Shown: piece by piece, positions 1 through 17,788 of the stretch
How the letters are laid out: every line of letters begins with the position of its first letter
Position numbering within the stretch: position 1 is the stretch's first letter
Virus record (IMG/VR): IMGVR_UViG_2870464427_000002
DNA: 17,788 nt
Source: a virus
Taxonomy: Duplodnaviria; Heunggongvirae; Uroviricota; Caudoviricetes
Strand: one strand, 5' to 3'
Notes under the pieces: model-generated
The model's database searches: none
What the model saw: only the letters and a program-made list of their open reading frames with translations
What the model was told of the DNA's origin: nothing
Made by a program: the position numbers and the translations under genes

Positions 1-765
1 ATGCGCGAACGGGTATCGCAGCAGTTAAAAGAAATAGAACGTCTCTATGGCGTGAAAGTGCTGTACGCCTGCGAATCAGGCAGCCGCGGCTGGGGATTTG
101 CCTCGCCCGATAGCGACTACGATGTACGGTTTTTGTATGTCCATCCGCTGGAATGGTATCTGCGTGTAGAGTCACCGCGCGATGTTATCGAGCTGCCCAT
201 CGACGACGAATTAGATGTTTCCGGTTGGGAGTGGCGTAAGGCGCTGGGATTATTGAAAGGCGCGAATCCGACGCTGATAGAATGGCTGGATTCTCCGGTG
301 GTCTATCAACAAGATGAAGAAACGATAACGGCGCTTAAGGCAATGGTCCCAATGTGGTTTTCTTCGTTGCGTGCACGCTGGCATTACTATTCGATGGCGC
401 AGAAAAACTTCCGCGGCTATTTGCAGGGCGATGAAGTTCGACTGAAAAAATACTTTTACGTGCTGCGTCCGCTGCTGGCCGTACGCTGGGTTGAAGCGGG
501 AAAAGGCGTGCCGCCAATGCGCTTTTCCGAGTTACTGGCGGGAAGCGAGCTTGATGCGCCGTTACGCGTAGAAATAGACGAACTGCTGGAGCGTAAACAG
601 CGAGCGGGGGAGGCGGAATATGGTCCGCGTCGTCCTTTGTTACATGCGTTTATTCGCGCGGAGCTGGCGCGCGGGGAAACTCCACCAGTGTTACCGGATA
701 GCAGAGAAGGGGACGTTAAGGAACTGGATAGTTTACTGTACCAGACGGTAATGCGCCGGGCGTGA
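1..765 (+). CDS. Pol-beta-superfamily nucleotidyltransferase (COG3541 / RlaP-like); probable chromosomal flank
   Basis: 254-codon ORF with its ATG at window base 1. ESGSRGWGFASPDSDYD fits the G[SG]-x(9-13)-D-x-D minimal nucleotidyltransferase signature. It is convergent with the tail cluster, 15 nt from it, and its stop codon lies inside a terminator hairpin. Confidence 0.7.
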   Translation: MRERVSQQLKEIERLYGVKVLYACESGSRGWGFASPDSDYDVRFLYVHPLEWYLRVESPRDVIELPIDDELDVSGWEWRKALGLLKGANPTLIEWLDSPVVYQQDEETITALKAMVPMWFSSLRARWHYYSMAQKNFRGYLQGDEVRLKKYFYVLRPLLAVRWVEAGKGVPPMRFSELLAGSELDAPLRVEIDELLERKQRAGEAEYGPRRPLLHAFIRAELARGETPPVLPDSREGDVKELDSLLYQTVMRRA

Positions 766-781
766 TGCCCGGCGTTATTTT
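754..781 (+). terminator. Rho-independent terminator of the nucleotidyltransferase gene
   Basis: CGCCGGGC (754-761), loop GTGAT, GCCCGGCG (767-774), then TTATTTT. The 8-bp stem is perfect, and the T-tract is present only on the plus strand. Confidence 0.6.
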
Positions 782-1235
782 ACGGCTGATATTGCCAGCT
801 ACTGACTAAAGCGTACAAGTGGTTTGGAGAATAGCGCCAGCTTTCCTTCAGTTGCAGAAATTCAGCACAAAATTCACTGCAAAACAGGCGATCGCGCTGT
901 TCTTTATTACCGATAATAATTCCTAATGCTCCGCGCCAGTCATATTTTTTGCCATCATGTTTACGGAAAAAAGTTTCCACATCCTGAAGGCTGGCCTGGA
1001 GCGGCAGCATATCCCACTTATCCGCTGGCAATGGCATTATTTTTCCGCGTACACCGCGATCGCGCAGTGATGCGGAGTAACAAAGGTATCTCTTTTCACC
1101 ATGCTTAACGGCTAATTCACAGTGGGAATAACTACCGCGTGTGATTTTACGGGTAAGCCAGTCAGCCAGTCGGGCAATACCACGGTGCTCTGTTCGGCCC
1201 TTATAACAAGCGAGCCAGACAGTGGTTTTACTCAT
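780..1235 (-). CDS. Permuted papain-like (YiiX/YaeF, peptidase C92 / NlpC-P60 superfamily-like) protein; last gene of the tail operon
   Basis: 151-aa ORF whose ATG overlaps the upstream Tfa stop (ATGA at 1232-1235). His-before-Cys order: SYSHCEL at about residue 36-42, then GKKYDWRG...LFCSEFCAEF at about residue 95-126. This resembles the YSH ... G.PYD ... YCSE pattern of C92 amidases (recognised from memory). Confidence 0.6.
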   Translation of the reverse strand: MSKTTVWLACYKGRTEHRGIARLADWLTRKITRGSYSHCELAVKHGEKRYLCYSASLRDRGVRGKIMPLPADKWDMLPLQASLQDVETFFRKHDGKKYDWRGALGIIIGNKEQRDRLFCSEFCAEFLQLKESWRYSPNHLYALVSSWQYQP

Positions 1236-1939
1236 GGTTGCCAGCCTGTTGAATAATCGTAGTCGAGCACCGCCTGAATATCGTCCAGTGCTTCCACCGC
1301 CGCGATATGACGCTGGGCGTTTGCGAACAAGCGCATATCGTGATCCATGGTGACCGATTCAAACTGGGCAGCGATTTCGTTGGTTAACTCAATCAGACCA
1401 TTATTTTTAGTTTTCCACATTAACCCTGGCGGAATTTTTTTCTCCGCTCCCATTTTTGTGAGTGAAAGCTGTTGGATACGGCTATTTGTATCACTGTGGA
1501 AGTGATGGTTGTTGATGATGATGTAATCGGTTGTGATGGCATCGCGTTGATTTTTGATTGCAGAGTATTTCGCCTCTTTAGCATCGGTTATAGATGGTTG
1601 CCATTTTTCACCATCCCAACGTTCAAAAGAACCTGTCGGGGAAATGACTGTTACATTTTCAGGTAATTGGCCCAATTCTTGAATAATAAGCTGGCTACCA
1701 TCAACTTTGTTATAAACAGTTTGGCCTCGATGATCTTCAATAAGTCTCCATGTTTCATTCTCCCACACTGGAGTAAAACCAGGAGCCTTTTCGGGAGGTG
1801 AAATTAATGTGCAATAATTTGGCAAGCCTGTATTAGGTGCAATGTATGCATCAGACTCACCGATATATTCTTGGGAGTCTTGTGAAAAATTATATACAGT
1901 TAGTATTTGAGCTTCATCAGAAAAGGTAAAAGTATTCAT
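1232..1939 (-). CDS. Tail fibre assembly chaperone, chimeric (lambda Tfa-like N-domain plus DUF4376-like C-domain)
   Basis: 235 aa. The N-terminal part ([25 protein letters not shown] ... [34 protein letters not shown] ... ERWDGEKW) aligns by eye with lambda Tfa-type chaperones. The C-terminal half is a different module. ATGA overlap with the fibre stop. Confidence 0.85.
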
Positions 1940-3516
1940 GCTAGCCTCACAATATAGTTGAATGCGATATTTTTGACGGTGTTTTCGGTGCTGCCGGTAT
2001 TATTAATGGTTAGGGAGTGGTTATGGGAACCAAGTGCAATTGAATGCGAATGGGTGCCGAGCGCAACAGTGTGCGAATGGGAACCAATTGTAACACTATG
2101 AACGTGTGATGGAACATTAATTGCCAAAGATGATCCGGTACCAGGGCCATATGATGTCCAGTCGCCTTGGCCCTCTGGTGAAGATGTCCCTGTTCTTACT
2201 GTTGCAGTTGCCGAGCCTGAGCCAGATGAACTTGTTGTTTTATTTCCATGGTTAAATGATGATGCAGTTTTAGTCCCCAAGTCTGTGAGGGGTGTGGTTT
2301 TCGTCCCTAAATCAGTACTCGAAATACTGCCCGTATGGTTATGTGATTTAACTCCATCCAGTTCAGTAGATAATATAGCGCGCCCACTGGATGGTTTTCC
2401 TTTAATTATCCATCCGCGCATATCAGGAATAACACCAGATGGATATGCAATTGCCAGTTTGGGATAGGAGGTTTTATTAAATGTCTGACCTGTCATCAGA
2501 GCGTAGCCTGAAGGTACAGAATCAGATGGCCAGGGAATAGGCATCCCAACAGGACAGCTTTCCGCAGCAATAGCCTTATCCATCGCTGCCTTAACCGCGT
2601 TCGGCGTCGCAGCTTCCGTCGTACTGGTGCTGTTGGTCGCATTATTAAGTTTCACGACCCCTTTTTGTGTCAGCGTACCGTCGGGGATACCTGTTATTTG
2701 CCCCCAGGCATGGGTATGGCTGGACGGCGCCGCAGCAATAGCCTTGTCCATCGCTGCTTTAACCGCACTTGGCGTTGCAGCTTCCGTTGTACTGGTGCTA
2801 TTTGTTGTGTTGTTAAGTTTAACGACTCCTTTCTGCGTCAGTGTACCGTCAGGGATACCAGTAATCTGATTCCAGGCATGAGTATGACTGGTTGCGGCTT
2901 TGCTATTTGCCAGGTCATATGCCGTTTTTACCGCTTTTGGCGTGGCTGCTTTAGTCTCATCATCGCTATTAGTTGCATTACTGAGCTGCGTAAAACCTTT
3001 TTGTGTCAGCGTCGCATCAGGATGATTTCGTGATTGCTGATGTGTTTTCAACGCGTCATCGACATATTCCCTGGTTGCCACAACGACTGAAGGGTCGATC
3101 AAAAGCGTCACCGCGTCTGCATTGGTGACTTCCATGACCGCGCGTATAACGATTTGCTTACTGGCCCCCGCAGGTAATCGTGGCTTATAGGTTTCCGGGA
3201 ATTTACCAATAGCGACCAGCGTGCCGTCGGTATCCAGTAACCCAACTTCGCGTACATACCAGCCTCCGACTTGTTCGGGAATAATCGCTTCTGCGATAAC
3301 CCAGGCCGGATTATCTGGCGCAATTTTTAATGTATTGAGCTGACCACGCCAGACCTCATGGACTACTTTGGTCTGACTTTCTGTCGGTTCGATATATTTA
3401 CCATTACCGTCGCCAACTACCATAGTTTGCAGACGGATCTGTTTTTGCTCGGCCAGTGCTGAGGCAATTTTGGCTTTGCCTGCAGCAGTTAATATTGTAA
3501 AAAATTCACTTGCCAT
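1936..3516 (-). CDS. Tail fibre (P2 gpH / Mu S-like N-terminus; fibre repeats; tail-collar domain with HxH-rich tip)
   Basis: I place the true start at ATG 3516 ([18 protein letters not shown]...), 2 nt after the gpI-like stop. The tracked ORF extension to 3639 overlaps gpI. The N-terminus (TMVVGDGNG...HEVWRGQLN...[29 protein letters not shown]) is P2 H-like. There are three TLTQKG...ATNS...EAATP.AVK fibre repeats. The collar reads [23 protein letters not shown]...IPDMRGW. The C-terminus carries SHNH, SHVHS, SHSHT, THSHS and SHNHS motifs and ends [11 protein letters not shown]. Confidence 0.9.
2564..2899. repeat. In-frame tandem duplication, 2 x 168 bp (56 aa), inside the fibre gene
   Basis: GCAGCAATAGCCTT starts at 2564 and again at 2732. 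The units encode SHTHAW(N/G)[20 protein letters not shown](T/A)[12 protein letters not shown](S/N)[13 protein letters not shown] more diverged third copy follows, roughly 2900-3040. Confidence 0.85.
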
Positions 3517-3518
3517 TA

Positions 3519-4235
3519 TTACTCCGGATATACAGACATAATTTCGGTGCTCCAGTATCCTGTGCCGACCTTCATCGGTTGGGATTGTGTAAGGCGATCG
3601 GGTTGATAAGGTAGTAGTTGGATATATTCCTCCACACAATAACCCGTCGCTAAAAATATTCCTGATGACTGGCTGAGGCTTTCTGCAACAGGAGGCAATA
3701 CTGTAATGACTTCCCCTCCTTGCATGGCGCTGCCAATAACTGGTATTGGGCTTCGATTAATAAGCCAAATAACAATGCTTTCCAGCTTTGAACGAACATT
3801 TTTATATTCATGAATTAATGTGATAAGTGCATTGAATTCATCTTCATTTAATCCTTTTTCCTCTAGTGTAATATTTACCTTAAAAAAATAAGCCCTTCCC
3901 CCATATTCAAACCATTCTGAAATAGTTCCGGGTAAGGAAAGTATTTCCAGCACTCGCCGTACCGCCCAAATTGTTCCTTTATATTTATGCAGTTCAATGG
4001 CTTGTTTAATTAACTCGCGTTTCTCCCGCTCATCGGTGGTAAATAACCAACCTTCCAGCCCCTGAACGTGAAATTGTTCTGCAAGGGCTGGTAATGCCGA
4101 AGCATCAACCAGGTCGACCAGATAAACCATCAACGCCGTCAGATCGAGTTGGGCAAAACGCTCGGCGGCGATGTTTGCCAGAATCGAAAAACGCTCATCG
4201 CTGGCAAGCGGCGGCGGTGGCAGCAATTTATCCAT
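3519..4235 (-). CDS. Baseplate/tail protein, P2 gpI-like (Mu gp48 slot), with a C-terminal extension
   Basis: I prefer ATG 4235 ([27 protein letters not shown]..., GGAG 9 nt upstream, 8-nt overlap with the J stop) over the tracked TTG at 4250. The LLPP..L..ER start and the position after J match gpI. At 238 aa it is longer than P2 gpI. Confidence 0.8.
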
Positions 4236-5343
4236 CGCTGACTCCGGCAATCGTGACGTCTATTGCAGTGCATTCCGCCCATTCATGCGCCTGCAAAATA
4301 CGTTTTGTAGGCATATTCAGCGCAACGTCATAGACGCCATCGACCTGTAACACTTTGATTATCTGGTTTGGCACAATGTCCTGCCCCAGATGTTTCTGCC
4401 GCTGTTGCGTCCAGAGGCTAATCGCTTTACGCGCCGCAGCCAGCGTTGTCTCCTGATCGGCGGTGGTAAACAGCATTAGCTGCGCACGGATCTCATACGG
4501 CACTCGAAGAGCGCATTTCGCACTCACTTTGTCGGTCAGCGGTCGTTTTTTCTCCTTGCTGACTTCTTGTTCAATCTGCGCCAGCAACTCCGTGCCGGGT
4601 AGACCATTCAGGGTTAGCGGGTAGATCTCCACGCAGCCTTCTGGCAATCCCTCGTCCGGCCCCAGTACTGCAACGTCAATAATCGACTGGCTAACAGAAA
4701 GCGTATGAAAGCGGTAGGCACCATAGCTGCCCGCATTACTAAAGCTTTCTGGTGCCAGTTGGATACGCTGGCGCAATGCGTCATCGCTCTCTTCACCGCA
4801 GCCGCCCGTTGACGCAGTCAGGTTGGTTACGTTGATGTCATAATGACCAATCCTGTCGACCAGTGCGCTAATTTGTGCAGGCTGCCAGCCGTTACCCTGT
4901 TCACCTGCTGCGAGGCTGGTGGCAGGAACGGCGATATGCAAACTCCTGGCCGGAAGCAGAACATCTTCATCGGTGGCGAACATCACGCTATCAGAGGCAC
5001 TGGCCCGCGTCCCCTGGGGAATCAGGATATTGCCGGGATACGCACTAACGACCGAAAACTGCAACGTCGTTTTTGCAGGCTGCGCAGGCAAACGGTGAAC
5101 TCCCACCAACTCCCCTAAATAATCCAGCATTGGCGCGCGGGAATACGCGACCAGGTTTTGTTTCGCCGCTTCCTGAATGGCGATGCGTACAAGGTTTTCA
5201 CGATAGGCAAACAGGTCGATGAGCAACCGCTCAGCCTGTGCCGGATAGAGTTTTTTACCACTGGCATCTTCGTATTGCGCAATCATCTCACTGGTAATTT
5301 GCGCAGGATCGCGGTCAATAAAATTGGGTTCGGCTATCGCCAT
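4228..5343 (-). CDS. Baseplate wedge protein, P2 gpJ / Mu gp47-like
   Basis: 371 aa. N-terminus FIDRDPAQITSEMIAQYEDASGKKLYPAQAERLLIDLFAYRE is typical of the Baseplate_J family. It overlaps the W stop by 10 nt. Confidence 0.9.
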   Translation of the reverse strand: MAIAEPNFIDRDPAQITSEMIAQYEDASGKKLYPAQAERLLIDLFAYRENLVRIAIQEAAKQNLVAYSRAPMLDYLGELVGVHRLPAQPAKTTLQFSVVSAYPGNILIPQGTRASASDSVMFATDEDVLLPARSLHIAVPATSLAAGEQGNGWQPAQISALVDRIGHYDINVTNLTASTGGCGEESDDALRQRIQLAPESFSNAGSYGAYRFHTLSVSQSIIDVAVLGPDEGLPEGCVEIYPLTLNGLPGTELLAQIEQEVSKEKKRPLTDKVSAKCALRVPYEIRAQLMLFTTADQETTLAAARKAISLWTQQRQKHLGQDIVPNQIIKVLQVDGVYDVALNMPTKRILQAHEWAECTAIDVTIAGVSDG

Positions 5344-5693
5344 AACACCTCCGTTGAGTTGATAACGCCGTCAGCGGCGCGCCATTGCACACGTAACGTC
5401 AGATGTTCGCCGTCGATTACTGGTGTCACCTTCAGCAACCGACAGCGCGGTTCCCACTGGCGGATGGCTTCCACCGACTCCCGTACCACATGCGGGATAG
5501 CCCGCTCGATGGGGTAATCGATGTAGTGCCACAAGTTGCTGCCAAACAGCGGTCTGTGGGGATCACTGCCGCGCGGTGTACGCAGAATGATGTGTATTGC
5601 CTGGTGAATATCATCCAGCCCGCAGACGTATTCTTCAGGCCGCTGCAAGGCCGGTTGCCAGTGCAGCGTTGAGGGGCGTGTTTTTGTGTTCAT
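5334..5693 (-). CDS. Baseplate wedge protein, GPW/gp25 family (P2 gpW-like)
   Basis: 119 aa. GLDDIHQAIHIILRTPRGSDPHRPLFGSNLWHYIDYP aligns with the P2 W core (ILRTP.GSR....YGS). No recognisable Shine-Dalgarno sequence precedes the ATG. Confidence 0.88.
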   Translation of the reverse strand: MNTKTRPSTLHWQPALQRPEEYVCGLDDIHQAIHIILRTPRGSDPHRPLFGSNLWHYIDYPIERAIPHVVRESVEAIRQWEPRCRLLKVTPVIDGEHLTLRVQWRAADGVINSTEVLWR

Positions 5694-5756
5694 GAGGGTA
5701 TTTTCGCCCTGAACGGGCTGTGGAGATATTAAAGCGATTTAGAAAACTGATTGATT

Positions 5757-5786
5757 AAAAAGAGAAAACCCGCCATCAGGCGGGTT
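5757..5786 (-). terminator. Intrinsic terminator inside the tail cluster, between gpV and gpW
   Basis: On the minus strand: AACCCGCC-TGAT-GGCGGGTT followed by TTCTCTTTTT. It starts 5 nt after the gpV stop. Confidence 0.6.
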
Positions 5787-5791
5787 AAAAG

Positions 5792-6493
5792 TCAGTGTGA
5801 ATGGTGGTTGGAGTTGCCACCGCTGTCCTGCAATGCGCCGCTGGCCTGAACGTTGCCGATCACGTTGACATTGCCGGTTATCGTGGCTGCGTTACCGATG
5901 CCTCCACTTCCTGCCATCCCGCCAAGCCAGGTGAGTTTTTTCATTACCGTGACGTTGCCAGTAAAGGTGCTCATGGGCGCATCTACCGTCACTGCTGCTG
6001 CTTTAACCTCGACCTTAGTGGCGTCGATGCTGACATCGGTCGCTTTAACATCGACGGTATCGGAAGTCACGGTGACGTGTTGGGCTTTAATCTCAACGTT
6101 GGGCGATGTCAGGCGGGTGCTGTCGATAACCTCAATCACGATTTTCTCGATACCGCCGTTAATCGTCAGCTGGTGCGTGCTGCGGTCATATTCAAACGCT
6201 GCGCCATCAGAAAACTGGACGTAACGTTTGTCGCGCGAGGCTACAGGCGCGGTGTCAACCGTAGAATAAACGGCACCCAGCACCACGCCATCTTCACCGT
6301 TATCGTCCAGCAGAACTTCCACTTGCTCGCCCATATCCGGTAGCCAGTAGTCTTTATTGTCCTGGGAATTGCGTTGAAGTACCGCAAGCCAGTTGCTCTT
6401 CAGATTGTCACACTCTGGTAGAGTGACCCGTACCCGAACACTGGTTTCGTCAATATCGCTGATAATCCCCGTTTGACGGGTTACTCCTTTCAT
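5792..6493 (-). CDS. Baseplate central spike, P2 gpV / Mu gp45-like
   Basis: 233 aa. The N-terminus is OB-fold-like (GIISDIDETSVRVRVTLPECDNLKSNWLAVLQR). The C-terminus has beta-helix-like repeats (VTVTSDTVDVKATDVSIDATKVEVKAAAVTVDA) and a His-rich tip, NSNHHSH. A strong RBS, AGGAGGAAAT, precedes the ATG. Confidence 0.9.
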   Translation of the reverse strand: MKGVTRQTGIISDIDETSVRVRVTLPECDNLKSNWLAVLQRNSQDNKDYWLPDMGEQVEVLLDDNGEDGVVLGAVYSTVDTAPVASRDKRYVQFSDGAAFEYDRSTHQLTINGGIEKIVIEVIDSTRLTSPNVEIKAQHVTVTSDTVDVKATDVSIDATKVEVKAAAVTVDAPMSTFTGNVTVMKKLTWLGGMAGSGGIGNAATITGNVNVIGNVQASGALQDSGGNSNHHSH

Positions 6494-6502
6494 ATTTCCT
6501 CC

Positions 6503-7543
6503 TTACTGGCTGGTCGCTGGCCCGCGTGACACGTCGATTTCAGTGGTATAGCCGCTGCGCACAAAACTGTGAGTAGATTTATCAATCAGCCACTGACCGG
6601 AAATCACGCCAAAATCGGTCAGTTCAATTTTATTGCCCGCCGTCAGTTCCGGGCAGCCCATCATTGTGAGCGTTCCGGTTTGCTGATATTCGTTGTGGCT
6701 GTCGAGTGCAGCGTTAGCCTTTGCCTGTGCTGCGCCAACGTCCGTCGCCCGACTGTTCAGTTTTAGCGTGTCGGCACTAGTGCCGACTCCACGGACAGAT
6801 GGTTTTTGCTGGCTGTTGTGAGTGTAGATAACCAGTTCTTTTTTCTTACTATTTTGATGCTGTACGGTGGCGTTCTTGTAGATCCGGTTAATGGTGTCTT
6901 TGAAGGTAAAATGAGAAACCTCTTTGCGATCGATCTTTTTCACAGGCGTCAGGCAGCGCAGCGTGGGTAAATGTGAAAAAATCAGCTCTTTTGTCGTCAC
7001 TTTTACGGCATAACCATATTCACTGGCCAGACGTTTGAGAAATCCGACATCGGTTTCACCATACTGCGTTACCCGGTCGATGGTGAGCGACTCGATTTTG
7101 CCCACCAGTTTCAGACCGTGCGTTTGGGCAATACGGCTGGCGATCGCCGAAAGCGTCGTTTCTTCAAAGCCCTGGCTGTTACGGGTGCGCAGCGCCTGAT
7201 TGACGGAAGTGGCGATGCCATCAATATTTACCGTGGAAGGTGGCGCTGAAATATCAATTTTATCAATAATATACTGGCCACAATCGAGCAGCTTTTCCCC
7301 CTGATAACCTATATGCAGCGCCAGCGTATCGCCTTTGCCGGGATACCACTCTTTTATCCAGCGTCCATCTGTGTCATCCAGTGTAATTGCGATGGTATCC
7401 GACTCGTTTTTGATGCTGTCGTGGTAACTGATGCTGGTGACATAGGGTGTGATGTCATAAGTGATATCTTTATGCCCATACCAGAGGGTAAAAATGGGCG
7501 TGAGTGTGGCAAAGACGCCACCAGTTACGCTCATCTCAGCCAT
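6503..7543 (-). CDS. Baseplate hub protein, P2 gpD / Mu gp44 (late control D) family
   Basis: 346 aa. Its position follows X and precedes V. The motifs ETDVGFLKRLASEYGY and the C-terminal GNKIELTDFG...GQWLIDKSTHSF...GYTTEI are typical of the gpD family. Confidence 0.88.
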   Translation of the reverse strand: MAEMSVTGGVFATLTPIFTLWYGHKDITYDITPYVTSISYHDSIKNESDTIAITLDDTDGRWIKEWYPGKGDTLALHIGYQGEKLLDCGQYIIDKIDISAPPSTVNIDGIATSVNQALRTRNSQGFEETTLSAIASRIAQTHGLKLVGKIESLTIDRVTQYGETDVGFLKRLASEYGYAVKVTTKELIFSHLPTLRCLTPVKKIDRKEVSHFTFKDTINRIYKNATVQHQNSKKKELVIYTHNSQQKPSVRGVGTSADTLKLNSRATDVGAAQAKANAALDSHNEYQQTGTLTMMGCPELTAGNKIELTDFGVISGQWLIDKSTHSFVRSGYTTEIDVSRGPATSQ

Positions 7544-7740
7544 GGTGGGATCTCCGATAAGGTTTTATTAACGGAAATGACCGGAATAATGAGCTGAATA
7601 CCGGAAGGCAGTACCGGGTAAATGGCTACATGTGGATTGGCGGCGATTATGCGTTCATAAGCCAGCGCATCACCGTAGTAATGCCATGCCAGGTTATCCC
7701 AGCGTTCGCCATCGGTGGTGATATGTTCAAGGTATCGCAT
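7531..7740 (-). CDS. Tail protein X (P2 gpX-like, LysM-like)
   Basis: 69 aa. TTDGERWDNLAWHYYGDALAYERIIAANPHV...LPSGIQLIIPVI matches the gpX pattern. TAATG overlap with the upstream gene. Confidence 0.85.
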   Translation of the reverse strand: MRYLEHITTDGERWDNLAWHYYGDALAYERIIAANPHVAIYPVLPSGIQLIIPVISVNKTLSEIPPWLR

Positions 7741-8693
7741 TACCAGCTCCTGGTAATGGTTACGGCAGCAAGCTGGCTCACTGCGGGAGTGGTTTGTTGT
7801 ACCGTTGTACGTGCCTGCTCAACCAACGACGTGGCTTTATCGAACGTCGCTTCGGCGATGTCGCTGGTAATGTCGTCGAAAAGCGCCTGAGCATGGTCAA
7901 CCAGCGTACTGGCGTCATTGGCGCAGTCCCGGATACCTGGCATGTTACCCAGTAAAGCTTTAATCTGCGCCGACAACGCTTTTGGTAGGCCTGCCAGCGT
8001 TTGCAGATCCATTGGCTGTTTAAACAGGGTTTCGATGGCGTCGATTGTCTTTTTCAATGACGTAATTATCTTTTCACACTTTTCTTTTAACGCTTTGGCC
8101 TCTTTAATCATTGCTTTCACTTTTGCCACCGTTTTTTTAATATCTTCAATGGATTGTGTCAGTTCATCCAGCATCTCTTTGGCCTTACGCATACCTTCTT
8201 CAATGGCGTTTAATATCTGATCAAACCAGGACTCCACCTTGTCGGGAAAATCGCTCGCCTTTTCCTCGATGTTGGGCTCCTGGGTGGTAATCGCCGGAGG
8301 TAAAAGTGGATTTTTAGGATCGCCGGTGTACTCCTGGAGCGACATCGTTCCGTTTTGGGCAATCACATTGCCCCAGGGATCGGTGTGCTGGTGGGTGGCG
8401 GTTAGCTCCGTAATCACAAACCAGCCGCGATAATCGCCATTGCCAAATACCAGTGCCATCGCCTTGTGAGCAAGCATGGCTTCACGCAGTCGGTTCAGCT
8501 CTGTTGTGGGCTGGCAAAACTGGCTGTGCAGGGAAAATTCCAGCGCCAGCATATCCAGCTTATCGCCAATAAACTGCACGCCGGGTTTGCCTTCTATACG
8601 GGCATGTGTGGCGTAATCCACGCCCATTGTGCTTTTAAAGCCGTCCCAGAATGTGACAACCTTAAATTCAATCTCTCCTAAAACGGCATACAT
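7740..8693 (-). CDS. gpU-like tail protein fused to a ~190-aa coiled-coil extension (occupies the Mu N/gp43 slot)
   Basis: The first ~125 aa (MYAVLGEIEFKVV...THARIEGKPGVQFIGDKLDMLALEFSLH...GNGDYRGWFVITELTATH) resemble P2 gpU. The rest is a K/E-rich helical repeat (MRKAKEMLDELTQSIEDIKKTVAKVKAMIKEAKALKEKCEKIITSLKKTIDAIE...). TAATG overlap with the tape-measure stop. Confidence 0.75.
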   Translation of the reverse strand: MYAVLGEIEFKVVTFWDGFKSTMGVDYATHARIEGKPGVQFIGDKLDMLALEFSLHSQFCQPTTELNRLREAMLAHKAMALVFGNGDYRGWFVITELTATHQHTDPWGNVIAQNGTMSLQEYTGDPKNPLLPPAITTQEPNIEEKASDFPDKVESWFDQILNAIEEGMRKAKEMLDELTQSIEDIKKTVAKVKAMIKEAKALKEKCEKIITSLKKTIDAIETLFKQPMDLQTLAGLPKALSAQIKALLGNMPGIRDCANDASTLVDHAQALFDDITSDIAEATFDKATSLVEQARTTVQQTTPAVSQLAAVTITRSW

Positions 8694-11068
8694 TAGGCAT
8701 ACCCCCGGCGCTGCTGCTGCGCCATTACATCGTTAATCATTCTTTCCAGTTCGCGTTTACTCATCGTCAACACGTTCTGAATCTCTTTAGTGGTGTTTTG
8801 TCCGTTACCCTGCACGGTAATTTGTGGCGAAAAATTCACCTGAACTTTTCCTGAGGAACGGGAAGGTAGCGTCGCCGCTTTGGTTACGGATTTACCAGGT
8901 AAAGAGGCAGATACGGGTTTGGCGGCTGTATTTTTTGCCGCTGGCGCCGATGACGGCGTAGCCGTTTTGCCGGATGGCGCGAGTTGTTTGCCCACCGGCG
9001 GCGTTAAAATCGCACCGGCAACGCCTGGAACAACGGTCGCGGGGGAGACGGATGCGGTATTAGTCGTGCTTGTAATAGCTGTAGCCGATCCTTCTGTACT
9101 AATACCCATCGTGGTTTTTAGCCAGTCTGGGATGGCGTTTTTTACCTGATCAATAATGCCTTTCAGAGCGGGGAAGGCATTCATTATGCCGTCAACCAGA
9201 CTGCCCAGAAGATTGCTGCCGAACTCGCTAAAACTTGCAGGCATCTCGACACCAAACCAATTCATCACACTGGAAAAGGCGCTATAGAACAACTCCAGCG
9301 GTGACCAGTCGAGAATCAACCGACAAATTCCTGCAATGCCGCCGTCAAAGGCCGTGGTGATACGTTGCCAGATGGTCGAAAAGAACCTGGAGATAGGCTC
9401 CCAGTTGCGATAAATCAGATAAGCAGCGCCCGCAATCGCAGTGATGACCAGACCAATGGGATTCATCAGTAGCACCCGGCCTAGTGAGAGAACGGTCCGA
9501 CCAACCAGTTTCAATGTTCCAATCAGGCCACGACCAAGCAGTTGCGTTAGCCATTTTGCGCCGCCACCCAATGACTTAACCGCTGATAGCATCTTACTTG
9601 CCCCGCCTGTGAGCGCCAGACTTGCCTTGACTTTCAGGAAGATATCGACCAGACGAATAAACGGCGAGGTGATGAGGTTCGCGCCCAGCTTTAAAACATT
9701 CAGCGCACCGTTAAACAGCCAAATCGCCCCGACGATTTTCGCGATGTTTTGCACCAGTGTCGGGTGCTCACGTAGCCAGGCGCTGAACTGACGAATAACC
9801 GGCGTAAGGCTTTGTGCCAGCTCGCCAATCAGCGGCATTAATTGCAAGCCAATGCTGAGCCATAAATCATTTAACGCCAGCTGTAACGCTTTAGTCTGTT
9901 CAATGGGCGAGGCCATTTGCGCAGAAAAGTCGGCATCAATCAGATTCTTGCTGGTGGCTTGCATGGCAGAGGCTTTTAACTGGCGATATTCCTCCATATT
10001 CGCCAGCATAGGGGCCAGGAATTCCACTGTTTGCGCATCGCCGAACATTTCCCCCAGATTAAACTGCGTCACCATCGATTGCAGCGCATTGCTGCGGGCA
10101 GATAAATCTTCGATCTGCATGGTGCGTTTGAAGGTGTCGAGGATCGCCGGATTCATCTTCTCAAGCTGCATTTGCACGATATGAGTCATGGCTTCGCTAA
10201 CACCCATACCGTTTTGCTGATGCTCAAGCAGAGAGCCTTGCAGATCAACGCCCTGGCTGACGAACCAGTAATCGGTTTTTTTCGAAAAGGTGGTTTGCAG
10301 AAAGTGGTCGAAATTCTCCGCCGCCGCACTGGCGCTGGCCCCGTTTTTCATGGCGATCTGCATGGTGGCGGTCAGTTCAGCCATACCTTCCAGACCCTGA
10401 GCGCCGGTTTTACCTGCAAATTTCTCTATCCACTGCGTTTGTTCAGCAATGGCAGGCCCACCGCTTTTGCTAATGCCGTACATCATGTTTTGCGCGGCGT
10501 GGAAATTTTCCGGGGCAATATTCAGTCGATCATGGGTTGCGAGCGCGGCATTCGCCCATGTTTCAGCACTTTCGCGCGTGGCGGTGGCAGCTTTGGCGAT
10601 CTCCGGCATATAACGGTTGAGATCCTGTATCGACGACAAATTGCCTTCGATCAGCGTTTGGGCTGCGTTCTGTAAGGTGGTCTGCTGCTGGTTAAAATCC
10701 ATGCTCCAGTCGCGCAGATTAAGGCTGAGCGTCTCGCGGGTTGTAGCATTCATCCCACCTTTGGTCGCCATATTGACCATGTTGTCCTGAAACTCATACG
10801 GCAACTTCCAGTCGGGGGCTTCAACATTGAATACTTTGCTAAATTGCCCGGCAAATGTTTGGGTTTTCTCCATCAGATTAGCGCGGCTGCGGCTATTTTC
10901 CTCCAGGCGGAGAGCGGAATCGGCAAGCTGCTGCGTTAGTTTGATAACTGTCGCCTGCTGAGTAGAGAGAGTTAACAATGTTCTGGCGTTGAGTGAGCCG
11001 TAACGGGCTATTGCCTGCGTCAACGTCTCATTACGCGCCTGAAGCTGGGTAATAATATCGTTGGCCAA
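8693..11068 (-). CDS. Tail tape measure protein
   Basis: 791 aa. Helical N-terminal half, a cluster of hydrophobic segments at about residue 400-640, and an Ala/Pro/Ser/Thr-rich linker near the C-terminus. It sits after the chaperone gene. The only available start is TTG 11068, because a stop lies 4 codons upstream, and the SD (AGAGAA) is weak. Confidence 0.88.
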   Translation of the reverse strand: MANDIITQLQARNETLTQAIARYGSLNARTLLTLSTQQATVIKLTQQLADSALRLEENSRSRANLMEKTQTFAGQFSKVFNVEAPDWKLPYEFQDNMVNMATKGGMNATTRETLSLNLRDWSMDFNQQQTTLQNAAQTLIEGNLSSIQDLNRYMPEIAKAATATRESAETWANAALATHDRLNIAPENFHAAQNMMYGISKSGGPAIAEQTQWIEKFAGKTGAQGLEGMAELTATMQIAMKNGASASAAAENFDHFLQTTFSKKTDYWFVSQGVDLQGSLLEHQQNGMGVSEAMTHIVQMQLEKMNPAILDTFKRTMQIEDLSARSNALQSMVTQFNLGEMFGDAQTVEFLAPMLANMEEYRQLKASAMQATSKNLIDADFSAQMASPIEQTKALQLALNDLWLSIGLQLMPLIGELAQSLTPVIRQFSAWLREHPTLVQNIAKIVGAIWLFNGALNVLKLGANLITSPFIRLVDIFLKVKASLALTGGASKMLSAVKSLGGGAKWLTQLLGRGLIGTLKLVGRTVLSLGRVLLMNPIGLVITAIAGAAYLIYRNWEPISRFFSTIWQRITTAFDGGIAGICRLILDWSPLELFYSAFSSVMNWFGVEMPASFSEFGSNLLGSLVDGIMNAFPALKGIIDQVKNAIPDWLKTTMGISTEGSATAITSTTNTASVSPATVVPGVAGAILTPPVGKQLAPSGKTATPSSAPAAKNTAAKPVSASLPGKSVTKAATLPSRSSGKVQVNFSPQITVQGNGQNTTKEIQNVLTMSKRELERMINDVMAQQQRRGYA

Positions 11069-11158
11069 AATTGTTTCTCTTTAAATATTGATAATGGCCC
11101 GCTGGTTATTTTTCTAAAAAAAGGGGCAGGGAAGAAATAAACCTGACGGGCTTGGGAA

Positions 11159-11183
11159 ACTCGCAGACATCAGGTCTGCGAGT
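11159..11183 (-). other. Perfect 10-bp stem-loop in the chaperone-to-tape-measure spacer
   Basis: ACTCGCAGAC / 5-nt loop / GTCTGCGAGT. The UGA that closes the E'-like frame lies in the loop. No proper U-tract follows. Confidence 0.5.
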
Positions 11184-11391
11184 CATATTCGATTTTTATT
11201 TGGGCGCTGGCTTCATCCAGCCAGTTGCTAAAGTCATCGACGGTAAGGGCGTCTATCTCACTGGGTGGAAAGCGAAACCATCTCGCCAGTAACGCCATCG
11301 CTTGCCATAACAGTGGCGGATTCTGTAGCCACGCTAAGCATGGATTGAAATCGTTTCTGCAATGCCTGGTAATCCAGCAAATCCATTTCAG
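11170..11391 (-). CDS. E'-like extension frame of the tail chaperone, reachable only by a +1 (= -2) frameshift
   Basis: A stop-free frame of 73 codons plus its stop, with no useful start codon. It overlaps the last 134 nt of the gpE-like gene and continues 88 nt beyond it, encoding ...PPSEIDALTVDDFSNWLDEASAQIKIEYDSQT. The span from 11575 to 11170 is 406 nt (3n+1). Confidence 0.5.
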   Translation of the reverse strand: MKWICWITRHCRNDFNPCLAWLQNPPLLWQAMALLARWFRFPPSEIDALTVDDFSNWLDEASAQIKIEYDSQT

Positions 11392-11575
11392 CTAAATCTT
11401 CTGGCACCAGTCCGGTCATTGCCGCCATTAGCGGTTCATCCCACTCTTCAGGTTTTTCGCTGATCCGGCGCGCGTTGCGCATATCTTTTACTTTCAGGCG
11501 ACGTAATTGCAGAGTGTTAATTACGTCTCCCGCCGCTGAAGTAAACGGGAACTGTAAGATATAATGTTCTTTCAT
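11258..11575 (-). CDS. Tail assembly chaperone, P2 gpE-like
   Basis: 105 aa sitting between the tube and tape-measure genes. FPFTSAAGDVINTLQLRRLKVKDMRNARRIS...LVPEDLAEMDLLDYQALQKRF fits the gpE/gp41 chaperone family. RBS is AAGGA. Confidence 0.8.
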   Translation of the reverse strand: MKEHYILQFPFTSAAGDVINTLQLRRLKVKDMRNARRISEKPEEWDEPLMAAMTGLVPEDLAEMDLLDYQALQKRFQSMLSVATESATVMASDGVTGEMVSLSTQ

Positions 11576-11601
11576 TTTGTGTCCTTATTTATTTTGCAAA
11601 G

Positions 11602-11621
11602 TTCGGGGCCGTAGCCCCGAA
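11602..11621 (-). terminator. Stem-loop between the tube and chaperone genes (weak terminator or attenuator)
   Basis: TTCGGGGC / 4-nt loop / GCCCCGAA. On the minus strand it is followed only by CTTTGC, so termination is probably partial at most. Confidence 0.4.
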
Positions 11622-11625
11622 TAAC

Positions 11626-12150
11626 TTAGCCACCGATGTTATTGCGATAGGTACTTAATTGATCCACACCATTAACCCGGAAAATATTGGCCATATAATC
11701 AAGTTCAAGCAGCGTTTCACCATCAACTACTTGTTTAATATAAGTGCAACCAAAGGCGCTGCTGAATTCCGGGTTTTCATTCTGTTTAAATGTGCCCAGT
11801 GGATTCTTTTTAAACATCACGGTTAAATGTGTCACTAGCGCTAATTGATTCGCTTTCCCCTGGGAGTTATAGCAATCAATACTGGAGCGGCACTGTAATG
11901 CAACCGCCTGCCACGGGTTTGCCGTTTTACGCATTACGTCCTGATAGAAGGAGTTCCATTTAATTTCGCCCTCCAGTTTATCGAAACCCGCCGGGAGTTC
12001 GATTTTACCCACCATGCCCAGTGCTTTATGCTCCTGCATAATTAAACTGACATCCGGCAATTTAATTTCGGTTGCACGACCTAAAAGGTTATTACCATCG
12101 AGATAAATATTGGCGTTGGTAATACGGTTAATTTGAATTTTTCCAGCCAT
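11626..12150 (-). CDS. Tail tube protein (P2 FII-like)
   Basis: 174 aa directly after the sheath gene (TAATG overlap). ITNANIYLDGNNLLGRATEIKLPDV...GMVGKIELPAGFDKLEGEIKWNSF matches the contractile-tail tube family. Confidence 0.9.
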   Translation of the reverse strand: MAGKIQINRITNANIYLDGNNLLGRATEIKLPDVSLIMQEHKALGMVGKIELPAGFDKLEGEIKWNSFYQDVMRKTANPWQAVALQCRSSIDCYNSQGKANQLALVTHLTVMFKKNPLGTFKQNENPEFSSAFGCTYIKQVVDGETLLELDYMANIFRVNGVDQLSTYRNNIGG

Positions 12151-13573
12151 TAGCTATTGCTCTCCAGAGAGACTAAATATTCAGAAGTAATTTCAGTTTC
12201 AAACGTCAGACGTTCCAGCGGCGGCGGCGGGGTGAATTTATAGCTCAGCAATAAATGCCCAGCGCTGAGTTCAGTCGGTGAATTTCGCGCCGGATCGTAC
12301 CAGCATTCAAAGCCAAGCAGTGCGCCGTCGGCAATCAGCTTACGGCCCCAGGTATTTACCGATTCGGTCAGGGCATCAATCAGCGCCTGATTAATCGGCA
12401 TATCAATATACTGCTGACTGAAATAACGGATTGACTCATTAATTACATCGCCTGTCCGGCGGACGTTTTCAAAGTTACGCATATGGGTCACGGTAGGCCA
12501 CGCTGCAGTGCGGTTGCCCCACAAGCGCAGACCAGAGCCGTAACTATTGAAAATAGTGGTAATGCCGTTTTCGTTTAGCTGATTCACTTCGCTTTGTGGA
12601 TCATCAATCATTGCGGAAAGCGAACGTTCAATACCGGTAATACCCTGAATTTCTTGGTTTGAGTTGCTCCACCAGAAACCTTTTTCGAGGTCTACTTTGG
12701 CACGTAGCCCGGCAGCGCGCGAAGAGAGCGGTTCGAGAACTTCCTGGTTAGTGATGCCATCGTAAACTTTGACGTGTGGGTAACATAAACGCGCACGATC
12801 AGAGCTGGTGTTGAAGTTGATAGCCCCTTGCGAACCGCGTCCTGCCAATACCTGCTGGAATGTCGTCCCAATCGGGGCATCAATGTAGGTAATCGCACCA
12901 AGTTTTTCCGCTTGTGCAATCAGCTCTGTAGTTACTGATTTTTGCGTACAGAACACGGGAGCAAGCAGGATTTTGGCGTAGAAACCATACAGGTTATAGG
13001 TGTCCTGTAGCAGTTTCATCCCCGTGCGGTCGCCTGCGGTATTTACGGTACCGATAATATCGGCTGCGGTGACCTTTGTAGGGTCGCACCAGGAATAATA
13101 GGCACAAACTTTCGCACCAGGAGGAATGTCGGCTCCTTTACGGGTAATTATGCCTGTTTGTTCATCTACGCTAAATGCTGCGGTGTTAAAGGTTGATGAA
13201 TTTGATGAAGAGGGCTTTAGTACCACGTTACGCACATTGCGGTGAGCGAGCTTCGCCTGGTTGTTAGCATCAAAAGTGATACTCTCATTGCTGATGTTGG
13301 AGCCATGTTTTGCCGGATCCAGCACGTTAATCACCACCACCGTACCGGCACCGTGGTCATAAATTGCCTTCAGTGCCTGTGGGATCGTAAAGTTAGCCTG
13401 AGTCGAGCCAAACTGCGCAGCATCGCTTTCAGAAAGGCATAATGTTGGTTTATTTACCGGACCGCAGGGGCTGTACCGATTAAAGCGATGACGGCGGATT
13501 TTACCGCTTTAACCGGACGCGGGCCGGTTTCAATTTCAATAGTTTCTACACCGTGCAGATAATTAGCTGCCAT
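12150..13573 (-). pseudogene. Tail sheath gene (P2 FI / Mu L family) broken by a 1-nt frameshift
   Basis: ATG 13573 opens MAANYLHGVETIEIETGPRPVKAVKSAVIALIGTAPAVR*, with the stop at 13454-13456. The sheath sequence continues in the -1 frame as PCGPVNKPTLCLSESDAAQFG...VVVINVLDP down to 12150. One extra C in the C4 run (plus-strand GGGG, 13467-13470) restores a 474-aa ORF. Confidence 0.8.
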
Positions 13574-13760
13574 GTACAATTTCCTCTACGTTATTTTGTT
13601 CTTCCTGAGTGATGACAGGAGTCAGATGATTGCGGGCAATCATGGTCATGACCCACTCGTTGTCTTCTGGCAGATCAATTTCACTGTTCGGCCACAATAA
13701 GATTTCTTGTCCATCGGCAAGGGTGACGCCGCTTGCTGGGCCGTTGTAGATGTATTTCAT
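13563..13760 (-). CDS. Small tail-associated protein (Mu-like gp38 / DUF2635-type slot)
   Basis: 65 aa. ATGA overlap with the upstream gene, and its end overlaps the sheath start by 11 nt. Size and position match the small ORF that precedes the sheath gene in Mu-like tails. Family recall is from memory only. Confidence 0.55.
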   Translation of the reverse strand: MKYIYNGPASGVTLADGQEILLWPNSEIDLPEDNEWVMTMIARNHLTPVITQEEQNNVEEIVHGS

Positions 13761-14212
13761 TCAGTTTCCTCGTAGTTAACTTCCGTAAGCAGGGGAAGAT
13801 CCGTGCTTTCCTGTTCAGCGATAAATAGCGAGCTGGTCGCCATTTCCAGGATGTAGCGGCAGAAACCGCCGCTCTCACCCGTATTAATTTCTTTTTCAAG
13901 CCAAAGAAGACGATCGCAATCAGGAAGCTGAAGGCCACCCAATGCGCTGCGTATGTGATCAAGTGCGTTTAATGCATCACAATTTTTGCCAACAATAACG
14001 GTGGCGGTTAAGCGGAGTATTTGCTGTTGCACGATGGCATTACTGCTTTCGGGCGTAGCAAAGACAGAACCGCTATAATTAATAATCACTGCAACTCGTT
14101 GTGTCTGTGGAATATATTTCTGGGCATCCTTAGATGAAATAAATATATCCATTTCGGAGTTGTGTTCACGTAATCTGGTCACAACAGAATTCATTACAGA
14201 TAAAATTTCCAT
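13757..14212 (-). CDS. Tail completion/terminator-like protein (Mu-like gp37 / DUF1834-type slot); first gene of the tail operon
   Basis: 151 aa. It is the first ORF after a strong terminator and a promoter-like region. The N-terminus ILSVMNSVVTRLRE resembles gp37-family starts. The assignment rests on position plus a weak pattern match. Confidence 0.5.
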   Translation of the reverse strand: MEILSVMNSVVTRLREHNSEMDIFISSKDAQKYIPQTQRVAVIINYSGSVFATPESSNAIVQQQILRLTATVIVGKNCDALNALDHIRSALGGLQLPDCDRLLWLEKEINTGESGGFCRYILEMATSSLFIAEQESTDLPLLTEVNYEETE

Positions 14213-14275
14213 ATAGGCTGTACCTTAATTACCGCTCACTTCGTTATCGTTGAAATGTATTCTGAAGCAGCGAAG

Positions 14276-14284
14276 GTGAAGAAT
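14276..14284 (-). promoter_or_regulatory. ATTCTTCAC motif upstream of the tail operon (candidate activator-dependent promoter element)
   Basis: The identical 9-mer occurs upstream of the lysis operon at 15627-15635. Here TCTTCA-N17-TACATT gives a poor -35 and a fair -10. ATTAAAAG lies immediately 5' of the motif. Confidence 0.3.
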
Positions 14285-14319
14285 CTTTTAATGTGATTTA
14301 GAGAAAAAATTGAATGGTT

Positions 14320-14353
14320 AAAAAAATCCCCACCCTTACATAAGGGTGGGGAT
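14320..14353 (-). terminator. Strong intrinsic terminator separating the lysis cassette from the tail operon
   Basis: On the minus strand: ATCCCCACCC-TTATGTAA-GGGTGGGGAT followed by TTTTTT. It starts 3 nt after the stop of the 104-aa gene. A T-run is also present on the plus strand, so it could act in both directions. Confidence 0.8.
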
Positions 14354-14356
14354 TTT

Positions 14357-14671
14357 TCAATAACTGCCACGTTGTAACAGCTCGATTTTGCTATATAAGG
14401 CATCCAGCTTCGCTTCTAATACTGCTTGCCCACGAAGATAATCTTCTCTGCGGACATAATGCAGCGGAAGCTCGGCACGAAATTCGAGAAATTCTCTTTC
14501 CAGTTTCGACCAACTTGTTTCTGATTCCCGGCGCGCGTTTTCCAGAGATTCAAAACGCTCATTAAGTCGTTTTTCAATTTGTGCTAACAGCAGTTTTCCG
14601 GCAGCAAACATTAATCCAACGAAGGAAAGCATAAGGGAGATCACTTCCCAAAAATCGATACTGAGTTTCAT
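14357..14671 (-). CDS. N-terminal TM plus coiled-coil lysis accessory protein (i-spanin-like or Mu gp25/DUF2730-like)
   Basis: 104 aa. One TM segment (WEVISLMLSFVGLMFAAGKLLL) followed by heptad-like helices (IEKRLNERFESLENARRESE...LEAKLDALYSKIELL). RBS is AGAGGGG. It is the third gene of the lysis cassette. Confidence 0.55.
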   Translation of the reverse strand: MKLSIDFWEVISLMLSFVGLMFAAGKLLLAQIEKRLNERFESLENARRESETSWSKLEREFLEFRAELPLHYVRREDYLRGQAVLEAKLDALYSKIELLQRGSY

Positions 14672-14683
14672 CGGCCCCTCTGA

Positions 14684-15289
14684 TTAATGAAGACAGCTTG
14701 CCTGTCCCCAGAGTAAATAGCGGGCGGCATGTTGATAGAGGATCATCTTTGGATAGCGACGATTTTCTCGCCAGTTCGTGGCGCTGCGCCCGGCGTTGAC
14801 TTGCTCAACATGACCAAACCAGCTAGTGGCATCTAACCCTTTGGATGCAGCCAGTTTTTTATCCCGGTTAACCCACCCCTGACCGCCGTTATAGGCGCTT
14901 AGGGTAAACGCCATACGCTGACAATCATTTTTCGCAGAGATGTTTTTCCACAAATGCTGGTCATATTGCACCAGCGCGCGAATCGCCCAGGTTGGGTTAT
15001 ACGGTTTGTTTTCACGCAATTGTGGATACAACTGGCTTATCCATGTCGCTGTAGCAGGCATAAATTGCGCCATACCTTGTGCGCCAACGGGGGAACGTAC
15101 CATTGGCTGCCAGGCGGACTCCTGGTGTAATTGCCCGGCAAAGTCGGCCACTGGGGCATTCAGCCCCCAGACTTCTCGAGCTGTACGAATTAGTTCGTTT
15201 CGCCATGCCAGAGAGGCTCTCGGCGGTTCAGAGGCGTTGAGTGGGAAAAGAACGAAAATAATCATAGACGCGATATATTTCAGCCACAT
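14684..15289 (-). CDS. Lytic transglycosylase (SLT domain) endolysin with an N-terminal signal or signal-anchor
   Basis: I prefer ATG 15289 (MWLKYIASMIIFVLFPLNASEPP...), 2 nt after the upstream stop. The tracked start at 15388 overlaps the holin-like gene. SLT motif: LHQESAWQP...GAQGMAQFMP.TA...SAYNGG. Confidence 0.85.
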   Translation of the reverse strand: MWLKYIASMIIFVLFPLNASEPPRASLAWRNELIRTAREVWGLNAPVADFAGQLHQESAWQPMVRSPVGAQGMAQFMPATATWISQLYPQLRENKPYNPTWAIRALVQYDQHLWKNISAKNDCQRMAFTLSAYNGGQGWVNRDKKLAASKGLDATSWFGHVEQVNAGRSATNWRENRRYPKMILYQHAARYLLWGQASCLH

Positions 15290-15291
15290 CA

Positions 15292-15579
15292 CTATAGCCC
15301 TAACGCGACGGAAAGGCAGACGGCAGCAACGATGATAGCCCGGCGAATCATTGCCGCCGCGCAGCAACGCGGTTCCTTCCAGGGGCAAAAAGAGTCAGGC
15401 CGTGCCCAGGGGAACAAACTGCGATCGAGCCAGTATCCCAGCACCGCGGAAAGCGAAACCAGGCTTAGTTTATAAATGACGACCGGGATTTGTGCTGAAG
15501 AGGTCCAGCCGATCACGACAAACAGCGCGACGGAAGCGACCAGCCAACCGGAAAGCCGGGGAAGAGTGACTTTTTTCAT
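15292..15579 (-). CDS. Small three-TM membrane protein, putative holin
   Basis: 95 aa with three hydrophobic segments (WLVASVALFVVIGW; IPVVIYKLSLVSLSAVLGYWL; AIIVAAVCLSVALGL). It is the first gene of the cassette, immediately upstream of the endolysin. RBS is AGGAG. Confidence 0.5.
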   Translation of the reverse strand: MKKVTLPRLSGWLVASVALFVVIGWTSSAQIPVVIYKLSLVSLSAVLGYWLDRSLFPWARPDSFCPWKEPRCCAAAMIRRAIIVAAVCLSVALGL

Positions 15580-15626
15580 ACGGTATCTCCTGATAAGTGA
15601 GCGTTTAGTGTCGCCAGAACCCGCCA

Positions 15627-15635
15627 GTGAAGAAT
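15627..15635 (-). promoter_or_regulatory. ATTCTTCAC motif upstream of the lysis operon (candidate activator-dependent promoter element)
   Basis: Same 9-mer as at 14276-14284, lying 48 nt upstream of the holin-like ATG. ATTAAAG lies 8 nt further 5'. Confidence 0.3.
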
Positions 15636-15853
15636 GAAAAAAGCTTTAATAAATAAGTTTAAAAAATAGATTCTCTATAAATGAACATGCCCGCTAATAA
15701 ATCCACTCAGCAATTAAAGAGCAAAAGGTGACCTCGCGAATAAGCGCGTCATTATGCAGGGAAAAGATGATGGTGAATCGTAGGAATAGTCAGTAGTTAT
15801 TTGATTTTTAAAGTTTGTTTAAGAAAGTCAGCGACTGTGAGGGAAACGATCTT

Positions 15854-15881
15854 TTTACACTACAAGTAAAAATAATACTGT
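15854..15881 (+). promoter_or_regulatory. Candidate rightward sigma70 promoter overlapping the left SOS half-site
   Basis: TTTACA (15854-15859), a 16-nt spacer, then TACTGT (15876-15881). The -10 candidate is the left arm of the reconstructed LexA box. In the present state it points into the IS. Confidence 0.3.
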
Positions 15882-15889
15882 ATGTGTAT
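15876..15889. promoter_or_regulatory. Left half of an IS-split LexA (SOS) box
   Basis: TACTGT+ATGTGTAT directly abuts the IS left end. Confidence 0.7.
15882..15889. repeat. Target-site duplication, left copy (ATGTGTAT)
   Basis: Identical 8-mer at 17206-17213, immediately outside both inverted repeats. Confidence 0.85.
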
Positions 15890-15919
15890 GGGTCTTCCCT
15901 TGTTGTGGTGGCTGAAGGC
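15890..15919. repeat. IS left inverted repeat
   Basis: GGGTCTTCCCTTGTTGTGGTGGCTGAAGGC, compared with the reverse complement of the right end, GGGTCTTCCCCGATCATGGTGGGAAGGC. The first 10 nt are identical and the TGGTGG and GAAGGC blocks are shared. Confidence 0.8.
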
Positions 15920-15956
15920 ATGATAATGGTGTATTTAATCGCCAGAGGTCACCGCC

Positions 15957-17177
15957 ATGGACGAAAAGTCCCTCTACGCTCATATTCTCAACCTGTCCGA
16001 TCCGTGGCAGGTAAAGTCCCTTTCTCTCGATGAAAATGCCGGTTCTGTTACTGTCACTATTGAGATCGCTGAAAACACCCGGCTAGCCTGTCCGACCTGC
16101 GGTAAATCCTGTTCTGTTCACGATCACCGTCATCGTAAATGGCGCCATCTTGATACCTGCCAGTTCACCACTATTGTTGAAGCCGATGTTCCACGAATTA
16201 TGTGTCCGGAGCATGGCTGCCTGACGTTGCCTGTTCCGTGGGCTGGCCCCGGAAGCCGGTATACGTTGCTATTCGAATCGTTCGTTCTCTCATGGCTGAA
16301 AATCAGCACCGTTGATGCTGTCAGGAAGCAACTTAAGCTCAGTTGGAATGCGGTTGACGGCATTATGACCCGGGCAGTTAAGCGAGGTCTTGCCCGGATA
16401 AAAAAGCCATTATCCGCCCGTCATATGAATGTGGATGAGGTCGCCTTTAAAAAAGGACATCGTTACATAACGGTGATCTCCGATCGCGATGGTCGGGCGC
16501 TGGCCTTAACGGATGATCGCGGCACAGAGAGTCTTGCCGGCTATCTTCGCACGCTCACTGATGGGCAGTTGCTGGCTATCAAAACGCTCTCAATGGACAT
16601 GAACGCGGGCTATATAAGAGCAGCGCGTATCCACTTACCCAGTGCGGTTGAGAAAATCGCCTTTGACCGCTTCCATGTGGCGAAGCAACTGGGCGAGGTA
16701 GTTGATAAAACCCGTCAGAATGAACATCCGCACCTCCCTGTTGAAAGCCGACACCAGGCAAAAGGAACCCGCTTCCTGTGGCAGTACAGCGATAAGTGGA
16801 TGACCGAATCCCGGCAGGAAAAGCTGATGTGGCTGCGTGCACAGATGAAGCTGACGAGCCAGTGCTGGGCGCTGAAAGAGCTGGCAAAGGATATCTGGAA
16901 CAGGCCATGGAGCGAGGAAAGACGGAGTGACTGGCAGAGATGGTTGGCGCTGGCGGCTAACAGTGACGTTCCCATGATGAAAAATGCCGCGAAAACGATA
17001 GGAAAAAGGCTGTACGGGATCCTGAATGCGATGCGACACAGTGTCTCAAACGGAAATGCGGAGGCACTTAACAGCAAGATCAGGCTGCTGAGGATAAAAG
17101 CCAGGGGATACCGAAACCGGGAGCGCTTTAAACTGGGGGTGATGTTCCACTACGGAAAGCTGAATATGGCGTTCTGA
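15957..17177 (+). CDS. ISL3-family transposase
   Basis: 406 aa. N-terminal zinc-finger (CPTCGKSCSVHDHRHRKWRHLD), a DDE_Tnp_ISL3-type core (MNVDEVAFKKGHRYITVISD) and the C-terminal GNAEALNSKIRLLRIKARGYRNRERF. The stop lies just inside the right inverted repeat. Confidence 0.9.
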   Translation: MDEKSLYAHILNLSDPWQVKSLSLDENAGSVTVTIEIAENTRLACPTCGKSCSVHDHRHRKWRHLDTCQFTTIVEADVPRIMCPEHGCLTLPVPWAGPGSRYTLLFESFVLSWLKISTVDAVRKQLKLSWNAVDGIMTRAVKRGLARIKKPLSARHMNVDEVAFKKGHRYITVISDRDGRALALTDDRGTESLAGYLRTLTDGQLLAIKTLSMDMNAGYIRAARIHLPSAVEKIAFDRFHVAKQLGEVVDKTRQNEHPHLPVESRHQAKGTRFLWQYSDKWMTESRQEKLMWLRAQMKLTSQCWALKELAKDIWNRPWSEERRSDWQRWLALAANSDVPMMKNAAKTIGKRLYGILNAMRHSVSNGNAEALNSKIRLLRIKARGYRNRERFKLGVMFHYGKLNMAF

Positions 17178-17205
17178 GCCTTCCCACCATGATCGGGGAA
17201 GACCC
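17178..17205. repeat. IS right inverted repeat
   Basis: GCCTTCCCACCATGATCGGGGAAGACCC, the reverse-complement partner of 15890-15919. Confidence 0.8.
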
Positions 17206-17213
17206 ATGTGTAT
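17206..17213. repeat. Target-site duplication, right copy (ATGTGTAT)
   Basis: Identical to 15882-15889. Confidence 0.85.
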
Positions 17214-17219
17214 ACAGTA
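17206..17219. promoter_or_regulatory. Right half of an IS-split LexA (SOS) box
   Basis: ATGTGTAT+ACAGTA directly abuts the IS right end. Confidence 0.7.
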
Positions 17220-17240
17220 TCGTGTAAAATGATACACCTG

Positions 17241-17271
17241 TTGACAAGAAACATAACGCAAACAATATATC
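17241..17271 (+). promoter_or_regulatory. Candidate sigma70 promoter for the Mor-like gene
   Basis: A perfect -35 TTGACA (17241-17246) followed 17-19 nt later by AATATATC. There is no perfect -10. It would give a leader of about 165 nt. Confidence 0.35.
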
Positions 17272-17440
17272 TATTTCATGAATTTATGGCGTTCATTAAT
17301 ATTAAAAATTTATATTTTTGTTAATTGTTTATTTGTTTGTTGAATGTATTGAGTAGCAGTAATGACAACTGCTTAGCGTATATCCGTGGTTTTACACGCA
17401 TCGGGTCTTATTCAGGATGCAAGATATATGGAGATGAAAA

Positions 17441-17788
17441 ATGATACGAAAATCAAAAGAGATGGCCCGGACACCGGAGATCATTAACGACCTGGCTTTT
17501 CATGCATCGCAAGTTCTGATTGAAAGCATCAATCTCGACAGTTCATCGGCAGAAAATGTGGGCTTTGCCATTGCCGACCGAATGATGCGTAACTGGGGCG
17601 GACAAAGCATTTATTTCCCTAAGGGGATCTCCGGACGAGCATCGGAGCGTGACTACCAAATCTATAGCGAGTGCGATGGGCGCAACTACGCCGAATTAGC
17701 GAAGAAATATAATCTGACGCTGCAATGGATTTATAAGATTGTGAAACGCGTACATGCGGAAAAGCAACAGCGCCGCAGTAATTCGTAA
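17441..17788 (+). CDS. Mor/C-family transcriptional activator (Mu middle/late regulator family)
   Basis: 115 aa ending in TAA at the window edge. NWGGQSIYFPKG...SERDYQIYSECDGRNYAELAKKYNLTLQWIYKIVKR matches the Mor family core and its C-terminal HTH. RBS is GGAG. It is divergent from the lysis/tail cluster. Confidence 0.85.
   Translation: MIRKSKEMARTPEIINDLAFHASQVLIESINLDSSSAENVGFAIADRMMRNWGGQSIYFPKGISGRASERDYQIYSECDGRNYAELAKKYNLTLQWIYKIVKRVHAEKQQRRSNS

Follow-up and report, generated by a model that had tools for sequence, protein, structure and literature searches.

The analysed stretch of DNA (17,788 nt; hereafter the window) carries on the minus strand, between positions 780 and 15579, genes for a holin, an SLT-domain endolysin and a membrane protein together with the genes of a complete contractile tail (Table 1). 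Divergent from this cluster lies a gene encoding a Mor-family protein, which in an E. coli genome identical to the window except for one base is directly followed by lysC. On the left, the island is flanked by yjbD and by genes for a slipin and a nucleotidyltransferase. The convergent left gene, regarded as chromosomal in an earlier note on this DNA, is this nucleotidyltransferase gene; it represents accessory DNA missing from K-12, in which just 252 bp occupy the island site. Head, packaging, replication or integration genes are absent from the window, and no phage head, replication or integration genes occur within 15 kb on either side in the matching genome. Likewise, neither side of the cluster carries a capsid, portal, terminase, transposase or integrase gene. 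These results confirm the head-less state proposed in the earlier note, which had suggested to look for head and packaging genes beyond the Mor-like gene; lysC was found there instead.

Table 1. Features of the tail and lysis gene cluster and its control region. Positions refer to the window; IS, insertion sequence.
Feature	Position	Strand	Support
Terminal 151-aa gene	780-1235	-	phrog_1128; start overlaps Tfa stop
Tail-fibre assembly chaperone Tfa (DUF4376 + Caudo_TAP)	1232-1939	-	Pfam; PHROG tail-fibre assembly families
Tail fibre, 526 aa	1936-3516	-	Pfam Phage_tail_fib, Phage_fiber_2 x3, Collar
Baseplate protein I (P2 gpI-like)	3519-4235	-	Pfam Tail_P2_I E=6e-33
Baseplate protein J	4228-5343	-	Pfam Baseplate_J E=3e-63; 51% identity to BcepMu gp50
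Baseplate wedge protein W (gp25-like)	5334-5693	-	Pfam GPW_gp25; 61% identity to BcepMu gp49
Internal punctuation between V and W (motif 5725-5749, terminator 5757-5785)	5725-5785	-	PWM scan + sequence
Baseplate spike V	5792-6493	-	Pfam Phage_base_V
Baseplate hub D	6503-7543	-	Pfam Phage_GPD; 44% identity to BcepMu gp47
Tail protein X	7531-7740	-	Pfam Phage_tail_X E=2e-23
gpU-like tail protein, C-terminal coiled coil	7740-8693	-	Pfam Phage_P2_GpU E=6e-34; phrog_788
Tape measure protein	8693-11068	-	Pfam PhageMin_Tail; colinear with BcepMu gp44
Tail assembly chaperone E (11258-11575) + E' (11170-11391)	11170-11575	-	Pfam Phage_TAC_7
Tail tube	11626-12150	-	Pfam Phage_tube E=4e-56; 69% identity to BcepMu gp40
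Tail sheath, frameshifted in window	12150-13573	-	intact 474-aa form: Pfam Phage_sheath_1/1C
65-aa protein, BcepMu gp38 homologue	13563-13760	-	phrog_895; tblastn match to gp38
Gp37-family tail completion protein, first gene of tail operon	13757-14212	-	Pfam Gp37 E=6e-33
Late-promoter motif TTTTTTCTCTAAATCACATTAAAAGA, candidate Mor-binding site	14284-14309	-	conserved in 8 loci, 5 genera
Intrinsic terminator after lysis cassette	14320-14352	-	
Membrane/coiled-coil protein, 104 aa, BcepMu gp25 homologue	14357-14671	-	phrog_462; 46% identity to gp25
SLT-domain lytic transglycosylase (endolysin)	14684-15289	-	Pfam SLT; phrog_669 endolysin; 53% identity to BcepMu gp22
Holin	15292-15579	-	Pfam Holin_2-3 E=2e-27; phrog_1528 holin
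AT-rich block GCTTTAATAAATAAGTTTAAAAAAT, 64-88 nt upstream of holin start	15643-15667	.	alignments
Left half of split LexA box, TACTGT + spacer copy ATGTGTAT	15876-15889	.	
ISKox3 (ISL3 family) insertion, 1316 bp, foreign to original system	15890-17205	+	transposase gene 15957-17177
Right half of split LexA box, ATGTGTAT + ACAGTA	17206-17219	.	
Invariant GTGTAAAATG	17222-17231	.	-10 TAAAAT toward Mor, or -35 TTTACA toward holin
Mor/C-family late transcription activator, 115 aa	17441-17788	+	Pfam Mor E=7e-38; phrog_532 late transcriptional activator

The genes named in the earlier note were all recovered at their places with strong Pfam/PHROG support, as was its terminator behind the lysis genes. 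Its description of the tail genes as one tightly coupled run did not hold, since a terminator behind V and a late-promoter-like motif (TTTTCTAAATCGCTTTAATATC) upstream of W punctuate the gap between these genes. A GCTTTAATATC element of this gap is also present in the V-W gaps of BcepMu and of carotovoricin from Pectobacterium, and the gap can harbor cargo: Salmonella carries gtrABC there, and a prophage of Pectobacterium an AbiJ-like gene. The intact sheath is 71% identical to BcepMu gp39 and 76% to the carotovoricin sheath, and E and its overlapping, out-of-frame extension ORF E' match BcepMu gp41/gp42. PGAP annotates the fibre gene as a pseudogene in two fragments, which we reject because the ORF is open along its full length. 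Among E. coli alleles the fibre gene varies between 1611 and 1827 nt, and the length of Tfa differs as well. The terminal 151-aa protein has no Pfam or NCBIfam match and shares 78% identity with STM4198, which occupies the corresponding position in Salmonella; its match to a cysteine peptidase is weak and non-significant. We also considered the 104-aa membrane protein as Rz, which was rejected, as it neither matches BcepMu gp23/gp24 nor contains an embedded lipobox ORF. No spanin pair was found in the cluster by searching for embedded lipobox ORFs and by comparison with gp23/gp24, which leaves disruption of the outer membrane without explanation and counts against a tailocin.

The cluster is colinear with BcepMu gp01, 21, 22, 25 and 37-51, whereas counterparts of gp02-20, gp23/24 and gp26-36 are missing. 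The earlier note had seen a hybrid lineage with Mu-like gene order and P2-like proteins, but the cluster belongs to the known family of BcepMu-type transposable phages. The late regions of BcepMu, phiE255, Klebsiella KP12 and Escherichia PhiKM are colinear with the island (sheath identities 71-74%), and a single Mor/C-type late activator is encoded divergently from the lysis and late genes. In contrast to the island, these phages are complete, comprising repressor, transposase, terminase, portal, capsid and Rz/Rz1 genes; they show no evident LexA-box control and lack a single fixed locus. Complete phage KP12, for instance, has the layout of the island, but with heads. By this comparison, the island has lost the early/transposition region, the Rz/Rz1 genes and the block from terminase to head adaptor of the phage. 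It retains the late activator, both holin and endolysin, a single membrane protein and the contractile tail in full, including fibre and chaperone.

The core of the island is present in 200 of 5426 complete E. coli genomes (3.7%), always chromosomal and in single copy. Four diverged alleles occupy this one locus; they agree in gene set but differ in their fibres. The same island resides beside lysC-pgi in Salmonella (STM4198-STM4219), Dryocola, Phytobacter and two Superficieibacter species, and is thus syntenic across five genera. The earlier note had proposed a search for uninterrupted homologues, and each of the other copies examined has all of its ~20 ORFs intact. Between E. coli and Salmonella, dN/dS ratios ranged from 0.04 to 0.24 for the 17 island genes with estimable dS, while dS was saturated for the 151-aa gene, the fibre and Mor. 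Island dS values of 0.6-2.5 are comparable to that of lysC (1.26). Judged by these ratios, the island genes are under purifying selection. Synteny across the genera could partly result from transfer by recombination of the flanks rather than from vertical descent. Taken together, we estimate at roughly 70% the probability that this segment of the E. coli chromosome descends from a BcepMu-type transposable phage that was domesticated and lost its head, forming an R-type tailocin island fixed between yjbD and lysC.

The control region of the window had been reported to contain a LexA box. Such a box, matching 18-19 of 20 consensus positions, is conserved at 9/9 loci examined, but is whole only in copies without IS element; the invariant GTGTAAAATG lies beside it at all nine. 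In the window, ISKox3 (transposase: NCBIfam transpos_ISL3, E=2e-96) has inserted exactly between the half-sites, generating an 8-bp target duplication, as determined by comparison with a copy lacking the element. Accordingly, no CTGT-N8-ACAG sequence with up to one mismatch was detectable in the control region of the window. ISKox3 appears to target LexA boxes generally. In addition, the G-run at 13466-13470 in the sheath gene comprises 4 G residues versus 5 in all compared genomes, i.e. a 1-nt deletion at about codon 36. Owing to the interrupted operator and the frameshifted sheath gene, the copy in the window is probably not functional, being either inactive or deregulated.

The Mor-family protein, which matches Mu Mor (PDB 1rr7, E=5e-8) and Mu C, is 49% identical to BcepMu gp01. 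The candidate Mor-binding site TTTTTTCTCTAAATCACATTAAAAGA is located upstream of Gp37 where an activator site at -52 to -33 would be, and a conserved -10-like nAnAAT follows 19 nt downstream. BcepMu-type phages share this late-promoter motif: in BcepMu, TAAAGCCGATTAAAAGA occurs twice, upstream of the holin gene and of gp32, with 0.11 matches expected by chance. Carotovoricin likewise carries the island's promoter motifs upstream of Gp37 (TTTTTTCTAAAACAGATTAAAAGC) and of W. The AT-rich block upstream of the holin gene, whose core TTTAATAAATAA(G/C)TTTA is invariant across five genera, is a candidate for the lysis-operon promoter or an activator site. The regulatory elements are more strongly conserved than neighboring intergenic DNA.

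The conserved near-consensus LexA box and the BcepMu-type late-promoter motif support a relay in which LexA would repress Mor and Mor would activate the late genes. In intact copies, LexA bound to its operator in the 537-bp holin-Mor intergenic region would keep the system off. Upon DNA damage, removal of LexA would allow synthesis of the Mor-type activator, which in turn would switch on late promoters with the family motif TAAAG-N3-ATTAAAAGA; such a motif precedes Gp37, while W is preceded by a variant of it and the holin gene by a related block. Tails would assemble, holin and SLT transglycosylase would lyse the producer, and the released particles may kill related strains, with the targets set by the variable fibre/Tfa pair. 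A study of the Salmonella SOS regulon described 48 nalidixic-acid-induced loci with LexA boxes. Counting against the proposed relay, the motif upstream of the holin gene differs in spacing from that upstream of Gp37. Moreover, none of those 48 loci bears an STM14 number in the range presumed to adjoin lysC, which also counts against our reading.

In which direction the LexA-controlled promoter points is ambiguous, as the conserved hexamer beside the box could serve as a -10 for rightward or a -35 for leftward transcription. Within the tailocin reading it is conceivable, albeit unlikely, that LexA directly represses a leftward promoter (TTTACA-16-TACAGT) that overlaps the box and drives both lysis and tail genes, with Mor being constitutive, autoregulated or a booster. 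The scan of the control region called no sigma-70-like match other than this promoter; its -35 is provided by the invariant GTGTAAAATG, and its disruption by the IS would silence the cluster, fitting a viable host. However, ~300 nt lie between the box and the start of the holin gene, and lysis and tail genes are separated by a terminator. Moreover, the tail and W operons possess BcepMu-type late-promoter motifs of their own, implying dependence on an activator, and BcepMu-type phages have no late activator other than their Mor homologue.

The reading as a head-less R-type tailocin that is probably SOS-controlled and has a Mor-type activator survived every test run, by virtue of lysC beyond Mor, the synteny in five genera, purifying selection and a LexA box kept in 9/9 loci. 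Of the earlier observation as a whole, gene content and head-less state stand, but not the intact LexA box and the single coupled tail run. No paper was found in the literature that treats the lysC island as a tailocin; for Salmonella, the locus has been described as a phage remnant carrying gtrABC. Indeed, this designation of the orthologue, the IS and the frameshift in the window, the pseudogene label of the fibre and the occurrence in merely 3.7% of complete E. coli genomes would suit an inert, decaying piece of a BcepMu-like prophage that retains tail genes by chance and has no present function. We consider this very improbable, as it conflicts with the intact ORFs in all other copies from five genera, the low dN/dS ratios, the preferential conservation of regulatory elements and the open fibre ORF.

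Among known systems, carotovoricin (Ctv) of Pectobacterium comes closest; it has been described as an SOS-controlled tailocin of the Mu type (PMC13566846). Ctv is head-less like the island and comprises Holin_2-3, SLT and gp25-like genes, followed by terminator, late-promoter motif, Gp37 and a 65-aa protein. The tail genes follow in the order of the island (sheath, tube, TAC, TMP, U, X, D, V, W, J, I, fibre), and sheath and tube are each 76% identical. Given this homologous head-less SOS cluster, the circuit is less unusual than the earlier note had claimed by reference to pyocin control, but host LexA box and linked activator do differ: Ctv has neither Mor gene nor LexA box in or beside the cluster and rdgA/rdgB are located elsewhere, whereas in the island the host LexA box replaces a dedicated RdgA/PrtR-type repressor. 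The annotations of phiE255 and KP12 name the Mor homologue 'RdgB'. Liu, Chatterjee and Chatterjee are said to have characterized the Ctv activator RdgB as Mor-like in 1994. Ctv also retains two genes absent from the island, one of Rz size and one gp26-like, and occupies a different chromosomal locus. As Ctv proteins are closer to those of complete phages (sheath identities of 81-83% to KP12 and a Pectobacterium prophage versus 76% to the island), Ctv and the lysC island look like separate domestications. A particle serving eCIS-like cargo delivery, tails or lysis functions for another element, or mainly an SOS-triggered lysis module might be suggested by the conserved terminal gene without assigned function that rides with the cluster, by the strong conservation of the lysis genes (membrane protein 90% identical to its Salmonella counterpart) and by morons gathering in the V-W gap, but is very improbable in view of the lack of eCIS hallmark families (AAA+ ATPase, Afp/PVC-type sheath sets) in the Pfam results, an architecture and nearest head-less homologue that point to a bactericidal tailocin, and fibre and chaperone diversifying among strains, as expected for strain-specific killing.

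R-pyocins of Pseudomonas aeruginosa also combine a head-less contractile tail with a lysis cassette at a fixed chromosomal site, and RecA-dependent de-repression leads via an activator to expression of tail and lysis genes in a two-tier relay. Unlike the island, they possess a P2/PS17-like tail, the cleavable repressor PrtR instead of a host LexA operator, and the activator PrtN, which does not belong to the Mor family. In colicin operons, a suicidal bacteriocin coupled to lysis is under direct control of a host LexA operator, but colicins are single-protein toxins lacking activator tier and phage tail. BceTMilo of Burkholderia and Rp4 syringacin of Pseudomonas syringae are tailocins that arose from temperate myophages by deletion of head genes. 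Neither is of BcepMu type as the island is: BceTMilo is P2/KL3-like with Ogr and a CI-type repressor, and Rp4 has SfV/Mu-like tail proteins. The low particle yield of Burkholderia J2315 has been associated with a mobile element lying between its regulatory genes, a situation paralleling ISKox3 in the copy of the window.

The phage-like cluster of the window is best read as a probable R-type tailocin, and this proposal was strengthened by a complete tail gene set, a head-less locus and a fixed chromosomal site under selection. Bar one base, the window corresponds end to end to the chromosome of E. coli EC0585 (NZ_CP195049.1), where it is a segment between yjbD and lysC; in E. coli K-12 the yjbD-lysC gap measures just 252 bp. 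Gene order in EC0585 is rluF, yjbD, slipin-family gene, nucleotidyltransferase gene (1-765 of the window), phage-like cluster, the insertion sequence ISKox3, Mor-family gene, lysC, the lysC riboswitch and pgi, with lysC starting 55 bp past the Mor-family gene. No capsid, portal, terminase, replication or integration genes were detected in the element, and 15 kb of annotated flank on each side hold chromosomal genes only. Head-type genes are likewise absent from four further E. coli alleles and from Salmonella, which bears out the head-less state that had been claimed. Head genes of the same element just beyond the Mor-family gene would have spoken against a tailocin; lysC was found there instead, and nothing phage-like within 15 kb on either side. 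Several phage-collection matches to the island (H21-H23, H26, H28) are not to be read as evidence for virions, since these entries are not phage genomes: they are a 501-kb Salmonella Infantis WGS contig and fragments of 1.5-4 kb labelled 'Salmonella phage S.Kent 1-2-1' and 'Escherichia phage ECO95 1-6-1'.

The slipin-family and nucleotidyltransferase genes, which in E. coli sit between yjbD and the tail cluster, are both missing from K-12, and Salmonella carries other genes at that position. PADLOC and NCBIfam returned nothing useful for these two genes or for the 151-aa gene at the end of the cluster, with no PADLOC match for the first two.

Features of the island in the window and their positions in comparison loci (L numbers)
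Feature	Window	Comparison loci	Description
Slipin-family and nucleotidyltransferase genes	1-765	L002 1841-3765	
Terminal 151-aa gene	780-1235		
Fibre gene	1936-3516		526 codons
Island core	4228-15579		
V-W gap	5694-5791	L007 10131-12966; L027 18123-18977	
Promoter-like motif	5725-5749		between V and W
Terminator	5757-5785		between V and W
E' frame	11170-11391		overlaps E chaperone
Sheath G-run	13466-13470		
Terminator	14320-14352		after lysis genes
Lysis genes	14357-15579		Holin_2-3 holin, SLT transglycosylase, 104-aa membrane/coiled-coil protein (Pfam, PHROG)
AT-rich block	15643-15667		upstream of holin
Motif look-alike	15803-15827		plus strand
ISKox3 inside LexA boxes	15876-17219	L031 3811-5126; L032 2521-3836; L033 2523-3838	
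ISKox3	15890-17205		1316 bp
21-codon ORF	about 17277-17342	L002 18955-19020	between LexA box and Mor-family gene
Tail genes, in order			Gp37-family, 65-aa, sheath, tube, E + E', tape measure, gpU-like, X, D, V, W, J, I, 526-aa fibre, Tfa, terminal 151-aa

Pfam and PHROG scans identified every gene named in the earlier note, and the full contractile-tail set (sheath, tube, tape measure, chaperones, hub, spike, wedge and fibre) is intact in the other copies examined. The postulated run of 17 tightly coupled tail genes stood as a gene set but not as one uninterrupted unit, because a terminator and a promoter-like motif lie between V and W. The fibre ORF is open along its entire length and has normal fibre domains; in the RefSeq annotation the same fibre allele is cut into two 'incomplete' pseudogene fragments. 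The 104-aa protein of the lysis cassette is a homologue of gp25 of the transposable phage BcepMu and not a spanin. Holin and SLT endolysin are present in this cassette, and a search for spanins detected neither an embedded lipoprotein ORF nor a match to BcepMu gp23/gp24. Among the three lysis proteins the gp25-like one is the most conserved, with 90% identity to Salmonella. The 151-aa protein is 78% identical to STM4198 of Salmonella and has a 39%-identical homologue in a Haemophilus haemolyticus locus, which was reached via the Mor homologue of that locus. Pfam assigns it to no family; the matches obtained were phrog_1128 and, below significance, a cysteine peptidase. It may represent a cargo or immunity gene. 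Rfam at gathering threshold detected no RNA family anywhere in the window.

Of 5426 complete E. coli genomes, 200 carry the island core, each as one chromosomal copy at 95-100% identity. The four E. coli alleles inspected share one locus and one gene set, and vary in fibres (1611-1827 nt) and in the Tfa chaperones. The Salmonella orthologue, STM4198-STM4219, adjoins lysC as well and carries gtrABC inserted between V and W. In a cross-genus survey employing one genome per species, the island was also found beside lysC-pgi in Dryocola, Phytobacter and two Superficieibacter species. Sheath homologues of 79-90% identity are recorded under the names E. albertii, Citrobacter, Enterobacter and Lelliottia. 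For the 17 island genes with estimable dS, the E. coli-Salmonella comparison gave dN/dS values of 0.04-0.24, while the 151-aa gene (hyp151), fibre and Mor had saturated dS; dS of island genes is 0.6-2.5 as compared to 1.26 for lysC. A head-less cluster that is fully open-reading and constrained over this distance is probably in use and not decaying. The island combines a fixed chromosomal locus in five genera with selection at this dN/dS level and a diversifying fibre, as would be expected of an R-type tailocin.

The nearest complete phages belong to the BcepMu family (BcepMu, phiE255, Klebsiella phage KP12 and Escherichia phage PhiKM), with sheath identities of 71-74% and Mor identities of 44-49%. 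Searching with all BcepMu proteins by tblastn revealed strict colinearity with gp01 (the Mor/C-like late activator), gp21 (holin), gp22 (SLT), gp25 and gp37-gp51. The same search gave no match to the early genes gp02-gp20, repressor and transposase among them, or to gp23/24 (Rz/Rz1), and the head block gp26-gp36 (terminase, portal, protease, capsid, adaptor) is missing from the island. KP12 has the same orientation as the window, but its head block and early region are still in place. Mu-like gene order combined with P2-like proteins had been taken as the sign of a hybrid lineage; colinearity and the KP12 layout show instead that this is the known BcepMu architecture.

Homologues of the island sheath with 76-77% identity also exist in Pectobacterium. 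One of them belongs to a complete Mu-like prophage, while the widespread one lies in a head-less cluster, which is the locus of the tailocin carotovoricin. Its layout is that of the island, 16 proteins match in order at 28-76% identity and the promoter motifs are the same. However, the carotovoricin locus possesses an Rz-size gene and a gp26-like gene, both missing in the island, and has neither a LexA box nor a Mor gene nearby. The lysis sides of BcepMu and carotovoricin differ from that of the island, in which no Rz/Rz1-type spanin was found. Descent of both loci from one shared domestication was rejected: the carotovoricin sheath is 81-83% identical to complete phages and 76% to the island, and lysis-side genes and locus differ as well. 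Carotovoricin and the island are therefore probably parallel domestications of one phage family, as far as pairwise identities can tell. The published 'tailocin' of E. coli ST131 (PMC9205054) is a different element, a P2-like prophage that is complete, includes head genes and occupies another locus.

The circuit proposed for the island had been considered unusual, but carotovoricin provides a precedent for a Mor-type activator. Its induction, in work of Liu, Chatterjee & Chatterjee from 1994, reportedly needs RecA, the cleavable repressor RdgA and the Mor homologue RdgB. Consistently, database records name the Mor homologue 'RdgB' in both phiE255 and KP12. A protein search with the Mor of the island reached close relatives alone and Pectobacterium RdgB was not among them, and the link between Mor and RdgB draws on these record annotations. 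According to a 2026 study (PMC13566846), the carotovoricin locus is a defective prophage whose product is a Mu-type tailocin; the locus is SOS-controlled and has no linked repressor. A Mor-type activator for a tailocin is accordingly not new, and the difference is the cis-linked activator under a host LexA operator. Both lineage and logic have precedents, and the island adds a regulatory twist.

The assignment of the divergent gene as a Mor/C-family activator was confirmed. Its product scored 129 bits against Pfam PF08765 Mor (cutoff 24.9), matched the PDB entries for Mu Mor and Mu C, combines a Mor domain with a C-terminal helix-turn-helix and is 49% identical to BcepMu gp01. In all nine loci compared, from five genera, the intergenic region between holin and Mor contains a near-consensus LexA box followed by the invariant GTGTAAAATG. 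The box is located 238-309 bp upstream of the Mor start, in DNA that averages 61% column identity, and overlaps candidate promoters in both directions. The invariant decamer may provide the -10 (TAAAAT) of a rightward promoter toward Mor, with the box covering -35 and spacer. Alternatively, it may act as the -35 (TTTACA) of a promoter running leftward, in which case the far half of the box (TACAGT) would serve as the -10.

Mor/C activators switch on promoters lacking a -35 via a site centred near -43, and in Mu, Mor-type activators bind at about -52 to -33. Upstream of the Gp37-family gene, just past the terminator, TTTTTTCTCTAAAGCAGATTAAAAGA is common to all taxa and is followed 19 nt downstream by a conserved nAnAAT hexamer, which places the motif at about -52 to -33, the Mor-type binding position in Mu. 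Upstream of both Gp37 and W, this candidate activator motif has the spacing to a -10-like hexamer that such a site calls for, and it is common to BcepMu and carotovoricin. In BcepMu the 17-mer TAAAGCCGATTAAAAGA occurs without mismatch at two sites, one before the holin gene and one before the head protease gene (0.11 matches expected by chance), and the variant GCTTTAATATC is present in the V-W gap of BcepMu, the island and carotovoricin. A PWM derived from the Gp37-upstream motif gave no clear same-strand match upstream of the holin, where it detected only related AT-rich blocks of other spacing and a plus-strand look-alike. One AT-rich block upstream of the holin is largely invariant in five genera; it is related to the motif but differs in spacing. 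In the proposed relay, LexA would repress Mor, which would in turn activate the late promoters; the conserved elements support this relay but do not prove it. As a caution, the orthologous Mor gene appears to be absent from the 48 loci of a Salmonella SOS study, as judged by the locus-number range expected next to lysC. A hydrophobic ORF of 21 codons in E. coli, MNLWRSLILKIYIFVNCLFVC, which has no obvious ribosome-binding site, was dropped as a candidate because it is not conserved in Salmonella.

The LexA box attributed to the control region is whole in IS-free copies, but in the window the operator is destroyed by ISKox3. This ISL3-family element encodes a transposase of NF033550 (E=2e-96), has terminal inverted repeats with the ends GGGTCTTCCC and GGGAAGACCC and is flanked by the 8-bp duplication ATGTGTAT. 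CTGT-N8-ACAG is not found in the control region of the window, even at one mismatch. Once ISKox3 and one of the two duplicated octamers are taken out, the site reads TACTGTATGTGTATACAGTA, which agrees with the LexA consensus at 18 of 20 positions and is exactly the sequence of IS-free copies. LexA binds as a dimer that requires both half-sites, and this copy should therefore have lost its SOS control. If the promoter that matters overlaps the box, whichever way it points, ISKox3 would split it too and silence the cluster, which fits a viable host; if Mor has a further promoter downstream, expression would become constitutive. In addition, the sheath G-run comprises four G in the window but five in EC0585, MRY15-117 and MS6198. 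This 1-nt deletion shifts the frame at about codon 36 and breaks the ORF; either a genuine mutation or a sequencing error in the homopolymer may account for it. The copy in the window is probably broken.

Among the 196 E. coli genomes matching the control region, about 10 have a split or incomplete version of it. In isolate 648, ISKox3 occupies the identical position in a different island allele, with the allele-specific duplication ATATGTAT and 13 differences from the window in the flank on each side, indicating an independent event. Two other LexA boxes have ISKox3 precisely between their CTGT and ACAG halves as well: that of tisB/istR, in many genomes, and that of umuD on a plasmid. In all four boxes (two island alleles, tisB/istR and plasmid umuD) it has the same orientation and the 8-bp spacer is duplicated each time. 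When left junctions were sampled as a spread of 60 of the 891 matching E. coli records, the match ran 12-20 nt into the flank, i.e. the LexA half-site, in nearly all IS-bearing rows. ISKox3 thus appears to prefer LexA operators as targets. Its presence in these operators could explain the uncoupling of tisB, umuDC and the island from LexA in clinical lineages.

We tentatively propose, at a probability of about 0.4, that the island is an ancient tailocin predating the Escherichia/Salmonella split and domesticated apart from carotovoricin, that its sole regulatory input is a host LexA operator in front of a Mor/C-type activator, and that this operator is a specific landing site of ISKox3. If both parts are true, E. 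coli and Salmonella hold an unrecognised SOS-triggered weapon, and an IS exists that targets SOS operators and uncouples genes from LexA. Should intact copies make particles, these would constitute an apparently undescribed chromosomal, SOS-triggered contractile bacteriocin in about 4% of complete E. coli genomes, most likely in many Salmonella, where STM4198-STM4219 goes by the name of 'phage remnant', and in several other enterobacterial genera. Such particles would have bearing on strain competition in the gut, on cell lysis after DNA-damaging antibiotics and on which scaffolds to pick for engineered tailocins. A circuit made up of a host LexA operator, a single Mor-type activator and a common late-promoter motif would provide a compact, testable example of a phage cascade pared down in domestication. 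The searchable literature on tailocins in E. coli and Salmonella, the lysC locus, BcepMu, Mor and STM42xx yielded no description of the island and no report of killing particles made by it; STM4219 was encountered in a motility screen only.

Finally, the gap between V and W is a repeated site of added genes, which are gtrABC in Salmonella and a gene with an AbiJ_NTD4 domain in the Pectobacterium Mu-like prophage.

Follow-up and report, generated by a model that had tools for sequence, protein, structure and literature searches.

Organization of the island

The window, a stretch of 17,788 nucleotides, contains a cluster of headless phage-tail genes in the E. coli chromosome, flanked by yjbD and lysC (Table 1). 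The cluster is a tail-only derivative of a Bcepmuvirus (a BcepMu-like, Mu-related phage) and has the makeup of an R-type tailocin. A Pfam scan of the open reading frames (ORFs) and the RefSeq annotation identified no head, transposition, repressor or early genes in the island. The lysis unit is followed by a unit encoding gp37, a small ORF, the sheath, the tube, gpE, the tape measure, U, X, D and V, and by a third unit with gpW, J, I, the tail fibre, a DUF4376/tail-fibre-assembly protein and a 151-aa ORF. The sole regulator in the island is a divergent gene of the Mor family. Literature searches found no study on the regulation of this island. Our comparison covers about six lineages, including E. 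coli, Salmonella (STM4198-4219) and others, for which 26 tailocin loci were fetched; the Gp37 proteins of these lineages are only 54-62% identical.

Among complete E. coli genomes, 115 of 5426 carry 80% or more of the window. The present copy is probably inert because an insertion sequence (IS) splits a LexA box and the sheath gene is frameshifted by a 1-nt deletion at approximately 13467-13471, relative to the intact copy. The IS, which separates mor from the cluster, is bordered by an 8-bp target duplication, ATGTGTAT, at 15882-15889 and 17206-17213, its junctions having been mapped against the intact copy L001. RefSeq also flags the fibre gene as incomplete. In loci L001, L002, L004 and L009, the tail, lysis and mor ORFs are all intact.

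Table 1. Coordinates of genes and predicted regulatory features in the window.
Feature	Position	Strand	Basis
Unit 3, gpW to fibre genes	780..5693	-	Pfam and RefSeq annotation
Predicted -10 of gpW promoter, GAAAAT	5700..5705	-	Conservation
Mor-type box of gpW promoter, CTAAATCGCTTTAATA (TCTAA-ATCGCT-TTAAT)	5727..5742	-	Pattern match
Intrinsic terminator T2, gpV/gpW gap	5757..5786	-	Consensus scan and folding
Unit 2, gp37 to gpV	5792..14212	-	Pfam and RefSeq annotation
Predicted -10 of gp37 promoter, CAGAAT	14259..14264	-	Conservation
Mor-type box of gp37 (tail) promoter, CTAAATCACATTAAAA (TCTAA-ATCACA-TTAAA)	14286..14301	-	Pattern match
Intrinsic terminator T1, 3' of lysis cassette	14321..14358	-	Folding
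Lysis unit	14357..15579	-	Pfam; RefSeq annotation of intact copy agrees
Membrane protein of lysis unit	14357..14671	-	
SLT lytic transglycosylase	14684..15289	-	Pfam SLT
Holin	15292..15579	-	Pfam Holin_2-3
Predicted -10 of holin (lysis) promoter, GACACT	15607..15612	-	Conservation
Conserved block upstream of holin gene, ATTTTTTAAACTTATTTATTAAAGCTTTTTTCATTCTTCAC	15627..15667	-	Conservation
LexA box, left part (split by IS)	15876..15889	.	Comparison with intact copy L001
ISL3-family IS, annotated ISKox3-like (RefSeq)	15890..17205	+	Pfam DDE_Tnp_ISL3 with associated HTH and zinc-ribbon domains
Mor-family activator gene, 115 aa	17441..17788	+ (divergent from cluster)	Pfam PF08765

Candidate promoters of the three units

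Upstream of gp37 and gpW lies an A/T-rich box, TCTAA-N6-TTAA(A/T), that is invariant in the approximately six lineages. The T that begins TAAA(G/T)C within it is exactly 36 nt before a -10 hexamer of the form nAnnnT, and there is no -35 element. The pattern CTAAA(T/G)C-N3-TTAA(A/T)A matches the window at these two boxes only, compared to 0.02 matches expected. All lineages keep box and spacing without gaps or change, whereas the stretch of 20 nt that separates box from -10 is free to vary; the invariant fraction is 0.82 at -49 to -33, compared to 0.05 (gp37) and 0.25 (W) at -32 to -13. Within the -10 hexamers, A at -11 and T at -7 are present in every sequence. A position-weight matrix trained on both site types identified the two boxes as the sole strong matches in each cluster, at 29-35 bits, where the null maximum has its 95th percentile at about 16 bits, and the best non-self match of a matrix trained on W sites only was the gp37 site (17.8 bits). 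The register extends to related phages: nAnnnT lies exactly 36 nt past the box T in all 13 promoters compared, of which the tailocin supplies three, PhiKM five, BcepMu four and Mu one (Pm), against a background of 0.03-0.06 per position.

One interpretation of the boxes is that they are unused fossils of phage late promoters in a decaying prophage remnant, whose genes are read, if they are read, by read-through or from unrelated promoters. The IS in the regulatory region, the frameshifted sheath, the incomplete fibre gene and the limited number of carrier genomes are what this interpretation would lead one to expect. We consider it unlikely, however, given that fossils should drift as the adjoining 20-nt spacer has, of which only 5-25% is invariant, whereas the boxes, their spacing, A-11 and T-7 have stayed fixed despite the divergence of Gp37, and that four loci retain intact tail, lysis and mor ORFs.

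The gp37 box is invariant across lineages, scores 35 bits compared to a null maximum of 21, and is adjoined upstream by a T-rich tract (14302-14310). Its -10 has the form CA(A/G/T)(A/T)AT in every lineage, with a predicted start at about 14252 and a leader of approximately 40 nt to the ATG at 14212. The box is almost identical to the head-protease box of PhiKM and to the holin and protease boxes of BcepMu. This promoter, which would drive gp37 to gpV, is probably the ancestral head-protease promoter of the Mu P_I type, joined to gp37 upon loss of the head genes.

The gpW box, at 31-35 bits, is likewise invariant, is a perfect palindrome (TTAAAGCGCTTTAA) in other lineages, and in Salmonella lies downstream of a gtrABC insert. 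Its -10 is followed by 6 nt (ACCCTC) and then by the ATG at 5693. The sequence GGCGAAAATA at this -10 region is invariant in all lineages, and the same geometry is found in PhiKM (AATACT GCCCCC ATG) and BcepMu (CAACAT GGCCGC ATG). An initial annotation of this DNA had listed the missing Shine-Dalgarno sequence of gpW and the nearness of the block to its ATG as caveats. Both facts hold, and we read them as features of the design, since the predicted start falls on the A of the ATG, which would yield a leaderless mRNA without need of a Shine-Dalgarno sequence. Leaderless translation is uncommon in E. coli, and its being needed if the promoter starts on the ATG counts against this design. The promoter would drive gpW to the fibre genes.

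The holin promoter is an atypical variant. Its upstream block is almost invariant in all lineages. The promoter-proximal TAAAGC within this block (15643-15648) keeps the register of its gp37 and W counterparts, its T falling at the predicted -48 and the -10 hexamer beginning 36 nt past that T. A second TAAA lies 13 nt upstream, and the downstream half-site is degenerate (TTTCA). The matrix gives only a weak match of about 14 bits, in reverse orientation and under the chance maximum. The -10 is conserved as nAnAnT (GACACT, GATACT, AATACT or GATATT), the start is predicted at about 15600, and a 21-nt leader with the Shine-Dalgarno sequence AGGAG leads to the ATG at 15579. This promoter, with its atypical pair of overlapping sites, would drive the lysis genes.

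The initial annotation had noted that the sequences after both terminators are related, and they are: its gapped alignment has 31 matches. An ungapped alignment in the -10 register is the better one. From -62 to -1, 34 of 62 positions are identical between gp37 and W and likewise between W and holin (each equaled in 0 of 20000 shuffles), and 25 of 62 between gp37 and holin (623 of 20000). The motifs it had chosen within these regions fared less well. It had placed the functional element downstream of the box, with ATTCTTCAC / TCT(T/C)CAC as a weak -35 and TACATT or CACTAA as the -10, which would make TTCTTCAC, rather than the TAA/TTAA half-sites, the key stretch of the gp37 promoter. The 9-mer ATTCTTCAC does have two exact occurrences in the window, at 14276-14284 and 15627-15635, compared to 0.10 expected; every lineage keeps (A/G)TTCTTC upstream of its holin gene; and bases just 3' of the Mor/C site in Mu have been reported as important (PMC2582627). 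Nevertheless, we regard this reading as highly improbable. The 9-mer is out of register by 3 nt between the two promoters (-32 to -24 and -35 to -27), and upstream of gp37 it is limited to the E. coli-type lineage, other lineages having AATCCTAAC, ACTCACCTT or ACGCCTGAT in its place. Neither the -35 TCTTCA nor the TTC(A/T)G element is conserved, and TACATT and CACTAA also vary, whereas CAnAAT and GAyAyT, 3-4 nt upstream of them, are conserved. Conservation of a motif in orthologous clusters, which the annotation had proposed to look for, is thus found for the box and not for the 9-mer or these elements.

Terminators between the units

Folding agrees with the earlier claim of two hairpin-plus-U terminators. 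T1 has a 17-bp stem (-26.9 kcal/mol, z -6.2) and is symmetric, with an A-run on its 5' side and a U-run on its 3' side, the U7 being partly paired with the upstream A-run. A hairpin occupies the same position in L002, L003, L004 and L026, with differing inner-stem sequences, and T1 is missing from four of the 26 tailocin loci (L008, L016, L017 and L022). T2 (-15.3 kcal/mol, z -5.0) has an 8-bp G+C stem at 5767-5786, followed by UUUUCUCUUUUU, and a U-tract extending to 5757. It is kept in all non-Salmonella lineages with a variable loop; in Salmonella, gtrABC is inserted at T2, which is crippled. The phages PhiKM and BcepMu lack T2.

Termination at T1 and T2, as predicted from these structures, would insulate the three units from each other. 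The absence of T1 from four loci and the crippled T2 of Salmonella suggest that strict separation is not essential. The division into three units proposed earlier is not universal. In read-through RNA, an inverted repeat flanking the gpW -10 can form pairs with the AUG; this hints that RNA does get across T2.

The Mor-family activator and its predicted control

The Mor-like gene of the initial annotation is real: its product matches PF08765 at 129 bits (cut-off 24.9). The protein resembles Mu Mor (1rr7, E 5e-8) more closely than it does Mu C (E 7e-5), the match to Mor spanning 64 residues and the similarity being distant. With the single Mor/C homologue that PhiKM carries it shares 44% identity, and its recognition helix, TLQWIYKIVKR, is almost identical to that of BcepMu gp01, SLQWIYKIIKA.

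These similarities bear on whether a protein of the host (IHF, Fis, H-NS or the alpha-CTD at an UP element) or another factor might occupy the box, with Mor acting elsewhere or idle. The A/T-richness of the box and its flanking T-tracts resemble UP elements and nucleoid-protein sites, the holin block of about 40 bp is more conserved than a single dimer site requires, and further conserved blocks lie near the LexA box. The box is, however, almost the same in a high-G+C Burkholderia phage and in E. coli; as the helix is also nearly identical, the box appears to track the Mor recognition helix rather than the host. Furthermore, its half-sites, spacer and position match the mapped Mor operator of Mu (PMC4390567), and there is no -35 for an UP element to assist. 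We therefore think a host factor very unlikely to account for the box.

The right part of the split LexA box lies at 17206-17219, and the intact copy L001 reads TACTGTATGTGTATACAGTA. Every locus with a complete holin-mor spacer keeps CTGT-N8-ACAG, at a distance of 221-246 nt upstream of the mor ATG, and a candidate promoter, TTGACA-16-CAATAT, lies downstream of it. We infer that LexA controls mor; with the box upstream of mor, SOS induction of the cascade is likely in intact copies.

The comparative evidence gives good support to three units that would each have an activator-dependent promoter without a -35, served by the divergent Mor-family protein. The core idea of the initial annotation, activation of three units by a Mor/C-type protein, is thereby upheld, and its motif details were wrong. 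In the proposed mechanism, three sigma-70 promoters, each with a -10 and no -35, would depend on the cluster's own activator. Mor would bind the imperfect dyad TCTAA-N6-TTAA(A/T), in which TAAA(G/T)C begins 36 nt before the -10, placing the dyad center at about -42/-43 on the predicted start sites, and the T-rich tract upstream of the dyad could serve the alpha-CTD of RNA polymerase. A Bcepmuvirus-derived tailocin with three Mor-dependent promoters, two terminators and LexA-linked induction is, in our judgment, quite probably the best explanation of the whole.

Comparison with known systems

The late promoters would have been retained from a Mu-like phage ancestor; their design is the expected one, and the setting is new. 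The complete Bcepmuviruses BcepMu, a Burkholderia phage, and PhiKM, an Escherichia phage, each encode one Mor/C homologue and have tail and lysis genes homologous to those of the island, in identical order. In PhiKM, the four best matches of the W-only matrix immediately precede the lysis, head-protease, gpW and gpE genes; all of them lie on the coding strand and score 16.9-22.4 bits, where the null maximum has its 95th percentile at 15.7. BcepMu carries the same boxes, and its lysis, head-protease, gpE and gpW genes are preceded by this architecture too. The PhiKM head-protease promoter and leader are almost identical to the tailocin gp37 promoter. Unlike the complete phages, the island lacks the gpE promoter, has an extra terminator between V and W, and has a diverged holin promoter. 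The literature library searched, which does not include the original BcepMu paper (Summer et al. 2004), yielded no published description of the BcepMu and PhiKM promoters.

The Mor operator of Mu Pm is a 16-bp element centered at -43.5, with 5-bp inverted repeats around a G/C-rich hexamer spacer; the promoter lacks a -35, and its proximal UP subsite is rich in A/T (PMC4390567). Its sequence, AGTAA-AGCCGG-TTAAT, has the same half-sites, 6-bp spacer and 36 nt to the -10 as the tailocin boxes, and all three sites share the form xxTAA-N6-TTAAx. Both Pm and the tailocin promoters lack a -35 and have an A/T-rich tract just upstream and an adjacent terminator hairpin. The late-operon promoters of Mu (Plys, PI, PP and Pmom) also lack a -35, and each has a -10 and an imperfect 16-bp dyad with its center at -43.5 (PMC2582627), and one activator, C, serves the lysis, head, tail and DNA modification operons. 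In Mu, Mor serves one promoter before C takes the four late promoters, whereas one protein of the Mor/C family appears to serve every late promoter in the island and in the Bcepmuviruses. The tailocin boxes are Mor-type in sequence, unlike Mu Plys, in whose upstream sequence inspection revealed no TAAAGC-N3-TTAA box. A PhiKM box before a Dam methylase gene recalls Pmom. The island mor does not close a transposable-phage early operon; it stands alone behind a LexA box.

Phages P2 and 186, with the activators Ogr, B and Delta, share with the island the P2-type tail genes V, W, J, I, H, FI, FII, E, T, U and D, and the use of several late operons with activator-dependent promoters that lack a -35. 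The Ogr site, TGT-N12-ACA, differs from the tailocin box, and the ORFs that were scanned yielded no gene for an Ogr-type zinc finger.

The R-type pyocins of P. aeruginosa are likewise tail-only clusters in the chromosome that include a lysis cassette, and a single positive regulator switches them on after DNA damage, through RecA, PrtR, PrtN and the P-box (PMC5411513). Their tail module came from a P2-like phage, compared to the Mu-like Bcepmuvirus of the island. The activator family and operator differ as well, and the island has no PrtR-like repressor; instead, a host LexA box apparently lies directly before the activator gene.

Gene content and distribution of the island

The genomic evidence supports the view that three regions of the minus-strand cluster are Mor-dependent promoters in a tail-only descendant of a Mu-like phage. 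The genes are those of an R-type tailocin, namely a contractile tail (sheath, tube, tape measure, baseplate and fibre) and a lysis cassette (holin and SLT), and no head, replication or integration genes were found in the cluster. Between yjbD and lysC there are no capsid, terminase, transposase or integrase genes, the later insertion sequence excepted. The intact copy in E. coli MRY15-117 (locus L001) is flanked by yjbD, slipin and nucleotidyltransferase genes on one side and lysC on the other. The window matches the E. coli EC0585 chromosome at 100% identity, and at least 80% of it is present in 115 of 5426 complete E. coli genomes; K-12 is without the island. The orthologous island in Salmonella is STM4198-STM4219. 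Orthologues were gathered from contigs encoding Gp37, from scans of metagenome and viral contigs and from annotated records, yielding 26 island loci of about six lineages, with Gp37 proteins 54-100% identical to the query.

We found no report of tailocin particles or of killing by this island in the literature, and no description of its regulation, STM4198-4219 included. Papers that name STM42xx genes give them in expression or mutant lists only, a paper on an ST131 'tailocin' deals with another element, a P2-like prophage, and the paper on BceTMilo is silent on Mor.

The window carries a damaged copy. Relative to otherwise identical copies, the sheath gene lacks one base in a G-run at about 13467-13471, which shifts the frame after the N-terminal part and may be a genuine mutation or else a sequencing error in the homopolymer. 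The tail-fibre ORF is uninterrupted in the window (567 aa; collar and fibre-repeat domains), and the identical sequence in MRY15-117 is annotated in RefSeq as two incomplete pseudogene pieces. The C-terminal part of the fibre gene and the downstream assembly genes have a G+C content of 0.42-0.44, below that of the rest of the cluster. Outside the tail cluster lies an RlaP-family nucleotidyltransferase gene (RNA repair pathway, DNA polymerase beta-like). A strong terminator comes after it, and in the intact locus it adjoins the slipin gene. No known RNA family was detected within the window by Rfam.

Features of the tailocin cluster and its surroundings in the window, with predicted regulatory elements
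Feature	Strand	Position	Details
RlaP-family gene	plus	1-765	
Terminator after RlaP-family gene		753-775	
Tail-fibre ORF		1936-3639	
W, J, I, fibre and assembly proteins	minus		
P_W, predicted promoter of the gpW-to-fibre unit		box 5727-5742; -10 5700-5705	-10 GAAAAT, then ACCCTC, then ATG at 5693
T2, terminator between gpV and gpW		5767-5786	-15.3 kcal/mol, z -5.0, then UUUUCUCUUUUU
Tail genes	minus		sheath, tube, gpE, tape measure, U, X, D, V
Sheath gene	minus	12150-13573	
Gp37 (BcepMu gp37 family) and small ORF	minus		
P_gp37, predicted promoter of the gp37-to-gpV unit		box 14286-14301; -10 14259-14264	predicted +1 near 14252
T1, terminator after the lysis cassette		14321-14358	-26.9 kcal/mol, z -6.2, then U7
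Lysis genes	minus		holin, SLT transglycosylase, membrane protein
P_holin, predicted promoter of the lysis unit		TAAAGC 15643-15648; -10 15607-15612	T at -48, same register; -10 GACACT; 21-nt leader with AGGAG
LexA box (split)		15876-15889 and 17206-17219	
ISL3 element		15890-17205	8-bp duplication ATGTGTAT
Mor-family activator gene	divergent from cluster	17441-17788	Pfam PF08765, 129 bits (cut-off 24.9)

A conserved element upstream of gp37 and gpW

The initial annotation had noted that the blocks following the two terminators resemble each other, and had proposed that the divergent Mor-like protein activates three units through them. The blocks are indeed related: the gapped alignment offered there contains 31 matches, and ungapped comparison of positions -62 to -1 gives 34 of 62 identities both for gp37 versus W and for W versus holin, a level reached in none of 20,000 shuffles, and 25 of 62 for gp37 versus holin (623 of 20,000 shuffles). 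The Mor interpretation is also supported, but by a motif other than the TTCTTCAC given prominence there. The shared 9-mer ATTCTTCAC occurs exactly where it was reported, but its register differs by 3 nt between the two promoters, and upstream of gp37 its place is taken by unrelated sequence in other lineages.

Upstream of gp37 and W the alignment is gap-free in all sequences and contains, in order, a T-rich tract, a box CTAAA(G/T)C-N3-TTAA(A/T)A, 20 freely varying nucleotides and a -10 hexamer. The fraction of invariant positions between -49 and -33 is 0.82 at both promoters, falling between -32 and -13 to 0.05 at gp37 and 0.25 at W. The box forms a dyad, TCTAA-ATCACA-TTAAA at gp37 and TCTAA-ATCGCT-TTAAT at W, centred at about -42.5 as counted from the predicted +1. 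Positions 2 and 6 of the hexamer are invariably A and T (CAGAAT, CAAAAT, CAATAT or CATAAT at gp37; GAAAAT at W), and every sequence has an nAnnnT hexamer in the same register. The sequences at -35 are AAGATT, TATCTC and ATTCTT, and thus no -35 element is present. A -10 of the form AATAC(N), anchored on 'ATAC', was rejected because its sixth position is variable and one locus (L026) breaks the pattern; alignment with the phages PhiKM and BcepMu places the conserved -10 hexamer 3 nt upstream of it.

A degenerate box pattern matches the window exactly twice, compared to 0.02 expected. In the 26 island loci it is found upstream of both gp37 and W in all regions captured, with one exception, the Salmonella gp37 box, which narrowly misses the pattern; in two loci an additional match overlaps the one at the W site. 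A position-weight matrix gives both sites 29-35 bits in each cluster, where the 95th percentile of the null maximum is about 16. When the matrix was built from W sites only, the best other match in the E. coli cluster was the gp37 site, at 17.8 bits. The matrix scan revealed no phage-like gpE promoter in the island.

The predicted gp37 leader starts with a conserved GAAC(G/T)AT(A/G)(A/G)CG(A/G)AG (L002 9940-9990, L003 5440-5490, L004 19740-19790, and L026). Lineages other than E. coli have a short hairpin in this leader with variable stems (GGAGAG...CTCTCC, GAGAGA...TCTCTC, GAAGGAAG...CTTC), which the E. coli lineage is without.

We consider the holin promoter a related site, though an atypical one. 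The downstream half is degenerate (TTTCA), there is a second TAAA 13 nt upstream, and the matrix scores the site at about 14 bits, in the reverse orientation only; the entire 40-bp block is nearly invariant. That lysis has a higher activation threshold at this promoter is a reasonable guess, though no more than that.

The start of gpW

The predicted +1 of P_W is the A of the gpW ATG, such that the mRNA would be leaderless. This would account for the missing Shine-Dalgarno sequence and the short distance between block and start codon, both of which had been raised as caveats to a promoter at this position. The same geometry, a -10 followed by 6 nt and the ATG, is found in PhiKM (AATACT GCCCCC ATG) and BcepMu (CAACAT GGCCGC ATG). 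Together, these features suggest translation of gpW from a leaderless mRNA.

The gpW -10 hexamer lies inside an inverted repeat (window 5693-5720; L002; L009; PhiKM L027, about 17250-17275; BcepMu L029, about 30800-30826), with arms AGGG/CCCT, GAGGC/GCCTC, TAGGG/CCCTA, GGGGGC/GCCCCC and GCGGC/GCCGC. In a read-through RNA, a predicted extended stem pairs with the UG of the gpW AUG and with the second codon, at -6.4 to -18.1 kcal/mol in the six sequences that form it; z-scores for the stem range from -1.4 to -4.0 over all seven sequences. A transcript beginning at the gpW AUG would be unable to form the extended stem.

Terminators between the units

Both proposed intrinsic terminators are borne out by folding, each with a G+C-rich hairpin and a U-tract on the transcribed strand. 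Hairpins occupy the same places in orthologous loci, with different loop or inner-stem sequences. T1 is missing from four of the 26 loci (L008, L016, L017 and L022, E. coli copies representing two distinct sequence variants) while the box is retained, and in Salmonella the T2 hairpin is truncated to its 5' arm, suggesting that the terminators are dispensable and the boxes are not. The Mor box in the four loci comes directly after the membrane-protein stop codon, and another locus, L019, carries about 120 bp of inserted sequence ahead of T1.

The Salmonella island also carries the O-antigen glucosylation operon gtrABC (L004 7968-11292, from Salmonella Infantis; STM4204-4206), inserted co-directionally and exactly between gpV and the gpW box, suggesting that the V-W gap is an insertion point for a cargo operon ('moron'). 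A 45-bp REP-like repeat, GGCCCGGTAAGCGCAGAAGCGCCACCGGGC, recurs close to both ends of the insert.

The activator gene and its upstream region

The divergent Mor-family protein is the sole regulator of the island. Its best PDB match is Mor of phage Mu (1rr7, E 5e-8), to which it is closer than to Mu C. Control of the Ogr type and control of the PrtN type were both rejected, since the cluster has no regulator gene matching either.

Intact copies have a near-consensus LexA box, TACTGTATGTGTATACAGTA, in the spacer between holin and mor (L001 27877-27896), and CTGT-N8-ACAG is kept in every locus with a complete spacer, 221-246 nt before the mor ATG. The ISL3 element in the window sits in the middle of this box, and therefore severs mor from whatever is upstream.

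Two more conserved blocks adjoin the LexA box (window 15801-15856; minus-strand reading AAAAAGATCGTTTCCCTCAC ... CTTTCTTAAACAAACTTTAAAAATCAA). One of them, 'site 4' (about 15801-15827), resembles a Mor box directed towards mor (TTTTTAAAGTTTGTTTAAG), with AACGAT 36 nt downstream. It was dropped as a fourth Mor site because its half-sites are 6 to 8 bp apart, depending on the lineage, and it is absent from L026. The other, GTGAGGGAAACGATC, contains a GATC, and the Salmonella version has three. These blocks might reflect positive autoregulation or the action of another factor.

Implications for regulation of the island

A bolder reading, which we consider rather unlikely, makes the yjbD-lysC island a domesticated tailocin in E. 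coli, Salmonella (STM4198-4219) and relatives. One Mor-type activator, placed immediately behind a host LexA box, would control its entire late programme, possibly with positive feedback through a Mor-like site. The three promoters would be graded, with the atypical tandem holin site firing last. Translation of the baseplate-wedge and fibre operon would depend entirely on its own leaderless transcript, since the hairpin in read-through RNA would mask the gpW AUG, and conservation of this hairpin design would extend from a Burkholderia phage to E. coli. The main findings provide a testable wiring for a phage-tail island of model enterobacteria, including Salmonella LT2 (STM4198-4219), in which a LexA box leads to mor and mor to three Mor-box promoters. 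Where the copy is intact, a plasmid-borne mor should activate the whole cluster, offering a simple route to test tailocin activity.

Comparison with Bcepmuviruses and Mu

Complete Bcepmuviruses carry relatives of Gp37, and we found no description of Bcepmuvirus late promoters in the literature searched, which did not include the original BcepMu paper. PhiKM encodes one Mor/C homologue, 44% identical to the tailocin protein, and the recognition helices are similar (TLQWIYKIVKR in the tailocin, SLQWVYSVVKR in PhiKM and SLQWIYKIIKA in BcepMu). With a matrix trained on tailocin W sites alone, the four best matches in PhiKM, all on the coding strand, precede the lysis cassette, the head protease/scaffold gene (the Mu I equivalent), gpW and gpE, at 16.9-22.4 bits compared to 15.7 for the 95th percentile of the null maximum. 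A fifth PhiKM box, with a CATCAT hexamer in register, precedes the Dam methylase gene (about 30864, minus strand, L027/L028) and parallels the C-dependent mom (DNA modification) promoter of Mu. The PhiKM head-protease promoter, TTTTCTAAAGCAGATTAAAATCG with leader GACAACATAACG, is nearly that of tailocin gp37, whose leader is CAACGATAACGAAG. This likeness indicates that the gp37 promoter is the ancestral head-operon promoter, fused to gp37 upon deletion of the head genes.

In BcepMu, CTAAAGCCGATTAAAAGAC precedes the holin gene and this box recurs ahead of the protease gene, with related boxes in front of gpW and gp41. The annotated start of its head protease gp32 (ATGATG...; L029 18830-18860) overlaps the predicted -10, GATGAT, and an in-frame ATG lies at the predicted +2. 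Translation may thus really begin 12 nt further downstream, on a nearly leaderless mRNA.

Mor binds two 5-bp inverted repeats with a G/C-rich hexamer between them, a 16-bp element centred at -43.5 in the Mu promoter Pm, which has a -10, no -35 and an A/T-rich proximal UP subsite at -57 to -52 (PMC4390567). C binds a similar element at four Mu late promoters (PMC2582627). We located the Pm element in the Mu sequence as AGTAA-AGCCGG-TTAAT, checking the numbering against the -57G, -56T and -55 to -53 AAA of PMC4390567, and the two tailocin dyads have the same form. The distance from the T of TAAAGC to the -10 hexamer is 36 nt in Pm and in all twelve tailocin and Bcepmuvirus promoters, and nAnnnT stands at this register in 13 of 13 promoters, compared to a background of 0.03-0.06 per position. 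No such box is found in the sequence upstream of Mu Plys, suggesting that the boxes are of the Mor type rather than the C type.

The experimentally defined Mor operator of Mu is extended here to the genus Bcepmuvirus and its tail-only derivative, with operator sequence, spacing and the recognition helix of the activator conserved across very different hosts. A specialist would expect this design of a Mu-like element, and the result is a refinement rather than a surprise. The initial observation stands with corrections: the sequence comparisons support Mor-dependent promoters, a known kind, in a new setting, the tail-only descendant of a Mu-like phage.

Follow-up and report, generated by a model that had tools for sequence, protein, structure and literature searches.

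Gene content of the cluster adjoining lysC

The window, by which we mean the whole stretch of 17,788 nucleotides analysed here, corresponds to an E. coli chromosomal region adjoining lysC. It opens, in the direction of transcription of the main operon, with a gene for a Mor-family transcription activator (17441–17788, plus strand) that is divergent from the lysis and tail genes. These begin with a lysis cassette made of a holin, a lytic transglycosylase and a membrane protein (14357–15579, minus strand), all intact, followed by a Gp37-family gene and a gene of 65 amino acids (13563–14212, minus strand), both intact and placed directly upstream of the tail-sheath gene (12150–13573, minus strand). 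Next come the intact tail tube gene (11626–12150, minus strand), whose start overlaps the sheath stop, a tail assembly chaperone gene and the tape measure gene (8693–11068, minus strand; intact, 791 aa). The order continues with gpU, X, D, V, W, J, I, the fibre genes and two fibre-associated genes; a nucleotidyltransferase gene and a slipin gene lie beyond. According to the initial annotation, the tail genes other than the sheath look intact, and all other genes of the cluster proved identical to annotated intact genes.

Between mor and the holin gene sits an ISKox3-like insertion sequence of the ISL3 family (15890–17205, plus strand; 1,316 bp, with a 406-aa transposase). It is flanked by an 8-bp target duplication, ATGTGTAT, at 15882–15889 and 17206–17213, and its inverted repeats begin with GGGTCTTCCC. 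The insertion (window 15882–17213) is upstream of both neighbouring genes, at 310 bp from the holin ATG and 235 bp from the mor ATG. Many further copies of the same IS are found on plasmids of ~46 kb.

Two smaller features of the tail region are worth recording. On the minus strand, at about 11069–11300, a second frame overlaps the 3' end of the tail assembly chaperone gene and extends into the 190-nt spacer that precedes the tape measure gene, over ~30 codons. This frame probably represents the customary extension of the chaperone by frameshifting, left unannotated in the reference records. The fibre gene at 1936–3639 (minus strand; L032 3169–4416) is split by PGAP into two partial pseudogenes in the E. 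coli genome EC0585. The EC0585 fibre DNA is the same as the single 526-aa coding sequence WP_000135569.1 of strain 2016C-3878, an inconsistency of annotation and no lesion.

The cluster occupies a fixed chromosomal site in 195 of 5,426 complete E. coli genomes (about 3.6%); it spans window positions 1–17788 and L001 positions 9837–25522. Close relatives of it occur in E. albertii, E. fergusonii and Salmonella. In the identical regions of 2016C-3878 and EC0585, the annotation between lysC and the slipin gene is devoid of genes for head or capsid, packaging, transposase, replication and integration.

The closest known counterpart is the P2-type tail module of phage BcepMu. Once repaired as described below, the sheath shares 71% identity with BcepMu gp39 across 99% of its own length, and ~76% with Pectobacterium proteins. 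A Gp37-family gene upstream of the sheath and a Mor-family regulator are likewise shared, as is the succession of sheath, tube, chaperone, tape measure, gpU, X, D, V, W, J, I and fibre. Unlike BcepMu, the E. coli cluster has no annotated head, transposase or replication genes and keeps a fixed chromosomal position. In these respects it resembles R-type tailocins, such as the R-pyocins of Pseudomonas aeruginosa and carotovoricin of Pectobacterium: these too are headless contractile-tail clusters at a fixed locus, with a lysis cassette and a regulator of their own, and the sheath relatives of ~76% identity occur in Pectobacterium genomes. The regulator, however, is of the Mor type and not PrtN/PrtR. 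By gene content, the element is thus a BcepMu-like cluster of tail and lysis genes that lacks a head, putatively of the R-tailocin type. A full-text search for literature on a lysC-linked E. coli tailocin or a BcepMu-like headless tail cluster returned no paper describing one.

A one-base frameshift near the start of the sheath gene

As written, the whole tail-sheath gene measures 1,424 nt (12150–13573, minus strand) and is frameshifted. From its ATG at 13573, on the minus strand, 39 codons are read as MAANYLHGVETIEIETGPRPVKAVKSAVIALIGTAPAVR before a TAA at 13456–13454, so that the truncated N-terminal frame covers 13454–13573. A CCCC run is found at 13470–13467 on the minus strand (GGGG on the plus strand). 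Starting just 5' of this run, the other frame stays open down to 12150 and reads CGPVNKPTLCLSESDAAQFGS...; the 396-aa C-terminal ORF within it scores above the gathering score for both Phage_sheath_1 (PF04984, 108 bits) and Phage_sheath_1C (PF17482, 66 bits).

Adding a single C to the run gives a gene of 1,425 nt and a 474-aa protein that equals WP_000729835.1, the sheath of 2016C-3878 and EC0585, at every residue. An uninterrupted frame of the length found in orthologues (about 470–476 aa) is absent from the sequence as written, where the frame stops at codon 40, and is restored only with the added C. The motif LIGTAP-x-G-P/A-V spans the junction and is kept in 73 orthologues from other species; the continuation frame is therefore the true sheath frame. 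The frameshift is present in the sequence, and a chance ORF artefact is ruled out. This reproduces both the coordinates and the repair given in the initial annotation, which had placed the break after 39 codons at the C4 run (13467–13470) and obtained 474 aa by adding one C. In all clean relatives the run is one base longer, C5, in the context GCC CCC TGC (Ala-Pro-Cys, codons 35–37).

Were the C4 run real, the 39-aa peptide would be made together with little or no sheath, since the first start that the downstream frame offers is at GVVV (13340). The resulting particles would be unable to contract or to assemble properly, and the lysis genes and the other tail genes would be left intact.

The nearest genome carries the insertion sequence and an intact sheath

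Compared with 2016C-3878, the window shows only two changes in 15,890 nt: the missing C and one SNP in the tape measure gene, at window position 9544 (L001 16758), where the window reads CAA and 2016C-3878 reads TAA. This nonsense codon is found in 2 of 150 genomes, 2016C-3878 and AR Bank #0349; the codon is intact in the window and in the 148 others. PGAP marks the TAA copies of the tape measure gene in these two strains as pseudogenes with an internal stop.

EC0585 (NZ_CP195049.1; urine, Zhuhai) is closer still. It equals the window at 17,787 of 17,788 aligned positions, and the sole difference is GGGGG in place of the window's GGGG. EC0585 thus has C5, carries the IS insertion as in the window, and has an intact sheath, annotated by PGAP as WP_000729835.1. 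Among 5,426 complete E. coli genomes, an IS is found at this site only in EC0585 (100%) and OW967966 (98.6%).

This comparison bears directly on the proposal, made in the initial annotation, that the frameshift and the IS together indicate an element being silenced in this strain. EC0585 shares the IS yet has an intact sheath, which led us to reject a link between IS and frameshift; because it combines the IS with C5, the IS came first and the frameshift lies outside any shared silencing history. Moreover, C4 is unseen in clean data, and all other cases of it trace to noisy assemblies of the long-read type (see below). The silencing claim is thus not upheld. The same annotation had stated that finding five C residues on resequencing would mean an assembly error and an intact gene. 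The present result comes close to this outcome, the five C residues and the intact sheath being those of EC0585, which is otherwise 100% identical to the window.

The C5 run across genomes, metagenomes and proteins

In RefSeq complete E. coli genomes (5,426 searched), a 60-mer carrying C4 in the window background had 0 exact matches out of 174, and one carrying C4 in the ACATCCCC background had 0 out of 193. The C5 61-mer was matched exactly by 49 genomes. The best genomes for the ACATCCCC C4 query aligned with one gap and zero mismatches, as C5 would give; the single one of them whose sequence was read, ECONIH1, has ACA TCC CCC TGC, i.e. C5. Using a pattern that accepted C4 to C6, we found C5 in 6 of 6 JGI metagenome contigs and in 6 of 6 IMG/VR contigs. 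The comparison of homopolymer length across related isolates, suggested as a check in the initial annotation, hence gives C5 in every clean relative.

Protein records give a fuller picture of both forms. In a large protein collection, at least 999 contigs carry the intact 474-aa sheath, and 495 carry a close variant of it. The window-type truncated product of 391 aa is carried by contig L005 as the sole one, and a look-up of the 396-aa ORF product found none on record. The 39-aa peptide that only C4 can produce is present on about 60 contigs, in four local backgrounds. Its sequence variants comprise the window form on 12–20 contigs, a form ending in ...GTSPAVR on 28–33 and one ending in ...GTAPVVR on 10–11. 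One peptide of the C6 type is also on record (P0136).

At the DNA level, the four C4 backgrounds are ACAGCCCC, ACGGCCCC, ACATCCCC and ACGGCCCCTGTGG. Given these four backgrounds, the C4 events are recurrent and do not descend from one inherited lineage. We accordingly rejected C4 as a lineage marker: besides its spread over four backgrounds, the intact form of each background that could be checked (a, c and d) is C5.

As a control, simulated −1 products at eight other C5/G5 runs and at two A7 runs were looked up in the same way, giving counts of 0, 0, 0, 0, 2, 0, 1 and 0 for the C5/G5 runs, and of 12 and 2 for the A7 runs. We discarded these counts as evidence of a hotspot at the sheath run, as N-terminal fragments lying under a longer downstream ORF often go uncalled and longer fragments are split by haplotype. 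A C5 deletion in the SLT gene of contig L013 is one example of an N-terminal fragment left uncalled.

C4-bearing contigs carry the signature of long-read errors

Nanopore consensus errors in Enterobacteriaceae are known to be deletions at homopolymers and at Dcm CCWGG sites (Wick, Judd and Holt 2019, PMC6591954). With the exception of L005 and L018, all C4 contigs of at least 5 kb contain between 4 and 182 further indels each. These are mostly 1-nt deletions that recur at shared homopolymers (A7, T7, A6, C5, G5) and at Dcm CCWGG sites; examples are the CCCAGGGG site in the tube gene and several CCTGG sites. C4 is also found in the GenBank assemblies L002, L012 (CP121673.1), L013 and L014, in which pgi, lysC and yjbH are split by frameshifts as well; these four are uncorrected long-read assemblies. 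Among the C4 contigs of at least 5 kb, none is both long and clean in the manner of an Illumina assembly. The comparison contigs thereby display the pattern of long-read error, an indel that recurs in unrelated backgrounds and only in assemblies with homopolymer and CCWGG errors.

The positions at which contigs end tell the same story. In Logan, i.e. in assemblies of public sequencing runs, 28 of 46 ends of C4 contigs (taken from L005–L031 and L115–L122) lie at most 3 nt from a homopolymer of at least 5 nt or from a Dcm site, and 8.4% would be expected at random positions. For two C5 metagenome contigs of the Illumina type, 0 of 4 ends fall on such sites. Contig ends on error-prone sites point to noisy long reads, as a de Bruijn graph breaks there only if the reads disagree.

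Some C4 contigs appear clean at first sight. L018 has two gaps in 6.2 kb, and L007, L011, L021, L029 and L030 have one gap each. We considered the short ones (L007, L011, L021, L029, L030) as real alleles and rejected this: the noisy contig L015 also shows a single gap in the same 2.4-kb stretch, and the short contigs end on homopolymer or Dcm sites and cluster in accession blocks across backgrounds. Indeed, different C4 backgrounds repeatedly come from one accession block, as for L007/L021, L008/L025 and L017/L019/L024; such repeats across backgrounds indicate the platform rather than descent.

Contig L005 (SRR26800332, 9,627 nt) deserves particular attention, being the only other contig 100% identical to the window. 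One of its ends lies one nucleotide from a Dcm site, and the other inside a T5 run. A contig from a run 94 accessions away, L121 (SRR26800238), has the window-type background with 0 mismatches but carries T7 and A7 deletions, and its ends fall on a Dcm site and on a G5 run. L005 is thus most probably the product of a good-quality nanopore-type run, and its read set may be the one behind the window. The nanopore assignment, both of SRR26800332 and of the source of the window, is drawn from error signatures, contig-end signatures and accession proximity.

With respect to the published nanopore errors, the window shares the single-base deletion in a G/C homopolymer, which recurs in unrelated backgrounds accompanied by homopolymer and CCWGG deletions, and contigs that break at homopolymer and Dcm sites. 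It differs in holding only one deletion in 17.8 kb, far fewer than classic error-ridden assemblies, and in that its C4 site is a non-Dcm motif. More generally, a recurrent C4 call together with contig ends at homopolymers or Dcm sites can be used to flag long-read artefacts when read data are not at hand.

The C run as a possible slippage element or mutational hotspot

The initial annotation also listed a slippage-prone switch among its options. Such an element could act in two ways: as a phase-variable switch of the tailocin, alternating between C5, C4 and C6, or through −1 slippage of the ribosome, restoring the sheath from a C4 gene. The occurrence of C4 in four backgrounds and the single C6 peptide (P0136) are what one would expect of the former. 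As for the latter, a P-site tRNA-Pro slipping from CCU to CCC would, by the sequence, re-pair perfectly and yield the wild-type protein; in principle it could restore the frame at a low level.

Poly-G/C contingency loci, as in Neisseria, Haemophilus and Campylobacter, are phase-variable tracts of about 8 nt or more. The sheath tract has in common with them that the product is lost once a G/C homopolymer close to the start of the gene shifts the frame. However, it is only 5 nt long, well below the known lengths of such loci, it is not conserved in orthologues, and clean genomes show no variation in its length (0 C4 in ~193 RefSeq complete genomes and 0 in 12 metagenome or viral contigs). Length variants are confined to noisy assemblies. 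Of the 73 LIGTAP orthologues, 50 have C2, 8 have C3, 14 have C4 in frame and a single one has C5, most of them using GCG CCG or GCA CCG; the C run is an accident of the codons used in Escherichia (GCC/TCC CCC). On all three counts, tract length, polymorphism and retention in orthologues, the run does not behave as a phase-variable contingency locus.

We likewise rejected a programmed −1 ribosomal frameshift site. The slippery heptamer X XXY YYZ is absent from GCC CCU GCG, and there is no downstream structure: the following 96 nt fold no better than shuffled sequences (z = +0.45). Taken together, a functional role of the C tract in slippage of either kind is the least probable of the readings that we weighed, and the switch proposed in the initial annotation falls with it, for a tract of 5 nt, unconserved and invariable in clean genomes.

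A related reading takes the C5 run at sheath codons 35–37 as a genuine mutational hotspot at which, in E. coli lineages with this lysC-linked cluster, particle assembly is turned off time and again, each time independently. The C4 calls in the four backgrounds would then include real ones, and the strain of the window would be a recent off-variant that arose after the IS insertion. We deem this very improbable as well, if by a hair less so than a slippage element.

Under-calling of the homopolymer as the preferred explanation

We propose that the missing C is probably an under-call of the homopolymer in an assembly of long reads of the nanopore type. The source would be an EC0585-like E. coli strain whose long-read assembly retains one residual miscall; the DNA of the strain itself would have C5, and its sheath gene would be intact and encode the 474-aa WP_000729835.1. 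The window's own source assembly would accordingly be based on such long reads, which makes C4 an error. A homopolymer sequencing error was one of the options named in the initial annotation, and it is the one that we judge most likely.

Several observations lead to this preference. The sole difference between the window and EC0585 falls where dozens of noisy assemblies err likewise and in the same direction. Clean data contain no C4 at all, and the twin dataset, L005, bears a long-read signature. In addition, the source of the window, like the noisy GenBank assemblies with C4, is absent from the RefSeq complete genomes, none of which matches the C4 60-mers of the window and ACATCCCC backgrounds. 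A priori, long reads would under-call this base orders of magnitude more often than a real indel private to one strain would hit it.

Some evidence goes against an under-call. The window spans 83 homopolymers of at least 5 nt and 46 Dcm sites, and all but one of them agree with EC0585, among them A7 and T7 runs, which noisy assemblies get wrong more often. An assembly of this quality could have been polished with short reads, and polishing normally fixes a unique C5 site such as this one. Furthermore, L005 is an independent k-mer assembly of an SRA run and shows C4 over 9.6 kb with no other error; therefore, the majority of the SRR26800332 reads say C4.

These same facts support a genuine, very recent and strain-private frameshift, in which replication slippage would have turned C5 into C4 in a close relative of EC0585. 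The sheath would then end at codon 39, and assembly of the contractile particle would be abolished or nearly so, with lysis and the other tail genes intact. The lack of any other difference from EC0585 in 17.8 kb speaks for an accurate assembly, and L005 shows C4 independently and with no further error over its 9.6 kb. Homopolymers are real hotspots of indels, and relatives of the cluster do carry real lesions, e.g. the CAA-to-TAA change in the tape measure gene of 2016C-3878 and AR Bank #0349, or, possibly, an A7-to-A6 change in the same gene on the clean 24-kb contig L114, from 3 samples. Against a genuine frameshift, no clean C4 was found in any background among ~193 RefSeq genomes, 12 metagenome or viral contigs and >1,500 contigs with the intact protein. 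The only twin dataset, L005, has nanopore-type contig ends, and its accession neighbour L121 has clear homopolymer errors. Dozens of noisy assemblies demonstrably misread this site as C4, and a real indel private to one strain would, a priori, occur there far less often than an under-call. We thus regard a genuine frameshift as unlikely, if far from negligible.

Either way, the finding is an ordinary one: most likely a homopolymer miscall left in the assembly, or else a trivial pseudogenisation private to one strain. If, as we prefer, the C4 run is an artefact, neither should the sheath be entered as a pseudogene nor the element as a decaying or silenced one in this strain. Were the run real, it would be an ordinary strain-private loss of function in a structural gene of a tailocin-type element, relevant only to predicting whether the isolate produces killing particles.

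The A7-to-A6 change on contig L114 (SRR15372969) splits the tape measure gene at positions 6001–8375; apart from it, the contig departs from the reference at two mismatches alone. In contrast to the C4 calls in the sheath gene, it may represent a genuine frameshift lineage.

Follow-up and report, generated by a model that had tools for sequence, protein, structure and literature searches.

Results

The window (the whole 17,788-nt stretch of DNA that we analysed) carries on its minus strand a head-less cluster of lysis and contractile-tail genes, with Pfam matches to Holin_2-3, SLT, Gp37, Phage_sheath_1 and Phage_tube, and on its plus strand a Mor-family activator gene that diverges from the cluster and adjoins lysC (Table 1). 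In the RefSeq annotation of the identical locus without the insertion (L001), the interval from yjbD to lysC lacks genes for head, integrase and replication functions. Such a set, with contractile tail and lysis but no head, replication or integration functions, is the gene content of an R-type tailocin and, as far as its genes tell, the cluster appears to be either R-type tailocin-like or a cryptic tail island. In this window the sheath gene carries a frameshift, and in strain 2016C-3878 an interruption affects the tape-measure gene. A literature search for this E. coli tail cluster described as a tailocin found nothing.

Between the cluster and the mor gene lies an insertion sequence (IS) that starts with GGGTCTTCCC, ends with GGGAAGACCC and is bounded by terminal inverted repeats (IRL, GGGTCTTCCCTTGTTGTGGTGG; reverse complement of IRR, GGGTCTTCCCCGATCATGGTGG). 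The single ORF inside the IS encodes a transposase with the Pfam domains DDE_Tnp_ISL3, Zn_ribbon_ISL3 and HTH_Tnp_ISL3 (E = 1e-55, 3e-13 and 2e-11, respectively), and it scores 323 bits against the NCBIfam model transpos_ISL3 (cutoff 180). The type of DDE transposase, the short inverted repeats, a length within ~1.2-1.5 kb and the 8-bp duplication are those of the ISL3 family. Annotated ISKox3 copies on IncX3 and other plasmids match the IS at 100% identity over all 1316 bp, and it has 0 mismatches to an IncX3 plasmid copy (L217), a copy at tisB and a copy in a second E. coli lineage (L002). Our use of the name ISKox3 rests on RefSeq copies annotated as "ISL3-like element ISKox3 family transposase".

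Table 1. Features of the interrupted locus, with positions in the window
Feature	Position	Strand	Basis or remark
Head-less holin/lytic transglycosylase/Gp37/sheath/tube/tape-measure/baseplate/tail-fibre cluster	780..15579	-	Pfam and RefSeq annotation of L001
Plus-strand TTTACA, -35 (with TACTGT as -10) proposed in the preliminary description	15854..15859	+	Sequence
Left half-site TACTGT of the split LexA box	15876..15881		Sequence
-10 TACAGT of the conserved predicted promoter	15882-15877	-	Reads leftward; overlaps the left half-site
Left copy of the target-site duplication, ATGTGTAT, equal to the LexA-box spacer	15882..15889		Single copy in the empty site
ISKox3 (ISL3 family)	15890..17205	+	1316 bp; identity to annotated copies
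ISKox3 IRL and IRR	15890-15911 and 17184-17205		Imperfect terminal inverted repeats, ~22 bp
ISL3-family DDE transposase, 406 aa	15957..17177	+	Pfam and NCBIfam
Right copy of the target-site duplication, ATGTGTAT	17206..17213		Sequence
Right half-site ACAGTA of the split LexA box	17214..17219		Sequence
-35 TTTACA (plus-strand TGTAAA) of the conserved predicted promoter	17223..17228	-	Promoter scan and conservation
Mor-family transcription activator gene, 115 aa	17441..17788	+	Pfam Mor, E = 7e-38; RefSeq

Removal of the IS and one copy of the duplication gives TACTGTATGTGTATACAGTA, which differs from the LexA consensus TACTGT-N8-ACAGTA at 2 central positions. CTGT-N8-ACAG is absent throughout the interrupted window, where 0.12 occurrences are expected by chance; therefore, the rebuilt perfect box is not a chance pattern. 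We joined 15400-15889 to 17214-17788 in silico to form an empty site of 1065 bp. As a query it matched 196 E. coli genomes; in 186 the match covered at least 80% of its length, and the 15 matches listed are all contiguous at 100% identity. The 20-mer that the preliminary description had restored on paper is thus a real empty site, present uninterrupted and at 100% identity in IS-less E. coli chromosomes, where it lies between the Mor-family gene and the holin/lysis/contractile-tail cluster next to lysC. Since the two are contiguous at this empty site, the proposal of their original adjacency is borne out. The 8-mer occurs only once in the empty site, so the duplication does not stem from a longer repeat that predated the insertion. 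This single copy, together with the transposase domains and terminal repeats, confirms a simple insertion of an ISL3-family element with an 8-bp target duplication, as first described. Strains with the empty site include 2016C-3878 and MRY15-117; EC0585 and isolate 648 carry the IS.

We scored the rebuilt box by heterology index. As the text of PMC8072944 gives index values without sequences, the matrix was instead assembled from a set of E. coli operator sequences, and all values given here are approximate. On this matrix, the rebuilt box scores ~2.7-3.3, better than recA (4.7 on the same approximate matrix), and each IS junction now scores ~20, with the same approximation. Of 26 related loci, 23 have the box in the same place, about -237 to -262 relative to mor (-309 in one locus); its arms are invariant and 4-6 nucleotides at its centre vary. 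With a conserved position, invariant arms and a variable centre, the 20-mer behaves like a genuine LexA operator. Once separated by the IS, its half-sites would no longer be able to bind a LexA dimer.

The empty-site intergenic region contains a single promoter-like match, TTTACA-N16-TACAGT on the minus strand (L001 20505 to 20478); in 14 of 16 diverged loci, the spacing between box and -35 is constant, at +3. On the strength of its consensus match and conservation, this predicted sigma-70-type promoter overlaps the LexA box, through its -10 and spacer, and is directed into the holin/tail operon. With the IS inside it, its -35 and -10 are now 1.3 kb apart, and DNA-damage-inducible transcription of the lysis/tail operon from it would be lost. 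The mor gene would retain its proximal upstream region despite the IS. A plus-strand TTTACA-N16-TACTGT, previously suggested as a promoter into the transposase gene, matches consensus at 8 of 12 positions, under the threshold of the promoter scan, and its TTTACA is kept in 4 of 16 related loci and thus not conserved; we do not retain it. We also considered a hybrid outward promoter combining the IRL end with the retained -10. By sequence reading, candidate -35 hexamers in the IRL match at 3 of 6 positions or fewer, so such a promoter is not proposed.

A second E. coli lineage (L002) carries an identical ISKox3 in its own allele of the same Mor/tail operator. Comparison of the two loci revealed 0 mismatches in the 1316 bp of the IS, 27 differences in 600 and 15 in 580 positions of the flanks, and different duplications. 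With identical elements, diverged flanks and differing duplications, the two insertions are independent.

Insertion in this register is not confined to the Mor/tail operator. The window, L002 and two further loci (L003 and L004) all read CTGT-N8, IS, N8-ACAG. Left flanks were readable in 27 of 27 IMG/VR loci and contain CTGT in 26 and CTGG in one; where the right end is present, the right flank is ACAG or the one-base variant ACAT. Relatives in the genome collection with 62-100% transposase identity keep the terminal repeats and have the same flanks, and 82 of 106 unique metagenome flanks have CTGT at the expected position. Our final census comprised 213 distinct ISKox3-type flanks from E. coli, other Enterobacterales, prophages and metagenomes. 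CTGT lies at -12 from the IS end in 177 of these and CTG in 191, while CTGT at any other offset occurs in 0-5 flanks. The flank consensus, TACTGTATATATAT directly followed by the IS, is alike on the IRL and IRR sides. For 36 complete, non-symbiont elements with a perfect 8-bp duplication, removal of the IS rebuilds an exact CTGT-N8-ACAG in 30, and 29 have a heterology index of 6 or lower on the approximate matrix. ISKox3-type elements thus show what defines a target-specific IS, a defined motif in a fixed register across independent insertions. The position assigned to this insertion in the preliminary description, on the dyad axis of the box, therefore stands, but its reading as a remarkable accident does not, as this is the normal, highly specific target of the element (177 of 213 flanks).

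The specificity of ISKox3-type elements is a strong preference for LexA operators and no absolute rule. About 10% of flanks are without CTG at the expected position, and true off-target insertions occur in a relative with 71% identity, which has expanded in Ca. Symbiopectobacterium. Sites with exact arms and a GC-rich spacer are also used (L281, L072 and L119; approximate heterology index 12-17), and the L281 site, TACTGT CCGGGAAA ACAGGA, is inside a coding sequence. Since genomic sites have passed selection, part of the enrichment of operators that are intergenic and AT-rich, relative to random CTGT-N8-ACAG sites, could have arisen after insertion.

The genes beside the sites are classic SOS genes: umuD-like, dinI, sbmC, dinD, tisB, recA, uvrB, sulA and dinB. 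Pfam analysis of ORFs reading away from the sites identified Peptidase_S24 (12), DinI (7) and GyrI-like (SbmC; 3) domains and one each of RecA, IMS (DinB), SulA, SSB, YdjM and UvrB. According to RefSeq annotation, E. coli chromosomal copies are directly upstream of dinD, sbmC, umuDC and tisB, whose boxes are long-known chromosomal operators. The IS-bearing tisB junction is present in 190 of 5426 complete E. coli genomes, and three IS variants, in both orientations, are found at the dinD box, a further sign of independent insertions. The IncX3 plasmid copy is upstream of a two-gene unit consisting of a small hypothetical gene and an S24 peptidase gene. The five distinct E. coli sites first sampled were all co-directional with the gene (dinD also opposite); with the SOS gene on the IRL side in 18 cases and on the IRR side in 15, there is no orientation bias.

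Discussion

The reading that we prefer, and to which we give a probability of about 0.85, is that the ISKox3 clade of ISL3-family elements prefers the gammaproteobacterial LexA operator TACTGT-N8-ACAGTA and at this locus splits the operator over the tail-operon promoter. Strand transfer is at the inner edges of the CTGT and ACAG arms, so the 8-bp staggered cut and the resulting duplication coincide exactly with the operator spacer, and one half-site is always left on each side of the IS. As the most likely mechanism, the transposase complex itself would read both arms, symmetrically around the 8-bp stagger, and would favour a flexible, AT-rich spacer. The operator would probably be most accessible without LexA on it.

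A different possibility is that targeting depends on LexA, with the transposase tethered to operator-bound LexA or recognising a LexA-induced distortion of the DNA and not the sequence itself. Several observations are in line with this: the target logo is the whole LexA motif, with TA before CTG and an alternating AT spacer; nearly all sites are functional SOS operators, although random CTGT-N8-ACAG sites should outnumber them in a 5-Mb genome; and the E. coli operators used (tisB, umuDC, dinD and sbmC) are those closest to consensus. However, the IS inserts within the 20-bp footprint, where bound LexA is expected to block access, and known tethered systems insert beside the tether. Moreover, the exact-arm sites with GC-rich spacers, one of them intragenic, are used despite approximate heterology indices of 12-17, and neither Pfam nor BLASTP detected a LexA-like domain in the transposase (the only BLASTP match to LexA was non-significant, a weak negative). 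Thus, we consider LexA-dependent targeting unlikely and favour intrinsic recognition, because insertion is inside and not beside the operator, GC-rich-spacer sites with exact arms are used and the transposase has no similarity to LexA.

A coupling of target choice to the SOS state through LexA, in which bound LexA recruits the transpososome or its occupancy blocks the site, seems to us similarly doubtful. An occupancy block would be the more plausible form, with ISKox3-type integration occurring only after LexA cleavage. If true, the coupling would time transposition to DNA damage, and each hop would permanently free one more operator from LexA.

Much less probable is random or AT-biased insertion followed by selection, such that only operator-splitting insertions persist because they are harmless or advantageous. 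Genomic copies are indeed survivors, silencing of a suicidal tailocin or of tisB is a conceivable advantage, and none of the 14 E. coli chromosomal copies read is upstream of recA or lexA. In addition, ISKox3 was recovered in K. pneumoniae capsule genes by laboratory selection (PMC12057282, PMC11836320); these papers do not give the flanks, and their main texts report only the duplications of the capsule-gene insertions. Yet the 26 colonies with wzy insertions in PMC12057282 have only two duplication sequences, indicating hot spots. Selection also leaves the base-pair-exact register and the identity of duplication and spacer without an account, and the same register is found on plasmids, prophages and metagenome contigs and at an intragenic CTGT-N8-ACAG site.

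Chance at this locus, with an unspecific ISL3 transposition into AT-rich intergenic DNA falling on the dyad axis by luck, would fit the 8-bp duplications that ISL3 elements generally make and a searched literature without any operator-specific description. The flank census refutes it, given CTGT in one register in 177 of 213 independent flanks versus 0-5 elsewhere, as does the second independent insertion in the same operator of another lineage; the empty sites exclude the flanks as parts of the element. For the same reason, TACTGT...ACAGTA is not an extension of the terminal inverted repeats, even though 15875-15911 and 17184-17220, half-sites included, pair as an imperfect inverted repeat of 37 nt: the 20-mer is uninterrupted in IS-less E. 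coli genomes and 23 related loci, the 8-mer between arm and IS varies by site and is repeated directly and not inverted, and the dinD, umuDC, sbmC and tisB boxes are long-known operators.

The literature that we searched mentions ISKox3 in two roles only, as a passenger of IncX3 blaNDM plasmids and as a mutagen of capsule genes. It contains no paper that connects ISKox3 or ISL3 elements with LexA boxes and none that names ISKox3 together with LexA, and we found no ISL3 paper describing operator targeting. The element described here is the same one, with 100% nucleotide identity, an ISL3 DDE transposase, ~22-bp repeats and an 8-bp duplication.

Several IS are specific for host repeats, among them IS1397 and ISKpn1 (palindromic units/BIMEs), IS110-family elements in REP sequences and the IS1111-attC group. 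Like these, ISKox3 inserts sequence-specifically into a short, often palindromic, intergenic motif with many copies per genome, which provides safe landing sites in any related host. The host-repeat elements differ in that their targets are structural or recombination repeats, and they belong to other IS families, some with other chemistry. In contrast to IS1397, ISKpn1 and the IS110 and IS1111-attC elements, ISKox3 targets sites bound by a global transcription repressor, and with each insertion a gene also leaves a stress regulon. If LexA itself marks the site, a possible analogy would be Tn7 (TnsD/TnsE) or the yeast elements Ty1, Ty3 and Ty5, which insert beside a bound factor. Unlike these, ISKox3 inserts at the operator centre, and no LexA-interacting module is evident.

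The E. coli cluster itself resembles SOS-controlled R-type tailocins and Mu-type late regulation, as in R-pyocins (PrtR/PrtN), carotovoricin, the Dickeya tailocins and Mu (Mor/C). It has head-less contractile-tail and lysis genes, a dedicated activator gene and predicted DNA-damage control. In the pyocin system, a LexA-like repressor acts on an activator gene, whereas in the E. coli cluster a canonical LexA box, placed between the Mor-family gene and the holin/tail operon, is directly over a predicted promoter.

With the operator of a global stress repressor as landing site, every hop would split one LexA box and alter regulation. The genes beside the insertions include umuDC-like mutagenic polymerases, the persister toxin gene tisB, dinD, sbmC, prophage regulators and the tailocin-like cluster, and they point to repeated cutting of DNA-damage control sites in gut bacteria by a plasmid-borne mobile element. 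The same ISKox3 travels on globally spread IncX3 plasmids encoding the NDM carbapenemase (blaNDM); therefore, acquisition of such a plasmid imports an element that can rewire the SOS regulon. Its target specificity would explain how the element finds safe intergenic sites in any gammaproteobacterial chromosome, plasmid or phage, and it offers both a natural marker, exact to the base pair, for LexA operators in genomes and metagenomes and a tractable system for how a DDE transposase reads a palindromic target.

Some ISKox3-type derivatives contain a gene for a ClbS-like (DUF1706) or a FosA-like protein. Such derivatives show that the platform can also place cargo beside SOS promoters.

ISKox3 interrupts a LexA operator in a chromosomal tail cluster

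The insertion sequence (IS) in the window codes for one 406-aa protein that contains Zn_ribbon_ISL3, HTH_Tnp_ISL3, and DDE_Tnp_ISL3 domains and matches the NCBIfam model transpos_ISL3. The IS is 100% identical, over its full length, to copies annotated as ISKox3; identical copies reside mostly on conjugative plasmids of Escherichia, Klebsiella, and Enterobacter. Every sequence feature tested here identifies the element as ISKox3, an ISL3-family member. A preliminary description had placed an ISL3 element with an 8-bp target-site duplication on the dyad axis of a LexA operator (the SOS box, TACTGT-N8-ACAGTA), and the sequence at both ends is exactly as claimed, with ATGTGTAT on both sides.

Features at the split operator and locations of twelve further E. 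coli chromosomal ISKox3 copies
Feature	Position or number	Strand	Remarks
Left half-site TACTGT	15876-15881		sequence read
Left duplication ATGTGTAT	15882-15889		followed by IS start GGGTCTTCCC; sequence read
ISKox3	15890-17205		1316 bp; imperfect terminal inverted repeats of ~22 bp
Right duplication ATGTGTAT	17206-17213		preceded by IS end GGGAAGACCC; sequence read
Right half-site ACAGTA	17214-17219		sequence read
Candidate -35 of LexA-overlapped promoter	now 17223-17228	minus	conserved spacing
Candidate -10 of LexA-overlapped promoter	15877-15882	minus	consensus match
dinD box	five genomes		three IS variants (0, 1, 21 mismatches), both orientations; among L271-L276, L279, L280
sbmC box	two genomes		among L271-L276, L279, L280
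umuDC box	one genome		among L271-L276, L279, L280
tisB box	one copy (L282)		ivbL-tisB intergenic region
Prophage sites	two copies		
Inside c-di-GMP phosphodiesterase gene	one copy (L281)		

We joined 15400-15889 to 17214-17788 in silico and searched 5426 complete E. coli genomes with the resulting 1065-bp empty site, a check of the kind suggested in the preliminary description. Matches came from 196 genomes, in 186 of which they covered 80% or more of the query; the 15 matches listed were contiguous and 100% identical. E. coli genomes thus contain the contiguous site, whose absence would have refuted the preliminary reading; the insertion was a simple one, and before it the Mor gene adjoined the tail cluster, as had been proposed.

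Strain 2016C-3878 (L001) has the empty site flanked on one side by a Mor-family activator gene adjoining lysC and on the other by a divergent operon encoding holin, lytic transglycosylase, Gp37, sheath, tube, tape measure, baseplate, and tail-fibre proteins. As neither the annotation of this locus nor a Pfam scan of the window revealed head, integrase, or replication genes, the gene content identifies a head-less lysis and contractile-tail cluster, tailocin-like or a cryptic tail island. Essentially identical in sequence to the IS-bearing strain EC0585 (L218), the window is a segment of the E. coli chromosome.

Strains differ in their tail-cluster lesions. The sheath gene (12150-13574, minus strand) has GGGG at 13467-13470 in the window and GGGGG in L001 and L218. 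This one-G difference causes a frameshift near the 5′ end of the window's gene and may reflect either a genuine inactivating mutation or a sequencing error in the homopolymer. The tape-measure gene (8693-11068, minus strand; L001 13293-15668), in which position 9544 is G in the window and A in 2016C-3878, is intact in the window and is a pseudogene with an internal stop in 2016C-3878 (RefSeq).

The IS-bearing junction of this locus occurs in only two complete genomes, the second being isolate 648 (L002). Flanks in L002 differ from those of the window at 27/600 and 15/580 positions, and its box (TACTGTATATGTATACAGTA) and duplication (ATATGTAT) are both different, yet the two ISs have 0 mismatches in 1316 bp. 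Diverged flanks and another duplication around an identical IS indicate that the same operator was hit twice independently.

The ISKox3 clade preferentially occupies SOS operators

Because other chromosomal ISKox3 copies matched our query for 20 nt past the IS end, we read their flanks. One prophage copy splits the site CACTGT ATGTTTAT ACAGTA. At 27 IMG/VR loci, the left flank was CTGT in 26 and CTGG in one, while the right flank, where present, was ACAG or the one-base variant ACAT. The same flank type surrounded relatives in the genome collection that share the terminal repeats and have a transposase identity of 62-100%, and was found in 82 of 106 unique metagenomic flanks. In the final census of 213 unique 40-nt flanks, with one symbiont genome (Ca. 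Symbiopectobacterium) left aside, 177 had CTGT starting 12 nt from the IS end and 191 had CTG there, while CTGT occurred at every other offset 0-5 times. The flank consensus toward the IS, TACTGTATATATAT, was equal on the sides of the left (IRL) and right (IRR) terminal repeats and corresponds to half the LexA consensus plus its spacer. Among 36 complete elements whose 8-bp duplication was perfect, 30 rebuilt the exact CTGT-N8-ACAG, and the duplication was always the operator spacer. IS orientation relative to the neighbouring gene showed no bias (18 versus 15). As about 10% of census flanks lacked CTG in register, these data argue that the ISKox3 clade targets LexA operators as a preference, not absolutely.

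We also examined the genes at occupied sites. Among 141 crude ORFs reading away from CTGT-type sites, Pfam matches included 12 Peptidase_S24 (UmuD/repressor type), 7 DinI, 3 GyrI-like (SbmC), and one each of RecA, IMS (DinB), SulA, SSB, YdjM, and UvrB. When twelve further E. coli chromosomal copies were placed by RefSeq annotation (see table), the left flank of each had CTGT in register, and the duplication was the spacer of CTGT-N8-ACAG in all eleven complete copies; the IS of the twelfth (L278) is truncated, without its right end. The tisAB/istR LexA box between ivbL and tisB is split as TACTGT TTATTTAT ACAGTA (L003 2521-3836; L282), and this exact junction is present in 190/5426 complete E. 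coli genomes. A copy on an IncX3 blaNDM plasmid lies in AGCTGT ATGCATAT ACAGTA; the genes downstream of it are a small one and then one for an S24 peptidase. Judged by their neighbours and register, the occupied sites are real SOS operators.

The symbiont Ca. Symbiopectobacterium endolongispinus (L052-L070, L076, L079-L081, L086, L090) carries ~30 copies of a 71%-identical relative in one genome, with CTG in register in only 27/46 flanks. In most copies, the two duplications do not match, which fits an exchange of flanks by inter-copy recombination; a few copies, with duplications ACTTCAAC and TGACTGCC, are genuine off-target insertions. Contigs bearing the labels Arthrobacter, Chloroflexota MAG, Vagococcus, and Chryseobacterium (L033, L043, L045, L077, L085) also contain ISKox3-type elements, with a transposase identity of 88-100%. 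These labels likely reflect contamination or mis-binning; the four with readable flanks (L033, L043, L045, L077) have CTGT-type box flanks.

The insertion separates the elements of a LexA-overlapped candidate promoter

We compared 26 loci whose Mor protein is 81-100% identical to that of the window. The box is kept in 23, about 237-262 nt upstream of mor (309 nt in one), and its invariant arms (CTGTAT...ATACAG) around a variable centre of 4-6 nt form the pattern expected of a protein-binding palindrome. By heterology index, in which low values are close to consensus and which was computed here with an approximate matrix of E. coli operators, the rebuilt box scored 2.7-3.3 versus 4.7 for recA; the present-day junctions scored ~20 each.

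The empty-site intergenic region has a single promoter-like match, TTTACA-N16-TACAGT, which lies on the minus strand and is directed toward the holin/tail operon. Its -10 and spacer lie within the box, and its -35 (plus-strand TGTAAA) is three bases to the right, a spacing held in 14/16 unique related loci despite diverged surrounding sequence. The plus-strand promoter initially proposed fared poorly, with TTTACA in only 4/16 loci and the pair matching 8/12 positions. The preliminary description was right about the insertion, rebuilt operator, and original adjacency, but chose the wrong promoter and missed the clade's targeting of LexA operators. By inserting in the box, the IS has pulled apart the -35 and -10 of the conserved candidate promoter, and damage-inducible transcription of the lysis/tail operon from it would have been lost.

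A block reading GTGAGGGAAACGATC-TTTTT (~15836-15856), 20-40 nt left of the box, is recognisable, although partly diverged, in most Mor-locus relatives, including three without a LexA box (L239, L243, L244), and could be a Mor-dependent promoter element. Since no CTGT-N8-ACAG was found upstream of ~45%-identity Mor homologues (L245-L270; 20-40-kb prophage contigs, full Mu-like phages), direct LexA control appears specific to the head-less tail-cluster lineage.

Operator arms as the likely recognition signal

The insertions share register, symmetry, an 8-bp stagger equal to the spacer, and no orientation bias. We infer that the transposase complex would read both operator arms symmetrically. Intrinsic recognition of this kind is most likely, rather than guidance by LexA, since the insertion point is within the operator footprint, not beside it; sites with exact arms and GC-rich spacers are used (L281, L072, L119; approximate heterology index 12-17); and a LexA-like module was not detectable in the transposase. 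Two such sites are TACTGT CCGGGAAA ACAGGA, inside the phosphodiesterase gene of E. coli PRO_A-1374-6M-A_ESBL (L281 1801-3116), and CACTGT CCTTCGGA ACAGGT in K. pneumoniae ATCC 13883 (L072). The GC-rich-spacer insertions suggest that recognition depends on the arms and on the distance between them. A contribution of LexA itself, or of spacer flexibility, to target choice is favoured by the strong AT pattern of the spacer and by the near-absence among the targets of random CTGT-N8-ACAG sites, of which a 5-Mb genome should contain about as many as of true operators. Selection acting on the copies that survived may be a further contributor. As another sign that the preference is not absolute, ISKox3 insertions in capsule genes have been recovered under laboratory selection (PMC12057282, PMC11836320).

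The ISKox3 clade belongs to a known kind of element, the site-specific insertion sequences. IS1397 and ISKpn1 home to palindromic units, IS110-type elements to REP sequences, and IS1111-type elements to attC. ISKox3 functionally resembles these as an IS homing to host sites but, unlike them, targets a transcription-factor operator instead of host repeats. We did not find this target described in the searchable literature. ISKox3 and LexA did not occur together there (subscription journals and ISfinder notes lie outside it, and an earlier description is possible); papers naming both ISL3 and LexA showed no link between them, as judged mostly from titles and abstracts; and searches on LexA or SOS boxes as insertion sites and on ISL3 target specificity returned nothing relevant.

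Cargo-carrying derivatives

In a 1761-bp derivative (L044 2437-4197; also L182, L075), the transposase gene is followed by a 133-aa gene. The first 60 residues of its protein match FosA/FosLL models (fosfomycin-resistance glutathione transferases), with scores below curated cutoffs because just these 60 aa were scanned. In a ~1885-bp derivative with the same ends (L105 2023-3907; also L040, L042, L049, L166), a 172-aa DUF1706 gene separates IRL from the transposase gene; the colibactin self-protection protein ClbS is a DUF1706 family member. The L105 copy of this derivative lies in the box upstream of an operon of dinI-like and umuD-like genes.

Follow-up and report, generated by a model that had tools for sequence, protein, structure and literature searches.

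How is the activator gene of a lysis-and-tail island held off, and which promoters can switch it on? The window, i.e., the whole 17,788-nt stretch of DNA that was analysed, is an E. coli tail-only island (R-type tailocin-like) flanked by yjbD and lysC, with the tail, holin, and SLT genes on the minus strand and, neighbouring lysC, a Mor-family activator gene on the plus strand. How this activator is kept off decides whether the cell lyses. The gene content of the window includes no head, replication, or transposition genes of the island and no PrtR-like repressor gene, and the island looks like a native R-type tailocin without prior characterisation, shared by E. coli, Salmonella, and related enterics; no paper on the island was found in the literature library that was searched, and the locus tags of the island region were not found in the supplement of the 2012 Salmonella TSS paper. 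Its distribution is patchy (196 of 5426 complete E. coli genomes), and orthologous islands with the same divergent layout are found in Salmonella (STM4213-4219), Phytobacter, Superficieibacter, Dryocola, and Enterobacter. One locus (L046) was left out of the comparisons because its many indels suggest a poor assembly. The Mor-like identity of the downstream gene, suggested earlier by its sequence, was confirmed by a full-length PF08765 domain (Table 1).

The region upstream of mor (positions 17,214 to 17,440) makes up that half of the island's divergent control region which lies next to the activator gene on the chromosome, and it is probably composite. The initial annotation described it as a leader of about 220 nt between a split SOS box and the Mor-like gene. 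The separation is correct, with 221 nt between the right half of the box (ACAGTA) and the ATG; whether all of it is leader is uncertain. We give even chances to a reading in which the 227 bases consist of three parts in a row, namely an SOS operator that has been broken, a promoter independent of LexA, and a leader of ∼117 bases, cut off from SOS by an insertion sequence (modules 1-3 in Table 1).

Table 1. Features of the control region upstream of mor, with positions in the window.
Feature	Position	Strand	Evidence or remark
LexA left half-site TACTGT	15876-15881		1.3 kb from the right half-site
Target-site duplication ATGTGTAT (8 bp), the LexA-box spacer	15882-15889 and 17206-17213		Read from the sequence
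ISKox3 insertion sequence (ISL3 family)	15890-17205	+	DDE_Tnp_ISL3, HTH, and Zn-ribbon domains (Pfam); RefSeq name ISKox3
Module 1, right LexA half-site and invariant TGTAAAAT	17214-17231		Probable remnant of SOS operator/promoter
LexA right half-site ACAGTA	17214-17219		Direct reading and IS-free reconstruction
Invariant GTGTAAAATG adjoining the LexA box	17222-17231		Same in 21 distinct leaders
Module 2, fast-evolving AT-rich core	17232-17331		15/100 sites vary among 9 E. coli alleles
TTGACA, chance -35-like hexamer, probably no promoter element	17241-17246	+	No -10 partner; polymorphic
Candidate P2, overlapping -10 hexamers AATTTATATT	17307-17316	both	TATATT on + strand (17311-16); TAAATT on - strand (17312-17307)
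Module 3, most conserved non-coding part, probable mor 5′UTR	17332-17440	+	2/112 variable sites in E. coli
Hairpin AGCAGT-N7-ACTGCT	17355-17360/17368-17373	+	Main E. coli alleles only
GCATC (17398-402)...GATGC (17416-20)	17398-17420	+	E. coli counterpart of GCACC...GGTGCA
Mor-family transcription activator gene (115 aa)	17441-17788	+	PF08765, E 7e-38, residues 10-112 of 115; RefSeq annotation Mor family

The split in the LexA box is due to ISKox3, which lies inside the box and is flanked by the 8-bp duplication; its transposase gene (15957-17177) has the same orientation as mor, and its inverted ends read GGGTCTTCCC.../...GGGAAGACCC. Taking ISKox3 out restores the LexA box TACTGTATGTGTATACAGTA, and an allele (L001) that has no ISKox3 is otherwise 100% identical across the region. 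The window itself contains no LexA operator in one piece (consensus TACTGT-AT-rich N8-ACAGTA). A perfect CTGT-N8-ACAG box is found at the same place in IS-free alleles and in seven of eight lineages; Enterobacter has lost it. An A-rich tract resembling an UP element lies to the left of the box in all lineages. ISKox3 belongs to a group of IS elements that insert almost only in the 8-bp spacer of CTGT-N8-ACAG boxes; nothing on LexA-box targeting by ISL3 elements was found in the literature library that was searched. By splitting the operator, ISKox3 would part the -35 from the -10 of both putative SOS promoters in this strain (see below), so only the candidate promoter P2, and possibly read-through from the transposase gene, could drive mor; the island would thus be uncoupled from SOS. 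The + strand carries nothing like a terminator from the transposase gene through the leader to mor. We also considered a hybrid promoter made of the IS end and TAAAAT and rejected it, as it has no usable -35 (the hexamer at 17-nt spacing is ACCCAT).

The invariant block adjoining the LexA box can be read in both directions. In the rightward reading, TAAAAT (17225-30) is a possible -10 of a mor-directed SOS promoter; in the leftward reading, TTTACA (17229-17224, minus strand) is a -35, and its -10 (TACAGT) is the left half-site. The IS-free LexA box overlaps the spacer and the -10 of the leftward TTTACA-16-TACAGT, and the -35/spacer of the possible rightward promoter. Our promoter scanner called only TTTACA-16-TACAGT (minus strand; 9 of 12 matches) in the IS-free intergenic region of E. 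coli and Salmonella; it did not call the rightward TAAAAT promoter, which has a poor -35 (CTGTAT), in either species. Dryocola has TGTAAAGT as the counterpart of the block, with TGTAAA intact and TAAAAT weakened to TAAAGT; Enterobacter keeps TAAAAT, with TTTACA degraded to TTTATA and no leftward -10. Conservation also runs beyond TGTAAA to TGTAAAATG. Intact alleles probably have one LexA box shared by back-to-back promoters, one directed toward mor (-10 TAAAAT) and the other toward the holin and tail genes.

Published Salmonella data bear on the direction of SOS control. TSS data from samples that were not SOS-induced report no start at the LexA box. The gene STM14_5073 (348 nt, + strand), which by its size and position appears to be the Mor orthologue, has a TPM of 49 in LB and 204 with nalidixic acid (PMC8072944 Dataset S1), a 4.1-fold response that is confounded by growth state (ribosomal genes are up 40-fold in the same data set). 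The list of differentially expressed genes with nalidixic acid contains no tail genes (PMC8072944 Dataset S1), and the mor orthologue is not counted among the SOS genes of that study (PMC8072944).

A perfect TTGACA is indeed found outside the LexA box, as the initial annotation reported; its proposed role as the site of a second, LexA-independent promoter did not stand up to comparison. No acceptable -10, for which the second base should be A and the sixth T, lies 16-18 nt downstream of it; the hexamers at 17-19 nt (AATATA, ATATAT, and TATATC) do not pass the scanner. Other E. coli alleles read TTGATA, with a polymorphism at 17245, and Salmonella, Phytobacter, Superficieibacter, Dryocola, and Enterobacter have unrelated sequence in place of the hexamer, which lies ∼80 nt from the equivalent of a start mapped in Salmonella (see below). 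Of shuffles of the 227 bp that preserve dinucleotides, 24% contain TTGACA on one strand or the other, and the window contains three copies, against ∼10 expected.

Among the features listed for the region, only AT-richness is above chance. The region had been called very AT-rich, and it contains the maximum of the window: the most AT-rich 100-bp stretch is 17246-17345 (81% AT), GC goes down to 19% at 17250-17349, and the A/T runs quoted in the initial annotation are at 17296-17342. The longest stretch of the window with at least 70% AT is 17204-17404. H-NS-silenced regions have long stretches above ∼70% AT, and the suggestion that the region may be H-NS-prone fits its base composition. Three matches with two mismatches to the H-NS motif TCGATAAATT were found in the region, which is weak evidence since such matches are expected in AT-rich DNA. 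The core evolves at about the silent-site rate in E. coli alleles (15 variable sites out of 100 in nine alleles, versus 2/112 in the next segment and 17/348 in the coding sequence) and has many indels between genera. A small ORF at 17279 (MNLWRSLILKIYIFVNCLFVC) was rejected as a gene: a Shine-Dalgarno sequence is lacking, and the other E. coli alleles read GTG..TGA there, with an early stop.

Within this core we found overlapping -10 hexamers on opposite strands in both E. coli (AATTTATATT) and Salmonella (AATTTATAAT), and TTTATATTT is invariant among E. coli alleles. Relative to the ATG, the + strand hexamer starts at -130 in E. coli (TATATT) and -133 in Salmonella (TATAAT), the AATTTATAWT arrangement of E. 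coli being 3 nt nearer the ATG, and most lineages have a strong -10-like hexamer at -130 to -155. In Salmonella SL1344, dRNA-seq mapped a primary + strand start (TSS 4459159) 120 nt before the ATG of STM4219 and ∼124 nt downstream of the LexA box, with its -10 TATAAT in the AT-rich core (PMC3963941 Table S7); a primary - strand start (TSS 4459135), assigned to the STM4218 holin operon, lies 24 bp from it (PMC3963941 Table S7). Both were seen in early, and were absent in late, stationary phase (PMC3963941 Table S7). By position, we predict that the E. coli P2 starts are at ∼17324 on the + strand, which gives a 5′UTR of ∼117 nt, and at ∼17300 on the - strand. The idea of a second, LexA-independent promoter can therefore be kept, given the Salmonella start with its TATAAT and the equivalent hexamer in E. 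coli, while TTGACA as its site has to be given up. The scanner does not call P2 in E. coli or Salmonella, for want of a good -35. DNA of 80% AT is rich in hexamers that resemble promoter elements, and starts there can be pervasive or spurious.

The proximal segment contains two blocks that are conserved across genera, TTGAATGTATTGA at 17340-52 and ATATGGAGAT at 17426-35, the latter including the Shine-Dalgarno GGAG (17430-33). The constraint seen in E. coli is not reproduced within Salmonella, where 12 of 120 sites vary in the UTR versus 9 of 93 upstream, and the strong constraint on the 3′ half in E. coli could reflect haplotype structure. As described in the initial annotation, a 6-bp hairpin is present at 17355-17373; as a conserved element it fails, since it is limited to the main E. 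coli lineage: even the nearest sister group (L022, L031, and L037) has AGCAGTAATTGCACCAACT in its place, and other genera have no hairpin. Perfect 6-bp hairpins with loops of 3-9 nt occur in 49% of shuffles, and in 4% when at least three G-C pairs are demanded. The structured leader that had been proposed was not supported either: the fold is no better than that of shuffles (z = +1.14 for the whole leader, 17237-17470, and -0.62 for its 3′ part, 17340-17460), no known RNA family was found in the leader by Rfam at E ≤ 1, and there is no covariation. The only consensus helix returned by RNAalifold is GCACC:GGUGC (5 bp; covariation term +0.19), with zero compensatory changes across orthologues and only one change, from A-U to G-U. 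The corresponding GCACC...GGTGCA pair lies just upstream of the Shine-Dalgarno region in other lineages, and the main E. coli lineage lacks both strands.

Several other candidates in this segment were rejected. The six-codon ORF MQDIWR (ATG 17417 to TGA 17435-37) appears to be a by-product of sequence conservation; several lineages preserve its frame, but indels disrupt it in Salmonella and Enterobacter, and in Superficieibacter sp. it runs into mor. Comparison of TTGAATGTATTGA by eye with the sigma-54, CRP, PhoP, Fur, ArgR, and IHF consensus sequences gave only a near-IHF match on the minus strand, which is too degenerate, and CsrA-type GGA pairs near the ribosome site are present at chance level. 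Across the divergent region, upstream of the holin gene start, there is a strongly conserved block, TTTAAASTTATTTATTAAAG (15644-63), with a weak -10-like hexamer; this looks like a putative activator-dependent late promoter. No repeat of the block at up to three mismatches was found in the leader or the rest of the window.

Two alternatives to the three-part reading differ in what the LexA box controls. It is possible, though we think rather unlikely, that the LexA-controlled promoter (-10 TAAAAT, start at ∼17237) is the sole source of mor mRNA, with a 5′UTR of 204 nt, that the core mainly binds H-NS or other nucleoid proteins for silencing, and that the Salmonella starts are pervasive transcription without a role. 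The TAAAAT that is invariant right after the box and retained in Enterobacter, the UP-like tract left of the box in all lineages, the extreme AT composition with its three TCGATAAATT matches, the condition-dependence of the Salmonella starts, and the near-silent rate of the core (as expected if composition alone matters) are all consistent with such an arrangement. However, the TAAAAT promoter has a poor -35 and no scanner call, no start is reported at the box in Salmonella (in samples without SOS induction), the mapped start has a perfect TATAAT at a position kept within 3 nt between E. coli and Salmonella, and the TPM of 49 in the uninduced state would have to come from leaky repression or from a source independent of LexA. 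Conversely, the LexA box may govern only the leftward holin/tail promoter, with mor never under SOS control and expressed from P2 only, so that 17214-17310 is upstream promoter DNA and no leader; we judge this unlikely. The leftward promoter is the sole one of consensus grade in the IS-free intergenic region of E. coli and Salmonella, Dryocola weakens TAAAAT and keeps TGTAAA, and the mor orthologue is not an SOS gene in the Salmonella study (PMC8072944), but conservation reaches beyond TGTAAA to TGTAAAATG, and Enterobacter has lost the leftward -10 and retained TAAAAT. Furthermore, the putative late promoter by the holin gene would make an SOS tail promoter 290 nt upstream of it partly redundant, and with nalidixic acid the Salmonella mor orthologue is up 4-fold while no tail genes are induced.

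The other two alternatives concern single elements of the region. Phage Mu promoters that depend on Mor have no -35, and the Mor site overlaps the -35 position; the proximal block (17340-17380) might similarly be an activator site plus a promoter, e.g., for Mor autoregulation, with TTGAATGTATTGA ∼23-25 nt upstream of TAGCGT (17374). In five of six lineages TTGAATGTATT is followed at 23-25 nt by TAGCGT, TACGCT, TAAAGT, TACGCG, or TAGCGG. We nevertheless consider autoregulation improbable: the spacing varies (up to 28 in Superficieibacter), the final T is missing in two lineages, the block is unlike the putative late-promoter block upstream of the holin gene, and no start is reported there in Salmonella. 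Least probable of all is the idea of a second promoter with TTGACA as its -35 and of a structured regulatory leader that includes the hairpin, an idea which the comparison has already largely refuted. The hexamer is a perfect -35 and the hairpin, of a G-C-containing kind that is infrequent in shuffles, lies in the least variable E. coli segment, yet the hexamer has no acceptable -10, a polymorphic site, no counterpart in other genera, and a substantial frequency in shuffles, and neither the sister Escherichia group nor the other lineages have the hairpin, with unremarkable z-scores and no Rfam match for the leader.

Under the three-part reading, P2 would provide a low basal supply of mor mRNA, its divergent output consisting of mor mRNA from ∼17324 and an opposite start at ∼17300, and DNA damage would add transcription from the LexA-controlled promoter(s). 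The conserved UTR blocks beside the ribosome-binding site would probably hold back activator translation or make it conditional, and this post-transcriptional step, to which the folding results lend no direct support, may set a threshold such that the lethal lysis and tail programme fires in few cells. A broader version, which we put forward tentatively and hold as doubtful, is that three layers of control meet here (the SOS operator, the bidirectional AT-core promoter, and the 117-nt UTR as a new translational gate), and that LexA-box-homing IS elements repeatedly strip off the first of these, so that the AT-core promoter and IS read-through are the only drivers left.

We compared this arrangement with known systems. 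The island activator is of the same Pfam family as those of phage Mu (in which Mor acts on Pm and C on late promoters), and it faces a lysis-plus-tail operon with a conserved upstream block, as expected for an activator-dependent late promoter. Mu mor, however, comes at the end of the early transcript, without its own promoter or leader, a layout also seen in Pasteurellaceae Mu-like loci (L006-L017), whereas the island mor is a solitary gene preceded by an SOS box, an AT-rich promoter region, and a UTR of 117-120 nt. In tisB/istR-1, a long 5′UTR keeps the primary tisB transcript poorly translated. This system resembles the island in its lethal SOS-controlled product and in having over 200 nt between LexA box and start codon (tisB, 236 nt; PMC8072944 Table 1), but the analysis of the island leader gave no sign of an antisense RNA, a processing site, or a standby structure, and a second promoter, rather than the UTR, would explain part of the distance in the island. 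Similar to the uvrA-ssb type, in which divergent genes share one LexA box (noted in PMC8072944), the island has one consensus box between divergent units, with -10/-35 readings on both strands; unlike in that type, both target genes are 220-300 nt from the box, not tens of nt. In R-type pyocins of Pseudomonas (RecA, PrtR cleavage, PrtN, and P-box), DNA damage likewise frees an activator gene for a tail-plus-lysis cluster and the producer is killed, but in the island host LexA appears to act directly via CTGT-N8-ACAG and the activator is Mor-type, not PrtN. For a related Pseudomonas system, control by the H-NS-like MvaT/MvaV is reported as an added layer (PMC12066065), which is the kind of layer that the initial annotation proposed for the island. 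Finally, bidirectional promoters of AT-rich, horizontally acquired DNA, often H-NS-silenced, share with the island the overlap of opposite-strand TAnnnT hexamers (24 bp between the divergent starts in Salmonella), and the island, with its 81% AT and patchy distribution, is DNA of this sort. In contrast to such promoters, the + start here is so placed that it can serve an actual gene downstream, and its position is conserved from one genus to another, so P2 may be a functional promoter rather than noise.

In this window the SOS link is physically broken, which leaves the AT-rich core or the IS as the source of any activator expression. If the layered scheme with repeated IS insertion is true, IS-interrupted strains are natural “SOS-blind” tailocin variants. 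A separate SOS promoter, a basal promoter, and a conserved UTR would be concrete parts for bistable firing of a suicidal weapon in few cells. A by-product of the analysis may matter more: a LexA-box-homing IS group would alter the wiring of SOS regulons in a systematic way (examples are sbmC, umuD-like genes of plasmids, prophage switches, and this island), and would offer a natural tool for, or marker of, SOS-box disruption.

The window is a segment of E. coli chromosome. The copy of its island in strain 2016C-3878 (L001, an allele free of the insertion sequence) is 99.99% identical to the window and is flanked by yjbD and lysC. Since L001 has no head, integrase or replication genes, the island is tail-only and R-type tailocin-like. 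Its contractile-tail gene set has the holin at the promoter-proximal end, together with a spanin-like membrane protein and an SLT lytic transglycosylase, and a Mor-family activator gene (mor) is the last gene of the window. Of 5426 complete E. coli genomes, 196 carry the island. Its orthologues, which share the divergent arrangement of holin and Mor genes, are found in Salmonella (STM4213-STM4219), Dryocola, Phytobacter, two Superficieibacter species and Enterobacter hormaechei (L042/L043); lysC adjoins most of them, including that of E. hormaechei. The sole substitution between the window and L001 is at position 9544 in the tape measure gene (12811-15186 in L001), which is a RefSeq-flagged pseudogene with an internal stop in L001 and an open 791-codon frame in the window. 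The sheath gene has a 1-base deletion relative to L001 in the G run at 13462-13466 (GGGGG to GGGG), a frameshift near its 5′ end that may reflect either genuine loss of function or a sequencing error in the homopolymer. A partial, near-identical (87%) Mor protein (P0014) bears the NCBI label Leptospira borgpetersenii, most likely through enterobacterial contamination of that assembly.

Positions of genes and sequence features in the window
Feature	Position	Strand	Remark
Contractile-tail gene set	780-15579	minus	
Tape measure gene	8693-11068	minus	
Sheath gene	12150-13574	minus	ORFs 12150-13340 and 13454-13579 in place of one 474-codon gene
Holin	15292-15579	minus	
Strongly conserved block	15600-15665	minus	
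Second conserved block	15790-15860		left of LexA box
ISKox3	15890-17205		1316 bp, ISL3 family
Half-site ACAGTA	17214-17219		
TAAAAT	17225-17230		candidate -10, rightward
AT-rich core	17232-17331		
TTGACA	17241-17246		
Most AT-rich 100 bp	17246-17345		81% AT
AATTTATATT	17307-17316		
Predicted P2 start (approximate)	17324		
Proximal segment	17332-17440		
AGCAGT-N7-ACTGCT	17355-17373		hairpin
Mor-family activator gene	17441-17788	plus	115 aa

In this strain the LexA box of the island is split by ISKox3, flanked by an 8-bp duplication (ATGTGTAT), and removing the element in silico gives a perfect LexA box (TACTGTATGTGTATACAGTA). An alignment of 22 distinct versions of the sequence from the LexA box to the mor ATG falls into three parts with differing behaviour: a box-adjacent part, the AT-rich core and the proximal segment. 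GTGTAAAATG directly follows the box in every box-bearing lineage, with the variant ATGTAAAGTG in Dryocola. Read rightward, the box-adjacent sequence has TAAAAT as a -10 for a promoter whose -35 and spacer the box would cover, with an A-rich tract upstream; read leftward on the other strand, it has a -35 TTTACA and, 16 nt on, TACAGT, which is the left half-site. The TTTACA/TACAGT pair is the sole consensus-grade promoter that the promoter scan returned for the IS-free intergenic region, in both E. coli and Salmonella, and in Enterobacter the box is lost and the TAAAAT reading alone is kept. Because of the readings on both strands, the leftward promoter of the scan and the TAAAAT kept in Enterobacter, we think that one LexA box is common to back-to-back candidate promoters.

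The core is fast-evolving: nine E. coli alleles differ at 15 of 100 sites, the genera are separated by many indels, and blastn gave no alignable sequence to Salmonella. Composition alone is unusual beyond chance between the half-site and the ATG; the longest stretch of at least 70% AT in the window also lies here. The initial annotation, whose coordinates (half-site, TTGACA, A/T runs and hairpin) were correct throughout (we counted 221 nt from half-box to ATG), had suggested a second, LexA-independent promoter and pointed to TTGACA. This hexamer arises in 24% of shuffled versions of the region (dinucleotide content preserved), is under-represented, not enriched, across the window, and is replaced by TTGATA in other E. 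coli alleles and missing elsewhere. The idea of a second promoter fares better than the hexamer pointed to, with a Salmonella start mapped in the AT-rich core.

Early-stationary-phase starts of S. Typhimurium SL1344, with sequences from -50 to +1, are listed in Table S7 of Ramachandran et al. (2014; PMC3963941). There, SL1344_4155/STM4219 (CDS 4459279-4459626) has a primary plus-strand start at 4459159, so its 5′UTR is 120 nt; the promoter ends in ...TTTAATTTATAATTAAATGCG, which gives it a perfect -10, TATAAT, in the AT-rich core, ~124 nt past the LexA box in the downstream direction. To the STM4218 holin operon the table assigns a primary minus-strand start at 4459135 (PMC3963941 Table S7), which is 24 bp from the plus-strand start and uses the overlapping hexamer TAAATT. 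The counterpart arrangement in E. coli is AATTTATATT, whose plus-strand hexamer starts at -130 relative to the ATG (vs -133 in Salmonella), and a strong -10-like hexamer lies at -130 to -155 in most of the other lineages. Divergent starts are known to arise where -10 elements on opposite strands overlap in AT-rich foreign DNA. We refer to this proposed bidirectional promoter as P2; in E. coli it would start near 17324, with a UTR of ~117 nt, and the predicted start is the exact 5′ edge of the conserved segment.

STM14_5073, a 348-nt plus-strand gene ~21 kb from yjbD, is taken to be the mor orthologue by size and position. Its TPM is 49 in LB and 204 with nalidixic acid, and none of the neighbouring tail genes is in the differential-expression list (PMC8072944 Dataset S1); nor is STM14_5073 among the SOS genes listed by the authors (PMC8072944). 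Read with the caution that growth state confounds the comparison, these data fit a basal LexA-independent promoter together with a degree of damage response, and regulation at a step after mor transcription.

Within E. coli the proximal segment varies least (2 of 112 sites, vs 17 of 348 in the coding sequence), a figure that may partly reflect haplotype structure, since no excess constraint on it is seen within Salmonella. Its cross-genus blocks are TTGAATGTATTGA, a GCACC...GGTGCA pair (GCATC...GATGC in the main E. coli lineage) and ATATGGAGAT, which includes the ribosome-binding site. The suggestion of a structured leader was not supported: an Rfam search gave no match, predicted folding was no better than that of shuffles (z = +1.14 and -0.62), and the sole RNAalifold consensus helix, the 5-bp GCACC:GGUGC, lacks compensatory changes. 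The 6-bp hairpin proposed as a leader element is confined to the main E. coli lineage (the sister group has AGCAGTAATTGCACCAACT), and perfect 6-bp hairpins occur in 49% of shuffles (4% when three G-C pairs are demanded). The conserved blocks may thus act as sequence, not structure, at the DNA or RNA level. E. hormaechei L042/L043 has no LexA box and keeps TATAAAATGG and the proximal UTR blocks; its island represents a naturally occurring form that lacks direct SOS control.

We give an even chance to the explanation that the region, rather than one 220-nt leader, is a composite of a remnant of a shared SOS operator/promoter, the AT-rich bidirectional promoter P2 and the ~117-nt 5′UTR. In intact alleles, DNA damage would add transcription on top of a basal supply from P2, and the UTR, perhaps with nucleoid proteins on the AT core too, would prevent the lethal programme from firing in most cells. 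In this strain, ISKox3 parts the -35 from the -10 in both candidate SOS promoters and leaves half an operator, so that mor would be driven solely by P2 and by transcripts reading through from the co-oriented transposase gene, with no terminator-like site found between that gene and mor.

The first of the two main rivals, in which mor has one SOS promoter and a long leader that is an H-NS target, would draw on the AT-richness of the region and has the start mapped within the Salmonella core to account for; we consider it unlikely. That SOS control is limited to the leftward operon, where the scan finds its promoter, seems quite improbable to us, with TAAAAT beside the box on the mor side and the TPM values with nalidixic acid to be set next to it. 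The preferred explanation, with P2 alongside SOS control, has partial likenesses elsewhere. Its logic is like that of R-pyocin control (damage, activator, then tail and lysis genes), and the activator is of the same family as phage Mu Mor; unlike in R-pyocins and Mu, mor here stands alone: the host LexA box is direct, and the gene has a UTR and an AT-rich promoter of its own. The long box-to-ATG distance is similar to that of tisB, and the common LexA box to that of uvrA-ssb.

On the holin side, the strongly conserved block is ATTTTTTAAA(C/G)TTATTTATTAAAG, with an inverted repeat TTTAA-N9-TTAAA within it; ~30 nt past it is GA(C/T)ACT, and then the holin Shine-Dalgarno. This block occurs once in the window and is probably the Mor-dependent late promoter. 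The second block (2700-2760 in the comparison locus L019) is TTAAAC-AAAC-TTTAAAAATCAA; nearby GATC sites, of which E. coli has one and Salmonella three within 30 bp, recall the Dam/GATC control of the Mu mom promoter, and the Salmonella block has a terminator-like hairpin on the minus strand.

The LexA box of the island is interrupted at the identical place in three backgrounds through independent insertions, with duplications and flanking alleles all different: by ISKox3 in this strain (duplication ATGTGTAT) and in isolate 648 (duplication ATATGTAT), and by an ISEc53-like element, in opposite orientation, in IAI39 and CE10 (duplication ATGTACAT). The latter (667-2424 in L048, the IAI39 locus) has a ClbS/DfsB-family passenger gene; ClbS is a colibactin self-protection family. 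In insertions of the ISKox3/ISEc53 group the duplication is the box spacer (CTGT-N8-IS-N8-ACAG). Scanning IMG/VR for IS ends gave 41 distinct right-end flanks, 31 of them N8-ACAG, and duplication-flanked complete copies read CTGT-N8-ACAG (17 of 19) or CTGT-N8-ACAT (2 of 19). The same pattern is found on chromosomes at the sbmC SOS box and in plasmid copies at four sites, in boxes ahead of umuD/S24-peptidase genes, including the IncX3 NDM-5 plasmid type. Longer relatives of the IS (1684 and 1885 bp) are present in IMG/VR. Since IMG/VR, chromosomal and plasmid copies share the pattern, the 8-bp LexA-box spacer is almost the only insertion site of these ISL3 elements, a targeting for which we found no description in the literature searched and which may be documented elsewhere. 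Among the 196 island-bearing E. coli genomes, the box region is intact in 186, and in the other 10 the interruption falls exactly in the LexA box, which suggests recurrent loss of SOS coupling of this tail/lysis island, via IS targeting, selection or both.
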